A DNA stretch of 64,000 bases from an uncultured candidate division Zixibacteria bacterium (GTDB lineage: Bacteria > Zixibacteria > MSB-5A5 > UBA10806): assembly GCA_963801605.1 (NCBI GenBank), contig CAWDFP010000006.1, forward strand, positions 1,280,001-1,344,000, in the 5' to 3' direction. Made by a program: the position numbers and the translations under genes. The notes beneath the pieces are model-generated. The model had not been told where the DNA came from and did not search any database. It saw only the letters and a program-made list of their open reading frames with translations. Shown piece after piece: positions 1 through 64,000 of the stretch (positions are counted from its first letter, which is position 1; the number at the start of each line of letters is the position of its first letter).

Positions 1-263
1 GGTTGCGATTGCCTGTGATCCCCGAACCTTTTGGCCATTTTGTCGCCTTAAATCCAGATGGGATCTGCCGAATGTCAAAACCCCGTCAGTAATTTTGACA
101 TTATTCATTAATATCTAAATCATAGACTTAAAGATGCCCATACAGCCCGGCCAGATTCAGTTCTCTATTGACGGATTACCTAAATTGACTTAATTGATAG
201 TATGAAAGGCTTTGTTTTCAGTTCGTTCAAAGCCGTTACTCTTTCCATTATAGGAGCCTGAAG

Positions 264-1280
264 ATGTCTCCAATCGATAAATCCGCTCTCTCCAAATTTA
301 AACGATATTATTTGTTTTACGGCCCCAACGCCTTCAAGCTCGACGAGCGCGTCAGAAGCCTCGGCCAGGCTTTGATTGAACCCGGCAGCGAGGCTTTCGA
401 TCTGGACCATTTCGATGGTGATAGAGCGGACATTTCCAATGTTATCAACGCTGTCTCCACGCCGCCGGTCATAAGCCTTCTTCGCGTCGTTATTCTAACG
501 AGCGCTGAGAAACTTTCAGCCCAGTCCCTGAACCGGCTTGAAGCTTTTCTCCCAAAAATCCCCGACTATTCCGTTCTGGCCATGACAGCTATCAAGATCG
601 ATAAGCGTATCAAGCTCTTTAAAAATCTTGCCGCTCAGGATAAGGTTCATACCTTTTATTTCGATCTATTTTCATCATCGGAGGCCGCCGACCTGGTAGT
701 CAAATTTGCCGCTGCCCGGGGAAAGAAAATGTCAACCTACGTGGCCAACGCTGTTGTCGAAACCTTCGGCACCGATCCCTATCGACTCGAAAATGAGGTT
801 GAAAAACTGGCGCTATATGTGGGGGAGAAGCCCGAGATCGAAAAATCCGATCTCGCCTTTGCATCCGGGTTTAACAAGATCGAAACGGCTTACGACTTGC
901 CGAATCTGATCTTCGCAGGTAAGCCGGAACAGGCCTTGGAGTTAGCCCGTACAGCCCTGGCTTCGGGGATCTCCGAAATTCAGCTTCTCTGGATTCTTAA
1001 AAATCACCTTATTCGCCTTAACGGTGCTCATGCCATCGGCAATCCCAGGGGCATGATGAGCGAACTCCGAATGCCATTCGGGGCTGCCCAGGAACTCCTT
1101 AGGATTTCGAAAAACATTAGCCAAGATGATATAGCAAAAGGACTTACATTTATATTTCGAGCCGAATATGCGCTCAAATCTGCCCGCTTCCCGACTGAGG
1201 TTATCATCGAACTCCTAATTTCAACTCTATATTTAACTTTCAAGGGGAATATTCCCAAAAATAAGTTGTATTCTCTATGA
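264..1280 (+). CDS. holA: DNA polymerase III subunit delta
   Basis: YYLFYG start, 'PPV..RVVIL', 'RLENEVEKLALY' and C-terminal 'EYALKS..IELLI' match HolA; 338 aa. Confidence 0.85.
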   Translation: MSPIDKSALSKFKRYYLFYGPNAFKLDERVRSLGQALIEPGSEAFDLDHFDGDRADISNVINAVSTPPVISLLRVVILTSAEKLSAQSLNRLEAFLPKIPDYSVLAMTAIKIDKRIKLFKNLAAQDKVHTFYFDLFSSSEAADLVVKFAAARGKKMSTYVANAVVETFGTDPYRLENEVEKLALYVGEKPEIEKSDLAFASGFNKIETAYDLPNLIFAGKPEQALELARTALASGISEIQLLWILKNHLIRLNGAHAIGNPRGMMSELRMPFGAAQELLRISKNISQDDIAKGLTFIFRAEYALKSARFPTEVIIELLISTLYLTFKGNIPKNKLYSL

Positions 1281-1882
1281 GCGACGAAACCGAAAAGAGC
1301 GAGCAAATGGACCAGGACCTGGTTAATCTGGCTCTCAAAGGCGATGAGAGAGCTTTCGAAAAGCTTGTAGAGAAGTATAAAAAACGGGTTTATTATTTGG
1401 CTTATCGAATGACACGCGATCATGATAGCGCCGATGAACTGGCGCAGGAAAGCTTTGTGAAAGCTTACCAGGCACTGGGAAATTTCAAAACAGGCTATAA
1501 CTTTTACACCTGGATCTATCGCATCTGTGTCAACCTTTCGATTAACTTTATCAAGCACGAGAGGCGCACAGTTTCAGCCGACCTCCTGCGCGAATTGGAC
1601 CTGTTGCCTGAGGGCATATCTGGTCTCGACCAGCTTGAAAAGATGATCGCTTCCGAACAGGCGGCCCTGGCCAAACGGGTTCTCGATAACCTGCCGCCAG
1701 AACAAAAGGCGGCTTTCGTGCTTAAAACGTATGATAATATGTCGTATGAACAAATGTCTGATGTTATGCAGTGCTCGATAGGTACCGTGATGTCACGGCT
1801 CTTCAGGGCGAGACAAAAACTAAGGAAAGCCCTGAAAGCAGCCGAAACTGAAAGAGATAGTAGAGATAATTTTGATGACTGA
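1277..1882 (+). CDS. ECF sigma-70 factor
   Basis: 'GDERAFEKLV', 'AQESFVKAY', 'FYTWIYRI', 'IGTVMSRLFRAR' (regions 2 and 4). Confidence 0.92.
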   Translation: MSDETEKSEQMDQDLVNLALKGDERAFEKLVEKYKKRVYYLAYRMTRDHDSADELAQESFVKAYQALGNFKTGYNFYTWIYRICVNLSINFIKHERRTVSADLLRELDLLPEGISGLDQLEKMIASEQAALAKRVLDNLPPEQKAAFVLKTYDNMSYEQMSDVMQCSIGTVMSRLFRARQKLRKALKAAETERDSRDNFDD

Positions 1883-2828
1883 TTGTAGCTACATAAAGAG
1901 ATTGCAATTATATCTTGATGGCTGGACCGAGGGTGACGCGACTCGTGATATCGAGGAGCATCTTAAAGTCTGTCCGCGATGTCAGGCCGAGATGGTCGAA
2001 TTGGTAGAGGCCAATGCGGCCGCTCTGGAAATTGTGGAGGTAGCTCCCGACCGTTCTTATTGGGATTCTTTCGTAAACAGGGTACATAATAGAATTATTG
2101 CCCGCGATGTTGAGCCCGTCAAAGAAATTAAAAGCTCGTCGACTCGTTTTCCCGCATTCAGATTAGCCTCGGTTCTGGTAATTCTAATCGTCACGATTAG
2201 CACAGCCTTTGTCATGTTACGTCAACCCCTGCGAGGATCCAATTCCGCCGCCATTTCACCTCGAATTCAAGATGCTTCGATTCAGCCTAAATTACAGCCG
2301 CCGGTTTTAAATACCGCTGAACAGGCTATCGCTCAAACCAATAAAACGAACGATCTTTCATCGGAAGCTTCGGCTGACCTTCCCGATGTCAGCTCGATGA
2401 AATCGTCCGATTTATCTTCCGGTGTTCGGCCCTCTACCCGCGGTACGGGAATGCCTGAATTCAAAAATTTATCTGATGAGATTAGAATATCTTCTCTTCG
2501 TGGACAAATTAAATCAGGGCCAAGCAATGAATCAAGATTGCAGGCCCCATCATCATTTGCCGATTATTCATCCGATCCATCTTTTCGCCTTAAAACCGCC
2601 TTTGTTGGACAAAGAATTTTAGCCAGCCTCGGAATGAACGCCCAAAATGACACCCGTGCGTCATCTCAGGGGCCGCTCTACGCATACAATGAAACCTCGC
2701 TAACCGGGGCAGGCGACGATCCCGGCGCCGCCTCCACCTGGGGTTACCTGCGTATCGCTTCCGATACCTCCAGGGCCAGTGAAGTTAAGAAATACTTCAT
2801 TGAGCTTGAGCTTATGCAGGGCAAGTAG
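1872..2828 (+). CDS. Zinc-finger (zf-HC2) anti-sigma factor, single TM
   Basis: HLKVCPRC (HxxxCxxC) motif, one TM helix, overlaps the ECF sigma stop. Confidence 0.8.
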   Translation: MMTDCSYIKRLQLYLDGWTEGDATRDIEEHLKVCPRCQAEMVELVEANAAALEIVEVAPDRSYWDSFVNRVHNRIIARDVEPVKEIKSSSTRFPAFRLASVLVILIVTISTAFVMLRQPLRGSNSAAISPRIQDASIQPKLQPPVLNTAEQAIAQTNKTNDLSSEASADLPDVSSMKSSDLSSGVRPSTRGTGMPEFKNLSDEIRISSLRGQIKSGPSNESRLQAPSSFADYSSDPSFRLKTAFVGQRILASLGMNAQNDTRASSQGPLYAYNETSLTGAGDDPGAASTWGYLRIASDTSRASEVKKYFIELELMQGK

Positions 2829-2918
2829 CAAAAAATTTCCCCTCTTTTTATGTTGATAATTCAAATCCATGTCTTTATATTCACGGGCTGAACTTTACGG
2901 GGGCGTTGGTTTTGGGAT

Positions 2919-4091
2919 ATGTGGGTAATAGCAGTTCTTATTGGAATACTAATTATATACGGCTTCTGGGAATTTCGCAGTCACCAATTTAATCTTAAAA
3001 AACTGCGCGTCAGGATCCATGTCAACGGTACTCGCGGCAAGTCGTCGGTTACCAGGCTTATCGCCGGCGGGCTTCGAGGCGGCGGTTTGAAGGTTTTTGC
3101 CAAAACTACTGGAACTAAACCCAGAATGATTTTTGTTGACGGCAGTGAGGCGCCGGTATTGCGCGTTGGCAAGGCCAACATAATTGAGCAAAAAAGAATT
3201 GTGGCTAGAGCGGCGCGCCAGAATGTCGAGTATTTTGTAACTGAGTGCATGGGAGTCCAACCACACTTGCAGGAAATCCTCGAAAATAAATTCGTCAAGT
3301 CGCAGGTCGGCGTCATCACAAACGTCCGCGGCGATCATCTCGACGAAATGGGTCCCACCCTGGCTTGTGTCGCCGCCTCGTTGTGCAATTCAATTCCCCA
3401 AAATGGCCACCTGTTCACCTCTGAAGAGCATTACCTCGATATTATCGAAGCCCGCAGCAAGATGCGTAATACCGTGGTACATAAAGCTAATCCGTCCGAT
3501 ATCGATAATCTCGATATGCGCGGTTTCACGTATTTAGAGCATAAAGACAACGTTGCCCTGGCTCTGGCAGTCTGCCGTCATTTCGGAGTATCCAAAGAGG
3601 ATGCTATTCGCGGCATGCAGCAGGCTATAGCCGATCCGGGTGTGCTACGGCGATACAAAATCGAAACCCAGGGAAAGAGCATTGAATTTGTCAACGCCTT
3701 CGCGGCCAACGATCCCGACAGCTACAAGATCATCTGGGAGATGCTCCGCATTCATCGCGAGCCTGATAAGAAACTCATCGTCCTGCTCAATTCGCGTAAG
3801 GACAGAATTCAAAGATCGGAGCAAATGGGTGAGTTCATCGCCAAGGAACTTGACGCTGATTACTTTGTGATCTCGGGAGAAATGACCCATGCCCTCGTTG
3901 CCCGGGCAGTCTCCTGCGGTTTGCCGCATAATAAAATCGAAAATCTCGGAGGCAAATCGCTCGAATCGATTTTTGGCAGGATCTTAAATCTAACCGAGAA
4001 AAAATCGCTTGTATTCGGAATTGGAAATATCGTTGGATTCGGGGAGCAGATCGTGAATTACTTTGTTGAAAAGGGGATAGAAATTGGGTGA
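2919..4091 (+). CDS. pgsB: Poly-gamma-glutamate synthase PgsB/CapB
   Basis: 'RIHVNGTRGKSSVTRLI', 'ITNVRGDHLDEMGPT', 'FVNAFAANDP' motifs. Confidence 0.93.
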   Translation: MWVIAVLIGILIIYGFWEFRSHQFNLKKLRVRIHVNGTRGKSSVTRLIAGGLRGGGLKVFAKTTGTKPRMIFVDGSEAPVLRVGKANIIEQKRIVARAARQNVEYFVTECMGVQPHLQEILENKFVKSQVGVITNVRGDHLDEMGPTLACVAASLCNSIPQNGHLFTSEEHYLDIIEARSKMRNTVVHKANPSDIDNLDMRGFTYLEHKDNVALALAVCRHFGVSKEDAIRGMQQAIADPGVLRRYKIETQGKSIEFVNAFAANDPDSYKIIWEMLRIHREPDKKLIVLLNSRKDRIQRSEQMGEFIAKELDADYFVISGEMTHALVARAVSCGLPHNKIENLGGKSLESIFGRILNLTEKKSLVFGIGNIVGFGEQIVNYFVEKGIEIG

Positions 4092-4548
4092 AGCCTTAAT
4101 GGTCGAATCAGTTGGCTTGGGACTGGTCGTCAGCATCATCTTTTCGGAAACTCTGGGATTAGCCGCTGGCGGTATGGTAGTGCCTGGATACCTGGCGCTT
4201 ATGATCCATGAGCCTCTCAGAATTCTGGGGACTATCATCGTCAGCCTTTTAACCTTCTTTATGATAAAGCTCCTTTCCAACTATATCTTCATATACGGCC
4301 GGAGACGAACCGTGCTGGTAATCCTGTTCGGATTCCTTTTTGGATGGGTGTCTCGCAGCTTTTTTGTAATCCCGCTTCCGGGCGGTAACGCTGTGGAGTT
4401 TCAATCGGTTGGATTTATTATTCCCGGCCTGATCGCCAATTGGATGGAGCGACAGGGGGTTATTCAAACCTTGAGCACGATGGTGGTTGCCGCAGTTCTG
4501 GTTCGGTTGCTCCTTATGATCTTTTCCGGCGGGCAGGTGATATCATGA
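4084..4548 (+). CDS. pgsC: Poly-gamma-glutamate biosynthesis membrane protein PgsC/CapC
   Basis: 'GGMVVPGYLAL', 'YGRRR', 'GFIIPGLIANW..RQG' motifs; follows pgsB. Confidence 0.93.
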   Translation: MGEALMVESVGLGLVVSIIFSETLGLAAGGMVVPGYLALMIHEPLRILGTIIVSLLTFFMIKLLSNYIFIYGRRRTVLVILFGFLFGWVSRSFFVIPLPGGNAVEFQSVGFIIPGLIANWMERQGVIQTLSTMVVAAVLVRLLLMIFSGGQVIS

Positions 4549-5714
4549 AGGCGCGCGAGGTAAATCCGTCTATCCGGCTACTTGTTCTGTTGGCCATTAT
4601 ATCGTTGGGCATATTCTATCTGGCTGAGTCTACCCGTCATAAAAAACAAGCTCCTTATTACGATCTTAAGATAAAAGCCGCTACTCTAGACCAAAAATGT
4701 CAAATTGCCATTCGCGACGAACTTAAGAAACGTGGAATCGCTATCGATTTCGAAAATGATCCCAATGGCAGCGGCCTTATAGGCGAACAAAGCACCTTGA
4801 TTACAACCGATCTTGGTGATCTCCGCAGCAAATTAAGCTCAACCAATCCTAACTTTTCAGCGGTTTTTGTGGATTTATTTAAGGAGAGCGGGATCAAGCG
4901 CGGAGATAAAATTGCAGTGGCTTTGACCGGTTCGCTTCCCGGAGTAAATATTGCTCTCTATTCGGCTTGTGATGTCATGGGAATCGAACCCGTTGTAATC
5001 ACGTCGGTCGGCTCATCGACCTGGGGCGCAAATAATCCCACTTTCACCTGGCTCGATATGGAGAAACTTCTTTTCGATGCCAAACTTATAAATTCTCGTT
5101 CGGTAGCCGCGTCGTTGGGCGGCGGTACTGATAATGGCCGCGGCCTTTCCATGACGGGACGCCGGCTGCTTTTGGACGCTATTAAGCGCAACAGCGTCGA
5201 GCCTATATTTACCGGTAATCTCGAAGGCGCTCTGGAGAATGCCGGATCGCTTAAGAAAAATATCGAACGCAGAATACAAATCTACGATCGTGAAAGCAAA
5301 GGACGAGCCTACGCCGCTTATGTTAATATCGGAGGCGGTTTGGCTTCTTTGGGTTCCGCCCAGAACGGCAAGCTTATTCCCTCGGGAGTGAATTTTCACT
5401 TCGACCAGGCTAATTTCCCGGCGCGGGGAGTTATCAATATCATGGCTGAGCGGAAAATCCCGATCATCCATGTCATGGAGGTGACCGATATCGCCAATAA
5501 ATACGGCGTCTCGATCGAAGTCACGCCCGCTCCCGTCGTTGGCAAGGACGCCATTTTCCAGCGCGATGAATACTCAATTACTTCGACGATAATTTATGCT
5601 ATTATTCTGATGATAATCGTTGCGGTTTTTATACGCATTGATGTAAAATACTACGTTAGAAAGCAAACCAAGATCCTTTTTCCACCGAGAAGGGATGAGG
5701 ACCCGGAGCTATAA
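4545..5714 (+). CDS. pgsW: Poly-gamma-glutamate system protein PgsW
   Basis: 'DPNGSGLIG..T.ITTDLG.L.SK', 'GSLPG.N', 'SVGSSTWGAN' motifs; ATG 4545 overlaps pgsC stop. Confidence 0.8.
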   Translation: MKAREVNPSIRLLVLLAIISLGIFYLAESTRHKKQAPYYDLKIKAATLDQKCQIAIRDELKKRGIAIDFENDPNGSGLIGEQSTLITTDLGDLRSKLSSTNPNFSAVFVDLFKESGIKRGDKIAVALTGSLPGVNIALYSACDVMGIEPVVITSVGSSTWGANNPTFTWLDMEKLLFDAKLINSRSVAASLGGGTDNGRGLSMTGRRLLLDAIKRNSVEPIFTGNLEGALENAGSLKKNIERRIQIYDRESKGRAYAAYVNIGGGLASLGSAQNGKLIPSGVNFHFDQANFPARGVINIMAERKIPIIHVMEVTDIANKYGVSIEVTPAPVVGKDAIFQRDEYSITSTIIYAIILMIIVAVFIRIDVKYYVRKQTKILFPPRRDEDPEL

Positions 5715-5715
5715 T

Positions 5716-6612
5716 ATGAATAAGCTTGGAATTATTGTACTGGGTACAGTCCTGCTGGTATCCGGATGCTTATATGCGGCCGATACCACTACTACGGCCT
5801 ATAACGTTTTCACTCCCATCGGCGCCGGCAAGAGCGTTTTAATTAAATCAGGCGCCAAGCAGTACAACTATTTCGTAGTCGAAAAAGGCGTCTCCTTTGG
5901 CTTCGATATTACCGGACCGGATAAGATCAAGATACATACCCGGGCCGAATTTAAACCTGGCCTTAAAGATATCGGATATGAAATCCAGATATGGGAAGCT
6001 AATCATCTGATCAAAGGACGTAAAGTAAATGCCACCCCGTCCGCGCTGACATTCAACAATCAGGCCCTGGGCCTTTCCAGAGATATTATCATCGATGTCC
6101 CTGAAGGCGTTCATAAATATCGTCTCTGGATTACATCAGATCAGGCCGATAGATATTACACCAGGTTTTATCAAACCAATACAGCCGTCGTTGACAATCC
6201 GGTTAGCTACATTCAGCCATCGCAATTTCGCCAGCAGGTAACACTCCTTTCTGGCGGTAATTTGGAAGCCTATTATATTGTCGATACCGCCGGTGGAGTC
6301 ACCTTAACAATTGACGGCCCCGTTATGCTTACTCTTTTTTGCCGCGCGAATTTTGACAAAAACATGAAGGGCAGAGCCAAGTTTACGCTGGGGATGTTTG
6401 AAGGCGACAGAGAAGTAACCCAATTTGCGGGAGCCGTGCCTATATCATCCAAGGCGGCGTTTAAAGAACTCAGCGATCTGGTTCCTTCTACGTTGAATAC
6501 TTATGGCTTTTCCGTACCGCCCGGCAGGCACATTTACCAGTTCAGAAAGATCAATTCGGCCTCGCCCAGCCTGGCGATTAGATTTAAGGCCACGAAGAGC
6601 ACAACTCCATGA
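5716..6612 (+). CDS. Exported hypothetical protein (two beta-rich halves), coupled to pgs genes
   Basis: Signal-peptide-like N-terminus; starts 1 nt after the pgsW stop. Confidence 0.6.
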   Translation: MNKLGIIVLGTVLLVSGCLYAADTTTTAYNVFTPIGAGKSVLIKSGAKQYNYFVVEKGVSFGFDITGPDKIKIHTRAEFKPGLKDIGYEIQIWEANHLIKGRKVNATPSALTFNNQALGLSRDIIIDVPEGVHKYRLWITSDQADRYYTRFYQTNTAVVDNPVSYIQPSQFRQQVTLLSGGNLEAYYIVDTAGGVTLTIDGPVMLTLFCRANFDKNMKGRAKFTLGMFEGDREVTQFAGAVPISSKAAFKELSDLVPSTLNTYGFSVPPGRHIYQFRKINSASPSLAIRFKATKSTTP

Positions 6613-7736
6613 AAAAGAGCAGTCTTACTCTCATTATTGTACCGCTGATTTTGGCGGCTTTTATCGTTTCGCCTGCCGAAGCGGCCAAAAAGAAAAAGCG
6701 TATCAAAGCCCCTGTTAAGACTTTCATTCTCGATGTTACTCTCGGTATTACTTACGATGATAATATCATCAGATATTCGGATGCTGATTTAGATCTTTAC
6801 AGCTTTGACGCTATCCCGTCGAAGTTTTCTATAGAATCAAAAAGCGATTGGATCATTGCCCCTCAAATCCGCCCTCGTATCCAAGGAAAGCTGCTTGGAA
6901 ATCAACCTGCCACTCTGACTTTAGGATATGATTATTTTGGTTACATAAGAAATGATATCCGGCGTTATAGCCGCTTTCTTATCGAGCTCAGGCAGGATTT
7001 CAGTTCTCGTGGCTACGCCCAGGTTTCTTATGGCTATATACCAAAATATTACTACCGCAATCTTTTTATCCGCCATGACACGATCGGTGGCGATATTTAT
7101 GAACCGGCAAATTTCTCCAAAAATACCGTTGGAGTTGAAATCGGTTACGATATCACTAAAACAATCAAAGGTTCGGTGGCTTACCGGTTTCTCAATAAAT
7201 CTTATGACCAAATATTTGATTATCGCGACCTGACTTTAAATGGATTTGAAATTGACGGTATTTGGCGGGCCTCGAAACCCCTCAAATTTTGGGGCATTTA
7301 CGGCTATGAAAACGCCAAAGCTAAAGGCGCCGATAGGCCCGATTCAGTTCTCGACCTATCTTATATCGCCTGGGACCTGACTTTTGGCGTCCGGCATTAT
7401 GCATCTTTTATGCCCAGGCTCAAACCTGAATTTTACACCAGCTTTCAGTACCGTCGTATCATGTATCAATCTGATAAACCTCCGGCCATGTTTGGACGGA
7501 ATGCTTTCCAATATGCGAGAAACGATAACAATTATTTGCTCCATCTGGGAGCAGGCTGCCAGATAGCTTATAAGATACGTCTTGACGCCGATTACGCATT
7601 CACAACCAAGAAATCCAGCTTGCCGGATATATATCCTAACCCTTACCTGAGTATTCCCCAGACCACTCAGCAATTGGAACAGATGCTTAACTATTCGGCC
7701 AATACTATCTCCCTGAAATTTTCCAGACAATTCTAA
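6609..7736 (+). CDS. Putative outer-membrane beta-barrel protein
   Basis: Signal peptide, 'YDDNI' motif, aromatic-rich alternating strands, C-terminal Phe. Confidence 0.6.
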   Translation: MKKSSLTLIIVPLILAAFIVSPAEAAKKKKRIKAPVKTFILDVTLGITYDDNIIRYSDADLDLYSFDAIPSKFSIESKSDWIIAPQIRPRIQGKLLGNQPATLTLGYDYFGYIRNDIRRYSRFLIELRQDFSSRGYAQVSYGYIPKYYYRNLFIRHDTIGGDIYEPANFSKNTVGVEIGYDITKTIKGSVAYRFLNKSYDQIFDYRDLTLNGFEIDGIWRASKPLKFWGIYGYENAKAKGADRPDSVLDLSYIAWDLTFGVRHYASFMPRLKPEFYTSFQYRRIMYQSDKPPAMFGRNAFQYARNDNNYLLHLGAGCQIAYKIRLDADYAFTTKKSSLPDIYPNPYLSIPQTTQQLEQMLNYSANTISLKFSRQF

Positions 7737-7819
7737 CTTGACCCTCTCCCGATAGCGCCATATAATTATCTTGGGAGTGTTTATTATTCCCGGTTATTAA
7801 AACGGCATATATAAATTTT

Positions 7820-8476
7820 ATGGATGTTATGAATCATCAGGAATTAACCGAACAGCGCGAATATATGATCAAAACCCAGATCGAGGCCCGCGGCGTTACT
7901 GATCTACGGGTGCTCGATGCCATGAGAGTTATACCGCGTCATCTTTTCTTACCCGAAAACCTTCGACGGTTCGCTTTCGATGACTCACCTGTCTCTATTG
8001 GATATGGCCAGACTATCAGCCAGCCGTTTATCGTAGCCTATATGACTGAGCTTCTCCAGACCAAACCGACCGATAAAGTACTCGATATCGGCACCGGTTC
8101 AGGTTATCAGGCTGCCATATTATCGCAACTTGTAAAGGCAGTTTATACTATTGAGATAGTGCCGGAACTAAATGAAATGGCCGATTCTATTTTCAAGAAA
8201 CTGGGTTATGCCAATATCATTTCCCGGGTTGGTGATGGTTATTTCGGCTGGTCGGAGGAGGCCCCATTCAATGGTATCGTTGTTGCTGCGGCGCCCGGAC
8301 GAGTGCCTCAGCCGCTTTTGGAACAGCTCGCCGATGGTGGCCGATTGGTTATACCGGTTGGAGATATGTTTCAATATCTTGAGGTTTATACTCGCGACGG
8401 CGACCAGATTAAACGCGAAAAAAATATCGCGGTGCGATTTGTCCCCATGACCGGTACGGCGGAGGATAAGGAATAG
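7820..8476 (+). CDS. pcm: Protein-L-isoaspartate O-methyltransferase
   Basis: 'GQTISQP', 'VLDIGTGSGYQAA', 'VRFVPM'. Confidence 0.95.
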   Translation: MDVMNHQELTEQREYMIKTQIEARGVTDLRVLDAMRVIPRHLFLPENLRRFAFDDSPVSIGYGQTISQPFIVAYMTELLQTKPTDKVLDIGTGSGYQAAILSQLVKAVYTIEIVPELNEMADSIFKKLGYANIISRVGDGYFGWSEEAPFNGIVVAAAPGRVPQPLLEQLADGGRLVIPVGDMFQYLEVYTRDGDQIKREKNIAVRFVPMTGTAEDKE

Positions 8477-8596
8477 GGGAAAGGCTAATCCCCTGTATAT
8501 TGGGAGATTGCCCCCCAAAGAAAAATGATTATTCCATTTCCGTAACTATCTCGGATATTATTTCGTAATATAGAGTAGATAAAAAAGGATGGGAAT

Positions 8597-9043
8597 ATGG
8601 CAAAAAAACTTTACAGATCGCGCCATGACAGGATGATCGCCGGAGTCTGTGGCGGCCTGGCTGAGTATTTCGATATCGATTCCACCCTGGTTCGTCTGAT
8701 TGCTGTAGCCTTGACTATCGCAGGCGGTTCCGGGATACTGGCTTATATCATATTCTGGTTTGTGGTGCCGCAACGGCCGCTTGATCTCGCCGCCGTCGAT
8801 AACCCAATCCAGGCCCCGCCTGCCGCTGATACGACTGAGCCTGCCGAGGCGGAAACTAACGAAGTCAGTTCCGCCGCTCTATTTGTTGGAGTGATTCTGA
8901 CCGTTTTGGGTTTTTTGTTTCTGTTGGGGAATTTAATTTCGTTCGCCTGGTTGTCATTTTCGAGACTCTGGCCATTGGTGCTCATCGCAATCGGGATAAT
9001 TATCGTTTTGAAAGGTACCGGGAGAAAAAGCCATGCGAGTTAG
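8597..9043 (+). CDS. PspC-domain membrane protein
   Basis: 'KLYRSRHDRMIAGVCGGLAEYF' PspC signature plus 'LWPLVLI' TM module. Confidence 0.88.
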   Translation: MAKKLYRSRHDRMIAGVCGGLAEYFDIDSTLVRLIAVALTIAGGSGILAYIIFWFVVPQRPLDLAAVDNPIQAPPAADTTEPAEAETNEVSSAALFVGVILTVLGFLFLLGNLISFAWLSFSRLWPLVLIAIGIIIVLKGTGRKSHAS

Positions 9044-9965
9044 TTCGGTTCGTTGGGGTGTGATTTTTATCGGAATCGGCCTTCTCTTTTTGGCGATTAA
9101 TCTCGAACTGTTGGATACCCTGGTATTCCCTCGACTTTTTTCGCTCTGGCCGGTTCTGCTTATCGCCATTGGTCTGGAGATAATGTTTCGTCGCACCCGT
9201 CTTTATGTTTTGGCATTTCTCTCACCGATCATTATCGCGGGCGCCTTCATCGCTGCCGCAACCGCTACGGGCGACTGGGGCTGGAAAGCCGATGAGTTCT
9301 GGAACCGCTGGGTTTGGCGGGCTACCGAAAAAAAGGTCGACATTGTTGAGATACCTTCCGATACAGCTGTTCGCGCCTTAAAGCTTGATTTGGAGTGCGG
9401 CCCCAGTGAGGTAACCTTCAAACCATCGTCCGATATCATGTTTAAATCTACGACCGAATATTATCGTCGCAGCCCCTGGGTTGAGCATTCCGTAACCGAT
9501 AGCACCGAGAGTATCAAATACATCAATCGCGAAAAAACCCGGTTGGCGTTGTTCGGTCTTAACATCGCTGGCGCTCAAAATCAGTTTAGAATCGCGGATT
9601 ATCTTCCTGTCGAGGCTAATATCAATGCCCTTGACGATGAGCCTGATTTCGATCTTTCCGACATTAGGCTTTCATCCCTGACAATTCATATACGCTCTAA
9701 TCGCGCTACCTTACGATTGGGCGGATATTCCGATAGCTTGAGCGTAACCATTTCCGGCAAAACCGATGATTTAAATTTAATTATCCCCACAGATATCGGC
9801 TTGGCCATATCCGGCAACTCCTTAAAGCTCAATAGTATTCTTAAGGATGCGGGCCTGCAGTCCAGCGCCGGTGCATTCCTCTCAAACGATTACGCGACTG
9901 CAAATCATAAAATCAATCTTGTACTCGAGGCTGATATTAAATCGCTTTCCATAAATAGAGAATAA
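9033..9965 (+). CDS. LiaI/LiaF-like (DUF5668) envelope-stress membrane protein
   Basis: 'WGVIFIGIGLLFL..N....LWPVLLIAIGLEI' followed by a beta-rich extracytoplasmic domain. Confidence 0.65.
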   Translation: MRVSSVRWGVIFIGIGLLFLAINLELLDTLVFPRLFSLWPVLLIAIGLEIMFRRTRLYVLAFLSPIIIAGAFIAAATATGDWGWKADEFWNRWVWRATEKKVDIVEIPSDTAVRALKLDLECGPSEVTFKPSSDIMFKSTTEYYRRSPWVEHSVTDSTESIKYINREKTRLALFGLNIAGAQNQFRIADYLPVEANINALDDEPDFDLSDIRLSSLTIHIRSNRATLRLGGYSDSLSVTISGKTDDLNLIIPTDIGLAISGNSLKLNSILKDAGLQSSAGAFLSNDYATANHKINLVLEADIKSLSINRE

Positions 9966-9993
9966 TATTTCCATTGAAATTGATAAATAAAAT

Positions 9994-10022
9994 AAGCCGT
10001 CGGGTAATAAACCTGACGGCTT
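9994..10022. terminator. Bidirectional hairpin between convergent genes (REP-like core)
   Basis: AAGCCGTCGGGT-aataa-ACCTGACGGCTT. Confidence 0.65.
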
Positions 10023-10060
10023 CTTAATTGGCGTTTATGCCATCGATAAGAATACTAAAT

Positions 10061-11581
10061 TTACGTAAATATCTGAATTAGGAATACCTCGCCGTCGCGT
10101 TCGACCGTCAAAACCACTCGATAGCCCCGACCGATTTGCGATACAATATTGATATAATCGTTCAGGTTCGGGACCTCATAATTCCCGACTCGTCTGATAA
10201 TATCATTTTCCTGAAGGCCCCAATTGTATGCCTGGCTTTTGGGATCGCTTCCCAATACTATCACGCCGCTGCGGTCGCGCAGCCCCAAATAGCCGGCCAC
10301 GTTAGTCGTAATTTCAGCTACATCCAGGCCGTATTTGTCGGTTTTGTGGGGAGCTTTCCGAGTTGGTATCTCATCTGGTACAACCACTACCGATATCTCC
10401 TTATCACCGCGAATCAGTTTAACCGGCAGTGCTCGGCCCGCCCTGGAATAATTAACTACCTCATCCCAATCGCCGGTGGTGGTCATTTCGAGTTTGCCAA
10501 CCGATACCAGGATATCGCTCGTCTTAAGCCCGGCCCGCGAGGCCGGCGAGTTGGCATTAACCGATGAGACTATCAATCCCCTGGCTTGTTTCAGTTCCAG
10601 GCTATGGGCGAGCTCCGGAGTGATATTTTGAACGTTCAGCCCGATCCAGGCCTTAACAACTTCGCCATATTTCAGGATATCATCGATAACAACCTTGGCG
10701 CGATTTATCGGAATCGCGAAACCAATGCCCTCCGAACCGCGGCTTGATGAAAATATAAAGGTATTTATGCCGATCACTTCGCCCAGAGCGTTTACCAGCG
10801 GCCCGCCGGAATTACCGGGGTTTATTGCGGCGTCGGTCTGAATCATTTTACGATAAAATGCTTTCTGCCCTCGCTCCGGCTTGATATCGCGGTTGGTAGC
10901 GGAGATAACCCCTACTGTCACTGTGGGTCGAGGATCATCGAGCAGATAGCCAAAGGGGTTGCCGATCGCAATCGCCCATTCTCCGATGATTAAATCGTCG
11001 GAATTACCCAAAACTGCATTCTTATATTTCACGGTGTCGGCCATGATTTTTACGACAGCTAAATCGGTGACCGGATCTGCGCCGACTAATTTACCGGGAT
11101 ACTCATCGCCGTTTTCAAGAGTGACGCGAATCTCCTGAGCGCCGTCAACTACGTGATCATTAGTGAGCACATACCCTTTGTTATTTATTATCACCCCCGA
11201 ACCTAACGACATAACCTGCCTCTCTCTTGCTTGCGGGGGCAGAAATAGATCAAATAAATCATTGCCATAGGTCGGGGTATTGCGGGTCTGAATTACGGAA
11301 AGCGATACAACTGTCGGGCCTATCTTCTCAGCGGCCTGAACAATGGCATTGCGCCTCGATGTTTCGATATTTTCTACGGCGCTGTCCCGAATTCGACCCT
11401 GATCCGAGTTGCCGGGCACACTGGTATAATCGGCATTCCGAGTATCCGATGTTCTTGTGATGCTATTAGCCTGACGGTTTCCACCGATGGTGATATAACC
11501 CAGAATCGCCAGCATGAAAATTGCCCCCAGCAGGGCTCCGCCGATAATTGCAATTACAGTTGCTTTATTGTTTTGAGACAT
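10061..11581 (-). CDS. degP: DegP/HtrA serine protease with PDZ domains
   Basis: 'LGSGVII', 'LTNDHVV', 'IQTDAAINPGNSGGPL'. Confidence 0.92.
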   Translation of the reverse strand: MSQNNKATVIAIIGGALLGAIFMLAILGYITIGGNRQANSITRTSDTRNADYTSVPGNSDQGRIRDSAVENIETSRRNAIVQAAEKIGPTVVSLSVIQTRNTPTYGNDLFDLFLPPQARERQVMSLGSGVIINNKGYVLTNDHVVDGAQEIRVTLENGDEYPGKLVGADPVTDLAVVKIMADTVKYKNAVLGNSDDLIIGEWAIAIGNPFGYLLDDPRPTVTVGVISATNRDIKPERGQKAFYRKMIQTDAAINPGNSGGPLVNALGEVIGINTFIFSSSRGSEGIGFAIPINRAKVVIDDILKYGEVVKAWIGLNVQNITPELAHSLELKQARGLIVSSVNANSPASRAGLKTSDILVSVGKLEMTTTGDWDEVVNYSRAGRALPVKLIRGDKEISVVVVPDEIPTRKAPHKTDKYGLDVAEITTNVAGYLGLRDRSGVIVLGSDPKSQAYNWGLQENDIIRRVGNYEVPNLNDYINIVSQIGRGYRVVLTVERDGEVFLIQIFT

Positions 11582-11720
11582 ACCTCATTACCGGATAAAT
11601 TTTGAATTCCTGTCATTATACCCTGAACTGGCATTAAGGTTTCCTCTCTTTATTCGAGGATTACTCAATCCCATAAACTAATTCGATATGAAATACATCT
11701 CGGCCTCGGTTTGAGGCTGG

Positions 11721-12653
11721 TCACGGCGTTATGCAGCCGCAGTCTAAATCGGTGCAGCATTCGCATTCAAGCTGCAACGTGGCATGATGAATATTATAAT
11801 GCTCGCTGAGAAGTTCGCGGGCATTCTGCAGGATACGCTGCGAATCATGGGTCGATTGATTCGAAATATTAATATGAGCCGAAAGCGCTAGATTCGCCGA
11901 TGATATCGTCCAGACATGAAGGTCGTGAATCGATAAGACGCCCTCGATTTTTCCCAGATTTTTCTTGAGATCGTCGTAGCTTATCGATCTCGGTACGCCC
12001 TCCAAAAGGATATTGGCTCCTTCCCGAAGAACTCCGAACGCTCCCCAAAGGATTATTGCGCCTACAAAAAACGAAATTATCGGGTCCGCCATATAGTTGC
12101 CGGTAAATATCATAATTAAACCCCCGGCCACTACACCCACCGAACCTAACATATCGCCCACGACATGCAAAAAGGCCGCCCGTACATTGAGATTGTCCCC
12201 GGCGGCATCATGCAGCCTTTTCATAACGACCAGATTGGCTGCCAGGCCGATTACCGCCACAACCAGCATTAAGATAGAACGAACCGGTTCCGGATTAAGA
12301 AGCCTTTGATAAGCCTCGTAGAAAATATAACCCGCCAATGCAAATAGCGTCACCCCGTTTATTATAGCAGCCAGTACTTCCGCTCGATGATACCCATAAG
12401 TGCGTTTGGATGTAGGGGGGAGGCGTGATATTCTGGTCGCAAACAGGGATAGACCTAAAGCCAGAACGTCGCCAAAAAGATGTCCGGCGTCGGATTTTAA
12501 TGCCAGAGAGTTGGAGATAAATCCTCCCACTACCTCCAGCACAAATATTCCCACTGTAATTATCAGCGCCCACCAAAGCCGCTTTTCTATTTCTTGAGAA
12601 TGAGACCCGCTGTGATGGTTATGTTGATGGCCGTTATGATTATGCTCGTTCAT
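11721..12653 (-). CDS. Cation diffusion facilitator (CzcD-like Zn/Co/Cd exporter)
   Basis: His-rich N-terminus, 'SLAL.SDAGH', 'RAAFLHVVGD', 'HDLHVW'; start reassigned to ATG 12653. Confidence 0.9.
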   Translation of the reverse strand: MNEHNHNGHQHNHHSGSHSQEIEKRLWWALIITVGIFVLEVVGGFISNSLALKSDAGHLFGDVLALGLSLFATRISRLPPTSKRTYGYHRAEVLAAIINGVTLFALAGYIFYEAYQRLLNPEPVRSILMLVVAVIGLAANLVVMKRLHDAAGDNLNVRAAFLHVVGDMLGSVGVVAGGLIMIFTGNYMADPIISFFVGAIILWGAFGVLREGANILLEGVPRSISYDDLKKNLGKIEGVLSIHDLHVWTISSANLALSAHINISNQSTHDSQRILQNARELLSEHYNIHHATLQLECECCTDLDCGCITP

Positions 12654-13081
12654 TCTATCGAAACCAACTCCAATCCATTTCTTTTCAATAGGGCTGCCGT
12701 CACTCCGATTCCGCTCGTCAAATGCCCTCTTATATATATCATGTTTACCCCGCAAGACGGGCTTTTTTCCTTAAGGATTGCTTTTTTGATTCCCAAGGTT
12801 AGCGCCAGATTCAAGGCCGCCTTTGCGCCATTGAGGAAACTTGCGGTAATATCCGTTCCCTTATCATCTTTTACTTTCGAAAACTCGTCAAGAACATCAT
12901 TCCCATCGCCTTTTTCAATCTCGGCGCGTGAACGAGGGCATGGTAATCCTCCATCCATTTCAGGGCAGATGGAATAGGTCTCGAAGCCCTTTAATCGCTC
13001 TTCGTAGCTGCCATCCAGCAATCTGGCGTCATAACGGCAGCGTTCGCCCAAAAGACAGCGGGATACCAGAACCTTTTCCAT
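12650..13081 (-). CDS. DUF523 / thiouracil desulfidase-family Fe-S protein
   Basis: 'VSRCLLGERCRYD', 'ICPE..GGLPCPR', 'LKEKSPSCG', 'G.GVTAALL'. Confidence 0.85.
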   Translation of the reverse strand: MEKVLVSRCLLGERCRYDARLLDGSYEERLKGFETYSICPEMDGGLPCPRSRAEIEKGDGNDVLDEFSKVKDDKGTDITASFLNGAKAALNLALTLGIKKAILKEKSPSCGVNMIYIRGHLTSGIGVTAALLKRNGLELVSIE

Positions 13082-13255
13082 GATTATTAAATATAGGATG
13101 TCATAGTATAAAGGCAATAAAAAAGACCGGGCTAAGCGCCAGATGAGTCTATACAATAATTTGAATATATATAAATTAACCATGATTTAGACTATGCCAT
13201 CCCCGGCCATACTATTAGCTTGCGATAAGTCGCCGGCAACTATTATAATCGGTGT

Positions 13256-13348
13256 GGAAGAGGATGGGGTCTGGTGGCCCCCGCGGCCTTCAAAGCCGTA
13301 GGCGGTCGGTGTTCCCGGTCGCGGGAGGTTCGAGTCCTCCCCCTTCCG
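13256..13348 (+). tRNA. selC: tRNA-Sec (anticodon UCA), CCA not encoded
   Basis: GGAAG 5' end; 6-bp D stem GGGGTC/GGCCCC with 4-nt loop; anticodon loop CTTCAAA (TCA at 13290-13292); long variable arm; GGTTCGAGTCC T loop; discriminator G; upstream of selDAB. Confidence 0.95.
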
Positions 13349-13371
13349 CTTTTTTATCAGGCATACTTCAA

Positions 13372-15345
13372 ATGAATGAGCCGAAATTGACAACTCGCGA
13401 CGATTCAACCTGGTTTAATCTTATAATTCTTCTCCTGGCCTCCGTTTCAATTATGGCTTCGTTCAACCCTCAGTGGCATCTCTGGGGACTTGATTCCGCC
13501 AAAATATTCCCAATATGGATAAGGTTTGTTATCCTCGCGCTTTTGCTGGTATTTACGATACCTAAAATAAATCGTCCCGTTGGAGACGCCCTTTCCAATC
13601 TCCTCGAAGGATTAGATACAACCCGCTTGAGCTTAATCTATTCCATTCTCGCAATCGCCTTAGTTGTTCTTTTCGTGCTTTACTCCTCTAAAAATCATTT
13701 TATGGGTGATGGTTACGCTATTCTTGGATGCATTAAAGTCGGTATCAAATTTTTCCCGGCTGAGCCTCTTGATTACTATCTCCATCAGGGAATAGCCCGT
13801 ATCCTGGGAACAACTGAAAGAGCTTTTTACTGGTCTTACGCCGGATGGTCTTACCTGTGCGGCATATCCTTTCTGATCGCGCTCTATTATTTTATCGAGG
13901 ATAAAGCTAAGTTAATTTTATCATTGGCGGTCATTTCCTGTTTTGCGGTCCTGCAATTTTTCTTCGGATACGTTGAAAACTACACCTTTCGATTTATTTT
14001 TATGTTCTTCTATTCTCTTTCTGCCATTAAGGATTTGGGAAAAAACAAGATCTCGCCTCTTACAATTGTCTTGCTCGCCTTCGCGATTCCCTTTCATCTA
14101 AGCAGCGCCGTATTGGTGCCGTCGGCGGCCTATCTCGCTTTGGGAAAATACTCTGACCGCCAGAGATATTTATACCTGTCCATTGCAGCTATTGCCGGCT
14201 TGGTGCTCGGAGCTGTTTATCTGATGATTTTTAGCCACGTCAAGCTCCTTAGAATTATCGTACCAATCCTGCCGACATCGACCAACCCCTATACGCTATT
14301 CCTCGGCCAGCATTTTATCGATCTGGCAAACTGGTTTCTTCTGTCAAGCCCGCTTCTCTTATCTATATTTTTAATAAAAGGTTTAAGGGAAAAATTCTTT
14401 CATCCTTTCTATTTATTGCTAATCGGACCAGCCATTATATTTACGCTTCTTGTAGATCCTATTCTCGGCGCTTATCGTGATTGGGATCTGATGTCAATAG
14501 CCGCTGCCCCCCTTATGGCCTTTTTTATTGATACTTTGATTCTGAACAAAGCTCAGGAATCTATCCGCACTTATGCTATATTTCCCACTCTTCTCCTCTT
14601 TGGCCTGCTTCACACCGGTGGCTGGATTGCTCAGAACGCCTCATCTGACGCCTCCTACGCCAGCGTCAAATTAGCTCTTCGTCAGGATATCCACTATTCG
14701 AAAGCCTGCAGTCATGGTGACCGTAATAAATCCTGGGCATATCTGGTCGCTAAATATAAAAACGATACCAAAGAAGTCGTCTGGGCTGCATCCGAAAGAT
14801 ACGCCGGCGATCCGGATGATACCCTCAATACTTATCAGCTTGCGGGCGCTTATCTTCTCGATGGCGATACCGCTCAGGCCATCAATATTATTTCGGAAAA
14901 TAAAGTTCGTTTCAATGGCAATATTAGCGCCGTATCTTCAATGTCTTGGACTATGGCTATGGCCGGCCGTTACTCCGAAGCCGAACAGATGTGCCATAGT
15001 TATCTTTCATTAAAAGGGGGAGAGCCTCATATCTTTTTCGGCCTGGGAAATATCAAACAGCTCGAGGGTCAGACCGATTCCTCATTTTACTATTTCGATA
15101 AAGCTTATGAACTCGATTCCGATTCCACCCTTTCAAAACAATTCAAATTGTATCTCGATTCGTTTTTATTCGGTTACGACAAGCTGGCGCGCTCCGGGCT
15201 TGAAAGGATATTGCTCAAACTCGATCCCGGCCCCAAATCGCTGGCCATCGAAATATTAAGGGACCTCAACGAGCCTGATCCCGTCAAAGCCGATTCGCTT
15301 AAAACGGCTACCAGAACCTATCTGAAACAACAGGGCTTTTACTGA
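13372..15345 (+). CDS. Polytopic membrane protein (GT-C-like topology) with C-terminal TPR-like region
   Basis: Many TM helices, 'GDGY', 'FFGYVENY', 'RDWDL' motifs, helical repeats at C-terminus; the ORF-track start overlaps the tRNA, so ATG 13372 is used. Confidence 0.65.
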   Translation: MNEPKLTTRDDSTWFNLIILLLASVSIMASFNPQWHLWGLDSAKIFPIWIRFVILALLLVFTIPKINRPVGDALSNLLEGLDTTRLSLIYSILAIALVVLFVLYSSKNHFMGDGYAILGCIKVGIKFFPAEPLDYYLHQGIARILGTTERAFYWSYAGWSYLCGISFLIALYYFIEDKAKLILSLAVISCFAVLQFFFGYVENYTFRFIFMFFYSLSAIKDLGKNKISPLTIVLLAFAIPFHLSSAVLVPSAAYLALGKYSDRQRYLYLSIAAIAGLVLGAVYLMIFSHVKLLRIIVPILPTSTNPYTLFLGQHFIDLANWFLLSSPLLLSIFLIKGLREKFFHPFYLLLIGPAIIFTLLVDPILGAYRDWDLMSIAAAPLMAFFIDTLILNKAQESIRTYAIFPTLLLFGLLHTGGWIAQNASSDASYASVKLALRQDIHYSKACSHGDRNKSWAYLVAKYKNDTKEVVWAASERYAGDPDDTLNTYQLAGAYLLDGDTAQAINIISENKVRFNGNISAVSSMSWTMAMAGRYSEAEQMCHSYLSLKGGEPHIFFGLGNIKQLEGQTDSSFYYFDKAYELDSDSTLSKQFKLYLDSFLFGYDKLARSGLERILLKLDPGPKSLAIEILRDLNEPDPVKADSLKTATRTYLKQQGFY

Positions 15346-15419
15346 TCCACTTTCAATTCGCTTGAAATGCATGATGAAAAAGCGTTATATTCGCCCTAAG
15401 CTCTAAGTTGAAGGGTTTT

Positions 15420-16475
15420 ATGGATAAGAAAGAAGAGATATTCAGGCTGACTCAATATGTCGCCTGCGCGGGGTGAGCGTCAAAATTGGCGCGAAGCGAC
15501 CTCGCCCAGGTGCTGGGCGACCTGAAATTACGTGGAAATAAAAATGTGATCGTTGGCCCGGAGCTTTTTGATGATGCCGGCGTCGTCAGGCTTTCCGATG
15601 AGCTTGCCATTGTCACCACCGTGGATTATTTCACACCGGTAGTTGATGATGCTTTCGATTTTGGCGCCATCTCGGCCGCCAATTCGCTCTCCGATCTCTA
15701 CGCTATGGGCGGCTGGCCGATCTCGGCCTTAAATATTGTCGGCTTTCCGAATAATACGTTGCCCCTTTCGGTTCTGAGGGACATTATCAGAGGGGGGCTT
15801 GATGTGGCCACTGAGGCAGGGATACCGATAGTAGGCGGCCATACGGTCAAATCGCCTGAACCGTTCTACGGTCTTTCGGTCACCGGCGGTGTTCATCCTG
15901 ATAAGATTCTCACCAACGCTACCGCCCGACCCGGCGACTATCTCTACCTCACTAAGCCTATTGGAACCGGTCTTGTTACTACGGCCCAAAAGAACGGCAA
16001 GTGCAAACCGGCGTGGCTTAAAGCGGCCGTTGCGGAGATGAAAACGCTTAATAATGCGGCGTCGGAAGCTGTCTTGAAGGTTGGCAATTGCGCTGTTACC
16101 GACGTAACCGGCTATGGTCTTTTGGGACATCTTTGCCAGATGATGGCCGCCTCTGGAGTTTCGGCATTGCTCGATTATAGCAAAGTACCGCTTTTGCCCG
16201 GAGCGCTGGAATTAGCCAGGGAAGATGAATTCCCCGGCGGTAGCCGTTCTAATCTGTTAAGTTGCGAACCAGATATGGAATGGTCCGGCCATTTCGAAAA
16301 ATATGAGAAATTGATACTTGCTGATGCTCAAACATCGGGCGGCCTGCTTATTTCAGTCAAAGCCTCATTAGCAGCCAAACTCGAATCGGAGCTCAAAAAA
16401 AGGCAAGTTAAGCACGTTCGTATCGGAGAAATCCAGGACAAAGCAAAATGGCTGATAAAAGTCGTAAAAGGGTAA
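15420..16475 (+). CDS. selD: Selenophosphate synthetase, selenocysteine-containing
   Basis: ATG 15420 reads MDKKEEIFRLTQYVACAG-TGA(15474-15476)-ASKL in frame into the 15486 ORF with 'DDAGV', 'DYFTPVVDD', 'TDVTGYGLLGH', 'QTSGGLL'. Confidence 0.95.
15502..15520 (+). promoter_or_regulatory. Candidate SECIS hairpin of selD
   Basis: TCGCCCAG-GTG-CTGGGCGA stem-loop 25 nt downstream of the in-frame UGA. Confidence 0.5.
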
Positions 16476-17845
16476 AGTCCAAAGCATCTCCAATAGCGTC
16501 AAACAAGAATCTGCGCAATTTCCCGAGCGTCTCCTCGATTCTTGAAGATAGCGCGGTTAAATCCTTGATCGAAAATTGGTCATTTCCATTCGTGTCTTCA
16601 GAATTAAAAAAGTTATCTTCGGAACTTAAAAAAAGATCCATTTCCGACGGCGCCATTCCCACTTCAGCCGATTTCGTGGCCGAGCTTCAGGATATATTTA
16701 AATGTTATGCGCGCGAGCTTATTCAACCCGTTATCAATGGCACCGGAGTTATCCTGCATACCAATCTGGGCCGCGCTCCGATCTCTTCAGACGCCTACGA
16801 GGAGCTAATCGACGCCGTTACCGGTTACTCCAATTTGGAATTTGATCTCGACTCGGGAAAACGGTCTAAACGCGGCCGCATGCCAGGACGGCTTCTCGCG
16901 GCGTTATCCGGCGCCGAATCGGGTATGGCCGTTAATAATAATGCTGCCGCTGTTTTTCTCATTGTGGCAAATCTCGCCGGGTCGGGACGAGAAGTCATCA
17001 TATCGCGCGGGCAGTTGGTCCAAATCGGAGGCGGTTTCCGAATACCGGATATCATCGAACGTTCCGGCGCAATCCTGAAAGAGATCGGTACCACTAACAA
17101 AACATCTCTTTCCGATTATCAGCGCGCGATCAATAAAAATACCGGCCTGATTCTCATTGTGCATAAAAGCAATTTTGTTCAAAAAGGCTTTACCGAGGAA
17201 CCCGAACCTTCCCGCATCGTCGAAATTGCCAAATTGAAAAAGGTTCCCGTATGCTATGATCTTGGGTCGGGCTTGATAGATAAAAATGATTCATCGATAG
17301 AGTTTGCTGAGCCAACCGTATCATCAGCTTTTCATTCGGGCGCCGATCTGGTTTGTTTTTCGGGCGATAAGCTTCTGGGTGGACCGCAGGCCGGCTTGAT
17401 TATCGGACGGGAGAAACTCATCTCGGCCCTGCTGAAAGACCCGCTATATCGTACGTTCCGTCTCGATAAGCTTACCATCGGCCTTCTGGAGCGTGCTCTT
17501 CTCAGCCATTTGCGCGGCGATGCCTTGCCATGCTGGGAATTGGCAACTCGTCCTATCGATGAGCTAAAGCAGATTTCAAATGAGATAGTAACATCAGTCA
17601 ACAGCCCGGCGATCAGCGCCGTCGCCCTTAAAAGCTCTTTTGGAGGCGGTTCGCTTCCGGAATACGAATTTGAGAGTTACGGTCTTAAGATCACGGGCGA
17701 TCCGGTTGCCATATCTCAAAAGCTGTTAGAATATCATATTCCGGTGGTCTGCCGCACGACCTCCGATGGAATATTAATCGATATGCGCACCGTAATGCCG
17801 GAGCAGATAAATATTCTTTTTGACGCCATAAAATCATGTTTGTAG
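16448..17845 (+). CDS. selA: L-seryl-tRNA(Sec) selenium transferase
   Basis: 'VINGTGVILHTNLGRAP', 'IGGGFRIPD', 'FSGDKLLGGPQAG'. Confidence 0.96.
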   Translation: MADKSRKRVKSKASPIASNKNLRNFPSVSSILEDSAVKSLIENWSFPFVSSELKKLSSELKKRSISDGAIPTSADFVAELQDIFKCYARELIQPVINGTGVILHTNLGRAPISSDAYEELIDAVTGYSNLEFDLDSGKRSKRGRMPGRLLAALSGAESGMAVNNNAAAVFLIVANLAGSGREVIISRGQLVQIGGGFRIPDIIERSGAILKEIGTTNKTSLSDYQRAINKNTGLILIVHKSNFVQKGFTEEPEPSRIVEIAKLKKVPVCYDLGSGLIDKNDSSIEFAEPTVSSAFHSGADLVCFSGDKLLGGPQAGLIIGREKLISALLKDPLYRTFRLDKLTIGLLERALLSHLRGDALPCWELATRPIDELKQISNEIVTSVNSPAISAVALKSSFGGGSLPEYEFESYGLKITGDPVAISQKLLEYHIPVVCRTTSDGILIDMRTVMPEQINILFDAIKSCL

Positions 17846-19702
17846 TTGGAACCGCCGGACATATAGATCACGGTAAATCGTCGCTGGTTCTTAAAATGAC
17901 CGGCATCGATCCCGACCGTTTGCCCGAGGAAAAAGAACGCGGCATGACGATTGACCTCGGCTTTGCCTGGGCGGAATTACCGTCAGGGCGCCAGATCGGT
18001 ATCGTTGATGTGCCCGGGCATGAACGCTTTGTAAAAAACATGGTTGCGGGCGTGGGAGGAATTGACGCCGTCATTTTTGTCATCGCCGCTGACGACGGCT
18101 GGATGCCGCAATCCGAAGAGCATTTCCAGATCATAAATCTGTTGGGCATCAAAACCGGTTTGGTCGCTTTAACAAAAAAAGATTTGGTCGATGAGGAGTT
18201 TATCGATCTCCAGATCGAGGCCATCCGCACCCGGCTTCAGGGAAGCTTTTTAGAGAATTGCCCGATTGTACCCGTATCCAATACCACCGGCGACGGAGTC
18301 CGACAGGTGCTCGAATCTCTGGATAAGGTTTTATCGGATCAAATGCAGCGTCCTGATATTGGCGCGGCCCGCCTCTTCATCGACCGCCGTTTCACCATAC
18401 AGGGGATGGGCACCGTGGTTACCGGCACTCTTCTTGGAAGGGAAATTTACGGTCGACCAGCAGGTCGAAATCCAGCCATCGGGAGCCAAAAGCCGTATCA
18501 GAAATTTGCAGACTCATAAACACAAACTGAACGAGGCCACCCCCGGCAGCCGCGTTGCCATTAATTTGGCCGGCATTGAAAAAAGCGCTATCGACAGGGG
18601 AGAGGCAGTCTGTTTGCCAGGCACCATCGTTCCCACGCAAAGGATCGCCGCCGAGCTTTCGCTTCTTGAAAGCGCCAAACTCGCTCTTAAAAACGGCTTT
18701 GAGGTGTCATTCCTTCTGGGCACTGCCGACGTTTTAGGACGAATATATTTTATCGATACCGAGACCATCAAACCGGGCCAAACAGGATTTGTGAAAATAA
18801 AACTCAACGATCCCGTTGCAGCCAAACTTGGAGATCGATTTATCATCCGCCGTATTAGCCCTCAGGATACCATTGGCGGCGGAGTCGTCCTCGATACCGA
18901 TTTCTTGCCGAGTGTCAAGGACAAAGCCCTGCAAAAACAAATCCTTGAAAAAAGGAATAACCTGAGCGCGGAAAACATCATCCTGACAGAATTTGATAAG
19001 GCCATCAGGGTGCCGCTTAATAAAATCTATCAGAACATTCCCTTTACCCGTCAATCAATGGAAGTCGCCGTCAAAACCCTTATGGATCGAAAAGAACTGG
19101 TCATATTCGGCGAAAGCATTCTCTCCCGAAAAGCGCTCGATAAATTCCTCGGGCCTGCTATGGCCATCATCGAGGCCGACCATCAGCTTCGACCCTGGTC
19201 CGATGGTTTAGAACCCGGTATAATCGCCAAGAAACTCAAACTAACTCCCGAGCAGCTTCCGGCAGTTGTAGACTATCTGGTGTTAACCGGCAAAATTACT
19301 CATGACAAAGGCTTTCTCAAGCTTGCGGGCCACGAGGCACAACTAAATCCCGATCAGCTTCGTTTGCAGGGACGGCTGAACGCCCGCTTGTCGGCCAGCC
19401 CCCTATCCGCTCCCACCCGAAAAGATTTTATCGATGAGGACCCTAAGTATGAGGTCGTCATCAATTTTTTGCGCGATAAGGGAGATATCATTGAGCTTAA
19501 GGGAGGAATACTATTTACTCGGCGTGATTTCGATCAGATAATCCGAAGCCTGAGCGATTATCTTAAGAGCGCCGGTAAGGCCACCGCCTCCGATCTAAAA
19601 ACGCATCTTAAATCCAGCCGCAAATATGTAATCCCGATCCTGGAAAAACTCGATCAGATGGGCATTACTGTCCGTGAAGGCGATTACCGCAGGCTCGCCT
19701 GA
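17836..19702 (+). CDS. selB: Selenocysteine-specific elongation factor (one-base frameshift near 18436, probably sequencing error)
   Basis: 'GTAGHIDHGKS', 'DVPGHERFVKNM' in the first frame; continues in the 18266 frame to winged-helix 'SRKYVIPILE.LD'. Confidence 0.92.
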
Positions 19703-19716
19703 CTTTAGCCTCAAAA

Positions 19717-21321
19717 GTGAGTATAACCATGGATAATAATAAAATCTTCATCAATGGCCGATTCCATACCTGCGATTTCGCAACCGACGGTACCCAGGCA
19801 ATTGCCGTCGAAAACGGAATTATCACTCAGGCAGGCGATAACACCACCATCAAGCCTCTGGCTCAACGGGGATTTGATGTTATCGATCTCAAAAATAAGC
19901 GTGTTTTACCGGGGCTTATCGATGCCCATCTTCATTTCCTGAGTCTGGGGCAAAGTTTCAATCGCGTTAATCTCGATGGTGTTGACTCACTCGATAAAGT
20001 AAAAAATAATCTGCGTAATGCCGTCGCTAATCTTTCGCCCGGTCAATGGCTTCTGGGACGGGGCTGGAATAAAAACCTCTGGGGTGATGCTTTCCCCGAT
20101 AAAAGCATTTTAGATAATATTACTAATCATCCGGTAGCCCTGAGAAGCAAAGATGGTCATCTCCTTTGGGTTAATTCCGCCGCCCTGGAATTCTTCGGAA
20201 TCGATAAAAATACTCCTGATCCTCCCGGCGGTGTTATTGATAAAGATCGCTCAAGGCGTCCCAACCGGCATCCTCAAAGAAAACGCCGCGGATAATGCTA
20301 GCGAACTAATTCCCAAACCTTCATATCAGGACAATCTCACATCGATCAAAGCCGCTCAAAATCATCTATTAAAACTTGGTATAACCGGTGTCGGTGATTG
20401 CGATGAGGAAGCCGACCTGTTCAAGGCTTATAACGAACTCGATCAGCAAGGCCAGCTCCATGCTTCGAGTCTTTAAGATGATTTCAAGAGATGGTTTTCG
20501 TAAGGCTATCGAATTAAAACTCAAGACCGGCGATCGGAAGCGAGCATTTTCGAACTGGATGCCTTAAGCTTTTTGCTGATGGCGCTCTTGGTTCCCAATC
20601 CGCATTAATGTTCGAACCATACGACCATTCCTCCGGAAACTACGGTGTTGAAACCCTTAATCAATCCGGTATTGAGGAGTATGTCCGCACTGCCCTTGAT
20701 GCCGAAATTTCCATTGCCATCCATGCCATCGGGGATAAAGCCAATTATCAGGCGCTAAGCGCCATCGGCAAATATCAACCGGACTATCAGAGGCAAAACC
20801 TCAAACCGCGCATCGAACACGCTCAATTGTTGCGGAAATCTGATATCGATCTATTCAAGGTATACAATATTATCGCATCGGTGCAGCCGATTCACGCCAC
20901 CTCCGACCGTGATACCGCCGACAGGTATTGGGGACAGCGTTCGCGCTACGCCTATCCGTTTAGAACGTTCCTTGAAACCGGTATAAGAATGGCATTTGGT
21001 TCTGACGCTCCTATCGAAACCGCTAACCCCCTGGCCGGAATTCACGCCGCGGTGACTCGTCAGCGCGCCAGTGAAAACCGTCCTGGATGGTATCCCGAAG
21101 AGACAATTACCGCGAATCAAGCCGTAGACGCTTATACCAGGGGATCGGCCTATGCGTCATGCTTTGATGATATCTGCGGAAGTATCTCAATTGGCAAACG
21201 CGCCGATTTGGTTGTCTTGTCCGATGATATCTTTGAGATCGAGCCATCCCAAATTGCGCAAACCGAAGTCCTGATGACCATTATCGACGGCAAAACTGCT
21301 TTTTCCCGGGATTCCTGGTAG
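19717..21321 (+). CDS. Amidohydrolase-3 (YtcJ-like), split by several frameshifts
   Basis: 'PGLIDAHLH', 'GHLLWVNSAAL', 'PTGILKENA', 'IHAIGDKAN', 'RIEHAQ', 'FGSDAP' spread over successive ORFs. Confidence 0.85.
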
Positions 21322-21408
21322 GTCAAATCTCTTCGGAGATTTGACATTCATCTTATCATTTCCGATAATACTTGACAACCGGTCCTATTCTGGGCTAAAT
21401 TATATGCA

Positions 21409-22731
21409 ATGAAAAAAATATTTATCGTTCTATTCATCCTGATGGGTGTCTCTGCTCTATTAGCACAGGATACCACAAAATCAGTTGCTAAAGCCCTTTC
21501 CAATGAGCGATCGGGCCGCACCGTCACGATGCTAAAAATCCAATCTGCCATTGGTCCGGTAACGACTCGGGAAATTGCCGCCGGTATCCGCCACGCCCAA
21601 AAAACTGACGCTGAGGCTCTGGTAATCGAACTCAATACGCCCGGCGGTCAGATGGAGGCTACTTGGGATATCATTCGTGAGATTCTCGCCTCCGAAGTTC
21701 CCGTGGTAGTCTATGTCTATCCGCCCGGATCGCGCTCGGCTTCCGCCGGCGTCTTTATCACTTATGCCGCCCATATCGCTGCCATGGCGCCTCAAACCAA
21801 TATCGGATCAGCTCATCCGGTTGGCATGGGTGGCGCCAATATCGATTCTACTCTGGGTGAGAAGGTTACCAATGACGCCGTCGCCAAAATCAAAACTCTC
21901 GCCAGCAAACGCGGCCGCAATATGCAGTGGGCTGAGGATGCTGTCAGGAAATCGGTTTCGATTACGGAATTCGAAGCTGTCAAAGAGAATGTCGTCAATC
22001 TGGTCGCCGCCGATATCGAGGACCTGTTAGCTAAAATCGATGGCGATACGGTCGATGTTGTTTCCGGCACACGCGTTCTTCATACCAGCGGAGCTAAAAT
22101 TGACGAAATCAGTATCGGTTTTGCCAATCAACTGCTCGAAGTGATTTCCGATCCCAATATCGCATATATTCTCATGGCAATCGGTATGCTGGGGCTTTAT
22201 TTCGAGTTCGCCAATCCCGGCGCTGTGTTGCCTGGTGTTATCGGAGGTATTTCCCTGATACTGGCCTTATTCTCTTTTCAGGCTTTGCCGATTCGCTTTG
22301 CCGGAGTCTTGTTGATTATATTGGCTATGATTTTGTTTCTGCTGGAAGTTAAAATTACGAGCCACGGAATTTTAGGAGGTGGTGGCGTGTTAAGCCTCTT
22401 TTTTGGTTCGCTGATGTTGGTTAATGATACCGAATGGCCTTATAAAGGGATCTCTCTTTCTGTTATAATCCCAACGGTTATTGTCTTTACCGGCTTTTTC
22501 TTTTTGGCCGCCTATATGGCAATGCGCACTTTCAAACGCAAGGTGACCACCGGCGAGGCAGGATTGAAAGGGGAGATCGCACTTACCAAAACGCCGGTTG
22601 GCCCCGATGGTGGCAAAGTGTTCGTTCACGGCGAATGGTGGCAAGCGGTTTCGGACCAGGCCATTGGGCCTGACAAAAAGGTGCGAGTTATCGAGGTTCG
22701 CGACCTGGTGCTGAAAGTGGAATTGATGTAA
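21409..22731 (+). CDS. nfeD: NfeD membrane-bound ClpP-class protease
   Basis: 'LNTPGG', 'SASAG', 'TNIGSAHP', TM region, C-terminal OB fold 'VFVHGEWWQA'. Confidence 0.9.
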   Translation: MKKIFIVLFILMGVSALLAQDTTKSVAKALSNERSGRTVTMLKIQSAIGPVTTREIAAGIRHAQKTDAEALVIELNTPGGQMEATWDIIREILASEVPVVVYVYPPGSRSASAGVFITYAAHIAAMAPQTNIGSAHPVGMGGANIDSTLGEKVTNDAVAKIKTLASKRGRNMQWAEDAVRKSVSITEFEAVKENVVNLVAADIEDLLAKIDGDTVDVVSGTRVLHTSGAKIDEISIGFANQLLEVISDPNIAYILMAIGMLGLYFEFANPGAVLPGVIGGISLILALFSFQALPIRFAGVLLIILAMILFLLEVKITSHGILGGGGVLSLFFGSLMLVNDTEWPYKGISLSVIIPTVIVFTGFFFLAAYMAMRTFKRKVTTGEAGLKGEIALTKTPVGPDGGKVFVHGEWWQAVSDQAIGPDKKVRVIEVRDLVLKVELM

Positions 22732-22755
22732 TGCAAATTATAAACGGAGGATGGA

Positions 22756-23557
22756 ATGCCTGATCAAACCGTAACTAATGTTTCTTTTCTTTTCCCCATA
22801 GTCGTGGTCATAATCCTGGTTTTGTTCATACTGGGAAATGCCATCAGAATATTGAGGGAATACGAACGCGGCGTAGTTTTCAGATTGGGACGCCTGGTTG
22901 GCGCCAAGGGTCCGGGGTTGATCCTGCTTATCCCGATTGTCGACAAAATGGTAAAAGTCAGCCTGCGTACTGTAACCATGGATGTTCCCCCGCAGGATAT
23001 CATCACTCGCGACAACGTTACCGTCAAAGGTCAGCGCCGTTGCTTATTTCCGAGTGATTGAGCCTACCAAAGCTATTATTGATGTTGAAGATTATAACTA
23101 TGCAACTTCGCTTATTGCGCAGACCACACTCCGCTCGATCCTTGGCCAGGTCGAGCTTGACGATCTTCTTTCTAATCGCAACAAGATTAACGCGGAATTG
23201 CAGGCCGTAATCGATCAGCAAACCGAGCCCTGGGGCGTGAAAGTCGCCATCGTCGAAATTAAGAACGTCGATCTTCCGCAGGAAATGCAGCGTGCTATCG
23301 CCAGGCAGGCCGAGGCTGAACGCGAACGTCGCGCCAAAGTTATTCATGCTGATGGCGAATTTCAGGCTTCCGCCAAGATCAATGACGCTGCCAATATCCT
23401 GGGCCAGAATCCGGTGGGCGTCCAGTTGAGATACCTGCAAACCCTTGTGGAAATCGCCGCCGAGAAAAATTCTACTACTATTTTCCCGATTCCGATCGAG
23501 CTTTTCAGGCCGTTTATTGACAAGTACTATAAGGATCAGGAACCAAAGAAACAGTAA
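22756..23557 (+). CDS. SPFH/stomatin (slipin) protein, frameshift near 23028
   Basis: '[12 protein letters not shown]', '[13 protein letters not shown]' then '[10 protein letters not shown]', '[11 protein letters not shown]'; classic partner of nfeD. Confidence 0.9.
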
Positions 23558-23582
23558 CCGGCTGAATTGTTTTTATAATTGC

Positions 23583-23614
23583 AATCGAGGTCCCTGTTGG
23601 GGCCTCGATTTTTT
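23583..23614 (+). terminator. Rho-independent terminator
   Basis: AATCGAGGTCCC-tgtt-GGGGCCTCGATT followed by a T run. Confidence 0.7.
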
Positions 23615-23654
23615 ATTTCAAACGGGCATTTTTGGTATGACACTTGTATGTTAT

Positions 23655-25049
23655 CTAAAACTTAGCATTTCTCGGCGTTCTCGGGAATGGTATCGCATCT
23701 CGAATATTAGCCATGCCCGACATGTACATCAACGAGCGTGTGAATCCCAGGCCGAATCCGGCATGCGGCACGGTGCCATAACGCCGAAGATCGTAATACC
23801 ATGAGATGCTTTCCTCTTTTACATGATGGAACTTCACCTGCTCCTTGAGCGTCTCAAAACGTTCCTCTCTCTGGCTTCCCCCGATAATTTCCCCAATTTG
23901 CGGCACTAATACATCGACCGCCGCTACGGTTTTATTATCATCGTTGAGACGCATGTAAAACGCCTTGATCTGCCGAGGATAATCATGCACCATGATTGGT
24001 CCCTGTACATGCTCCTCGCAGAGATATCTCTCATGCTCGGCTTGCAGGTCGAGACCCCATTCTACGGGAAATTCGAATTTCTTTTTTGATTTTTTGAGGA
24101 TTTCAATTGCCTCGGTATATGTCATATACTCGAATTTTGATTTTACCAATGCTTCCAATGTCTCAATTCGATGAGATTCGATTCGCTCATTGAAAAACTT
24201 CATTTCCTCGCTGCACTCGTTGAGAGCATAATTGAACAAATACATCAGAAATTCGCCGGCTAACGCCATATCCTCATTAAGATCGCAAAACGCCATCTCC
24301 GGTTCGATCATCCAGAATTCCGAGAGATGCCGGGAGGTGTTGGAGTTTTCGGCCCGGAACGTTGGCGCGAAAGTGTATACATCCCCCAACGAAGTAGCTA
24401 ATATCTCAGCCTCAAGCTGGCCCGAGACGGTCAGAAAGGTCTGATCACCGAAAAAGTCCTTGTCGAAATCAACCTCGCCCTTTTCATTGCGCGGTACCTT
24501 GTTAAGATCAAATGTCGTTACCCAAAATTGCTCACCGGCGCCCTCGGCATCGGTTGCCGTTATAACGGGGGAGTGTATGTAATAAAAGCCGCGTTCCTGA
24601 AAAAACTTATGAATTGCAAACGCCATTTTGCTGCGAAAACGGTTCATGACTCCAAAGGCATTAGTGCGCGGCCTGAGATGTGCAATCTCACGCAGATATT
24701 CGAACGAATGTCGCTTTTTCTGCAACGGATATTCAGGCGGGCAGAGTCCTATTAGCTGCAGTTCCCCGGGATGCATCTCGATTTTATGTGGCCTCTCCGG
24801 CACTGGCACCAGATTTCCAACTATCCTTACCGACGCTCCCAGGCTAATCTGTTCTAAGTCGGGGAAACGATTCTTGTCTTCGATAACGATCTGAAGATTG
24901 CCAAGCGTGCTCCCGTCGTTTACTTCCAGGAAAACCAGATTGGCCGAATCGCGTCTGGTCCGTATCCAGCCCATTACTATCACGTCCTGACGAGCTACTT
25001 CAGATTCAGTAATGATCTTTGCTACTTTAGTGCGTTTAAAATAATCCAC
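23655..25049 (-). CDS. asnS: Asparagine--tRNA ligase
   Basis: 'HLRPRTN', 'FLTVSGQL', 'FRAENSNTSRHL.EFWM', 'GGSQREER', 'PHAGFGLG'. Confidence 0.96.
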   Translation of the reverse strand: MDYFKRTKVAKIITESEVARQDVIVMGWIRTRRDSANLVFLEVNDGSTLGNLQIVIEDKNRFPDLEQISLGASVRIVGNLVPVPERPHKIEMHPGELQLIGLCPPEYPLQKKRHSFEYLREIAHLRPRTNAFGVMNRFRSKMAFAIHKFFQERGFYYIHSPVITATDAEGAGEQFWVTTFDLNKVPRNEKGEVDFDKDFFGDQTFLTVSGQLEAEILATSLGDVYTFAPTFRAENSNTSRHLSEFWMIEPEMAFCDLNEDMALAGEFLMYLFNYALNECSEEMKFFNERIESHRIETLEALVKSKFEYMTYTEAIEILKKSKKKFEFPVEWGLDLQAEHERYLCEEHVQGPIMVHDYPRQIKAFYMRLNDDNKTVAAVDVLVPQIGEIIGGSQREERFETLKEQVKFHHVKEESISWYYDLRRYGTVPHAGFGLGFTRSLMYMSGMANIRDAIPFPRTPRNAKF

Positions 25050-25283
25050 TGCTCCATCCTTTCAGAGCAACTTATATACCTTATCTGAATCCGAAAATCA
25101 AGCTCGACAATTAATCGGTGGATAAGTATGCCGGATGCTTTTGGTATTCCCATCCGGATAAATTTATTGCTAAATCCATTTGCGATTTAACTGCTTTTAT
25201 CCTTTATTAAAACACCTGAATCAAATTAAAAAACAAAAGCCCCGGCGCATTTGCCGGGGCCTTTATTAATTATTTTCAATTTA

Positions 25284-27249
25284 TTATGGCACCGGCGGAC
25301 AATCCGGACAGGGATGGATAACTGGTCCGCCCTTTAAATAACTCACCATATACGTTACATCCAGACCATTAAATGAGCATGAGGCATTAACATCGCCTGC
25401 CACATACCAGACATGACCGCTTCCCGGAGGACATTCGCAGCTATACATATCGGGCGGAGTGCCTCGGAAATAAGCAAACGGCAAAAACCACATCAAGACC
25501 GTTGAATGTTCCGCTGTTGTTAATATCTCCAACCACGTAGTGGCAATCATTGCCCGTGGATTGCAGGGCGATAGCTACATGGGTTGTCTCATTCTCGGCG
25601 ACCGAAATCAAGTTTACTGTCGTATCGAGATATCCCGCCTTGCTGAATGATTCCGAAAATATCCCGGGAGGAAGCGTAATATTATACACGCCTTGCACAT
25701 TCGTTGTATCCATTGCAACTATGCCAAGCGTGTCTTCTGTAACTACCGTAACGCCTTCGATCGGAGTTGTGCCATCGGAACGAGTTACCAGACCTCTGAT
25801 ATGGCCATGAGGCGCTGCTATCGGTCCCAATGTACCGTCAGCATTTACGTTTTGCAGGAAAATATCGCCGTCAGCATCAGATCTCATATCTTTCCAGGTG
25901 ACGATAAACTGACCAAGTGGATTGATACAGGACATAAGTTTGTCTTTACTGCTTAGAACCGAACACATCGTTGCAGCCGGAGGTGCCCAGACCGGAGTTC
26001 CGGCGCCGGTAATCCGAATCGCTTTGATTCGGGCGTTGGTAACGTCCCCGGCAGGTTTTTCAAAATAGCTGACCACCGCGCCGCTATCGATCATCTTAAC
26101 ATTGACATATCCCCGTTCCTGAGTGCTCAGGGGCACAAGTGCCAGCGCATTAGTTGTCCATTGCCGCGCCCCGGCTGAGTTGAATTTCTGGCCATAAACA
26201 CCCCATTGGTTCTGGTCGGTGTTTTTATTTAGATAAAAAAGTATCAACTCGTTTGTAGTCGGGTTATAAAAAGCGTCCGGACTGACCTGGATTTGACCGA
26301 CAGCCGTGGAAACCACTACACCATTGGCTGTCCAGTCTACTGTGCCATGGGACGAGATATGTTGAGCGTAGCAATGAAGAACATTGCCTCTTGAATCGTA
26401 CCAGAATGAGAATGCTCCACCGGCTGTATCGGGAGTGATATCGGGAGCCATATATATTTGAACTGAGGCCGCATTGTTTATCAGCACCCCGTTTGCGCCC
26501 CAGAGATCGGTTCCCAGCGAATCATACTTATGAGCATACATATACCAGGGATTATAATACTGGGAACCCTGATGAATTATTAGCTGAAGAATAATGCCAT
26601 CATTGTCGGTTCGCGCCAGACGCGGATATCCCACACCGTATGTGCTGGTGAGGACTTTTATGGATGGTGTCCAAAGGTCGCTCCCATTGATATCGACTTT
26701 TCTCATCCGAATAACGCCTGCCGCAGTTATGTCGCTCCAGGCAAACACTATATTACCATTATTGGTGACAGTGGCCTGCGGAAAAGCATCCGAATTGGCA
26801 TCATTGGAAACTGTCAAACCGTCCGGTCCCCATAAAAATTCACCCGCCGGATTTATTCGATAAGCATAAATATCCCAATCGCCGCCGGCTCGAATATCAT
26901 TTAACGCCAGAATTGCGCAATCGGTGTTGTCGACCGTGAGAGTATAATCCGTGATCCATGAATCCTGGGCATGATTGCTGATTAGCATGCCATTGGATCC
27001 CCACATGACATCTCCATTGGCGTTCAATCTCTGCATGTACATGCAGTAATGCCCGGAAGTGTTATCCCACCAACTCACATAACATCCGCCATCGGATGTT
27101 GCTACAATATGCGGGTCGGTTCCTTCGCCTGACGTAAGACTCAGCCCCAAATTTAACGCCGGATTATCTGGCCATTGTGCAAGGGCTCCTGAGGCGAAAA
27201 GTACGCATAGCGCCAATACAAGCCCCGCAGCTTTCTTTGAAATTACCAT
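25284..27249 (-). CDS. Secreted beta-propeller-like protein with carboxypeptidase-regulatory-like and dockerin-like C-terminal domains (frameshift near 25480)
   Basis: Signal peptide, repeated 'W.D.R....IY.Q.IN..G..LW' blades, 'GDINNSGTFNGLDV' and 'GDVNASCSFNGLDVTY' in adjacent frames. Confidence 0.75.
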
Positions 27250-27677
27250 GTTGTCGGCTCCTTGCTAAATGCCCGTAAGTGGAATAAATGTTTATCTTTA
27301 GTTAAAATAACATGAATGATAGATTAGTCAATTTGTTTCTATCGTTTTCTTTGGGAAAATATTATAATGATCGAATTAAATTCATGCTTTGTTAATCTAT
27401 TGATAGGTAGAATGTTAGGAGACAAGCCAAATTCAATTAGTTGGCATTATCGAGCTTTGGTGGATTCTGTCCAGTCGACCTTGTAATCCACAAAGCTATT
27501 GACATTAGCCATAATAAATGGCATATTACAAATCTATGAGATATTGGTCAATAAAACTATTCGACCATTGATTCCTTTTTGGCTTAGCGGCTAATTTAAT
27601 CCGCCGCCTGCTTATTAATTTTAAATCAGTATCATAATATTTGTAACAATTGCCAATGTGGAGAAGTTGAGGCATTT

Positions 27678-29042
27678 ATGAATAGAAAACGAATACTAAT
27701 CATGGGAGCGGCCGGACGCGACTTTCACAATTTCAATCTTCTTTTTAGAAATAAAAAGGAATATGAGGTCGTCTGTTTTACCGCTACTCAAATTCCCGAT
27801 ATCGAAGGCAGAAAATATCCTGCCAAACTTGCGGGCAAGCTTTATCCTCGTGGAATTCCCATCTACCCCGAAAGCGACCTGTTGAGCCTGATCGCCGGCA
27901 AAAAGATTGATGAGGTTCTGTTCTCATATTCTGACGTTAAGTACAGCTATGTAATGTCTAAGGCCGCTCAGGTTAATGCCTGTGGCGCCCATTTTAAGTT
28001 GGCTGGCGGCTTTCCCACCATGCTTAAATCGACTAAGCCGGTTATTGCGGTTTGCGCCGTCCGGACCGGTAGCGGCAAGTCCCAGACCACCCGCAAGGTC
28101 GCCGAGATACTAAAGGGGATGGGCCTTAGGGCCGTGGTGATCCGTCACCCGATGCCTTATGGCGATCTTACCAAACAGATCTGTGAACGCTTTGCCACCT
28201 TAAAGGATCTCGACAAGTACAAATGCACTATCGAGGAACGCGAGGAGTATGAACCTCATATCGTTCGCGGCCAGGTGGTTTACGCCGGAGTCGATTACGA
28301 GGTGATTCTGCGTAACGCCGAAAAAGAAGCCGATGTTATTATTTGGGATGGCGGCAACAACGATCTGCCATTCTACATGCCCGATCTGTATATAACCGTT
28401 GCCGATCCTCATCGGCCCGGGCATGAGCGCAGCTATTACCCCGGCGAAACCAATATGCTTTTGGCTGATATCATCGTCATGAATAAGATCGATACGGCTC
28501 CCATCGAGGGTATTGAGGAAGTGCGCGCCTCCATAAGTAAGCTCAATCCCAAAGCCATCGTCATTGATGCCGCCTCGCCTATTACAGCCGATAAGCCGGA
28601 GCTTATCACCGATAAACGCGTTCTGGTCGTTGAGGATGGCCCGACTCTGACCCACGGCGAGATGGCTTATGGCGCCGGTGTTGTCGCTGCTCAGAAATAC
28701 GGCGCTAAGGAACTGGTCGATCCCCGTCCTTATACGGTTGCATCGATCACGGCCACTTTCCAGAAATATCCCGCCATCGGCACCCTTCTGCCCGCGATGG
28801 GATATGGACCCAAACAGGTTAAAGACCTCGAAACTACGATTAATCGCACCGATTGCGATACCGTGGTTATTGCAACTCCTATCGATCTGGCTCGGATTAT
28901 TAAAATTAACAAGCCAAAAGTTCGAGTCGAGTATGAGTTGCAGGAAATCGGAATTCCTAATCTTTCCGACGTTCTCATTGAGTTTTTCGGTTCCGATGAA
29001 AAGGAAAAACCTGCCAGGAAAAAACGAACGGCAAAAAAGTAA
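27678..29042 (+). CDS. P-loop ligase of the cDPG-synthetase-like family; probable arginine synthetase (ArcE-like)
   Basis: 'GAAGRDFHNFN', 'ATQIPDIEGR', 'RTGSGKSQTTR', 'TIEEREEYEPH', 'WDGGNND'; directly upstream of arcC. Confidence 0.75.
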   Translation: MNRKRILIMGAAGRDFHNFNLLFRNKKEYEVVCFTATQIPDIEGRKYPAKLAGKLYPRGIPIYPESDLLSLIAGKKIDEVLFSYSDVKYSYVMSKAAQVNACGAHFKLAGGFPTMLKSTKPVIAVCAVRTGSGKSQTTRKVAEILKGMGLRAVVIRHPMPYGDLTKQICERFATLKDLDKYKCTIEEREEYEPHIVRGQVVYAGVDYEVILRNAEKEADVIIWDGGNNDLPFYMPDLYITVADPHRPGHERSYYPGETNMLLADIIVMNKIDTAPIEGIEEVRASISKLNPKAIVIDAASPITADKPELITDKRVLVVEDGPTLTHGEMAYGAGVVAAQKYGAKELVDPRPYTVASITATFQKYPAIGTLLPAMGYGPKQVKDLETTINRTDCDTVVIATPIDLARIIKINKPKVRVEYELQEIGIPNLSDVLIEFFGSDEKEKPARKKRTAKK

Positions 29043-29074
29043 TCGCGGCATCCTGCCGTCAATTTTAGGACAAA

Positions 29075-30034
29075 ATGGCCAATACGAAAAAAAAGAAAAA
29101 AGCGGTGATTGCGCTGGGCGGCAACGCCATTTCGGCGCGGGACCGGGCCGATACCATTTCAAATCAATTTGATAATACAATTGCCAGTTTGGGATCGATC
29201 CTCGAACTCATCAAGCATGGTTATCAACTGGCTATTACTCATGGCAATGGACCCCAGGTTGGCAATGCTTTGCTTCGAGTCGAACTGGCGCGTGGCAAGG
29301 TTCCGGCTTTACCGCTTTTTGTCTGTGTAGCCGATCTCCAGGGCGGTATGGGTTACATGATCGAGCAATGCCTTCAGAATCGCCTCAAGGATGAGAATAT
29401 CGGGCGCAATGTCGTGACAATGGTATCCCAGGTGGTAGTTGACGAAAAAGATCCTGATTTTAAGAATCCCACCAAATTCATCGGTCAGTTTTATTCCAAA
29501 CCGACTGCTCAAAAGATGGCCAAGGAGATGGGATGGCAGAAGATTGTGCAATTCCCCGGCGATAAACGCTGGCGTCGCGTGGTGCCGTCACCTCAGCCGC
29601 TCGAAATTATCGAGGGTAATACCATCAAGCGCCTCGTCGAGGAGGGTACGATTGTCATCGCCGCCGGTGGCGGAGGAATCCCCGTTCTGCGCAAAAAAGG
29701 CAGATTGGTTGGCGTCGATGCAGTCATCGATAAAGACCGCGCCGCTGCGGTCCTGGCTCGGCAGATCGAGGCCGAACTGCTTATAATCCTAACCGATATC
29801 GACAGGATAGCCATCAATTATCGTAAACCCAATGAGACGTGGCTGAATAAAGTGCCGTTGAAAAAGATGATTGAGTATCATCAGATGGGACAATTCCCGC
29901 CCGGCTCGATGGGCCCTAAGGTTGAGGCCGCTATCAGCTTCCTTAAAAATGGCGGTAAGCAGGTCATAATAACATCGATTGAAAACGGATATGATGCGGT
30001 TCGGGGCAAAGCGGGGACACGGATTGTCAAATAG
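29075..30034 (+). CDS. arcC: Carbamate kinase
   Basis: 'IALGGNA', 'THGNGPQVG', 'WRRVVPSP', 'VIDKD', 'GSMGPKVEAA'. Confidence 0.95.
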   Translation: MANTKKKKKAVIALGGNAISARDRADTISNQFDNTIASLGSILELIKHGYQLAITHGNGPQVGNALLRVELARGKVPALPLFVCVADLQGGMGYMIEQCLQNRLKDENIGRNVVTMVSQVVVDEKDPDFKNPTKFIGQFYSKPTAQKMAKEMGWQKIVQFPGDKRWRRVVPSPQPLEIIEGNTIKRLVEEGTIVIAAGGGGIPVLRKKGRLVGVDAVIDKDRAAAVLARQIEAELLIILTDIDRIAINYRKPNETWLNKVPLKKMIEYHQMGQFPPGSMGPKVEAAISFLKNGGKQVIITSIENGYDAVRGKAGTRIVK

Positions 30035-30096
30035 TATTTGTATGGGCGCGGTCATCGCGCCTTTTTATTAAGTTTCCATACAAATATATTAACATG

Positions 30097-30120
30097 GTGT
30101 CGGGTCCCCGAACCCGACAC
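30097..30120. repeat. REP-like palindrome, copy A
   Basis: GTGTCGGGT-ccccga-ACCCGACAC; 23/24 identical to 40872-40895. Confidence 0.75.
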
Positions 30121-30228
30121 TAACAATTTCGCCATCAGGTTCTGGGAACTGACGGCACGCGTAATTTCCCGTTTCTCTCAAAAGAAAATACTGGAACCAT
30201 AAATCAGTCACGCTTATTATATTGCTGC

Positions 30229-31590
30229 ATGAATAACCAATTGCTGCATTCCGAACTCATCCGGGTAATTACTTTACTAGGCAGGCTCTATGAGGTTGGC
30301 GGTTCGGTTCGTGATTCGCTGATTTCTCAAGAGACCGAAAATAAAGACCGCGATTATTTAGTTACCGGAATTCCGATTGATGAGCTAATGGATATCCTGC
30401 GGCGTTTCGGCAAGGTTGATCTGGTTGGGAAATCCTTCGGCGTTATCAAATTTACTCCTCGGGGTGAAAATGAAGTTGTTGATATTGCTATTCCGCGCAC
30501 TGAACGATCAGTCGGAGTAGCGCACCGCGAATTTGAAGTTACCTACGATCACAATCTTCCGATCGATATCGATCTCAAACGTCGCGATTTCACCATCAAC
30601 GCCATAGCCCGCGCTATTCCCTCGGGAGAGATAATCGATCCATACGGCGGCCAGGCCGATCTCACCAATAAAATAATAAGAATAGTTTTTCCCGAGGCCG
30701 TCACTGAGGACCCGCTGCGGATTCTCCGAGCCGCCCAGTTTGCCGCCAGATTCGAATTTACCATCGAACCGGAAACGCTAACGGCAATGAAAACCGGCGC
30801 TCATCTGATTGACACCGTTTCGCCTGAGAGGATTGCTGATGAACTTAATAAGATGCTATTGAAAGCCAACCGCCCCTCGATTGGGTTTCACTATCTTCTC
30901 GATATCGGCGTTTTGGAACGCATCCTGCCCGAGTTAACTCAAGGTGTCGGTGTAGAGCAGCCGGGCGGTTATCATCGTTGGGATGTTTTCGAGCATACCA
31001 TGGTCGCGGTTGACTCTTCGGCCAGGAGACTCCTGGTTAGGCTGTCAGCGCTTTTCCATGATGTTGGTAAACCGGCTACGAGAGAGCTTGTTGAGGATGG
31101 CGCTACTTTCTACGGCCATGATAAGCTTTCTGCCCGGATGGCGGAGCAGGCTTTGAAAAGATTGCGATATTCCAATGATGTTATCGATAATGTTTCAACC
31201 CTGATCGGGCGACACATGTTCAGCGATAGGGCGGGGGACAAGGGGATTCGACGCCTTATTCGCGCCGTGGGGACTGATTTGATTTACGATCTTCTCGATT
31301 TACGCCGCGCCGACATTATTGCCCAGGGAATGGGGCAGGAGCCATCGGAGGTGGATGATTTCGAAGCGAAGGTTACCGCGGAGATTGAAAAGAAATCGCC
31401 ATTTGGTCTCGCTGATCTCGAAATTTCCGGCGACGATATTATGAAACAGTTCAACCTTCAGCCCGGCCCGCTCATCGGCGAAATTCTCAACGATCTCCTT
31501 GAAATGGTTTTGGATAATCCCTTAGCCAATTCTTACGATACTCTCATCGCCCGCGCTACGCAGTTTCTGGCAGAGAGAAAGCCAGAGTAG
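30229..31590 (+). CDS. CCA tRNA nucleotidyltransferase with HD domain
   Basis: 'VGGSVRD..D.D', 'DLKRRDFTINAIA', 'EDPLRILRA', 'FHDVGKP'. Confidence 0.88.
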   Translation: MNNQLLHSELIRVITLLGRLYEVGGSVRDSLISQETENKDRDYLVTGIPIDELMDILRRFGKVDLVGKSFGVIKFTPRGENEVVDIAIPRTERSVGVAHREFEVTYDHNLPIDIDLKRRDFTINAIARAIPSGEIIDPYGGQADLTNKIIRIVFPEAVTEDPLRILRAAQFAARFEFTIEPETLTAMKTGAHLIDTVSPERIADELNKMLLKANRPSIGFHYLLDIGVLERILPELTQGVGVEQPGGYHRWDVFEHTMVAVDSSARRLLVRLSALFHDVGKPATRELVEDGATFYGHDKLSARMAEQALKRLRYSNDVIDNVSTLIGRHMFSDRAGDKGIRRLIRAVGTDLIYDLLDLRRADIIAQGMGQEPSEVDDFEAKVTAEIEKKSPFGLADLEISGDDIMKQFNLQPGPLIGEILNDLLEMVLDNPLANSYDTLIARATQFLAERKPE

Positions 31591-31684
31591 CTCAAGACCT
31601 CCGCGTTTACCCGCCGGTGGCGGGGTCTTGACATTATGCTTAAAAAAAAGCCGTCAAACCTGATAGCTTGACGGCTGATTCCAA

Positions 31685-32068
31685 CTATTGTCCCGATTTA
31701 GCGGGCGTTACTGCCTCCCCTTTCCTGGCCACGGCTGCTCGTGCCACCCTATCCGCCGTCTCACGTCCAACACCGGTGATTTCGATTATCCGATCTATTG
31801 CTCGATCCAGCCACACAGACCAGTGCGCCGTCGGAAACTTGAGACGGAAATAATCGGTGACATCGTCAGCGATCACCAGGATATACTCCGCCACCTCCCG
31901 GTTTTTCTGAACCATCAGCAGCGGTACCAGATGCTTTTTTACAAGCACCCCGATATAAATCATCAGTATCGCCCCAAGTGCGGCCAGTGATTTCTCCGTT
32001 AACAGACCTCCAAGCCAGGAGAATACTCCCGCCTGCATCGGATTAATTAAACATATTTGATAAATCAT
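31685..32068 (-). CDS. Holin-like small membrane protein (LL-H-like), last gene of capsid operon
   Basis: GGAGG RBS plus ATG 32068; one TM followed by an amphipathic helical tail ending 'ARAAV'. Confidence 0.45.
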   Translation of the reverse strand: MIYQICLINPMQAGVFSWLGGLLTEKSLAALGAILMIYIGVLVKKHLVPLLMVQKNREVAEYILVIADDVTDYFRLKFPTAHWSVWLDRAIDRIIEITGVGRETADRVARAAVARKGEAVTPAKSGQ

Positions 32069-32196
32069 TTTGATTCCTCCAATTGGTTTTTGTGGCGTCA
32101 GGACCCCGATCCTGACGCTTTGCGTTTCGCTCATTTCGGTCGGGTTTTTGGACCCACCGCATAATTAACTCACAACCCGCAATTTGTAACTCATAA

Positions 32197-33306
32197 CTAC
32201 CTGAATTGCCAGCTTGCCGTATCCGGTACTACCACCTTTGATTTCAGAATCACGCCTGATGGATACTCAAGTGCAAATTGGTATTTTGAATTCGTTTTCG
32301 AAAGAACGCTATTAGGGAAAAGATCAATCTGCCAGTAGCCGCTGGAATCGCTGGTTGTGGAACGTTTGAAAGGCGTAATCACTATATTGCCATATTTAAC
32401 GGGTTGGTAGTCCGCTGGAATCTCCGCAGAAATAGTTGCACCCGTCACATCCTTTCCGCTGATATCATAAACCCAGCCATAAACGCGGCATAATTCCGGC
32501 GATGGCGGGTTGCCGGGATCAAACGGTGTCATGCTTAATTGCCAGACCGAATCGCGATGAACGTCAAGGGTATCATATATCGAAACGTAATTGTTGGCCG
32601 TAACAGATATAAAGTACGAGGCTTCGTCAAGCTCGACGATTCTTCTTCCGTTTATATCGGTGGAAAGACCCGGCACTCTGGTGACTGTTTGATCCAGCGA
32701 CCTGATCACAATTCGGGCGCCCTGGATAGGAGATATGCCGTTTTGTTTGACCAATAACGTGCAGGCTTCGCTTCCCCCGCCGCTGATGGAAAGCCCGGCG
32801 ATATCAGCATCGATACCATCTACACCATTGCCATCGGTAAAATCATATACCATTTTAAGACGATCCAGAGCCCTGATATAGGCAGTATCTGAGACAGCAA
32901 GCAAACTCTCGATTGGATGCTCACTGACATAATACCAGCCCTTATGCATGTGACTGACCCGTTTGCCGTTGTAGTTTTTGGTTACCAACGCCCACCAGGT
33001 ATAAGCCCCGAGATGGCCGCTGCTATCCGAGGCTCGAGACCGCCATTCAAACATGGTGTTCGCTGGCCAGGAGTTGCCTATATCGTAAGCGGTAGGAGAT
33101 GTAAGTGTAACCTCCTTAAAGGCGGCGCTTCCGTAACATTGCTTGATATAGGCGGTATCCCAGGCGGCGTAATCAAGTCCTTGAGAATCGGCGAAACAGA
33201 ACTGAATGACGAGAGTATCATTTTTATCTCCAGAACCGTTATCAAAAATCAAACCGGCCCAGGCTGTCGATGTCAGCAACAGGAAGCCTGCCAATATTTT
33301 CTTCAT
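32197..33306 (-). CDS. Secreted protein with C-terminal carboxypeptidase-regulatory-like/Ig domains
   Basis: Signal peptide MKKILAGFLLLTSTAWA; 'CRVYGWVYD.SG..V.GA.I', 'SDSSGYWQIDL.PNS'. Confidence 0.65.
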   Translation of the reverse strand: MKKILAGFLLLTSTAWAGLIFDNGSGDKNDTLVIQFCFADSQGLDYAAWDTAYIKQCYGSAAFKEVTLTSPTAYDIGNSWPANTMFEWRSRASDSSGHLGAYTWWALVTKNYNGKRVSHMHKGWYYVSEHPIESLLAVSDTAYIRALDRLKMVYDFTDGNGVDGIDADIAGLSISGGGSEACTLLVKQNGISPIQGARIVIRSLDQTVTRVPGLSTDINGRRIVELDEASYFISVTANNYVSIYDTLDVHRDSVWQLSMTPFDPGNPPSPELCRVYGWVYDISGKDVTGATISAEIPADYQPVKYGNIVITPFKRSTTSDSSGYWQIDLFPNSVLSKTNSKYQFALEYPSGVILKSKVVVPDTASWQFR

Positions 33307-33908
33307 CTATCATTCTCCATTCTAATCATTCTCTGGCGACGCACTAACAATGCAGATTCATGGTAGAAAATTTTTATCGCCATGCAATCGATATAAGTAT
33401 CTGTTAGCCACTCATCCCAGGAAGTAACCGCATAAAGGCCGAAAGCAGTTGAGTTCGCGCCCGAAATAGTAATAACGATGGGATCGAAATTGAGAAATCT
33501 CGCGCTGTCTGCTCCGGCAACCCCTGAAAGAAGAAATTCGTGCCAGGCGCCGCGGTTTGAACCGGCAATGAATCCGATCTCAAGAATAGCGTAGTCGCCT
33601 TCGCTTGAACCAGCCCCCGTAAATTTATACCAGAGGCTGTCGATTATCGCGTCTGAGGGCAAACTAAATCCATAGTTGGATGTAAAAAGGCTATCATCTA
33701 CGTTGAGACCCATATAGTAGGCGCTGGAGCCATTGCAGGTTTGTACGTAATTGGGATATTCCCACCCCGATCCGGATGCGACCGAATCGCTTTGAGGATA
33801 ATGCCAACCGGTGCTTGCGCCAAATGCCGTAGATACTAAGGCGGCCATTAATATTATGACCAGAAAGCAGACGCGGGACGGAAAGCTATCGTTTATTTTG
33901 ATTGTCAT
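33303..33908 (-). CDS. Exported beta-sandwich hypothetical protein
   Basis: Hydrophobic N-terminal signal, 'NYGFSLPSDAII' motif; overlaps the next gene. Confidence 0.55.
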   Translation of the reverse strand: MTIKINDSFPSRVCFLVIILMAALVSTAFGASTGWHYPQSDSVASGSGWEYPNYVQTCNGSSAYYMGLNVDDSLFTSNYGFSLPSDAIIDSLWYKFTGAGSSEGDYAILEIGFIAGSNRGAWHEFLLSGVAGADSARFLNFDPIVITISGANSTAFGLYAVTSWDEWLTDTYIDCMAIKIFYHESALLVRRQRMIRMENDR

Positions 33909-33916
33909 TCTCCTTC

Positions 33917-34739
33917 CTATGCTTTCGATGGTGACTTAAAGGAACTTATGGCGATCGCAAAACGCGAAAGGATATTGAACGATTCCTTGCGGTACATATC
34001 AGAGATGGTAGCCCAGGATTGTGCATCATTGCCAGAGGTTTTGACCCGCAGCAGGCGATAGCGATTCCATTGCTTTGATACGGCAGATAATCGATACTGC
34101 CATATAGGTCTCAGCCATCACCAAACCGCGGTCGGACGATTCCCGATACGATTCATCGATAAATGAATTAACCTGTTCGTTGGCTTCGGTTATGGCATTA
34201 TCAATAGTGGAATCATCAAGGCTTCCATATTCGGTGGTATAATCGATCAAGACCCATTGTCCGGCCTCGATTGCTCCGGCGGAACGGCGGCGGATAGTCC
34301 CTGCCTGGTAATCGATATCGTAATCGACTCCTCTTTGGTAGACCCGGTAAAATTGATACCAGATTACAACATCGGAGTTGGCCGGAATAGCGCTTACCGT
34401 TAAACGGCGAATCGTGCCGAGACTGTAATCAATATGGTAATCGATATTTTCCACATAAACGATACCCAGGGAACTATCGCTGGCAACAATTATCGAATCG
34501 GGTATTAATTTGGGATGTCCAAGCTGAACCTCATCTCCCATAGCGAAGCTAATCGTTTCCCTAACCGGGACATTTTGCTCTTTGGCTTTAATCGTTTCGG
34601 ATGATGCCAGAATCATCTGATTCTGAAGTTGCGTAGAATCCGAGACTGAGAACTCGGCGGTTTCATTAGAGACGATTGCCGAACCTATATGATGATCCAG
34701 AATATGCTTTTTTACGATTTCGTTTGTTGTAAATGGCAT
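33917..34739 (-). CDS. Head-tail adaptor-like protein with inserted tandem beta repeats (frameshift near 34045)
   Basis: N-terminal 'MPFTTNEIVK'; C-terminal 'IDNAITEANEQVNSFI..LVMAETYMAVS', then in the shifted frame 'WATISDMYRKESFNILSRF' to TAG 33917. Confidence 0.5.
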
Positions 34740-34740
34740 T

Positions 34741-35112
34741 TTAGTTCATCTCCATAATTATGAGGTCAACCAGGGCATCGGTCTCAGACTCGGGCGATTT
34801 CGCCAGTCGAAATGATGTTGTCCCAATCGATCCTACCACAAAGCTTCCGACTTCGTTTTTGGGGACAATGATGATCTCAGCATTATTTAGCGATTCGGGC
34901 AGCGCGTTGCCTCGGTGGTCAACTAAGTCTGCAAATTCCACGACTTGAGCAGCCGCGCCGCAGAGTTCGCGAAAGACGATCAGACGATTTGAAGATGGAC
35001 CATTTTCGGTGGCGATGATTGCGGTATCGAGCGAGCCGGAATCTCCCCAGACAACATAATCGCGTACCAGCCACTTGCGATTGCCGGTGAGATAATCGAA
35101 TGTCACATTCAT
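34741..35112 (-). CDS. Hypothetical protein in capsid operon
   Basis: 123 aa ORF tightly coupled to both neighbours. Confidence 0.6.
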   Translation of the reverse strand: MNVTFDYLTGNRKWLVRDYVVWGDSGSLDTAIIATENGPSSNRLIVFRELCGAAAQVVEFADLVDHRGNALPESLNNAEIIIVPKNEVGSFVVGSIGTTSFRLAKSPESETDALVDLIIMEMN

Positions 35113-36548
35113 GCGCCCTCCTCGGCAAGCGCCAGATCATTGAGTTTGGCGGCAGCTAATATCTGGGTGCCAATCGGATTAGTTTCAAAGCCGTTCTCGA
35201 CTCGCGCCCGAACCCAATAAGCGGAGATATTGTTTACCAGACCCAACTGCCAACCGGATGGAGCCGACGCAGCATCCTGCCAGAAATAGATAAGCACATC
35301 AGGGGAATCGAAATTATATCCTCCGGAATTAGGCGTAAATTGCACCCAGGATGAACCATCGAAATATTCCCAGACAACACTGCCTCCGGTACCGGAGGTC
35401 GATAGAATTATAGCGGCACAGAAGAATTTCGATTGCTTTCCCAGATATATACAATCGCCTATCGAATCGAGCAGCCCTTGCGATATCGAATGGAAAATAT
35501 CACCGGCCGTGGTATTGCCTGCCGCTGAGGTTTTATCCTGATACTGCGGCGATCCGGCATTCACATAGAGTATGACCTTATCCAATTGTCCCAGAGCCTG
35601 CGAAAAATTCTCCAGGTTAAAAACCGATCCTGATTTTCTGGCATAGCGCGGAATGAAGTAATTATTTCCCAGATGTTTTCCAAAGAAGATGTGAGGCTTA
35701 TTATCGCGGTAAATTATCTGAGGGGATCTAGCCTCAACGCTTTCCACCTCGATCAAGCCGCTCCAGAGTAGACCATCGAATTCCTTAAGGTAGACTTTGT
35801 CTGATTCTGACGGGGAAAATACAACTCCGAGCCTGCCGTCCTCACTTGGAGCTAAATGAAAGCAATCATCTATATAATCCAGCGAGGCGATAGCCGATTC
35901 ATCCTCCCAAACAGGGTTTGAAAGATCGCATCTTCTTAATATCAGGTTGGATCGTCCCACACAATAGACGGCATATATTTTGGATAGATGCTGACAGATT
36001 CCGACATAACCTTGTTCCACCCAGGACGCCGAAAGTGTTGTTCCCCGATCTGTCGGGCCGGTCCCCCAGCTTTGGCCGTCATCCGTTGATGTTTTAGCCT
36101 GGATCGTGTGCCTCATATTGGTAGAAATCCAATGATGATCGAACAGGCACCACAGCTTACTATCGGCATCTTTCAGAATGACCGGTCGGGAGGAATGATC
36201 AAGATTACAAACGACAAGAGGGCTTCCCTGATTCCAGACTCCCGCGTTCAGAGTCAACTTGATTACCTTCAAGACCTGATTCGTATCGGCATAAACCAGG
36301 TAAATATTCCCCGCGGAATCGATACATGCTGAGAAAGGGGAATCATGAGCGTCGCTGGCAATCTGCTGAGCCGCCGACCATGACTGATAGGGATAATCGG
36401 CAAATTTCAGCGATATGCTATTGGCTGAGTCGGCGTAAAGCGCCACCAACCGGCCCTTGAAAATGCCTGATGGCACTTTCAGAAGCCTCGTTTGGGGCGG
36501 CGACCCGGATGGCCGGGCCGCCGTCGAATTTGAAAGCAGTTTATGCAT
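35109..36548 (-). CDS. Beta-propeller/BNR-repeat protein in capsid operon (possible virion appendage)
   Basis: Asp-box 'STDDGQSWG', propeller-like repeats, C-terminal 'WEYFDGSSW' and 'YWVRARV'; no signal peptide. Confidence 0.55.
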   Translation of the reverse strand: MHKLLSNSTAARPSGSPPQTRLLKVPSGIFKGRLVALYADSANSISLKFADYPYQSWSAAQQIASDAHDSPFSACIDSAGNIYLVYADTNQVLKVIKLTLNAGVWNQGSPLVVCNLDHSSRPVILKDADSKLWCLFDHHWISTNMRHTIQAKTSTDDGQSWGTGPTDRGTTLSASWVEQGYVGICQHLSKIYAVYCVGRSNLILRRCDLSNPVWEDESAIASLDYIDDCFHLAPSEDGRLGVVFSPSESDKVYLKEFDGLLWSGLIEVESVEARSPQIIYRDNKPHIFFGKHLGNNYFIPRYARKSGSVFNLENFSQALGQLDKVILYVNAGSPQYQDKTSAAGNTTAGDIFHSISQGLLDSIGDCIYLGKQSKFFCAAIILSTSGTGGSVVWEYFDGSSWVQFTPNSGGYNFDSPDVLIYFWQDAASAPSGWQLGLVNNISAYWVRARVENGFETNPIGTQILAAAKLNDLALAEEGA

Positions 36549-36562
36549 TAGCTACCTCAATC

Positions 36563-37660
36563 TCAAGTCCAGACCGAGTCGAGCACCAATGAGGCCTCTT
36601 TGACCACCTTGGCATAAGCGATAGACTCGGATATTACGGCCTCCTCGATCTTTTGCTCGATCACCTTGTCATATTCCACCATCAGAGGCTGGCTGATGAC
36701 TTCCTCGATCGCAAAACGGTTGTCGAGTCCGATCAAATAATCGGTGGGAACCTCATCACATCGAATCAGGGTGGCGCCCAGGGGCGAGGTGATCTCTCCG
36801 TTGGTCTGGAAATTGAAACCGATCATCGGGTCTTTGAATTCGGTGAGAGTCAGGATCGATCTAATCTTGTCCTTATGACAAATAAGAACATTGGGCTGAT
36901 AGGGATAGAATTCATTCCAAAATTTCACCAGGTCGTCATAATCGAGCGTGCCGGTGACATCGGTATTGACGACCGTCGCCGAATTGGTATTGCCATCGCC
37001 ATTAATGATGGTATTCACAATCAAAGCCATCTTGTCGGATTGCAGCCGGTAACCGATGTACCACAAGAGCACCTTGAACTGCGCCATACTGCGGTACCGC
37101 AGCGCTTTGTACGTAACTTTGAGCGTCAGGCCGTAATCGGGCACCACGATCGTATTATTCTGTTCGGTGACATTGACCGATGGAATCTCGGCGCCATCGC
37201 CAACCGGACGAAGCGACATGGAAGCATCGGTAGCGCTGTGATCTATCTTAATAGGAGAATAGCGCGAGGTATTTACCTGGGCGCTGGAGGCTATCAGCCG
37301 TCCCAGTTCCGGCCGCATATTCATGCCTCTGCGAATCTCGCGCATCATAAATTCGGGCATCAAAGCCGGCGCTCCGCGATAGAACATTTCGACCGTGATC
37401 GGATTGCGTCCGCCGGTGCGCAAACCACGTAGAGCCAATTGACGCTCGAACGCATCGAGCGGTGAACTTGCGGGACTGGGATCGTACTCCGATTGCTCCA
37501 GAAGCTCGGTGAGAGTCAGGCCGCGGGCTTGAGCATCCATATAGAGGTCGCGGCTAACATCGATCTTTTTGGCGCGCGTCAAATCAACTGATTTTGCGCC
37601 TTTGGTATCGGATACAAATGCATTTCCTAAATCGGACGATAACAGTTTTTCCATTTCCAT
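36563..37660 (-). CDS. Phage major capsid protein (HK97 fold)
   Basis: 365 aa; 'LDAFERQL', 'LMPEFMMREIRRGM', 'VGDGAEIP', 'YGLTLKVTYKALR', 'IINGDGNTNSA', 'LDYDDLV', 'EYDKVIEQKIE'; follows a decoration-like gene. Confidence 0.8.
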   Translation of the reverse strand: MEMEKLLSSDLGNAFVSDTKGAKSVDLTRAKKIDVSRDLYMDAQARGLTLTELLEQSEYDPSPASSPLDAFERQLALRGLRTGGRNPITVEMFYRGAPALMPEFMMREIRRGMNMRPELGRLIASSAQVNTSRYSPIKIDHSATDASMSLRPVGDGAEIPSVNVTEQNNTIVVPDYGLTLKVTYKALRYRSMAQFKVLLWYIGYRLQSDKMALIVNTIINGDGNTNSATVVNTDVTGTLDYDDLVKFWNEFYPYQPNVLICHKDKIRSILTLTEFKDPMIGFNFQTNGEITSPLGATLIRCDEVPTDYLIGLDNRFAIEEVISQPLMVEYDKVIEQKIEEAVISESIAYAKVVKEASLVLDSVWT

Positions 37661-37726
37661 TATTTCTCTCCTTTTGATTTCATGAGTGGCAGACCCCTGG
37701 GCCTGCCTGGCGATCTTTCATTAATC

Positions 37727-38149
37727 CTAATTCAAAATCAGCGTTACGTCTGTAGCGCCGTTGACATTGACGACCGTACCGCGAGCCACGTTACCGCCGG
37801 CGGGATCGTACGCGGCCAAAACAGGTGCTTGCCTGACAGCCCCGGAGCCATTAACCACCACTCGATTGCCAACTGCCGGCGTTGTTGCCGCTGATGTTAA
37901 AGTGCAGATACCGCCGACCTGGACTGTAGCGACGCGCTTGCCGTTATCGACATCGGTCAGCGAAAGATCGATGAGCTTTCCGAGCAGAATGCCGCCATTG
38001 GTTCCCAGGCTGATTTCGTAATTGCCCACGATACTTACAGCCTTGCCAATATCAATATCCTTGAGATCATCAAGATTGGCGGTCTGATGAATCTTGAATG
38101 TCGCTGTTTGAAAGCCGATACTCTGCAAATTTTGGTCTCTTACTGCCAT
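37727..38149 (-). CDS. Capsid decoration/cement-like protein (DUF2190-like)
   Basis: 140 aa Gly/Val-rich 'IGKAVSI.G', 'ATVQVGG', 'PAVGNRVVVNGSGAV'; immediately upstream of the capsid gene. Confidence 0.6.
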   Translation of the reverse strand: MAVRDQNLQSIGFQTATFKIHQTANLDDLKDIDIGKAVSIVGNYEISLGTNGGILLGKLIDLSLTDVDNGKRVATVQVGGICTLTSAATTPAVGNRVVVNGSGAVRQAPVLAAYDPAGGNVARGTVVNVNGATDVTLILN

Positions 38150-38215
38150 TGTTTCTCCTTTTGATTAAATGCTGCGATTTTGATCTCATATCTTACTGCG
38201 ATTCCCGAATCTGAT

Positions 38216-38440
38216 TTACCTGTAATCCCCCGTATAAATGATTTTGCTATGTTCGATCGATTCCCTTGTCTTCAGCAGACGCATTTGGATAGGATTTAGA
38301 TCCATGTGCATTCCACTCGTTTGAAGCTCGCTTTTGATTATTTCCAGATCGGAGGTTATCCGATCAAAATCAATCTGTTCCGTTTTCAAAGGCGTCTTCA
38401 ATTGATTTCTTGATTCCCTCGATTCGTTTGACAATTTCAT
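38216..38440 (-). CDS. Small helical hypothetical protein (possible scaffold remnant)
   Basis: 74 aa ORF with upstream GGAGG, co-oriented inside the operon. Confidence 0.45.
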   Translation of the reverse strand: MKLSNESRESRNQLKTPLKTEQIDFDRITSDLEIIKSELQTSGMHMDLNPIQMRLLKTRESIEHSKIIYTGDYR

Positions 38441-38483
38441 TTATTTCCAAATTGACCTCCTTGACAGTTGGGTAGACCCAACC

Positions 38484-38798
38484 CTATTTGCCGCTGTTAT
38501 AATTCATTGGTCTTGATGTTTTTGCCTTTGGCTGTTCCAGTATGGTCTCAATAGCCGAAAGCCTGGCAACTACCTCATTTTTGAAATCGAAGAGATCGCC
38601 CTTGGTGGAAAACCGCTCATTGATTGTGGCCTCAAGGCGGGCCAGACGAATATCGAGCTCGGCCACATAATGTTCCTCGGCCTTGGTGGCAAGCCCGACG
38701 CGAAGGCCGGTATAAGCGGCATAGTATCCGGATAACGCCGCAGCTACAGCCATGGCAAAGCTTATCAGGTATTTCACAAGCGGTTCTTTGGGAAACAT
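38484..38798 (-). CDS. Small protein with N-terminal TM anchor and coiled coil
   Basis: Hydrophobic segment then heptads 'LDIRLARLEATINERF'; GGGAG RBS. Confidence 0.55.
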   Translation of the reverse strand: MFPKEPLVKYLISFAMAVAAALSGYYAAYTGLRVGLATKAEEHYVAELDIRLARLEATINERFSTKGDLFDFKNEVVARLSAIETILEQPKAKTSRPMNYNSGK

Positions 38799-38810
38799 AT
38801 TTGAACTCCC

Positions 38811-39524
38811 TTACTCGTCTTTGATAAGAAGGCATTCACGGCCGCCGAATAGCCCAACGGCTGTGCGTCGATCTGATTCAGTCACCGACCTGATTTCAGC
38901 GCAACTCACCCGGATAACTTTCTTAATATCTGCCGAAAGCTTGTCGGTGATATAGGTGCCTCTAACCGATCCTTTGTAGACCAGCGATGTTTCCAATACC
39001 TGCGAAATACCGCCGTAAATGAAATGGGGCGAGTCGGGGCCAGCGCCAGGATCATGTGGACATCGCCGGATATCCTCGCCGCAGATTGAGCATTCGGGAA
39101 CGGTGTAGATAAATGAAATCGAACACTCTTTTAAAATGCCTGAATCGATCTTAAGAAGCAGTTCGTCGCTTCCCTCGGCTCTTGGCCAATAGAAGTAGCT
39201 CTTAAGCCAGAGAATCTCGCCGCCCTCTTCCAGCTCAGCGTGAAAGGTGCGCGCCAACGGAGTTTCGGAACGGTTATGGCCAACGAGCACCGGGGTATCC
39301 GCAATCAGCTCGCAGAGTTTTGACAGGTCCTCCCGACGAAATCGTCCTCCATGCGAATTGATCATATCGTTGACCACATACATGGCTCGGATATTGACAT
39401 TTTCCGCAGTAGCCGGCTTGGGCGGTTTTATGATGCTGTTGATTTTGTCAATCAGGGCAGCCCGGCGATCTTCCGGATCACCAAGTGATAAACTGCCGAT
39501 TAGCGTTTCAGTAATCTTTTCCAA
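38811..39524 (-). CDS. Prohead maturation protease-like protein with Zn-ribbon
   Basis: GGAGG RBS plus TTG 39524; 'PVLVGHN' (His), 'IDSGILKECSISF' (Ser), 'CSICG....CPH', 'ETSLV'. Confidence 0.65.
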   Translation of the reverse strand: MEKITETLIGSLSLGDPEDRRAALIDKINSIIKPPKPATAENVNIRAMYVVNDMINSHGGRFRREDLSKLCELIADTPVLVGHNRSETPLARTFHAELEEGGEILWLKSYFYWPRAEGSDELLLKIDSGILKECSISFIYTVPECSICGEDIRRCPHDPGAGPDSPHFIYGGISQVLETSLVYKGSVRGTYITDKLSADIKKVIRVSCAEIRSVTESDRRTAVGLFGGRECLLIKDE

Positions 39525-39553
39525 TTTTCCTCCTTCCACCAAAAAGCATTTAT

Positions 39554-39603
39554 AAATCAAAATGCACTTTGAACGCGTTTTAGAGTCGCTATAAGAGCGT
39601 GGA
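39554..39603 (-). promoter_or_regulatory. Shared upstream motif, copy 1 (capsid operon)
   Basis: Minus strand TCCACGCTCTTA-N10-AAAACGCGTTCAAAGTGCATTTTGATTT; both blocks are identical to 54337-54385. Confidence 0.8.
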
Positions 39604-39871
39604 AAGGTAGGGGGGAACAATCCTTTGACGGAGAGAGGACGATCGTTCGGTTTTTATGAAAATCGTCTACGAGAGTACAAAATAATTTTTTTGACAGGAT
39701 TATTTGAATGTTAGAACAAACATGGCTGTAAACATAATCCTATGCAGAGTATTTCATTATCTGCAACTGGAATATTTACTCGATTAGCTTATATAGAAGT
39801 TTAGGGCTGGTTTTAAAATTATAAATCGTTGATATTACGGCATTTGCATTTTCTTTAAAAAGAAAACCCGA

Positions 39872-39887
39872 AGGCATGGATATTGCA
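39872..39887 (+). promoter_or_regulatory. Sigma-54-like -24/-12 promoter
   Basis: AGGCATGGATATTGCA: GG(39873-74)-N10-GC(39885-86). Confidence 0.5.
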
Positions 39888-39898
39888 ATTAATTACAA

Positions 39899-40040
39899 CC
39901 GATGAGCAATTCCGCAATTAAGACCTGCCTCCTGACCGCTGCTTAGCGTGTTTTGCGCCAGTCCCTTATGGGGCGGAGCAATCCGCACCACCTCGAAGAC
40001 CGGCTTACCCCCCCCTCCTTAAGACCGGTCTTCACTTTTT
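39899..40040 (+). ncRNA. Candidate small RNA with anti-SD (CCUCCUU) terminator loop
   Basis: No ORF in the track; GCGGA-GCAA-TCCGC hairpin, then GAAGACCGG...CCGGTCTTC hairpin plus T run; related to 60706-60747. Confidence 0.45.
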
Positions 40041-40079
40041 ATATGATTTGCGAGTGATGTTTAACTCTGTTTAGTGCTA

Positions 40080-40301
40080 TCAAGCCGGTGGTAGTTTTGA
40101 ACCCCAAAACGGCACTTTCAAGATGGGAGCGAGTATGCAACCATTGATGATCCCCAATGTCAACGGAAGTAATCCGAATATCGCTATAATCCATCCGCCC
40201 GTACCGTGGATAACGCTGATTCCAAGGATAATCAGGACCAAGCCAACCACTATTCGCAATCCCCTTCCAAATGCAGTGGCCATGAATCGTGCTAAACCCA
40301 T
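40080..40301 (-). CDS. YgaP/DUF2892-like small membrane protein
   Basis: 'GRGLRIVVG', two TMs, 'GLLPL..G...C.LAP'. Confidence 0.75.
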   Translation of the reverse strand: MGLARFMATAFGRGLRIVVGLVLIILGISVIHGTGGWIIAIFGLLPLTLGIINGCILAPILKVPFWGSKLPPA

Positions 40302-40440
40302 CTGGTTCTCCTTTTTTTCATGGTTTGAATAATATCTATGTTGTCCAACGATCTTTCAGGGTCATCAAGTTTCCGCTGGCGAGACCTATCAGGCATATCA
40401 AAGCGATTCGCGGAATCAATCATTGTTGTGGTTACAGGTC

Positions 40441-40743
40441 TCAAATTCTACTAATTCTAACTAAGTCTATAAGCGTATCTCCCGCTAGGCAAAAGACTGC
40501 CTGAGCTGGACTCAATTTGGCCGAAATCCGCACTCGCAACCCCTCTTGCTGGAACGATTCCGGTAAGATCGTAAAACCATACCGATTGCCATCATCCATG
40601 GCAATTCCCCAGCATCCGCCTTCAAGGCCGCTGTAAACAATCGAGCCATTCCCGGTAATGAGATTCGCCCCCTGGTCGCTGCATCCACTAACCAGAACAA
40701 AACAAATGATTCCCAGCCCAATCGCGAAAATTAATTTCCCCAT
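40441..40743 (-). CDS. Small lipoprotein, paralog of 63500-63787
   Basis: Lipobox 'VSGC', 'CSDQGA', 'FQQEGLRVRI'. Confidence 0.7.
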   Translation of the reverse strand: MGKLIFAIGLGIICFVLVSGCSDQGANLITGNGSIVYSGLEGGCWGIAMDDGNRYGFTILPESFQQEGLRVRISAKLSPAQAVFCLAGDTLIDLVRISRI

Positions 40744-40871
40744 ATTGTCCTCAACTTGATCAGCCGCGAAAATTATAACTATGCAAAACGAATAAATACC
40801 CGCTGGAAATTTACCATCTTTCAGCCAATTGTCAATCAGATTGCATAAAAATCAATAGCTATTGCAGGGTA

Positions 40872-40895
40872 GTGTCGGGTCCTCGAACCCGACAC
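40872..40895. repeat. REP-like palindrome, copy B
   Basis: GTGTCGGGT-cctcga-ACCCGACAC. Confidence 0.75.
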
Positions 40896-41088
40896 AAATA
40901 AACATTGGCGGTTGGTTTCAAGACATAACGGTCCCCCGGATATTTTTCACTTAACAAAACTAATAAATTATTCGTATATTAATAATCTCGCGGCGGTCCT
41001 CATCCTGGTTTAACCAATTCAGGCTTTTATTTCAATTTTTGTTGGATTTGGATTGCAATTTTACGGGCGTTGTTGAACAGGTAATACG

Positions 41089-42333
41089 ATGATTAAAGGT
41101 CAGATAAAAGAATATCTCGCTCATATACGGATGTTTTCCAAAAACGCCCGCTGGTTTTTATTCGCGTCGTTTTTTATGGGGTTCGGCTATTCCATCGTCT
41201 GGTTGCTTTTCAATCTTTATCTAAAACAACTTGGATACCAGGAAGGCACTATCGGCACTATCCTGTCGGCGTCATCTTTGGGGACAGTATTGATCGCCAT
41301 ACCGGCGGCGATAGTAGTGGATCATGTGAGGGTCAAACGAGTTTTGCTTCTGGCAACGGCTTTGAGCTCGTCGTCGTTTATTATGATGGCGCTTTCCAGC
41401 AGCGTTTGGCCGCTGCGCTTTTTCTCCGGCTTTTCGGGAGCGATGTTCACCGTGCATTCCGTGGCGATCTCACCATTTTTTATGCGCAATTCATCACCGC
41501 AGGAACGCTCTCATCTGTTCGGAGTTGATATGGCGATGGAGACCTTGTCGGGCTTCTTCGGCACTTTTATCGGAGGTTTCATTCCGAAATATCTGCTGTT
41601 GCAGGGAGTCTCGCTGCTTCATGGCTATCGCTTTACGATCATCGGCGGTGTAACTCTGGCATTGTGCTCGATTATTTTTTATGCAATGATAAAGTCAGAC
41701 AAACCGGCCCGCACAGGACGACTTAAGTTATCGGAATATTTCGGCTCGCGAGACTGGAAGACCATCATTAAGCTGGTTACTCCGCATTTTCTGGTTGGCA
41801 TGGGCGCTGGACTGGTGATACCGTTTCTGAATCTGTACTTTTTCGATCGCTTTCACTTGCAGTCCGATCAAATCGGACGAATCTTTTCGTTCGGATCACT
41901 ATTTACCGCCGTGGGGTTTCTGCTGGGACCAGTGCTGGCCAAACGAATCGGGCTGATCAAGACTGTCGTGGTTACCCAGTTTCTATCGATTCCGTTTTTC
42001 CTGATTTTGGCTTTCTCGCACAATCTGGCGCTCTCGATTGTCGGTTTCCTTTTCCGGGGATGCTTGATGAACCTGGCTTGGCCGATGTACAATAATTTCG
42101 CCATGGAGATGGTGCCTGAGGATCAGCAGGCTGGAACCAATTCGGTTTTGTCGCTGGCCTGGAGCGCCTCCTGGATGGTCTCGGCTAATATCGGCGGACA
42201 TATCATTCAGAACTACGGCTTTACTGTGGTGATGGTAGTTACTGTGGCGCTGTATCTGACATCTACCACTTTTGCCTGGATGCTGTTCCGTCACAAGAAA
42301 ATGATGGGGCGGGCAACCGCGCCTCTTAAATAG
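41089..42333 (+). CDS. MFS transporter
   Basis: About 12 TM helices, 'LFNLYL', 'GAGLVIPFLNLYF'. Confidence 0.88.
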   Translation: MIKGQIKEYLAHIRMFSKNARWFLFASFFMGFGYSIVWLLFNLYLKQLGYQEGTIGTILSASSLGTVLIAIPAAIVVDHVRVKRVLLLATALSSSSFIMMALSSSVWPLRFFSGFSGAMFTVHSVAISPFFMRNSSPQERSHLFGVDMAMETLSGFFGTFIGGFIPKYLLLQGVSLLHGYRFTIIGGVTLALCSIIFYAMIKSDKPARTGRLKLSEYFGSRDWKTIIKLVTPHFLVGMGAGLVIPFLNLYFFDRFHLQSDQIGRIFSFGSLFTAVGFLLGPVLAKRIGLIKTVVVTQFLSIPFFLILAFSHNLALSIVGFLFRGCLMNLAWPMYNNFAMEMVPEDQQAGTNSVLSLAWSASWMVSANIGGHIIQNYGFTVVMVVTVALYLTSTTFAWMLFRHKKMMGRATAPLK

Positions 42334-42608
42334 CTTGATATTTCCGATATAGCGATCGGAAAGGGGATCAAGACAAGCATTATTGATGTGATCTTTTTGG
42401 GATCAATAATACGGTCATGGAATATGCTTTAGATAACCCCCTGAAACCTTATTTCATTTTCAAGAGTATATTAATTAAATGGGAAAAATAAACCCACAAT
42501 ATCGAGTCGCCCCCTTCAGGGCGGCTCAAGTTCTTTATGCAATCCTCTTCAATTTTGGCATATCAGTTAGGATACAAACGGTTTGATATCATAGAAATCA
42601 GGTGGCCT

Positions 42609-43490
42609 TTGAGCCAATTAAATCAAGTCGAGGAAGTAGAACAAATAAATAGCGAGCTATTAAAGAGCAATATCGCCGCGTATACGCGCCGAGCCGGGCG
42701 CGAAGCATCTGGCAGCTGGTAAACTCGATGGTTCCTTTTGCGTTGCTATGGGTTGCGGCAACTATGCCCTGCAGTACTCATTCTGGCTGGCATTGCCGGT
42801 AACACTTCTGGCCAGCGGCTTTTTGGTGCGGATCTTTATAATTTTTCACGATTGCGGGCATCAGTCATTTTTCAGGTCGCGCAAAGCCAACGACTTCTGG
42901 GGGCGAATCACAGGAGTGATAACATTTACACCCTACCACTACTGGAGCATAAATCACGCCAAGCATCACGAAACGTCGGGCAATCTCGATCAACGCGGCT
43001 TTGGAGATGTCTGGACCATGACAGTCGCCGAGTATAACCGTGCCCCTCTCAAGTTGCGCCTCAAGTACCGGCTGTTCCGCCATCCGTTGGTAATGCTTCT
43101 TCTGGGACCGCTCTTTATTTCGCTCATTACCAACCGGATCGCCAAGGGTAAGCCGGATAGACGGGAGATAATCAGTGTCTATGGCACCGACCTGGTCATC
43201 ATAGCAATCGGGACCGCGTTTAGCCTGATCATGGGGCTGAAATCCTATCTCATCATTCAAGCGCTGACATTGCTGGTCGGCCTGGTCGGCGGGATCTGGC
43301 TGTTCTATGTCCAGCATCAGTTTGAAGGTGTTTACTGGGCCCGCGAAGGCGAGTGGGATTTTATCGCTGCGTCTCTAAAGGGAGGTTCATTCTACAAACT
43401 TCCGAAATTGCTCAACTGGTTTACCGGAAACATCGGGTACCATCATGTGCATCATTTGATGACCCGAATCCCCAACTACAATCTGAGCAG
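42609..43490 (+). pseudogene. Membrane fatty-acid desaturase, frameshifted and 3'-truncated
   Basis: His boxes 'HDCGH', 'HAKHH', 'YVQH', 'HHVHH'; desaturase-like sequence ends at 'PNYNL' about 43485. Confidence 0.75.
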
Positions 43491-43963
43491 ATCAAGTAAG
43501 ACCAACGTATGGCGTTATCATCATTGCCGATAATCCTGAATATGATGCCATGCACCAGGAAATCCAGGGGCTGGCGGCCGCGAAAATAATCCCCGATTTG
43601 AGGTTGCCTATTATAGTATAACCGTCACCGAGAAAATAGCTGTGCGAGGTAAAAATTACAAAGAACAGAACAAGAATGATCCCAATCGCAAGAAAGATGA
43701 CCCTTGACTGTTTTATTGATAATGATTCGACTAAGTTATTAAGAGCCTGACCAACCTTTTTCTCTACATTAGGGATACAAAGGGCAAATAGAATGAATAA
43801 AAAGAAAAGCCTTATCGAAATTGGGAAAATCCTTACGGAATCTAGACCCCCACAGCAGCCATTGAGGGTTAAATGAGGCTATTACAGATATTATCGCCAG
43901 GACTAAAATAATTATATTTATCCTTATAGCGTTATTCGAAAATTCTGTATAATCGGGCTTCAT
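43485..43963 (-). pseudogene. 5' fragment of a paralog of the 13372-15345 membrane protein
   Basis: 'ASFNPQWLLWG', 'YFLGDGY', 'QPLDFLVHG...WSY' align with 'ASFNPQWHLWG', 'HFMGDGY', 'EPLDYYLHQ...WSY'. Confidence 0.7.
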
Positions 43964-44037
43964 TAGTATGAATATACAATCCGCTCATTGATTATTCCAA
44001 TTGCAATTATAATTTCTGTGCGCCTATAATTTCCCCG

Positions 44038-44985
44038 ATGAAATCGCGCGCCCCCAAAAACAGAACCATTTCGCTCTCAAATACCGACCGCAAGCGGTTA
44101 TCAAATAAATTGATTTGCCCCTATTATGCCGAAACGAAAATAATTCCGCTCAATTCGACTATCCTTGGCGATTACACGCAGATAGTCCCCTTTATGCCTC
44201 AATCAAGCGTTGATTTGATGATTCTCGATCCACCCTATAACCTAAATAAAACCTTCAACGGGAATTCCTTTAAGCGGCGCTCCGTAGATGATTATACAAG
44301 TTATCTAAAAGAAGTCCTGGAGGCATTGATCCCCCTGCTCAAACCCACCGCGACCGTTTATATCTGCGGGGATTGGCTGAGTTCGGCGTCAATCTTTGCG
44401 GCGGCGTCAGAGTTGCTTGTTGTCAGGAACCGCCTCACCTGGGAACGGGAGAAGGGGAGAGGCGCCTCCAAAAACTGGAAAAATTCGTCCGAGGATATCT
44501 GGTTTTGCACGGTGTCGGATAGATACACTTTCAATATCAAAGATGTAAAATTGCGCCGAAAGGTTCTTGCGCCTTATCGCTCTAATGATGGCGCGCCGAA
44601 AGACTGGAATGAAACCGCATCCGGCAACTTCCGCGATACGGCGCCGTCCAATATTTGGACCGATATTACAATCCCGTTTTGGTCGATGCCTGAAAACACC
44701 GATCATCCCACCCAAAAGAGCGAAAAGCTGATCGCCAGGCTAATTCTGGCATCGAGCAATCGCGGCGATCTCGTGTTCGATCCCTTTCTCGGGAGCGGAA
44801 CAACATCGGTAACAGCCAAAAAGCTTGGACGAAAATATCTTGGTATCGAAATCGAGAAGGAGTTCTGTCTCCTCGCGGAGAAACGGTTGGAATTGGCTGA
44901 CGGCGAACCTTCAATTCAAGGATATACATCAGGAATTTTCTGGGAACGCAATACGTATTCCGAACAGACTAATATAAAACGATAG
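44038..44985 (+). CDS. Orphan N6A/N4C DNA methyltransferase (beta class)
   Basis: 'DPPYN' before 'HPTQK' and 'DPFLGSGTT'; no adjacent endonuclease seen. Confidence 0.9.
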   Translation: MKSRAPKNRTISLSNTDRKRLSNKLICPYYAETKIIPLNSTILGDYTQIVPFMPQSSVDLMILDPPYNLNKTFNGNSFKRRSVDDYTSYLKEVLEALIPLLKPTATVYICGDWLSSASIFAAASELLVVRNRLTWEREKGRGASKNWKNSSEDIWFCTVSDRYTFNIKDVKLRRKVLAPYRSNDGAPKDWNETASGNFRDTAPSNIWTDITIPFWSMPENTDHPTQKSEKLIARLILASSNRGDLVFDPFLGSGTTSVTAKKLGRKYLGIEIEKEFCLLAEKRLELADGEPSIQGYTSGIFWERNTYSEQTNIKR

Positions 44986-45097
44986 TATTAAATTACCTTT
45001 TCTGCGCTTTGATTATAAAAATAATAATGGCGCCATGTCTTGCGACATCGCGCCATCTGCTTTTCGACAGTCATTACTGCCGGATTCGCCCTAATGC

Positions 45098-45376
45098 TTA
45101 ATAACGGGAACGGCCCATATTGCTGCGGTTCTCGGTGCGTGGACGAGCCTCGCTGACATTAAGAGAGCGGCCATTAAGCTCTTTGCCGTTCAAACCGGCA
45201 ATAGCGGCTTCGCCTTCGGCCTTTGAGGACATTTCCACAAATCCGAAACCCTTGGAATCGCCACTGAACTTATCCTTGATAATATTGACTGATACGATCT
45301 GGCCGTGGGCTTCAAATGCCGTGCGAAGATCGCCTTCCGCTGTGTCGCGGGATAGATTGCCGATGTATAATTTCAT
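45098..45376 (-). CDS. RRM RNA-binding protein
   Basis: RNP2 'LYIGNL', RNP1 'KGFGFVEM'. Confidence 0.93.
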   Translation of the reverse strand: MKLYIGNLSRDTAEGDLRTAFEAHGQIVSVNIIKDKFSGDSKGFGFVEMSSKAEGEAAIAGLNGKELNGRSLNVSEARPRTENRSNMGRSRY

Positions 45377-45772
45377 CGTTTCTCCTTTTTCTCGCTACTT
45401 GTTGCCCTGGGGGAGACTTTGGCAAGAATGAATGATTCATGCGCACAATCGCGCTTTTGTCTCCAGATTAATATTTTGACAAGGGCTGATAATTCAAGTC
45501 TTGAGAAAACTTAAGGCGGAGATATGTTTACATCGATTAGTGTAGCAAATAATTCCTCGAATGTCAATAAATATCGCGATATAACCTGTATCGTGTTGCT
45601 GTGATACCGTTTATGGTAATGTGATTTTTTTAAGATTTAACATATTCGGTTGGCAATTTTTTGTTTAATGCCTAAATATATGATTTTAATAAAATTTTAA
45701 TCCAATCGTTTTCATAAATAAATAAGCCCCTACCGTGAGATAGGGGCCTTAAATTTTGTATGTATTTCTGTA

Positions 45773-45982
45773 TTAATTTAGTCTGAGCACATTCTGGGCC
45801 TGAAGTCCCTTGGGGCCTTCAGCTAATTCAAATTGTACTTCCTCTCCCTCTGCGAGCGATTTAAAACCATCACCCTTGATCGATGTGTAGTGGACGAAGA
45901 TGTCTTGTTCGCTCTCATTTTGTCGAATGAACCCGTATCCCTTTTTACTGTTAAACCACTTAACTTTACCCACATTAGCCAA
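45773..45982 (-). CDS. Cold-shock protein
   Basis: 'GKVKWFN..KGYGFI', 'DIFVHY'. Confidence 0.95.
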   Translation of the reverse strand: MANVGKVKWFNSKKGYGFIRQNESEQDIFVHYTSIKGDGFKSLAEGEEVQFELAEGPKGLQAQNVLRLN

Positions 45983-46256
45983 TAGGATACCTCCTTATCA
46001 AGAATTTCTTGGTTAATACTGTCAAAGATTCTCGAATTTCCCGGAGCATTGTCAAGTGACGGCATCATGCCAAAATACAATTATATAATATAGTAGATAA
46101 ATAGGTCAGTCAAGGGAAATCTGCATTTTGTTATAGTTTTTATTAGCATTGCCTCCCCCCCAAGTTTGCGCTTTTTTTTCAAATGAATCCCAAATGAACC
46201 GGAAATGATACCTTTCGCCGCTCAAATCCGCCATCTATTAAGGCAAAAACGGAGGC

Positions 46257-46751
46257 GTGATGGCCAGAATTGATTATGTTGAACCTGAAGTCTTACAGTC
46301 ACTTATCTCGCTTGAAACGGCACCGGTTGATCCCCGGTTGAAAGCCGAAGTCGAAAAGGCTTTGGCACAGCTTCCAGAGCATCTGCAGGAACTTGTAATT
46401 GCCCGAATTTATCAGGGCAAGACCCTTAATCAGATTATGCGACTTAACAATCTTCCGCGGGAATTGGTCATTTCGGAACTCAAGGAAGCCATGCGCCAAC
46501 TTCGATTGCTCCTGGCCGATTTTGTTCGCAATCGTTGGAATATCGAAATAGGCCCGATTTGCAGGATCTGTGTTCATCCACAACGCGAAAATATCAATCG
46601 AATGCTCAGAAATAAACCGGATTCCCAATCCTGGGGATTATTTGGAAAACATTTGCGGCGCGAAATTGGAGAGAATATCGGTCCCCCGAGGGTTTTTATT
46701 ACTCATCTGAATCATATTGAAAGGAGTAGAAATGACTATGCGGGCAGATAA
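46257..46751 (+). CDS. Sigma-70 region-4-like HTH fused to a CxxC...HxxH Zn-binding domain
   Basis: 'VEKALAQLPEHLQELV..R..QGKTLNQI' then 'CRICVHPQRENI...THLNH'. Confidence 0.6.
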   Translation: MMARIDYVEPEVLQSLISLETAPVDPRLKAEVEKALAQLPEHLQELVIARIYQGKTLNQIMRLNNLPRELVISELKEAMRQLRLLLADFVRNRWNIEIGPICRICVHPQRENINRMLRNKPDSQSWGLFGKHLRREIGENIGPPRVFITHLNHIERSRNDYAGR

Positions 46752-46962
46752 GCATCACGTTCAAATCCGCCTATCGATGCAGACCAAAAAGGAACTCCGC
46801 GACGCCTCCAAACACTTGGAATTGACGGAATCGGATGTTATGCGAAGCGCCCTGTTTTTCGGATTGCCGATCGTGGTCGCTATGAACGAATTGCAGGGGG
46901 AATTGATAAAACGTCTGGTTAAGAAACTGAAGGGTGAGGCGCGAATTCACCGATCCGGCTGA
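46732..46962 (+). CDS. Ribbon-helix-helix-like small DNA-binding protein
   Basis: 'VQIRLS..TKKEL...S..L..TESDVMRSAL'; AAGGAG RBS; coupled to the upstream gene. Confidence 0.55.
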   Translation: MTMRADKHHVQIRLSMQTKKELRDASKHLELTESDVMRSALFFGLPIVVAMNELQGELIKRLVKKLKGEARIHRSG

Positions 46963-47519
46963 CACGCGAAATTATTGCGCCGGCCCGGTTCATTTCGTCT
47001 ATTGCCGCTGCCGAATCGCCCGCTTTGACCTCAACTCCCATGATAGCATCGGCAAGTAAAACGACCTTGAATCCGTTGGCAAGAGCGTCTAGTGTGGTGG
47101 CCTTGACGCAGTAATCTGTTGCCAGGCCGCCGATGAAAAGACGCTCCACGCCGGCGTCCCTCAACATTTTGGCCAATTTCGTTCGCTGGAAACCGGAATA
47201 AGCTTCTTTGTCCGGATCGCTGCCTTTTTTGATCTGAGTTGCTTTCCCGATTTTCAAGCCGGGATGCAACTGCGATCCTCTGGTTCCGGCTACGCAGTGC
47301 GACGGCCAAATGCCCCCCTGCTCTTTGAACGATATGTGGTTTGCGGGATGCCAATCCTGCGTGGCGTAGATATGTTTAAAATATGGCTACGAGAGCATTT
47401 AGGCTCTCTATTATCGAATCCCCTCCGGGAACCGGCAGGGCCCCGCCGGGACAAAAATCGTTTTGGACATCGACAATGACCAGCGCGTCCTTTTCCTTAT
47501 CGATTTTAATCTCATTCAT
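46919..47519 (-). CDS. pncA: Nicotinamidase/pyrazinamidase, frameshifted
   Basis: Reading from ATG 47519: 'ALVIVDVQNDFCPGGALPV', 'TQDWHP', then 'EAYSGF', 'GLATDYCVKAT'. Confidence 0.85.
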
Positions 47520-47717
47520 GTCATATTAAATTGCGTTCGCCCGAAAACTGTTCCCTCGATTTATCATTACGATAAGATAGGAGTATAATGGATTAATGAT
47601 ACATGTGGGATGCTCTGCAATTTCGATTGCAGATTCTATTCCGGGCCGATATATTTCCGGTAGGAATTTCGAACTATGAGAAATAATTTAAATAGATTCA
47701 AAAAGATGGAGCCGATA

Positions 47718-48893
47718 ATGAAAAAAGCAGCAATTCTAATGCTCGCTCTTTTGGCTTTGGTTCAAGTGGCGTCCGCAGTGGAGTTCACCGGTTCTTATGC
47801 CGATGTCAAAGCTCAGGCCATCACCCAGGGAAAGCCAATCCTGATCGATTTCTTCGCCGAATGGTGAAGCGCCTGCAAGCAGTTCGCTGGTGCAGTGAAC
47901 TCAAATGCCGAGATTCAAAAAGCGCTGGAACCGGTCATCCTTTACCGTGTGGATTGTGAAAAAGGCGCCGGTAGGGATTTGGCCAAAGAATTTAATATCA
48001 GGGCTTATCCCACATTTATCTTGGTTAATAAAGATGGGCAAATGCTGGATATTTGGCTGGGTTTCGAAAAGGCCAGTTTCATTAAAACTTTAGACGATGC
48101 CCGCACCGATCTTACCACAATCGAGGAGAAAAAGGCGCGTTATAAAGCCCTTCCCGATTTACGGTCGGCGGCAGTACTGGGCCGATATTCCTCGGCGATA
48201 GGCGAATATAAAGATGCGGTTAATTATTTTCGTAGGGCCTATGTGCTTTCAAGTGATACCAGGGCTGATTATGTTTTCGATATTTTTGAAAACACCGCCA
48301 GTGGCGCTAGAAAAAATATATTTACATACGACGATGTTTCCCAGGCAGCCGAGGCTATCATCAACGGACCGAAAAGAGATCCCTGGCAAGTCGTTCAGGT
48401 AATTACCGAGATGATCGGAATTGCTAAAAATCTCAATAAAACAGACGATGTCGCCAAGTATACTCAGGCCGGGCTTGACGCTACATCCGTAAGCGATGAT
48501 CCCGATATCAAAAACATGCACTCCGAGTTGATGGTTGAATTCGCATTATCTGTTAAGCATGATACCGCCACGGCAGTTGAATATAAAAAAGCGGCCATGC
48601 CGGATGGTTGGCAAACCGATGCCGGCAGGCTTAATGAATTTGCCTGGTGGTGTTTTGAGAATAAAACCAATCTTACCGAGGCCGAGCAACTTTCCCGCAA
48701 GTCAATCGAATTGGCCAAGCCGGGACGAGAAATATCGAATTGCTATGATACCTTAGCCGAAATTGTAAACGCTAAGGGCAATCCCAAAGAGGCGCTGGAA
48801 TTATCGAAGAAAGCCGTAACCGAGGATCCCTCGAATAAGTATTTCCCCACGCAGGTCGAACGGTTCCAAAAGGCCGTTACGCCATCGAAATAG
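47718..48893 (+). CDS. Exported thioredoxin-fold selenoprotein (WUxxC) with C-terminal TPR-like repeats
   Basis: ORFs 47676 and 47895 are in the same frame, joined by TGA 47865-47867: PILIDFFAEW-U-SACKQF; cis-Pro 'AYPT' downstream. Confidence 0.85.
47873..47895 (+). promoter_or_regulatory. Candidate SECIS hairpin
   Basis: CTGCA-ag-CAG-TTCG-CTG-g-TGCAG beginning 5 nt after the UGA. Confidence 0.5.
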
Positions 48894-48911
48894 GATTTAT
48901 CTGATTGGTTT

Positions 48912-48940
48912 AAAGGCGGCCCGATTAGGCCGCCTTTTTT
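48912..48940 (+). terminator. Rho-independent terminator
   Basis: AAAGGCGGCC-cgatta-GGCCGCCTTT followed by a T run. Confidence 0.8.
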
Positions 48941-49046
48941 TATATTATGCCCCTGAATGAACGCTTTTTGAGTATTGAATCGATTACAGAAAAGGCCCCC
49001 TCTTTATTCTGGGCAGGCGTGGCGAATTTTTTGCGCCTCTCAATCT

Positions 49047-49589
49047 CTATTCTTTGGTTTGGCCTTCTTTGGCCATTCTTTTAATTTCCTTTTTTAAAGC
49101 TTTGGCGAAATTTTTGGCGGTGTTCTTAAATATTTGATTACCTTTAGTTGCCCAATCGCTGACCTCGGCGCTGAAATTTCCAGCAAAAATGGTATTATTA
49201 CTATCTGCCCTGTCTATAAGTCTCAAAGCTACTGTTAGCTTGGCGTTACCTACGCCAAAGCCGATAAAGAATCTGGCTACTCCACTGCCTCTCTTAAATT
49301 CTATAACGCTTCCATTGATTTCATAATCGACCTTATCGTCTTTGCTTATCATGGTAAAAATATCTTGAGTACTGAGTTGATAATCCAACTCAGTCTTTAG
49401 CATTTCTATTTCCTCGAGAGTGGGTTTTTTTTCGATATCCATATTAGCGGGTAATTCGTCTACGATACTGCCTATCGAACAAAATTTGGAAGCCTCAATT
49501 GGCGCTTGCAGGGGCTTTGTTATCACATAAGGTGTGCAGGATATAATAAAACAAAATACAACTGCGGCGCAGAATTTCGATATCGTCAT
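49047..49589 (-). CDS. DUF4410-like lipoprotein
   Basis: Lipobox 'IISC', 'GSGVARFFIGFGVG'. Confidence 0.7.
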   Translation of the reverse strand: MTISKFCAAVVFCFIISCTPYVITKPLQAPIEASKFCSIGSIVDELPANMDIEKKPTLEEIEMLKTELDYQLSTQDIFTMISKDDKVDYEINGSVIEFKRGSGVARFFIGFGVGNAKLTVALRLIDRADSNNTIFAGNFSAEVSDWATKGNQIFKNTAKNFAKALKKEIKRMAKEGQTKE

Positions 49590-49630
49590 ACAATCCCTCC
49601 TTTAGATTGCGGTTCAAGATTTTACTTCAG

Positions 49631-50560
49631 CTAGAACATTGTGACAGCCCTTAGTTTCAAATCAAATATATAGCCATAGAATACTTCTGATTTGTGAGCG
49701 TTATTTCCTGATGAAACCGCCACTAAGTCCAAAGTAAAACCACAGTCGAGGCCCATTCTCTTTGAAAACATTTTTATTGCTCCGAATCCGAACATAAAGG
49801 CAAATTTGGAATTAGATTGACTATCGTTGATATTGCCGATCTGGCCCGTATTAATCTGTCTTACGGTGGCCTTCGTTGTGGTTGTATGCGTGATTATCCC
49901 TATTCCGCTCAATCCATACCACATACTCCTGGAATCCTGAATTCTGGAAAATGGCTGATGAAAATTGACAGCAGCCTCATAGCGCGTGGCATGAAAACCT
50001 AAATCCTCATTGAGAATTTGTATATTAGGATCATACGATATGAGATGCATCTTTTCGCTGATTCTCATTCCGGATCGTGAGACTATAAACTGCAAGGCTA
50101 CTTGATGACTCAATGCTAATCTAAAATCGCCTTCATAACCAACTCCGGATTTAATTCCGTCATAATAATCCCCCGCCGGGATGCTTAAATTGCCTCCAAT
50201 GGAAAATAAACCAACCCAGGACTTAGCCATCGCGGCTTTGTATTCGTTTGATTCGCGGGATACCCATTCTTCCTTCTGAGGCCTATAATACCCCTGCAGC
50301 ACTCTCGAGGTTACATCGCGTCCGCTTTGATCGGTTATTATTTTTATATCACTGAAGCTGACATTTATTTTTGACCCCTGATATTCAAGCAATACCGTTT
50401 TATAAAAATCGTTCACCTCGAATTTGACATCTTTATATTGCTCGCCGGACTTAAGTTCAAAAGTGGCAGTTTCGGAAGCTTGTATTAGGGAAACGGACGT
50501 TATTAACAATAAAATTAATGCAATTAAAACTCTAGGGGTAATTTTGGACGAAATTATCAT
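49631..50560 (-). CDS. Outer-membrane beta-barrel protein
   Basis: Signal peptide, OmpA-like strands, C-terminal Phe; start reassigned to ATG 50560 after GGAGG. Confidence 0.6.
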   Translation of the reverse strand: MIISSKITPRVLIALILLLITSVSLIQASETATFELKSGEQYKDVKFEVNDFYKTVLLEYQGSKINVSFSDIKIITDQSGRDVTSRVLQGYYRPQKEEWVSRESNEYKAAMAKSWVGLFSIGGNLSIPAGDYYDGIKSGVGYEGDFRLALSHQVALQFIVSRSGMRISEKMHLISYDPNIQILNEDLGFHATRYEAAVNFHQPFSRIQDSRSMWYGLSGIGIITHTTTTKATVRQINTGQIGNINDSQSNSKFAFMFGFGAIKMFSKRMGLDCGFTLDLVAVSSGNNAHKSEVFYGYIFDLKLRAVTMF

Positions 50561-50798
50561 TCGAACCTCCGCTGTTTTTCCCATTTTAAAATTGAACGAC
50601 TTGCGAGTCAAGTTAAATATGGAACCAATTCTGATAATCGAGACGTGTTTACCTCCCGATCGGGGGAAAGTATTATTGACATTTCTATAGAATCTATATT
50701 CATATTTATCCAGACTTTTATAGTCATGCTATGAAGAACGCAATAATAAACCGGGGCTTAATACAAACCCCGGTCATGTATTAGTATTGCATCTAAGA

Positions 50799-51359
50799 TT
50801 ATCTTTTTATCTTTTGAGTGGCTTGGCCGCTTACCAACGCATTTAACGTAATTCGTTCCTTTTTCACGGTAATGTCATGTTCGAGTGCAGTGACTCGAGA
50901 CCGAAGATTATTTACCTCGCGCCTGACCTCACGCTCGTGGATGGCTTTTTTAATTGCCAGGTCGATCTCATCGAGCTTAAAGGGTTTGAGAATATAATCG
51001 GAAGCTCCCATGCGAATCGCCCTAACGGATGAATCGAGAGTCGGAAATCCGGTCATCAGTATTGTTACTATATCAGGATTAATTTGGGTGATTTTCTCGA
51101 TCGTTTCGAGACCATCCATGCCCCGCATTTTCAAATCCACCAGCACAATGTCGCAGGGTGATTTTACCAACAACGAAATAGCATCCTCGCCGCTGCCCGC
51201 AGTTTGTACCTTATAATTTTCCCGTTTGAAATATTCATTAAGAAAATCAAGAACAAGATCGTCGTCATCGACAACCATCAGCGATGGTTTTTCAACATTT
51301 TCCACTCGCTGTTGATGTTCTATGGTATTTTTGGTTTTATAGGATGTATCTTGTGCCAT
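50799..51359 (-). CDS. Stand-alone response regulator receiver with coiled-coil tail
   Basis: 'VVDDD', 'DLKM.GMDG', 'ILMTG', 'GASDYILKPF'. Confidence 0.88.
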   Translation of the reverse strand: MAQDTSYKTKNTIEHQQRVENVEKPSLMVVDDDDLVLDFLNEYFKRENYKVQTAGSGEDAISLLVKSPCDIVLVDLKMRGMDGLETIEKITQINPDIVTILMTGFPTLDSSVRAIRMGASDYILKPFKLDEIDLAIKKAIHEREVRREVNNLRSRVTALEHDITVKKERITLNALVSGQATQKIKR

Positions 51360-51742
51360 TTATCCCTCTTAAAAAAATGGTTTGACTGCCAGTCTGTCGC
51401 CTCTATTAAAGGCATCCATTAACATTATCGGAATATTTGACAAAAGATTTATGGGCTGAATTGAAAGTGACAGCCATCCTCGATCAAGGGGTAAATCGAT
51501 TATAAAGGTGTTTCCACGCTTAAAGTGACCACAAATAAACTTATATATGCCAGTTATGAGCATTTAATTAGACTTAGCTTTTTATGCATATCAAATAAAA
51601 TGAGTCTTTTAGAATGAAATTTGTTAAAAAAATAGGGCTGCGAATGTATCAATTCAACAGCCCTTATACTCAAAATACAATTATATTTTGTTCAGCGCCG
51701 CCAAGTATACTTGTAATTCCTGCTCCGACAGGCAAAAGTCAT

Positions 51743-53416
51743 TTATTTTATAACCATCATTTTTTTGGTTTCCGAAAAAGTGCCTGTCTCAATTCGATAG
51801 AAGTAGGTGCCTGATGGCTGATTGCCGGAGTTCCAGGTAATTTTGTGATAGCCCGCTTCCTGGTAGTTATCAACCAATACCTCTATGCGCCTGCCGGTAA
51901 TGTCATAAACTTCAATGCTAACGTGAGATTGCTCCGGAAGGCCATACGCAATAGTCGTTGTCCCATTAAAAGGATTTGGATAAGATTGTCCAAGAACATA
52001 ATCGGATGGCACAGTCTCGTACTCTTCATCCGTCTCATCTTCAAATTTCGACATAAAAACATTTCCCGCGCGGATTCTAAAATTGCGATTTGATCTGGCG
52101 TTGGCCATATTCCCGAAAGTATCGCGCACTGAAACCCTAACACGGCAAGTTCTCGACGATACATTTGGGACTATCCAATTATATCTATGAGGATCCCCCG
52201 ATGTCCAATCCGCGATCATCGTCCAAATAGTCCCTGCATCGATGCTGTATTCCAGTTTATAGGCCGCTACCCCAACGTTATCATTATCGGTCCATGTGAT
52301 GCTATAGGTATTAAATCCTCTTAAATTTTGGCCACCGTTGGGATTGATTAAGGTTAACGTAGGGATAGTATTATCCCTGATGGTGAAATTAGCATTTGAA
52401 AGATCGCTGCCGATAGCCCCAAAGGCGTCTCTGCATGAAATTCTTATCTTCGCGCTTATTGTGGGATTGGGGGGTACGGTCCAGGCAAAAGTATGAGGAT
52501 CCCCTGTTGTCCAATCGCGAATTATGAGCCAGGTGGCGCCTGAATCAGCCGAATATTCCAGTTTGTGAGAGGCAATCCCGCCGACTACATCGCTATCGGT
52601 CCAGATAATATTATGCGCAGAACCAATATCCCAAATTTCGCTTCCGTTAGGCGCGCCAACTGTAACCAGAGGATTATCGTTTTGCGAACTGGGAACAACA
52701 AAGGAATCCGGTCTGGACCACAGGCTTGAATCGCTTAGATCCCTGGCCATCACCCGACAATGCCAATAGTATTTTACGGCGCGATTTAAGCCCGTGTATG
52801 TTACCATTGCCAGTGAATCTATCAGGCTGTCTGCTGATATTGATGGGTTTGAAAAATTAGATGAGAAATCTAATGCGAATTGGTATTTGATTGGTAACGG
52901 TGCCCCCACCGTATCTGCCTTAAGCGTGGCCGACGCCTGCACTGAATCCATAACGGCCGGCCTTGGATTCGGAGTCATTAGTCCCCCCGCAAATTTCCTG
53001 ATTACATTTGATATTACCGAGACATTACCGGCCCGGTCATAAGTCTTAATGGCGAGATAGTAAGGCGCCCCGCGATTAAGCCCGGAGAATGTAAAGCTCT
53101 GAATTGAGCCCGCAGGAAGAGGAAGCGGTGGATTGGGGATACTTGGAGCCAATCCCCAATTTAATTCCGTAATAATAGTACTTGAGCATTTGATGATATA
53201 ATGATCGGCGGTCCCGTTATTCCCATCATCGCCTGGCGCGGTCCAATGAATAGTCATTTCTCCGGGGACAGTCTCGATTGACGCCGGCGAAAGAGTTATA
53301 TCATCTTTAAAAGCGGGTTGTAGATGTACGGATTGTACAGCATATAATGTTGAGAATTGCAGCCCCCATAATACAATAAAAACCATAAATATGGTTTTTC
53401 GCCTCGATAACGTCAT
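51743..53416 (-). CDS. Secreted FN3/Ig-repeat protein with PNPFN-type C-terminal sorting domain
   Basis: 'WTAPGDDG', repeated 'PNG.E/Q..I.WTD..LEYS.D.G..W', 'YPNPFN.TT.I.Y..SGTYFYRI..KKM'. Confidence 0.8.
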   Translation of the reverse strand: MTLSRRKTIFMVFIVLWGLQFSTLYAVQSVHLQPAFKDDITLSPASIETVPGEMTIHWTAPGDDGNNGTADHYIIKCSSTIITELNWGLAPSIPNPPLPLPAGSIQSFTFSGLNRGAPYYLAIKTYDRAGNVSVISNVIRKFAGGLMTPNPRPAVMDSVQASATLKADTVGAPLPIKYQFALDFSSNFSNPSISADSLIDSLAMVTYTGLNRAVKYYWHCRVMARDLSDSSLWSRPDSFVVPSSQNDNPLVTVGAPNGSEIWDIGSAHNIIWTDSDVVGGIASHKLEYSADSGATWLIIRDWTTGDPHTFAWTVPPNPTISAKIRISCRDAFGAIGSDLSNANFTIRDNTIPTLTLINPNGGQNLRGFNTYSITWTDNDNVGVAAYKLEYSIDAGTIWTMIADWTSGDPHRYNWIVPNVSSRTCRVRVSVRDTFGNMANARSNRNFRIRAGNVFMSKFEDETDEEYETVPSDYVLGQSYPNPFNGTTTIAYGLPEQSHVSIEVYDITGRRIEVLVDNYQEAGYHKITWNSGNQPSGTYFYRIETGTFSETKKMMVIK

Positions 53417-54336
53417 TCATCCTCCTTGAACTAAACTTGTTGACGTCTTTACAGCCCGCTTTTCACCGTCAAACGGACTTTTTTATTTTGGCGATTATTT
53501 TATTAATTAGATCGTAGATATTTCTCTGGGAAATCGATGCGATCTAATTCAATTTAGTTTATTTCGTCGAAGTTGAATCCCTCATTCAACAATTGACGAA
53601 TTTGCTCAATAGGCTTCCTCCATATTCATCCATTTCGTAATTATCGAGCTCACAATCAAAATTAATGCCATGAATTTAGCTACGGCACAATAAACGACCG
53701 CCTTGTATCTGCATTGAACTCCTTATATTTAAGGACTTCAATACACCTTGGCTTTGGGCCAGCCCGCCTTTTGTCTTAAATTATTATTGTTACGAACTAG
53801 AGGATACTCAACACGAACTATTTGTACTATTTAAGAAGTCGCAGAAGAACCCTTAAAGCATCCCACCAATTACAACTTAACCGGCTCAGTCATATATCTC
53901 ACGGCCGGTCGCACGCCCCTTCTGAGAGCCTGCCTAACGCATATAGTGCATTAATCATCAGCTCGTCAAGAGTTATTTGTAACATTCCTAAAATATTGTT
54001 ACTAACACTTGTGTTACATAATTATCTATACTTATTTGGGATACACGGGATATTTTGAAGATTATTTTTATGCCGTAATCCTCTTAAAAAATTAAAAAAC
54101 TATTATATTTCCCGTTATAAAATGATTTGATCAGAATTTTCAATCGAAAGTCTTCGAACTTGGGCAATAAGTGTATCTAAAACCTTAGATCGATATTCAA
54201 ATATATAGGTGTCGACCGATTTATATGATTTTAGCCCTATTAAATTGAATGAAGATGCATCCGCCCTGAGTGAATAATCCAAGGTAGACTTCTAATTACA
54301 CACTCCTCTCTATAAACAGATATATCTAAAATTTTC

Positions 54337-54385
54337 TCCACGCTCTTAAATGTCCTCAAAACGCGTTCAAAGTGCATTTTGATTT
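54337..54385 (+). promoter_or_regulatory. Shared upstream motif, copy 2 (portal-terminase operon)
   Basis: TCCACGCTCTTA-N9-AAAACGCGTTCAAAGTGCATTTTGATTT. Confidence 0.8.
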
Positions 54386-54429
54386 CCCAAGCCTATAAAA
54401 GTGAAGAGATGATGAAAGGAGAATCGTTA

Positions 54430-55710
54430 ATGTTTGGATTTAAGAAAATACCTAAGGTACCACAGGGTAATCTAGCTGCCAATGCCCGAATGATCAAAGC
54501 GCATCAAGCGCGTGAAAAGGCGGGATCGCCGTTAAAATCCGGATCTGCAACCATTTCTTTTCCCGCAGAATATGGTTTTGCGGAAAGGGTAACGCTTTAT
54601 CGATTTCTAAGAGAGAATATCCCAATTATAAGCGGCGCCATCTGGATTTGGTCCCGCCTCTGTGCCAGTCCAATGGAATTCCAGTTAAGCGGAGGCCCCA
54701 GCAAGCATAATATCGCTTTGCTCAAATCGCATTTAGACAAACTTAATACTCTGCTTTCGCCCAACGCTTACTATAAATCCGGCGGCCTGGACAGGCTTTG
54801 CGATCTCTTTTTCAGTTCCCTTTTTATCGATGGCGCCTTTGCTGGAAATATCGAGATCGATCAATCCGGAAAATTGGCCGGTTTTACTCCCTGCGATATT
54901 AGAAATTTATCTTTCGAATCTGATAATGGTCAAAACGGTTATCCCGGATGGAAAATATATCGCCAAATCGAGGGCAATCGGGAGCTTCTCGATCCCGCTA
55001 CTTTCATCTACATCCCTCTTGATGATGATGCTTGCGATCCTCGTGGCAAAAGCATATTGCAGTCGGTCGGTTTTGTCAGCCGGTTGGAACAAAAACTTCT
55101 CGACGATATGCAAAAATCGCAGGAAAAAGCCGGGTATAACAGGTTACATGTTCTTATTAAAAAACCCGAAAGGCGTTTAGGCGAAACCGAGCAAAATTAT
55201 ATCGATCGCGCTAACGGCTATTTCGATGATACCGTCACGCTTTTTTCCGGAATCAAACCATCAGATTCGGCAGTCACCTGGGATGATATCGAAATTAAGA
55301 CAATCGGGCCATCGTCGGGCGCGGGAAGCGCCAGCAACTCCTGGTATCTCTCGCATCGGGCGCTGGTCGAGGATATCTGCGCCGGTGTGCATCTCGATCC
55401 ATTCATGTTAGGCTATTCTTACTCATCGACCCAAACCTGGGCCAGGTTCAAATTCGAGCTTGTTCTACGTGAGATTATATCAGTCCAGAAGCAGGCGGCC
55501 AAATTTTTCGAATGGCTGGTCAACACTCATCTGGCCCTTGAGGGTTCAAGTTCGGCAGTATCTGTCAAATTCGATAACGATCGGGTTAATAGTGTTCTTG
55601 AAAAATACCGTGCCGAGCGTGAAGCCAGCGATCGGGTTATCGAGTTATTCAAGGCTGGCCTTCTTACCAGGGAAGAGGCTCGCGAAAAAATCAATGAAAG
55701 GATCGATTGA
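54430..55710 (+). CDS. Phage portal protein
   Basis: About 426 aa; 'LYRFLRENIPIISGAI', 'SLFIDGAF..I', 'DPRGKSIL', 'EDICAGV.L.PFMLG', 'WLVNTHL...V.FD', 'GLLTREEARE'; upstream of terminase. Confidence 0.75.
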   Translation: MFGFKKIPKVPQGNLAANARMIKAHQAREKAGSPLKSGSATISFPAEYGFAERVTLYRFLRENIPIISGAIWIWSRLCASPMEFQLSGGPSKHNIALLKSHLDKLNTLLSPNAYYKSGGLDRLCDLFFSSLFIDGAFAGNIEIDQSGKLAGFTPCDIRNLSFESDNGQNGYPGWKIYRQIEGNRELLDPATFIYIPLDDDACDPRGKSILQSVGFVSRLEQKLLDDMQKSQEKAGYNRLHVLIKKPERRLGETEQNYIDRANGYFDDTVTLFSGIKPSDSAVTWDDIEIKTIGPSSGAGSASNSWYLSHRALVEDICAGVHLDPFMLGYSYSSTQTWARFKFELVLREIISVQKQAAKFFEWLVNTHLALEGSSSAVSVKFDNDRVNSVLEKYRAEREASDRVIELFKAGLLTREEAREKINERID

Positions 55711-56048
55711 CCATGCAGCCATCCTCATGCGCCATCTGCGATTCGCCATTGCGCTCCGAAATCGAAAAACTTGATTCCCAATGGAACGACATTCATACTG
55801 TTCAGTGGGCCCGTAAACAAGGACTAAATATCAGTCGTTTTTCGCTTGTAAAACATCGAACCAACCATTTGCAATCAGCGGCCCCCGGAAATAATGGCAA
55901 CGGCGGGAAAACACTTGATAATAAACCCGCAGAGATTGTCGTGCTTAAACCGTTAAAGTCTGCTATTAAGGAAATGGTACAACCATCGGAAAATAATATT
56001 CCGAAAACAAAACGTAAAAATAATGGCCAACGGCATTCCCGAAAATAG
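55707..56048 (+). CDS. Zn-binding HTH-like protein (CxxC...HxxxH), possible packaging/DNA-binding subunit
   Basis: 'CAICDSPLRSEIE...ISRFSLVKHRTNH'; overlaps the portal stop. Confidence 0.55.
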   Translation: MTMQPSSCAICDSPLRSEIEKLDSQWNDIHTVQWARKQGLNISRFSLVKHRTNHLQSAAPGNNGNGGKTLDNKPAEIVVLKPLKSAIKEMVQPSENNIPKTKRKNNGQRHSRK

Positions 56049-56364
56049 ATCGGTAAAGCCCGTTGATACAATATCCTCTGTGGAAAACTCCCAACCCGAA
56101 GCAAATTCGAACACAACTAAATCGGAACCGTTGATAGAAAAAGCAGTCCCCGCGAAATCGCATACTACTATTACCGATCAATTGCTTCTCGACACAGTGC
56201 GAGATCAGGTTTACCAAAAACTCGTTAGTGGCGAAATCAATCTCGGATTGAGTGATGGTTTCAAGGCAATCGAGATCAAGCACAAGATTGCCGAGGGATC
56301 GCAAAATGAGAAGCTGCTTCTGGAGATCTTAAGCGAGATCCGTTCTCAGGAGCTGGCAACCTGA
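56023..56364 (+). CDS. Putative terminase small subunit (helical)
   Basis: Position before the large terminase; helical 'LSDGFKAIEIK.KI'. May be one gene with 55707 if a frameshift is present. Confidence 0.45.
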   Translation: MANGIPENRSVKPVDTISSVENSQPEANSNTTKSEPLIEKAVPAKSHTTITDQLLLDTVRDQVYQKLVSGEINLGLSDGFKAIEIKHKIAEGSQNEKLLLEILSEIRSQELAT

Positions 56365-56366
56365 TA

Positions 56367-56504
56367 GCCATTGCGAGGTCTCCGGTCTAAGAGACTGAAG
56401 ACAGTGGCAATCGCCTGGCACAACGCTGTATTGCGAATAAGCGCATTATATCCCGGCCAGGCGATTGCCACTCCCCAACATTTCATGTCGGGGCTCGCAA
56501 TGGC
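56367..56504. repeat. 138-bp fold-back REP/MITE-like element
   Basis: Terminal IR GCCATTGCGAG/CTCGCAATGGC and perfect inner 17-bp IR 56403-56419/56456-56472. Confidence 0.8.
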
Positions 56505-56530
56505 CGCGGGCAGCCCGTTGGCATACCCTG

Positions 56531-57937
56531 ATGACAAATACGAGTACAAAACATCGTAACTGGCGACGAGCGATAAAGGACCCGGTCTACTTTGCGCGCG
56601 CTTTTTTGGGATTGGAGCCTCATCCGGGCCAGGCGCGCTGGCTTTGCGCAAGCACTGGCAGCGAAAACGCGCTCGTTACCGGAAATCGTTGGGGCAAATC
56701 GGAGATTCAGGCCGTTAAGCTGTTACATCGAGCGCTCTTTCAAATCCGGCCTACGGAGTGTGATGTCAAAGACTGTTATCGCTGCGTCAATGTGTCGATT
56801 ACTCAGGATCAGGCCGGGATTATTTTCGGCAAGGCCACGTCACTTATCAGCCGGTCGCGCCCGCTCCAGGCAATGGTGAAAGAGATTAAACAAACACCAT
56901 TTCCGCATATTGAACTGAAGAATGGTTCCGAGATATGGGCGCGTTCCTCGCATAACAGGGGTGAATATCTGCTTGGCCATGACTTCGATTATATCAATTT
57001 CGATGAGGCTGCCTATGAACCGTTCGGGGAATGGGTTGTTGATGGTGTTATCAAGATGCGCTTGGCGGATCGCCAGGGGACTCTCGATTTCTCATCGACT
57101 CCAAATGGGCTCAACTGGTTTTACAGGCGCTGCCAGAAGATTGAAAAGGATAAGCGCGGCCATATTCAGCACGGTTCGACATTTGAAAATCCACACCTGT
57201 CTCAGAAATATTTAGCCGATCTTAGGGAATCGCTATCGGAATCCCGGGCCGCTCAGCATCTTTATGGCAAGTTCACTTCGTTTGAGGGACGATTATTTCC
57301 TGAGGAGATTATACAGCGCTGTCTGATAACAAATGCCGGGTGGCATGCTTGTCCCGATCTTAATCGGGATAAGCATGGTAGATCGGGTTCCGAGTCCCGA
57401 ACTTATCAGGACGAGAAACCCGAAAGCCCGTCCAGTGGATTCTTCATTCATGGTTGGGATCTGGCGCGCAAGGTTACATATACTGTTGGAATATCACTTG
57501 ATACTACAAAGCGTCCATTCCGAGTTGTAAACATCGTCCGTATGCAGCGCGAATGGCCGGTGACTATTAAATCTATCAAGGATATTCATGCCAGGTATGG
57601 CGGCATTACGATTATCGATTCCACCGGCTTAGGGGATGTGGTTCTCTCGGAACTTGGGGATATCGGGGCAATTGGTTTTAATTTCGGAGGCGGCAATCGC
57701 GATCTGCTTTTGGCCAACTTTGAACGGGCCATTTACGCCGGTGAGGTGCTCTGGCCCGATATTGAAATTCCCGATGATAACGGTGGTACCTGGAGCTTAA
57801 CCGACGAGATTCGGGCGATGGATAAATCATATGAGAATGTTGGTGATGGCGTTTGCGCGCTGGCCTTGGCGCTCTGGCAGGTCAGACAGCGATCATCCGA
57901 CCTGCCGTTTCTGAAATCAGCCGTTGGAAGTTTTTAA
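56531..57937 (+). CDS. Terminase large subunit
   Basis: 'PHPGQ', Walker A 'GNRWGKS', Walker B 'INFDEA', coupling 'SSTP', nuclease 'GWDLA', 'IDSTGLGD', 'DGVCALALA'. Confidence 0.88.
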   Translation: MTNTSTKHRNWRRAIKDPVYFARAFLGLEPHPGQARWLCASTGSENALVTGNRWGKSEIQAVKLLHRALFQIRPTECDVKDCYRCVNVSITQDQAGIIFGKATSLISRSRPLQAMVKEIKQTPFPHIELKNGSEIWARSSHNRGEYLLGHDFDYINFDEAAYEPFGEWVVDGVIKMRLADRQGTLDFSSTPNGLNWFYRRCQKIEKDKRGHIQHGSTFENPHLSQKYLADLRESLSESRAAQHLYGKFTSFEGRLFPEEIIQRCLITNAGWHACPDLNRDKHGRSGSESRTYQDEKPESPSSGFFIHGWDLARKVTYTVGISLDTTKRPFRVVNIVRMQREWPVTIKSIKDIHARYGGITIIDSTGLGDVVLSELGDIGAIGFNFGGGNRDLLLANFERAIYAGEVLWPDIEIPDDNGGTWSLTDEIRAMDKSYENVGDGVCALALALWQVRQRSSDLPFLKSAVGSF

Positions 57938-57991
57938 TATTGCTGAGGATTTGCTGTATTCACTCTTACCCCAATCCTCATTATTCAGTCC

Positions 57992-59272
57992 TTACAACCC
58001 CGGCGGGCACTCGGGACAATAGAGTAAACTCGGCGCCCAACCCTTCAGGACAATCACGAAATACATGATATCAAGCCCGTTAAATACGCAATCGCCGTTA
58101 ACATCTCCGCCTGCGTAAAAAGGATCAGGCTGATTCGGACAATAGGGATGACAGTCTATCGCCGGGCGCGGCCCGCCCTTGAAATAGCCAACCATGTAGG
58201 TCACATCGAGACCGTTGAAATTTCCGCTGCCATTTACGTCGCCGGGAGTATAAGGGCAAAGTATTAATGAATCCTGCAATTGGAAATCAACCAGGGTCGT
58301 TTGGTCTGAATACACTTGAATGTTGTATTGAGTTTGAGGGAAAAATCCCGCTTTATAGGCCGTGACATCATATAGCACGGTCTGCATATCGAGTAGTGTG
58401 TAAAAGCCTTCAGGCGACGTGGTGTCGGTATAAATAAAACCACCTTCTATGGGATTAGCCACAACTACCGCACCCTCGATTGGCGTCTCACCATCTGTTT
58501 CTCTAACATTTCCGGAGATTATCCCGATAGGCGGGGGAGGGATGCGCACTAAAACGAAATCGACTATCGGATGATCGCATTCTGTTACAAAGACCGGCGA
58601 TGATATCTGAGTTATATAACCATCTTTGGATGCTTCCACTGAGTAGAGGCTTTGTTCGAGAGACATGGCTCCGTAGTAACCTTCAGCGTTCGTCGTATCT
58701 TCCCAAACTGGAGAGCCGTCCTGAAGAATCCTCACGGTTGCCCCGCTTAACGGCCCTTGCCCGGCTTCGAATACATGCCCCGAGATAGATTCGGCCTGCG
58801 GTGGAGAAAGAGTGAGATCGAAAGTATAATGCCCGGAGTAATTGTTGTACCCATCAATTACGAAATAATAGGTATGGCCCGGTTCCAGCGGCAGGCAACT
58901 TATACCCGAAATGAACTCAGAATACTGATTGGAGCAGAAATCATCGTTGCACGCGATAATATTATCGGGGCTATCTTCAAAAATATATAGCCTGGTATCA
59001 AAATTGGTCCCGGCGCAGAGGAATACCATGACGATTGTAAAATCGGTTGGAGTAAAGCTGTAAACTACGTCCGGTGCGCCGGTATCGGTACCGCAGTTGC
59101 CGGTGTAGTCGTTGGTGTAACCTGTTGTTGTGCCCGTATCGCTGAAGGGAAGAGAATTGATGACAAAGGCAGTATTGATATTGTCGCCGCCCTGTAGAGT
59201 TGTTTGCGCTAATGCCATAACGCTCCAACTGCAAACCAATGATATGGCAATAAACATTTTTGAGGAATGCAT
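57992..59272 (-). CDS. Secreted protein with carboxypeptidase-regulatory-like repeats and dockerin-like domain
   Basis: Signal peptide, 'APDVVYSF..FDT.LY..CNDD.C', 'GDVNGSGNFNGLDVTY'. Confidence 0.78.
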   Translation of the reverse strand: MHSSKMFIAISLVCSWSVMALAQTTLQGGDNINTAFVINSLPFSDTGTTTGYTNDYTGNCGTDTGAPDVVYSFTPTDFTIVMVFLCAGTNFDTRLYIFEDSPDNIIACNDDFCSNQYSEFISGISCLPLEPGHTYYFVIDGYNNYSGHYTFDLTLSPPQAESISGHVFEAGQGPLSGATVRILQDGSPVWEDTTNAEGYYGAMSLEQSLYSVEASKDGYITQISSPVFVTECDHPIVDFVLVRIPPPPIGIISGNVRETDGETPIEGAVVVANPIEGGFIYTDTTSPEGFYTLLDMQTVLYDVTAYKAGFFPQTQYNIQVYSDQTTLVDFQLQDSLILCPYTPGDVNGSGNFNGLDVTYMVGYFKGGPRPAIDCHPYCPNQPDPFYAGGDVNGDCVFNGLDIMYFVIVLKGWAPSLLYCPECPPGL

Positions 59273-59304
59273 GTTACACCTCCTCGTTTAAAATAATCAT
59301 GAGT

Positions 59305-60582
59305 TTATGGCGGACAATTGGGACATGGATGGCATGTCGGGCCGCCCTTGAAAAAACTTACCATGTATGTAATATCTAAGCCGTTAAAAGAGCACGAACC
59401 ATTGACATCACCGGCGGCATACAAATATTGGCCGGGAAGAATTTCAGCTTGAAAGGGAGGGGGAGGCCCCGTTCCCTTGAAGTAATTCATACAGTATATC
59501 ACATCGAGGCCGTCGAAGACGCCATTGTCATTTACATCGCCCAACAGATAGTAATAATAATAAGGAAAAGCCCAGGTATCATTGAATATGGTTAGACTGT
59601 CTCTGCCCCCAACGAGAAATGCTGTTGCATAGGCGTCAGTGCAATACGCCATGGCCGCTTTGGACCGAGCTCGAGGCGGGTTAAACACGAATAATTCCTG
59701 CCATTCGTTTTCAGCATCTGGGCTATCGAATTGCCAGGTATCGCGAAACACAGTTTCAAGACTATTGGACGCCTGACCGCCAAAAAGATAGACATCCTCG
59801 TAATTATAGCCGATAGCATGGCCGATTCTGGCGTAAGGGGAATCTCCTGTTATTTGCAGTTGACTCCAGGCATCTCCATCCCATTGCCAGGTATCATTAT
59901 AAATAGTGCTGTCATAAGCTGCCTGACCGCCGAAAAGAACACAGGAACTCGCTGGATACCTTAGCCTGTATGCCATCTCCGACATGAACCTCGGAGGCGG
60001 GCCGATTGCGGTTCGCCGTTGCCAACCGTTTGCAAAATCCCATTCCCAGGTATCGCCGTAAACGCTGTCGTTTCCGATGCCGCCGAAGAGAATTACTTTT
60101 CGCTGATTAAGATCATAAGTGTATCCAAAATATGCTCTGGGTGATGGCCCCGTGGAGTCGATTTTAGTCCATGAGGTCCCATTCCAAATCCAGGTATCAT
60201 TCAAATATTGCCCCGCCTGATTGATGCCTCCGAATAGGATGGTACCGGAGTCAGGAAACGCATGCCACATTCCATGCCCTGCGCGTCCTTCGGGTCCGGT
60301 CGCATCGATACAAATCCAGGCGCCGGGATTCGATGCGGGGAGTTCCCAAACATCAGCGGGCATTTGGCCTGAAGAATCCTTGCCTCCAAATAACACTACT
60401 GTACTTCGTAACAGGTCGGTGGAGCATTTGTGATCATATCGGGCAGGAGCATTCGAATTTATTAGACGCCACCTGAGCGCTACAGGATTTGCCTGAATAT
60501 CAAAAGTAAAGGTGAATGAAAAAATTACCAATAGCGCCGAAGTAAATATCAATCTTGAAACCAATTTACCGGGTATTTTCAT
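59305..60582 (-). CDS. Secreted Kelch-repeat protein with dockerin-like domain
   Basis: Six 'LFGG...DTW.W..P..R' repeats; 'GDVNDNGVFDGLDV' and 'GDVNGSCSFNGLDITY'. Confidence 0.85.
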   Translation of the reverse strand: MKIPGKLVSRLIFTSALLVIFSFTFTFDIQANPVALRWRLINSNAPARYDHKCSTDLLRSTVVLFGGKDSSGQMPADVWELPASNPGAWICIDATGPEGRAGHGMWHAFPDSGTILFGGINQAGQYLNDTWIWNGTSWTKIDSTGPSPRAYFGYTYDLNQRKVILFGGIGNDSVYGDTWEWDFANGWQRRTAIGPPPRFMSEMAYRLRYPASSCVLFGGQAAYDSTIYNDTWQWDGDAWSQLQITGDSPYARIGHAIGYNYEDVYLFGGQASNSLETVFRDTWQFDSPDAENEWQELFVFNPPRARSKAAMAYCTDAYATAFLVGGRDSLTIFNDTWAFPYYYYYLLGDVNDNGVFDGLDVIYCMNYFKGTGPPPPFQAEILPGQYLYAAGDVNGSCSFNGLDITYMVSFFKGGPTCHPCPNCPP

Positions 60583-60699
60583 TACTCCTCCGTGTAAGGA
60601 GTTTTTAAACAGATACAAAGGATAACAAAAGATATTAAATCAGGAATTTAATAGATGTCAAGTAAATTATGGAGTTTATTTATTCTATTTCAAGCGACT

Positions 60700-60800
60700 A
60701 AATAATAAAGGCCGGTCTCAAGGAGGATGCTCAAAAACCGGCCTTTAAAACTTGGACAGAGGTGTACCTGTCCGATAAGTGTTGGCTTTTTCCATTTAAC
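60700..60800 (-). ncRNA. Candidate sRNA or leader with anti-SD loop, related to 39995-40033
   Basis: Minus strand: GGACAG..CTGTCC hairpin, then AAAGGCCGG-tttttgagcatCCTCCTTGAGA-CCGGCCTTT plus T-rich tail. Confidence 0.4.
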
Positions 60801-61148
60801 AGGGAATTAAACAGTGCCAATTCTTATCGCTGTAACAAACTGCAATAATTATGCCCGCTTTAGAGTCCCTGATAATATTTATAAGTTATTATTTATTAGT
60901 TGTTTATAATCTAATTCTTCATGGATTAAGTGGGTAAAAAATATTCGTATGCAATAAAATGCATATTAGTGTATGAAACGTGACCAATACATGAAGGATT
61001 TTTATATCGATTATGGTGTTAATTTGAGCCCTTTTTGATGTCTCTAACAAGGGTGAAGTCAATTGTTTCTATTGACTGGCGTGCTATGTCCAGATTATAT
61101 TTCCTTCGATGGTAATAATTGAAAAAATTTTTACCCTGAGGATTCAAG

Positions 61149-61842
61149 ATGAAAAATTCGCGTATGCTCCTGGTCTGTATCGGGCTCAGTGTTATAATTC
61201 TGCCATTAATTTTTATAACCTGCAGTAGCAACAGTACGACCAGCCCGGCGTTGGTTCCGACGGTGCCATCGCAGCTTAACGGCAGCGCGATAACATCGAG
61301 CTCGGCGATCCTATATTGGCAGGATAATTCCGATAACGAGAATGGATTTGATCTGTTTCGCCATCCTGTGGAAAATCAATTCTGGACCAGGGTGGTTCGC
61401 CTGCCGGCCAATACAGATTCATATATTGATACCGCTTTGACGGACAGTAGCGCCTATACTTATTATGTGCGGGCTTTCAATACTGCCGGTAATTCAACCG
61501 CCAGCGCTACATTTACATTGACTACCTTTGCGATCGGTCTGCCGCCTGACGCACCCCGCAATCAAATCCCCTGGAACGGCGTTGATTCCGTTTTAATTAA
61601 TCAATTATTTAGTTGGGAATGCGTTCGATCCCGACGGCGACCCCCTGACTTTCGATATAAAACTTGGACGGGATACGATTCCCGATATTATCCGCACCAG
61701 TTGGCCCTACGACACGCTCAGCCACCCGCTCAGCCAGCCTCTCAGCCCCAATACCACTTACTATTGGCAAGTGATTGCCAAGGATACGCACAAGCATCAG
61801 ACACCCAGCCCGCGATGGTATTTCACGACCGGAGATCATTAA
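61149..61842 (+). CDS. FN3-domain lipoprotein (frameshift near 61625)
   Basis: Lipobox 'ITC', 'WQDNSDNENGF', 'YYVRAFN'; continues 'DPDGDPLTFD...TTYYWQV..WYFTT' in the shifted frame. Confidence 0.75.
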
Positions 61843-61956
61843 AATAGTTAAATCGTAAATTCGGCGGCGTTAGGCAAACCCTGACGCCGCCTATTATTTT
61901 GATTTGACAGCGGGTCCATTTTCAGTTATGCTGTTAATGCGGAAAGGAATTCCTTA

Positions 61957-62719
61957 ATGCCCCAACAAATCAGAATGAGAATTTTGTTTTTTAGCGTAAT
62001 TTGTTATTTCATTTTAATAATCCCGCCAGGGAGTATTGCCGGCGCGGGAACCCCCAACCGTTTTTTGATATCATTCAGCGGCGATTGGGCCAACTACAAT
62101 ATGAAAGGAATGGCCGGGACCAGCTACTACTGGCGGCAGTATTCTACAGGAATCACCTTCGATCAAACATATCGTGAACGGATATCGGGGGGGCCGGGCT
62201 TTTCAGTTGAATTGGCTTATCGCCTGACCGATAGATTCTCATGCGGAATCGGAGCGATATATCAGATTCCTCGCCATATTGACTATTCTCTGGACAGGTA
62301 TGCATTTATGGATGATTATTATTACTTGTCCGATCAACCCGAATTTCGCTTGATTGGAGCGAAATTGTTTGCGCCGAATATTATATTGGGATATCGCCTG
62401 CCATTAAAGGATATAACGTTAAATTTCTCGACAAAGGTAGCTTGGCTTTTGGGATCTGCTGAACATGACCAGCCGATATATTATACCGTTTGGCGCAAAC
62501 GAAGATATGAGATGGCGCTTCACTGCCGGGGGAGTGGGGTATATTTTTAACACTGGATTGTCGCACAGGCTAACTAAGACGCTTTATATAAAATCCGATT
62601 TGGGCTACCGATTCTTAAAAACAAATGAACTCAAGGATAAGGACGGCAACAAGTGGAGCGGTATGCGGCTTGATTTCAGCGGACCGTTTGTCGGGGCGGG
62701 ATTTGAATTTGGTTTATAA
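61957..62719 (+). CDS. Outer-membrane beta-barrel protein (frameshift near 62485)
   Basis: Two ORFs join into a barrel ending 'LDFSGPFVGAGFEFGL'. Confidence 0.65.
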
Positions 62720-62732
62720 GAGGCGGTAGATA

Positions 62733-63467
62733 ATGGCAGGGTCAGGCAGAAGCGGTGTAATCCTATTATCGGCGATCGCCGTAATGCTGTTGGTTACTCC
62801 GGCATATCGCCTGGAATTCGCATTCGCCGAATATATCGAATACCGGTTTTCATATTGGCGTGAACGGAGGCTGGGGGCATTTCAATCTGGGCGATCTCAA
62901 CGAATATCCAATGTGTTTATCGGTAGAAAAACTAATAACGGACTAAACCTGAGTATTGATGGTACTTATTTTTTATCGGGGAAGTTTGCTCTTGCTGTTG
63001 GGATTAACTATATGTCCAGTAGCGTCAGGGGCGATTTTCGGTCGCCGTATCCCTCGGATAATAACATGGTTTTGTATACCTATTCACAGAATATTAAAGC
63101 CTATGCGCCCTATCTTGGGATTAGATATTATTTCCCGCTGGCCCATGTTGATTATTTCCTCTCAGCCGATCAGATATTAGGTTTTGGCAAGGTACACACA
63201 AAATATCTTCGTTCGGATGTTAGAATAAACTCCGATAGGAATTATACTGGGATCGGCATTGGAATCTCTGGTTCGGGCGGACTACACAAAAGTTTCGATA
63301 GACATTTCGGCTTGAATATCGAAGTGGGATATAGATATTTAGTAACCGGTGATCTGCTCGATAGCAATGACCAGCCATTGGCGGCATCCCAGGGGTCTAA
63401 CAGAAATGCCATTCTCGATCTCTCAGGCCCCTTTGCATCCATTGGGATTTCGTTTAAACTGTTTTGA
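62733..63467 (+). CDS. Outer-membrane beta-barrel protein, tandem paralog
   Basis: 'EVGYRYL', ends 'LDLSGPFASIGISFKLF'. Confidence 0.65.
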   Translation: MAGSGRSGVILLSAIAVMLLVTPAYRLEFAFAEYIEYRFSYWRERRLGAFQSGRSQRISNVFIGRKTNNGLNLSIDGTYFLSGKFALAVGINYMSSSVRGDFRSPYPSDNNMVLYTYSQNIKAYAPYLGIRYYFPLAHVDYFLSADQILGFGKVHTKYLRSDVRINSDRNYTGIGIGISGSGGLHKSFDRHFGLNIEVGYRYLVTGDLLDSNDQPLAASQGSNRNAILDLSGPFASIGISFKLF

Positions 63468-63499
63468 GCCGTTTTAAAACTATATCCGTTGAGGTTTAA

Positions 63500-63787
63500 A
63501 TGAGAAAGATTATTCTACTCTCTTTAGTTTTCGCCGCCTGCGTTCTGCTGCAATGCAGTGATCAAGGCGCCAAAGTTATTAAAGGACAGGGCACTATTCA
63601 TCTGTCGGTGGTGGAATGTTATGTTATCGATATGGACCATGGCGAGAGATACGAACCCCGCAACTTGTCCCCGGAGTTCATGCAATCAGGTTTGCGGGTT
63701 CGGATCATTGCCAGGATAGCAGAGAATCAGGTAAGCATTTGCCAGACCGGCGACATTATCGAATTAATCGAAATTCATCGGCTTTAA
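63500..63787 (+). CDS. Small lipoprotein, paralog of 40441-40743
   Basis: 'LLQCSDQGA', 'FMQSGLRVRI'. Confidence 0.7.
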   Translation: MRKIILLSLVFAACVLLQCSDQGAKVIKGQGTIHLSVVECYVIDMDHGERYEPRNLSPEFMQSGLRVRIIARIAENQVSICQTGDIIELIEIHRL

Positions 63788-64000
63788 CTTGATTAGCCGA
63801 ATATCCACTCATTTCTTTACCGCTTTGGACTGGCTAATTGCCCCTTTTTTATTCATCTTTCCATTTGACCAATTAAATATTATTATTATCTTTATGTCAT
63901 ACCAATAATGGCCGCCGGGGCCTGCCTCATATGTGACGGTCATAAAATTTATCCACCATCTGTAAGCGGTTCCAACCGGGTAGAGGAAAGAGGCGAGGAT

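Follow-up and report, generated by a model that had tools for sequence, protein, structure and literature searches.

Phage head and DNA-packaging genes owned by the host in Zixibacteria: a probable tailless, GTA-like system

Genes for a phage head and for DNA packaging that lie without tail or integrase in a bacterial chromosome raise the question whether they are the remains of a prophage or a particle that now belongs to the host. Such genes occur in the window considered here, a stretch of 64,000 nucleotides from an uncultured Zixibacteria bacterium, for which an initial annotation had proposed a host-domesticated DNA-packaging system. Both operons are found where it had placed them (Table 1). 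The spacer of about 15 kb holds MFS, desaturase, DNA methylase, RRM and cold-shock genes, a pncA piece, a TGA-interrupted thioredoxin/TPR gene, a response regulator and T9SS cargo; its description as cellular is mostly right, but a candidate regulator pair sits inside.

Table 1. Coordinates of the features within the window.
Feature	Position	Strand	Basis or remark
Head operon	31685–39524	minus	Capsid half of the gene set
Holin-like protein	31685–32134	-	One TM helix and conserved helical tail; conserved last operon gene
Signal-peptide protein, conserved C-terminal domains	32197–33306	-	Atlas and alignment
Variable signal-peptide-bearing protein	33303–33908	-	From sequence; not conserved across loci
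Predicted head-tail adaptor, beta domains inserted	33917–34739	-	Two frames; frameshift near 34030
Conserved 123-aa beta-rich protein	34741–35112	-	Conserved across loci
Beta-propeller plus beta-sandwich protein	35109–36548	-	AF2 model, pLDDT 93
Major capsid protein	36563–37660	-	phrog_3922 E 4e-67; PF25209; HK97-type by family annotation
Capsid decoration protein	37727–38149	-	phrog_4588 E 4e-8; median dN/dS 0.085
Small helical ORF	38216–38440	-	Similar-looking ORFs at same position in relatives
N-terminal TM and coiled-coil protein, conserved	38484–38798	-	38 homologous ORFs among 53 loci scanned
Predicted prohead protease	38811–39524	-	phrog_16951 E 2e-18 (no function assigned in PHROGs)
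Shared 28-nt element, head operon	39554–39581	-	Predicted promoter/operator; identical copy before portal
Candidate regulator pair	46257–46962	+	Sigma-70 region 4 and CxxC...H (zinc-finger) protein, then small RHH-like ORF
Shared 28-nt element, packaging operon	54358–54385	+	Upstream of portal
Packaging operon	54430–57937	plus	DNA-packing half of the gene set
Portal protein	54430–55710	+	phrog_3753 E 6e-29
Small-terminase-like gene	55707–56364	+	CxxC domain and helical oligomerisation-like domain; two ORFs here through frameshift
Large terminase	56531–57937	+	phrog_2 E 5e-27; PF03237; ATPase and nuclease motifs intact

The capsid and portal ORFs, described as intact, are backed by their family matches, and the terminase motifs GNRWGKS, FDEA, GWD and IDSTGLG are indeed all present. 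What had been taken for two genes, a “Zn protein” and a “small helical protein”, turned out to be two frames of one small-terminase-like gene, which is a single ORF in five relatives and whose helical domain occurs in 34 of 59 loci; position and shape suggest a TerS role. In two families (f1 and f2), its CxxC domain might bind DNA specifically, which counts against a GTA-like reading. A helicase gene lies ahead of the portal gene in some relatives. The adaptor gene is also frameshifted in this assembly (237 aa versus 269–282 aa in relatives), and since rpoB of the same assembly is broken into six pieces, both frameshifts are probably assembly indels.

Among the other head genes, a protease role is predicted from position and from the homologous counterpart in Clostridia clusters and tailed phages; the protein is a short form without the ligase/phosphoesterase fusion found in other families. 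The TM and coiled-coil protein, of which one relative weakly matches the phrog_462 lipoprotein (E 6e-4), is a possible lysis accessory, and the small helical ORF, for which no family match was found, a possible scaffold. Foldseek places the modelled propeller protein nearer to sialidase and lectin propellers than to nozzle-like chains (podophage LME-1 tail chain, TM 0.26; P22 gp10-like, TM 0.32–0.35); it is likely a receptor-binding spike, and a short-tail nozzle would still be compatible with the model. Neither a family nor a structure match was found for the 123-aa protein, possibly a fibre tip or stopper. The adaptor model (pLDDT 87) combines a helical body with a beta insert. Because Foldseek matched the beta insert alone (phi812 baseplate chains) and a profile comparison gave no significant similarity to the Clostridia adaptor, the adaptor label is based on the shape of the model, the position of the gene and leads in the Atlas to connectors of the gp6/Gp19 type (scores 0.84–0.88). 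A match to phrog_807 (“major tail protein”) covers only this insert and was rejected as evidence for a tail tube. Searching IMG/VR with the adaptor and propeller alignments retrieved no homolog. The C-terminal domains of the conserved exported protein resemble phage proteins and N-terminal domains of tail fibres (Atlas 0.91–0.93 for Uroviricota clusters, 0.87 for PF08400). Signal peptides on two conserved operon members are unusual in virion parts and count against a GTA-like reading. The last gene, without a family match, is called holin-like from its architecture only.

Tape measure, baseplate J, sheath, tube and GTA-type tail_3 proteins were found neither in this genome (G000) nor in four to five closed relatives, with positive controls, and PF10145, PF06199 and PF13550 gave 0 matches while the Caulobacter control was positive. 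These searches covered six families in five to six genomes, and divergent short-tail proteins would escape them. Nor was a clear stopper or connector gene identified. With no injection tail found, delivery is unaccounted for, which counts against a GTA-like reading. The Pfam scan covered the 39 ORFs of 23.6–64 kb, and among these 39 no integration or replication module, integrase or tape measure was matched, as the initial annotation had it for the latter two; the nearest integrase (PF00589) is 58 kb off. Its statement that an endolysin is missing holds for the same ORFs, but an M15 endolysin-like gene that shares the upstream element of the operons lies in a distant part of the genome.

Based on our data, the gene set is host-owned and inherited like ordinary genes. 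It is near-universal in the phylum and not patchy: capsid, terminase and portal occur in 256, 263 and 262 of 285 Zixibacteria species, respectively, the set is carried by 189–190 of 198 well-assembled genomes (about 95%), and in all 30 genomes sampled, capsid and terminase were each matched exactly once. In 29 genomes, the MCP and rpoB trees have 19 of 26 splits in common and the TerL and rpoB trees 18 of 26 (random-label control: mean 0.3, maximum 2–4), with zero conflict among splits with support of at least 0.95, and in length the MCP tree comes close to the short rpoB tree (8.9 vs 7.6). Median dN/dS values of 0.063–0.171 across seven genes (2–39 unsaturated pairs per gene; 0.11 for neck genes) indicate purifying and not relaxed selection, and GC3 of the cluster genes is host-like. 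Host domestication is thus supported by every computable test that had been suggested for it. Partial losses also occur, as G029 (99% complete, one contig) is missing TerL, G070 and G086 (99%) are missing capsid and adaptor with portal and TerL kept, and G073 and G076 are missing the capsid gene; these count against a GTA-like reading.

The split into two operons, which had been regarded as a mark of the system, is a secondary, local rearrangement and not a defining feature, since 23 of 30 genomes keep a single cluster. Separate loci on one contig were seen in 5 of the 30 genomes, and operons lie as far as 1.4 Mb apart in the Zixibacteria genomes sampled. Gene order is conserved across loci and host neighbours are variable.

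In relatives within the family, the 28-nt element is conserved ahead of each of the two operons. It has nine copies in the genome, heading both operons, the distant M15 gene (three protein-coding loci) and six structured repeats of ~300 nt; the M15 gene stands under it in two species. This shared element suggests co-regulation of the loci and provides direct access to the regulon. The upstream similarity of the two operons is significant in 8 of 20 loci only, which counts against a GTA-like reading. Between the operons, the sigma-region-4/zinc-finger gene (PF04545, E 2e-4; found in 252 of 285 genomes) is a candidate regulator by its sequence, and its small partner ORF, present in 11 of 12 family loci, reads as RHH-like. 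The M15 gene was rejected as a universal endolysin, as it occurs in 18 of 285 genomes only; no endolysin conserved across the phylum was found, again counting against a GTA-like reading. For the repeat, there was no credible Rfam match, and as its core pattern beyond two species of this genus matches no more than a reversed control, it cannot count as a component of the system throughout the phylum. Spread of the 28-nt element by the repeat was also rejected, since the element also precedes both operons in genera without the repeat.

With GTAs, the set shares caudoviricete-derived virion genes, vertical inheritance, purifying selection, several loci and, within the 39 ORFs, the lack of its own integration/replication module. 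According to PMC9953437, RcGTA and CcGTA (Rhodogtaviriformidae) are alike in being vertical and multi-locus, with caudoviricete-derived head genes under selection and likely common regulation; unlike them, no tube, tape measure or baseplate/megatron family was found in the Zixibacteria genomes searched, and the phage ancestor differs. FpGTA of Faecalibacterium (PMC12946183) likewise sits in the chromosome, where its head and packaging genes occupy two loci and replication genes are lacking; it forms 40-nm GTA-like particles without a visible tail and has lysis genes at a second locus. In contrast to the phylum-wide Zixibacteria system, which is known from genes alone, FpGTA is genus-level, its particles have been shown and it has baseplate, fibre and RBP genes; the capsids, compared by family label and not by direct alignment, are N4-gp56 in FpGTA and PF25209 here. 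The presumed likeness to gut Oscillospiraceae clusters is real (capsid 31%, same PF25209): in the Clostridia/Oscillospiraceae clusters L194, L285 and L303, also chromosomal and amid host genes, terminase, portal, protease and capsid are homologous at 28–38%. However, not all are head-only, several having sheath and baseplate; they form a separate clade from the Zixibacteria set, and Ig-adaptor, propeller and ligase fusion were not seen in them. Tailed phages share the capsid family at 32–37% identity, no free-phage relative exceeded about 39% capsid identity, and the capsid profile found no capsid in the PDB. A smaller sister kit in Calditrichota/Electryoneota-type bacteria keeps the adaptor; propeller, exported protein and holin are all absent from it.

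The best reading is an independently domesticated, GTA-like head system. From the genes, it is probable, with real room for doubt, that this vertically inherited set makes small capsids without a long tail that are filled with host DNA, and we infer that the particle packages and transfers it. The scattered operons would be turned on together in a few cells by a regulator, for which the sigma-region-4/zinc-finger protein at 46257 is a possible candidate, and a prohead would be built from capsid, scaffold, protease and portal. As the element apparently has neither its own origin nor att sites, the terminase is proposed to pack chromosomal DNA by the headful. The adaptor would close the portal vertex, propeller and fibre-like proteins would bind surface glycans, and the producer would be lysed via holin-like and lineage-specific endolysin genes. 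Since no gene for an injection tail was found, recipients would probably take up the DNA via their own uptake machinery.

Among the alternatives, the one that survives best, although we regard it as unlikely, is that the capsids are retained for some use that is not gene transfer, be it as phage decoys, for enzyme or DNA release, as an antibacterial weapon or for envelope-anchored DNA export via the signal-peptide proteins. The missing delivery tail, the reduced sister kit and a capsid conservation near that of rpoB would fit, as would PBSX, which packs DNA but does not inject it (as cited in PMC12946183). Nevertheless, terminase motifs and portal are under strong selection, therefore DNA packing matters, and the lysis-type M15 gene stands under the common element. 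Less probable still are tailless heads with host DNA that are completed by tails of infecting phages. This is what cf-PICI capsids do, which likewise come from head and packaging genes with no tail and bind foreign tails (10.1101/2025.02.11.637232), and retention of the adaptor even in the minimal sister kit despite no tail would agree with it. However, the adaptor carries bulky beta inserts without an IMG/VR homolog, a clear stopper or connector is absent, and the neck genes are strongly conserved and not diversifying. The cf-PICIs themselves are mobile, self-packaging elements with an integrase, att sites and a patchy distribution, whereas the Zixibacteria element is fixed, splittable, phylum-wide and congruent with the host tree, with no integrase nearby. 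A cryptic prophage or mobile capsid-forming satellite has very little left in its favour: the core genes are all phage-derived, tailed phages share the capsid family and two genes are frameshifted here, but trees and dN/dS largely refute it, neither integrase nor replication gene is near the widely separable operons, and rpoB is equally broken. Weakest is an encapsulin-like metabolic nanocompartment, suggested by a tailless capsid that is the most conserved component and hardly credible beside a portal and a terminase, catalytically intact by its motifs, as widespread as the capsid, both of which encapsulins lack.

Few GTAs are known, nearly all from Alphaproteobacteria, and the reason why hosts keep them is debated. 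An apparently tailless set of different phage ancestry, kept by about 95% of an uncultured phylum, offers an independent test of this question and of whether delivery needs a tail. The GTA-like reading predicts Zixibacteria chromosomal DNA of fixed length in sediment and aquifer viromes. In the literature searched, with most subscription papers and bioRxiv supplements outside it, no description of a Zixibacteria head system was found, nor any of a fusion of the head protease to an intact DNA ligase and a LigD phosphoesterase. Of 35 loci, 12 have this fusion, and in two families both enzymes would thereby enter the head with the protease. A bolder and rather doubtful proposal holds jointly that tailless host-owned DNA capsules are older than Zixibacteria and common to Calditrichota/Electryoneota-type lineages, that they deliver chromosomal DNA tail-free, that co-packaging of the protease-fused ligase and end-healing phosphoesterase is ancestral, and that in this genus a multi-copy structured RNA of ~300 nt is co-expressed, riding on or steering the system. 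The fusion is present in graded decay (intact, degenerate, lost), a record of domestication under way that ties the particle to DNA repair.

Among 285 Zixibacteria species, capsid, terminase and portal of the head and packaging cluster were matched in 256, 263 and 262, respectively (189, 190 and 190 of the 198 genomes at least 90% complete), and all 30 genomes sampled from those with a capsid match hold one capsid and one terminase match. All three genes are absent from f13 and f14, two small families (three genomes), and partial losses concern the terminase in G029, the capsid in G073 and G076, and both capsid and adaptor in G070 and G086. Gene trees were compared for 29 genomes, excluding the genome studied (G000) because its rpoB is broken. 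Capsid and terminase trees (lengths 8.9 and 15.1; rpoB 7.6) have 19/26 and 18/26 splits in common with the rpoB tree, against a mean of 0.3 and a maximum of 4 with shuffled labels, and among splits with support of 0.95 or above none conflict. Nei-Gojobori dN/dS, calculated for cluster genes only and after dropping saturated pairs, gave low medians for terminase (0.063, 4 pairs), capsid (0.071, 39), portal (0.076, 2), decoration protein (0.085, 31), adaptor (0.113, 18), propeller (0.122, 13) and protease (0.171, 5). The host domestication proposed in the initial annotation is thus borne out by trees and selection alike, and we consider it well supported and close to certain. GC3 of 15 cluster ORFs spans 0.41-0.62 (genome median 0.51; 5-95% range 0.43-0.59).

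The two operons read from the window were confirmed at 39524-31685 (minus strand, head) and 54430-57937 (plus strand, packaging). In 23 of 30 sampled genomes capsid and terminase lie within 13 kb on the same strand; in five they are split on a single contig, 19 kb to 1.4 Mb apart, and in two they occupy separate contigs. The recurring order is portal, terminase, protease, TM protein, decoration, capsid, propeller, adaptor with a 123-aa protein, exported proteins and holin-like gene, and its host neighbours vary among relatives. Since most genomes keep one cluster and this order recurs, the split in the window is a later rearrangement. The two ORFs initially annotated after the portal turned out to be one frameshifted small-terminase-like gene; the adaptor is frameshifted as well. 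Both frameshifts likely stem from assembly indels, because rpoB of the same assembly lies in six pieces, and with so many indel errors broken genes there are weak evidence. Terminase motifs are kept in nearly all of 29 sampled relatives (Walker A-type 28/29, GWD 29/29, nuclease DxTGxG 27/29). Between the operons lie an orphan N6/N4 DNA methyltransferase and a thioredoxin/TPR protein, open only if TGA is read as selenocysteine (UxxC motif); the window also holds a tRNA-Sec. In G251, G254 and G241, a small Cys-rich ORF and a Hel308/Ski2-type helicase of about 850 aa directly precede the portal. Two Zixibacteria-type clusters (capsid identity 60-63%) stand on contigs whose titles read Thermoplasmata archaeon and Ca. 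Deferrimicrobium (L181, L182), which are probably misbinned; alternatively, they may reflect horizontal transfer.

Full-length homologs of the adaptor occur in entries named Calditrichaeota, Ca. Hatepunaea, Ca. Electryonea and LCP-89. Metagenome loci revealed a minimal sister kit (decoration, capsid, a protein of about 125 aa, adaptor, terminase, portal and protease) amid housekeeping genes, at L402 on a 3.5-Mb contig after gap-pgk-tpi-secG. Homologs of propeller, exported proteins and holin are absent from these loci. In a midpoint-rooted capsid tree of 30 sequences, Zixibacteria and the sister group separate from Clostridia clusters and tailed phages with 100% bootstrap. The suspected likeness to head-only Oscillospiraceae clusters holds in so far as the Clostridia genes are real homologs; some of these clusters are head-only, but others carry sheath and baseplate. 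They are candidate sources of the unassigned GTA-like packaging described in PMC12946183.

Tape measure PF10145 was found neither in G000 (87% complete) nor in five single-contig relatives, and baseplate J, sheath, tube PF06199, PF13550 and phrog_28 neither in G000 nor in four such relatives, with control genomes positive. The four tyrosine recombinases of G000 are each at least 58 kb away from the cluster, in agreement with the integrase-free kit first described. Of the best 80 capsid relatives in IMG/VR a single one is more than 39% identical, and it is an 11-kb fragment of this very cassette; named phage isolates reach 25% at most. Since this capsid family (32-37% identity) is accompanied by tape measure or sheath genes in tailed phages, the sequences point to a tailed ancestor. 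The adaptor model (pLDDT 87) is helical in its body and carries a beta-rich insert, and its Atlas neighbours are head-tail connectors, with scores at lead level. The 479-aa protein (pLDDT 93) is modelled as beta-propeller plus sandwich, nearest to lectin/sialidase propellers and more weakly matched by podophage nozzle-like chains; as the sister kit lacks it, receptor binding is more likely than a nozzle function. Similarity to phage proteins and to the N-terminal domains of tail fibres is also seen in the conserved C-terminal part of the 369-aa protein, which bears a signal peptide.

Measured against the viriform description (PMC9953437), the cluster has all the genomic features of a GTA. In contrast to RcGTA-type agents none of the tail families searched was found, and the capsid family differs from that of FpGTA (PMC12946183). 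In related work, a mouse-gut preprint reports that gut Firmicutes carry capsid/terminase/lysis clusters lacking tails, which it leaves uncharacterised (10.64898/2026.07.08.737213), and the tail-less heads of cf-PICIs are shown to be able to borrow tails (10.1101/2025.02.11.637232). The best mechanism, which we hold to be fairly probable, would be a GTA-like particle that lacks a long tail.

Protease forms were counted in 35 loci with a complete gene. In twelve (families f16/f17) the protease is fused to two further domains, an ATP-dependent DNA ligase whose KYDG motif is intact (PF01068, E 4e-30) and one resembling the LigD phosphoesterase (PF13298, best E 1e-4); 11 have forms of 480-637 aa without KYDG, four of them still ligase-like, and 12 have the short form of the window. 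In G000 the ligase part was not found as a separate copy either. Read most simply, these forms point to a repair enzyme that was ancestrally packaged in the head and decays unevenly.

A gene between the operons encodes a sigma-region-4 plus CxxC protein, present in 252/285 genomes; in at least eight of them, 4-13 kb separate it from portal or terminase. It is absent from 7/10 identified genomes that have none of the three structural genes, versus 33/285 overall; because several of the ten are incomplete or related, it is only a candidate regulator of the cluster. A 28-nt element stands upstream of both operons. The 3-Mb genome of G000 has nine sites in all, and allowing up to six mismatches brings up none beyond these. 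A matrix from 12 instances in other family genomes finds these nine plus one weaker site, a recovery that is partly circular because the pattern used to gather the instances was designed once the motif had been seen. Besides the two operons, one more protein-coding gene has the element, an M15 peptidase (PF13539, E 5e-17). It belongs to a known endolysin family and is a candidate endolysin with a patchy distribution (18/285 genomes). In G028 and G023 an extra ORF of about 132 aa directly before the holin-like gene is a possible alternative endolysin. In the congeneric G261, portal, protease and M15 are all preceded by the element, and in other families the two operons have different upstream words in common, significantly so in 8/20 loci. 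The remaining six copies each head a repeat of about 300 nt restricted to the two species of G000 and G261. It matches no Rfam family, is predicted on either strand to fold more stably than shuffled sequences (z -2.6 to -5.5) and has double-sided (compensatory) changes at 16/67 predicted pairs, and is a candidate co-expressed ncRNA or passenger element.

Locations of cluster genes and associated features
Feature	Location	Remarks
Major capsid	window, head operon	phrog_3922 E 4e-67; PF25209
Decoration protein	window, head operon	phrog_4588
Portal	window, packaging operon	phrog_3753 E 6e-29
Large terminase	window, packaging operon	phrog_2 E 5e-27
tRNA-Sec	window 13255-13349	
N6/N4 DNA methyltransferase	window 44038-44985	orphan
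Thioredoxin/TPR protein	window 47676-48893	
rpoB pieces	G000 C6:1494685-1498439	
Stand-alone M15 peptidase	L253:1066-1581 (G000 C6:363565-364077)	28-nt element upstream; also in G261
Intergenic repeat, ~420 nt (element + ~300 nt)	G000 C2:400-, C6:1567924-, C6:1401496-, C7:368523+, C7:87496-, C11:44962- (L247-L252)	
Repeat relatives, ~420 nt	G261 L261, L267, L269	68-71% identity, three copies
Protease-ligase fusion	L163:6404-8608, L167:6086-8419	ten more loci
Cys-rich ORF and helicase	L055:2404-5184, L042:348-3156	
ORF of ~132 aa	L052:21-24 kb; L056/L057	
Sister kit, seven to eight genes	L302, L355-L403	Calditrichota/Electryoneota/LCP-89-type bacteria
Clostridia/Oscillospiraceae chromosomal clusters	L194, L285, L303, L337, L343	PF25209 capsid; widespread

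Follow-up and report, generated by a model that had tools for sequence, protein, structure and literature searches.

The 64,000-nt stretch of Zixibacteria DNA analysed here (the window) carries two operons for phage-like head and packaging proteins, and the same short motif stands upstream of both. This raises the question of whether the motif ties the two loci into one regulon, as the preliminary description proposed, or marks something else, such as a pair of recombination sites. On the results below, the motif is likely to be a late-type promoter of a regulon resembling that of a gene transfer agent (GTA), together with a new small structured-RNA family. The reading that sequence comparison favours, with a probability of roughly 0.8, is that it is the dedicated promoter shared by an inherited particle system of phage origin.

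The motif and its copies

The 28-mer is identical at its two places in the window (Table 1), is the longest inverted pair there and had no matches in 100 shuffles with up to three mismatches allowed. The 12-mer precedes it with a spacer of 10 nt on the protease side and 9 nt on the portal side; the gaps to the start codons are 29 nt (protease, TTG) and 44 nt (portal, ATG). The coordinates, spacers and gaps reported previously were thus all reproduced. The bipartite arrangement is present, but the 12-mer and the upstream box are lineage-specific, being found in the genome of the window (G000) and in G001 only among 14 family genomes. The motif extends past the 28-mer, with an extra box ∼45–50 nt upstream and a conserved downstream stretch as far as GGAAGG. 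The two palindromes singled out earlier are not the conserved part; the family-wide core is a different imperfect dyad, AAA-N4-GTNCA-N3-TGCAT-N3-TTT.

Seven further copies had been missed: the 3.06-Mb genome contains nine, eight of them exact and one with a single mismatch, and no other was found in a whole-genome search allowing up to six mismatches. They lie at the protease–capsid operon, the portal–terminase operon, an unlinked M15 peptidase gene and six non-coding elements of ∼260 nt. The motif is therefore not a generic high-copy repeat; it occurs before particle genes, a lysin gene and one element family only.

Table 1. Features of the window discussed in the text (positions in the 64,000-nt stretch).
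Feature	Position	Strand	Remarks
Head operon, remaining genes (123, 237, 201, 369 and 149 aa)	31685..35112	-	
479-aa β-propeller protein with second β domain	35109..36548	-	Predicted fold, pLDDT 92.8
Major capsid protein	36563..37660	-	phrog_3922, E 4e-67; one match in 118/121 phylum genomes
Virion structural protein, 140 aa	37727..38149	-	phrog_4588, E 3.9e-8
Conserved protein, 104 aa, hydrophobic N-terminus	38484..38798	-	No family match
Probable prohead protease, motif-proximal first gene	38811..39524	-	phrog_16951 (unknown function); match in 56/61 genomes
Promoter-like core, protease–capsid operon	39534..39583	-	Contains 28-mer 39554-39581
12-mer box, protease side	39592..39603	-	G000 and G001 only, among 14 family genomes
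Further upstream pyrimidine box	39628..39637	-	Also in element copies
Candidate activator, σ70-region-4-like HTH and CxxC-H-H zinc finger, 163 aa	46260..46751	+	Putative role
Small conserved partner gene	46732..46962	+	No Pfam family; beside candidate activator in 14/20 fetched loci
12-mer box, portal side	54337..54348	+	
Promoter-like core, portal–terminase operon	54356..54405	+	Contains 28-mer 54358-54385
Portal protein	54430..55710	+	phrog_3753, E 6e-29; match in 57/61 genomes
Two ORFs (113 and 113 aa), probable small terminase	55707..56364	+	Identity from position; first has CxxC-H-H zinc finger
Large terminase	56465..57937	+	phrog_2, E 4.5e-27; ATPase and nuclease motifs in frame

Conservation in relatives

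An exact-sequence search found the motif in 2/61 genomes. This type of search is misleading as to the spread of the motif and a profile is needed; the profile search overturned the idea that the motif is private to a few genomes. A degenerate form, AAA-N4-GTNCA-N4-GCATTT-N2-TTT, is found upstream of portal, protease or lysin genes across the order. In a leave-one-genome-out analysis, 40 of the 43 regions upstream of portal, protease or M15 genes scored above shuffles (p ≤ 0.01), compared with 0/18 control regions, which were taken upstream of an internal gene; two of the three misses came from wrong anchoring, and the motif was later found there. When the matrix was built without G000 and G001, the nine G000 copies still ranked top at 30–37 bits, the next site scoring 17. 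The motif starts 59–62 nt upstream of the protease start in all 13 family genomes examined, including those with unbroken clusters. Position and strand are thus fixed at the first genes of the operons and kept in orthologues, and the motif is missing before the internal gene, which supports the proposal of a co-regulatory element. Two sites in relatives lie elsewhere, one upstream of an HTH-metalloprotease gene (G008) and one upstream of a DnaD-like gene (G018).

The two genomes of family f6 gave no match to the motif profile, and matches to the capsid, portal and protease were also missing from them. For order f2 the family profile is not strong enough, and the element results apply outside that order. 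Among viral contigs, no exact element core was found, and in half of the collection none of 121 loose pattern matches reached a site score of at least 20 bits; the contigs contained one distant capsid relative.

Particle and lysis genes

The head and packaging genes are intact, single-copy and near universal across the phylum, as expected of a GTA, and for this reason the two loci are not random prophage remnants. The protease is probably correctly named, its label coming from its position and from the preliminary description. The probable small terminase is a single ORF in G003, G006 and G010. When the predicted structure of the 479-aa protein was searched against known folds, generic propellers were matched (Z up to 26.6, r.m.s.d. 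3.3 over 315 aligned residues); no phage nozzle was among the matches listed, which is no evidence against a nozzle. Further along the head operon, the 237-aa protein is a connector-like lead, those of 201 and 369 aa have signal-peptide-like starts and that of 149 aa is hydrophobic. A tape-measure search, confined to one family, gave no match in 5/5 genomes. The literature on Zixibacteria, searched for gene transfer agents, capsid/terminase, prophages and noncoding RNA, yielded no description of the particle system or the RNAs.

The lysin has been swapped under the same motif: it is an M15 peptidase in G000 and G001 and an SLT-family enzyme in G003, G004 and G010, all with strong sites (20–42 bits). 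In two of the five SLT genomes, G009 and G012, the SLT gene has just the motif's right half (4–5 bits), and in G002, G005–G008, G011 and G013 the search behind the motif turned up no lysin. These unlinked lysis genes are missed by views restricted to the cluster, and finding them under the motif makes release by lysis likely. The shared motif would place several loci, lysis included, under one control, which is a further mark of a GTA.

Non-coding elements behind the motif

The elements recur in five genera at a fixed offset from the motif while their sequence turns over. Their four-hairpin core measures 90–135 nt, the ∼260-nt form of G000 having an inserted domain, and they combine compensated hairpins with two self-complementary loops. 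In a set of seven related sequences from two genomes, representing few independent lineages, 18 of 73 pairs have changed on both sides, which 0/500 shuffles reached. Against shuffles, folding of seven short forms gave z below −3 for four, near −2 for two and −0.1 for one. The palindromic loops vary in sequence yet remain self-complementary, some through G–U pairs alone. A covariance model located short forms in G006 and G009; in these, and in two metagenome copies, the motif stands at the same offset. No element matched Rfam 15 at the gathering level (7 + 11 loci).

Several candidates were rejected here. Covariance-model matches in G002, G024 and G040 were generic hairpins without the motif. 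A conformational switch between the 3′ hairpin and an upstream repeat found no support, with the upstream pairing beating shuffles in 0/21 elements and the 3′ hairpin in 14/21. For a short peptide read from the element GTG there was no shared ORF (81, 92, 51, 122, 94, 3 and 40 codons); since G000 has indel errors, the short forms and the 3- and 40-codon cases carry the weight of this rejection. With compensated helices, a fold mostly better than shuffles and no conserved ORF, the elements are likely to be RNA genes forming a new small structured-RNA family. The self-complementary loops would allow the RNAs to pair with each other.

Proposed mechanism and candidate factor

The promoter reading follows from the fixed place of the motif before both operons, the scattered non-coding elements and a lysin gene far from the window. 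In this model the imperfect dyad GTNCA-N3-TGCAT, ∼30–40 nt before a putative transcription start at GAAGG, would be the binding site of a dedicated factor that activates all of the units together, giving capsids, the packaging motor and lysis, along with many small structured RNAs at once. The leading candidate for this factor, with about even odds, is the σ4-like zinc-finger protein at 46260. Its PHROGs matches include a transcriptional regulator, an activator and one Q-like family, and its zinc finger shows a relationship to that of the ORF following the portal (E 2.5e-5, probability 75%). It has one match in 117/121 phylum genomes; as it is near universal, its co-occurrence with the module is weak evidence (one loss, in two genomes, one of them 74% complete). 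The full-length protein was not found in f6, nor was the candidate found in G002, despite the presence there of the module and ten motif sites. In the portal copy, no σ70 TTGACA/TATAAT consensus was found at 9/12 or better. G000 encodes 14 sigma factors, and each of them could be a reader of the motif. A σ54 or σ28 site was considered and rejected because the spacing did not fit, as judged by eye against the consensus sequences.

We also entertain a bolder version, in which the particle would be tail-less and filled by the terminase, and the late promoter would also drive RNAs that polymerise by two self-complementary kissing loops as part of the particle or the packaging machinery, in a prohead-RNA-like or packaging-site-marking role. 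Taken jointly, this is tentative and rather doubtful; if true, it would be something not known for any gene transfer agent.

Alternative explanations

Recombination between the two copies in the window could invert the 14.8-kb interval that they enclose, as the preliminary description allowed, and the copies are indeed perfect inverted 28-mers in G000, with the operons also back to back in G014 and G041. In 18/18 relatives that carry both genes on one locus, however, the portal and protease are collinear and on the same strand, which is evidence against inversion sites; the copies are not a lone inverted pair, as seven more lie elsewhere in the genome, and within most relatives the copies are too diverged for site-specific exchange (17–28 of 28 positions identical). 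No recombinase was found among 30 window proteins scanned, and beyond the core neither promoter–gene junction would be altered by the inversion. This explanation is scarcely credible. It is also very unlikely that the motif is the promoter of a general host regulon read by an alternative sigma factor. G000 has 14 sigma-factor genes, and in relatives two sites stand before other genes, but none of the nine G000 copies is followed by an ordinary host gene, the gap in score to the next-best site is wide, and the f6 genomes lack a profile match along with the module although they encode 10–11 sigma factors.

The remaining alternatives concern the elements. The motif may be the particle promoter while the six non-coding copies are passengers without a particle job, promoter-plus-hairpin cassettes spreading between REP sequences; we take this possibility seriously without favouring it. 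Copy number varies from 0–1 to 6 per genome, the places are mostly non-orthologous (at 1/28 loci a flanking gene also adjoins a G000 copy), REP-like hairpins abut 5/6 elements compared with 28/519 non-coding stretches, and in one metagenome copy REP-like DNA replaces the 5′ part. Several sites look decayed; ∼18/38 non-coding sites have no second palindrome, and some run into AT-rich, structureless DNA. Against this, the promoter–element offset is fixed in five genera despite sequence turnover, helices and loop palindromes are compensated, and G006 and G009 retain a copy by the same gene. No terminal inverted repeats were seen at the elements; a filled/empty site pair was sought and none was obtained, an apparent empty site for a G002 element proving false. 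Alternatively, the elements could act as DNA, as transcription-activated pac/cos-like packaging starts spread over the chromosome and read by the small terminase. The probable small terminase, so identified by position, keeps a zinc-finger domain, unlike known GTA small terminases, which are without a DNA-binding domain according to excerpts of PMC11841831; the same excerpts give discrete packaging peaks for DsGTA, and the elements have a conserved 12-nt dyad with flanking short repeats. This dyad, however, differs in sequence between genera and even within G002, insertions of 150 and 25 nt preserve the fold and not the spacing, and some loop palindromes need G–U pairs on the transcribed strand, all of which makes a DNA role unlikely.

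Read as a dedicated promoter, the motif offers a first way to study how a virus-derived particle system in nearly a whole uncultured phylum is regulated and which genes make up its full set. It links loci hundreds of kilobases apart and exposes overlooked lysis genes, a testable candidate activator and the putative RNA family. The putative promoter, candidate factor and RNAs are all small enough to be tested in a laboratory host, so that the organism itself need not be cultured.

Comparison with known systems

Phage late promoters served by RinA/ArpU, Ogr or Q-type activators have a site over a poor −35 before terminase/portal, head and lysis genes. The Zixibacteria site has the same placement, overlapping a poor −35, but belongs to a chromosomal, single-copy and near phylum-wide system. 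The φ29 prohead RNA is a small phage-associated RNA that oligomerises by loop–loop pairing of two complementary loops and serves a non-terminase motor. The predicted pairing of the Zixibacteria RNAs is similar, although here a terminase is present, each loop is self-complementary and Rfam has no match.

REP/REPIN sequences and putative mobile promoters (excerpts of PMC3575422) are likewise dispersed, intergenic and palindromic, with REP-like hairpins adjoining and a promoter carried; the proposed Zixibacteria promoter differs in being that of a conserved gene system, at a fixed offset to the structured body across genera. According to the parts of the sources drawn on here, RcGTA (GafA; PMC9638019, PMC6363796) and BaGTA (BrrG; 10.1101/2024.11.20.624540) also keep their domesticated genes for heads and packaging at more than one locus, controlled by a factor that is Q-like or has a sigma-like HTH and whose gene lies elsewhere, whereas the Zixibacteria candidate has 163 aa and shares a related zinc finger with the probable small terminase. 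In CcGTA of Caulobacter (GafY/GafZ), one switch serves the main cluster and unlinked accessory genes through ∼18 promoters (excerpts of PMC11150451), and the likeness extends to a degenerate −35 and to the sigma-factor-like HTH of one regulator (GafZ). The Zixibacteria system belongs to another phylum, the one-family tape-measure search found no long-tail gene in it, and all of its units have the dyad site in common; non-coding structured units behind the promoter do not feature in the excerpted description of CcGTA.

Motif copies in the source genome

The 28-mer is identical at its two window copies (see table), and the 12-mer, the spacers and the gene distances agree with the preliminary description; shuffled sequence gave no match. 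The 3.06 Mb source genome (G000; 14 contigs) holds nine copies, eight exact and one with a single mismatch, and a whole-genome search allowing up to six mismatches found no others. Beyond the two copies that precede the head operons, this search led to a gene for a 171 aa M15 peptidase, ∼950 kb from the window copies (one copy), and to six non-coding elements of ∼260 nt, each begun by a copy. The bipartite arrangement described earlier is present in the window, but its 12-mer part is restricted, like a further upstream box, to G000 and one relative (G001) among 14 family genomes. No σ70 consensus was found at the portal copy.

Coordinates of features in the window and in loci (L-numbers) from relatives' genomes (G-numbers)
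Feature	Location	Strand	Remark
28-mer, protease-capsid operon	39554-39581	-	
28-mer, portal-terminase operon	54358-54385	+	
Coiled-coil ORF before 140 aa gene	38150-38450	-	Broken or short here; 75-137 aa in relatives
Head-operon ORF	33900-34030	-	Shortened; 237 aa here, ~274 aa in relatives
Probable small terminase	55707-56364	+	Split ORF here
Two conserved cluster genes	32197-33908	-	Starts resemble signal peptides on visual inspection, atypical of virion proteins; length differs widely among relatives
REP-like perfect palindromes	30097-30126, 40870-40901		Flank the head operon; G000 has 130 REP-like hairpins of one pattern
Selenocysteine tRNA	13255-13349	+	
Common dockerin-like C-terminal coding repeats	25294-25516, 58169-58229, 59309-59518		On secreted proteins
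DnaD-like phage replication gene	L178:573-1433 (G018)	-	phrog_2514, E 1e-44; 28-bit site precedes
Gene for HTH and metalloprotease regulator	L162:662-1801 (G008)		29-bit site precedes
Second-type non-coding units	L110, L115, L120, L154 (G008); L135, L139 (G013); L134 (G005)		
Tandem duplications of promoter motif	L045/L046 (G041), L100 (G008), L026 (G013)		

Conservation of the motif in relatives

The exact motif sequence occurs in just two of 61 genomes. The regions that precede portal, protease and M15 genes in the family (f1) and its order-mates (f2) served to refine a matrix. With the tested genome left out, 40 of 43 such regions outscored shuffles, compared with none of the 18 control regions that lie ahead of an internal gene, a test that is not fully independent as the same iterative procedure picked the sites; anchoring errors account for two of the three misses. 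The earlier proposal of a co-regulatory element is supported by this comparison. A matrix built without G000 and G001 ranked the nine G000 copies at the top (30–37 bits; next site 17). The conserved positions are AAA-N4-GTNCA-N4-GCATTT-N2-TTT-N8-C(C/T), followed by a purine-rich GAA (72 sites, 14 genomes). The motif, a conserved feature of these upstream regions, starts 59–62 nt ahead of the protease start in 13/13 family genomes, including those in which the cluster is unbroken; it thus stands within a cluster as well as at its head.

Motifs before different genes are more alike within a genome (22.3/28 identical, n = 14) than between genomes (18.5/28, n = 192), and this likeness extends to positions that are free in the family. 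The near-identity of the G000 copies would thus reflect concerted evolution, through either conversion or the tracking of a fast-evolving factor, which we do not rank. In other lineages, 18 of 40 genomes have their own, different motif common to portal and protease (p ≤ 0.05, without a model; L217–L236, L039–L047). The one in G058 is a perfect dyad with a 3 nt spacer at a similar distance.

Genes behind the motif

The minus operon carries the gene for the major capsid protein together with head-associated genes and one for a probable protease; the plus operon encodes the portal, a probable small terminase and the large terminase. Among 61 relatives, capsid and portal each have matches in 57 and protease in 56, and the capsid has a single match apiece in 118 of 121 phylum genomes; none of the three has a match in either genome of another family (f6). 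The gene order of the head cluster is kept in relatives, the back-to-back arrangement of the operons occurring in G000, G014 and G041, and no tape-measure gene was found in the five genomes examined. Three ORFs that are whole in relatives are broken or short here, probably through assembly indel errors, because many host genes are split as well.

A 27-site profile was searched in 13 other family genomes, five order-mates and the two f6 genomes, the last giving no match. Several family genomes have extra strong sites, for example ten in G002, nine in G004 and ten in G008, weak matches being only partly retrieved in these counts. Strong sites lie upstream of the M15 peptidase in G000 (Pfam E 6e-17; endolysin PHROGs matches) and G001, and, in G003, G004 and G010, of an SLT-family enzyme that is not related to it. 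The SLT gene is present in five of 14 family genomes; in G009 and G012 it is preceded by the right half of the motif only (4–5 bits), yet this is the top site of each locus. Such a swap of cell-wall enzymes behind the same element fits the expectation for a lysis slot in a regulon; no lysin gene behind the motif was identified in seven family genomes. Two sites in relatives precede other genes, and the DnaD-like gene may represent either a member of run-off-replication-like type or a satellite borrowing the promoter.

Non-coding units

The 72 sites were classed as 39 non-coding (including one mislabelled because of a gap, the G010 portal) and 33 coding. The G000 and G001 elements have no common ORF and match no Rfam family. 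They show two-sided changes at 17–18 of 73 pairs, a level that no column shuffle reaches, although the seven related sequences represent few independent events. A covariance model found 134 nt forms in G006 and G009, in which the offset of the motif is unchanged. Five metagenome matches divide into two with the motif in place, two too close to a contig end and one with REP-like DNA instead. Elements of G002, G003 and G004 follow the same plan. A 5′ hairpin, which begins at GAAGG and is palindromic at its tip, leads into a variable helix; a short linker separates this helix from a second hairpin, whose loop is a palindrome, and the last hairpin lies on the 3′ side. A self-complementary stretch within the first 40 nt outscores shuffles at 13/39 non-coding versus 0/33 coding sites; the second palindrome is found at 20/39 versus 1/33, a partly circular count as the pattern was drawn from the elements. 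Of 21 elements, 14 have a 3′ hairpin that outscores shuffles and none has an upstream pairing that does so; this alternative pairing is not supported. A second type of unit behind the same motif has a CCCCGGGG-type loop and no second palindrome.

Loop sequences differ between genera while self-complementarity is kept, in G004 and one G003 copy through G–U pairs only. Pairing of this kind points to single-stranded RNA of that strand. We give the elements about even odds (0.5) of serving the system as a functional RNA; that they are passengers seems doubtful, and DNA packaging sites are an unlikely reading. That the small RNAs are a working part of the particle system is quite doubtful. Against a fixed role, element positions are mostly non-orthologous, copy number varies, about half of the non-coding sites are without the full plan and REP-like hairpins adjoin five of six copies versus 28 of 519 non-coding stretches. 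The opposite orientation of the window copies had also suggested inversion sites, which is highly improbable: portal and protease are collinear on the same strand in all 18 genomes with both on one retrieved locus.

Candidate factor and comparison with known systems

The 163 aa protein encoded at window position 46260 has a σ70-region-4-like HTH and an invariant CxxC-H-H finger, the latter similar to the ORF that lies behind the portal (E 2.5e-5). Of 121 phylum genomes, 117 have a single match to its profile, and f6 and G002 have nothing beyond partial σ-factor matches. No motif precedes its gene; 14 of 20 loci have a small partner gene after it. It is the best candidate for the factor, at roughly even odds, the alternatives being 14 σ factors. 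Most likely, a dedicated factor would bind the dyad of the motif and switch on all units, with transcription beginning near GAAGG at each simultaneously, so that one cell would produce capsids, motor, lysin and small RNAs together; the sequence features are observed, and the transcription, its factor, the particles and the pairing of the RNAs are predicted from them.

pRNA and phage late activators are known systems for comparison. GTA membership criteria (tail, small terminase) were taken from PMC11841831, and comparisons from PMC9638019, 10.1101/2024.11.20.624540 and PMC3575422. In a search of largely open-access papers, we found no published description of this Zixibacteria system. In CcGTA, according to PMC11150451, GafY acts on the main cluster and about 18 accessory promoters. 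The proposed switch would resemble it in placing a gene cluster and separate promoters under one factor, and the Zixibacteria system would work like a GTA or a phage late regulon.
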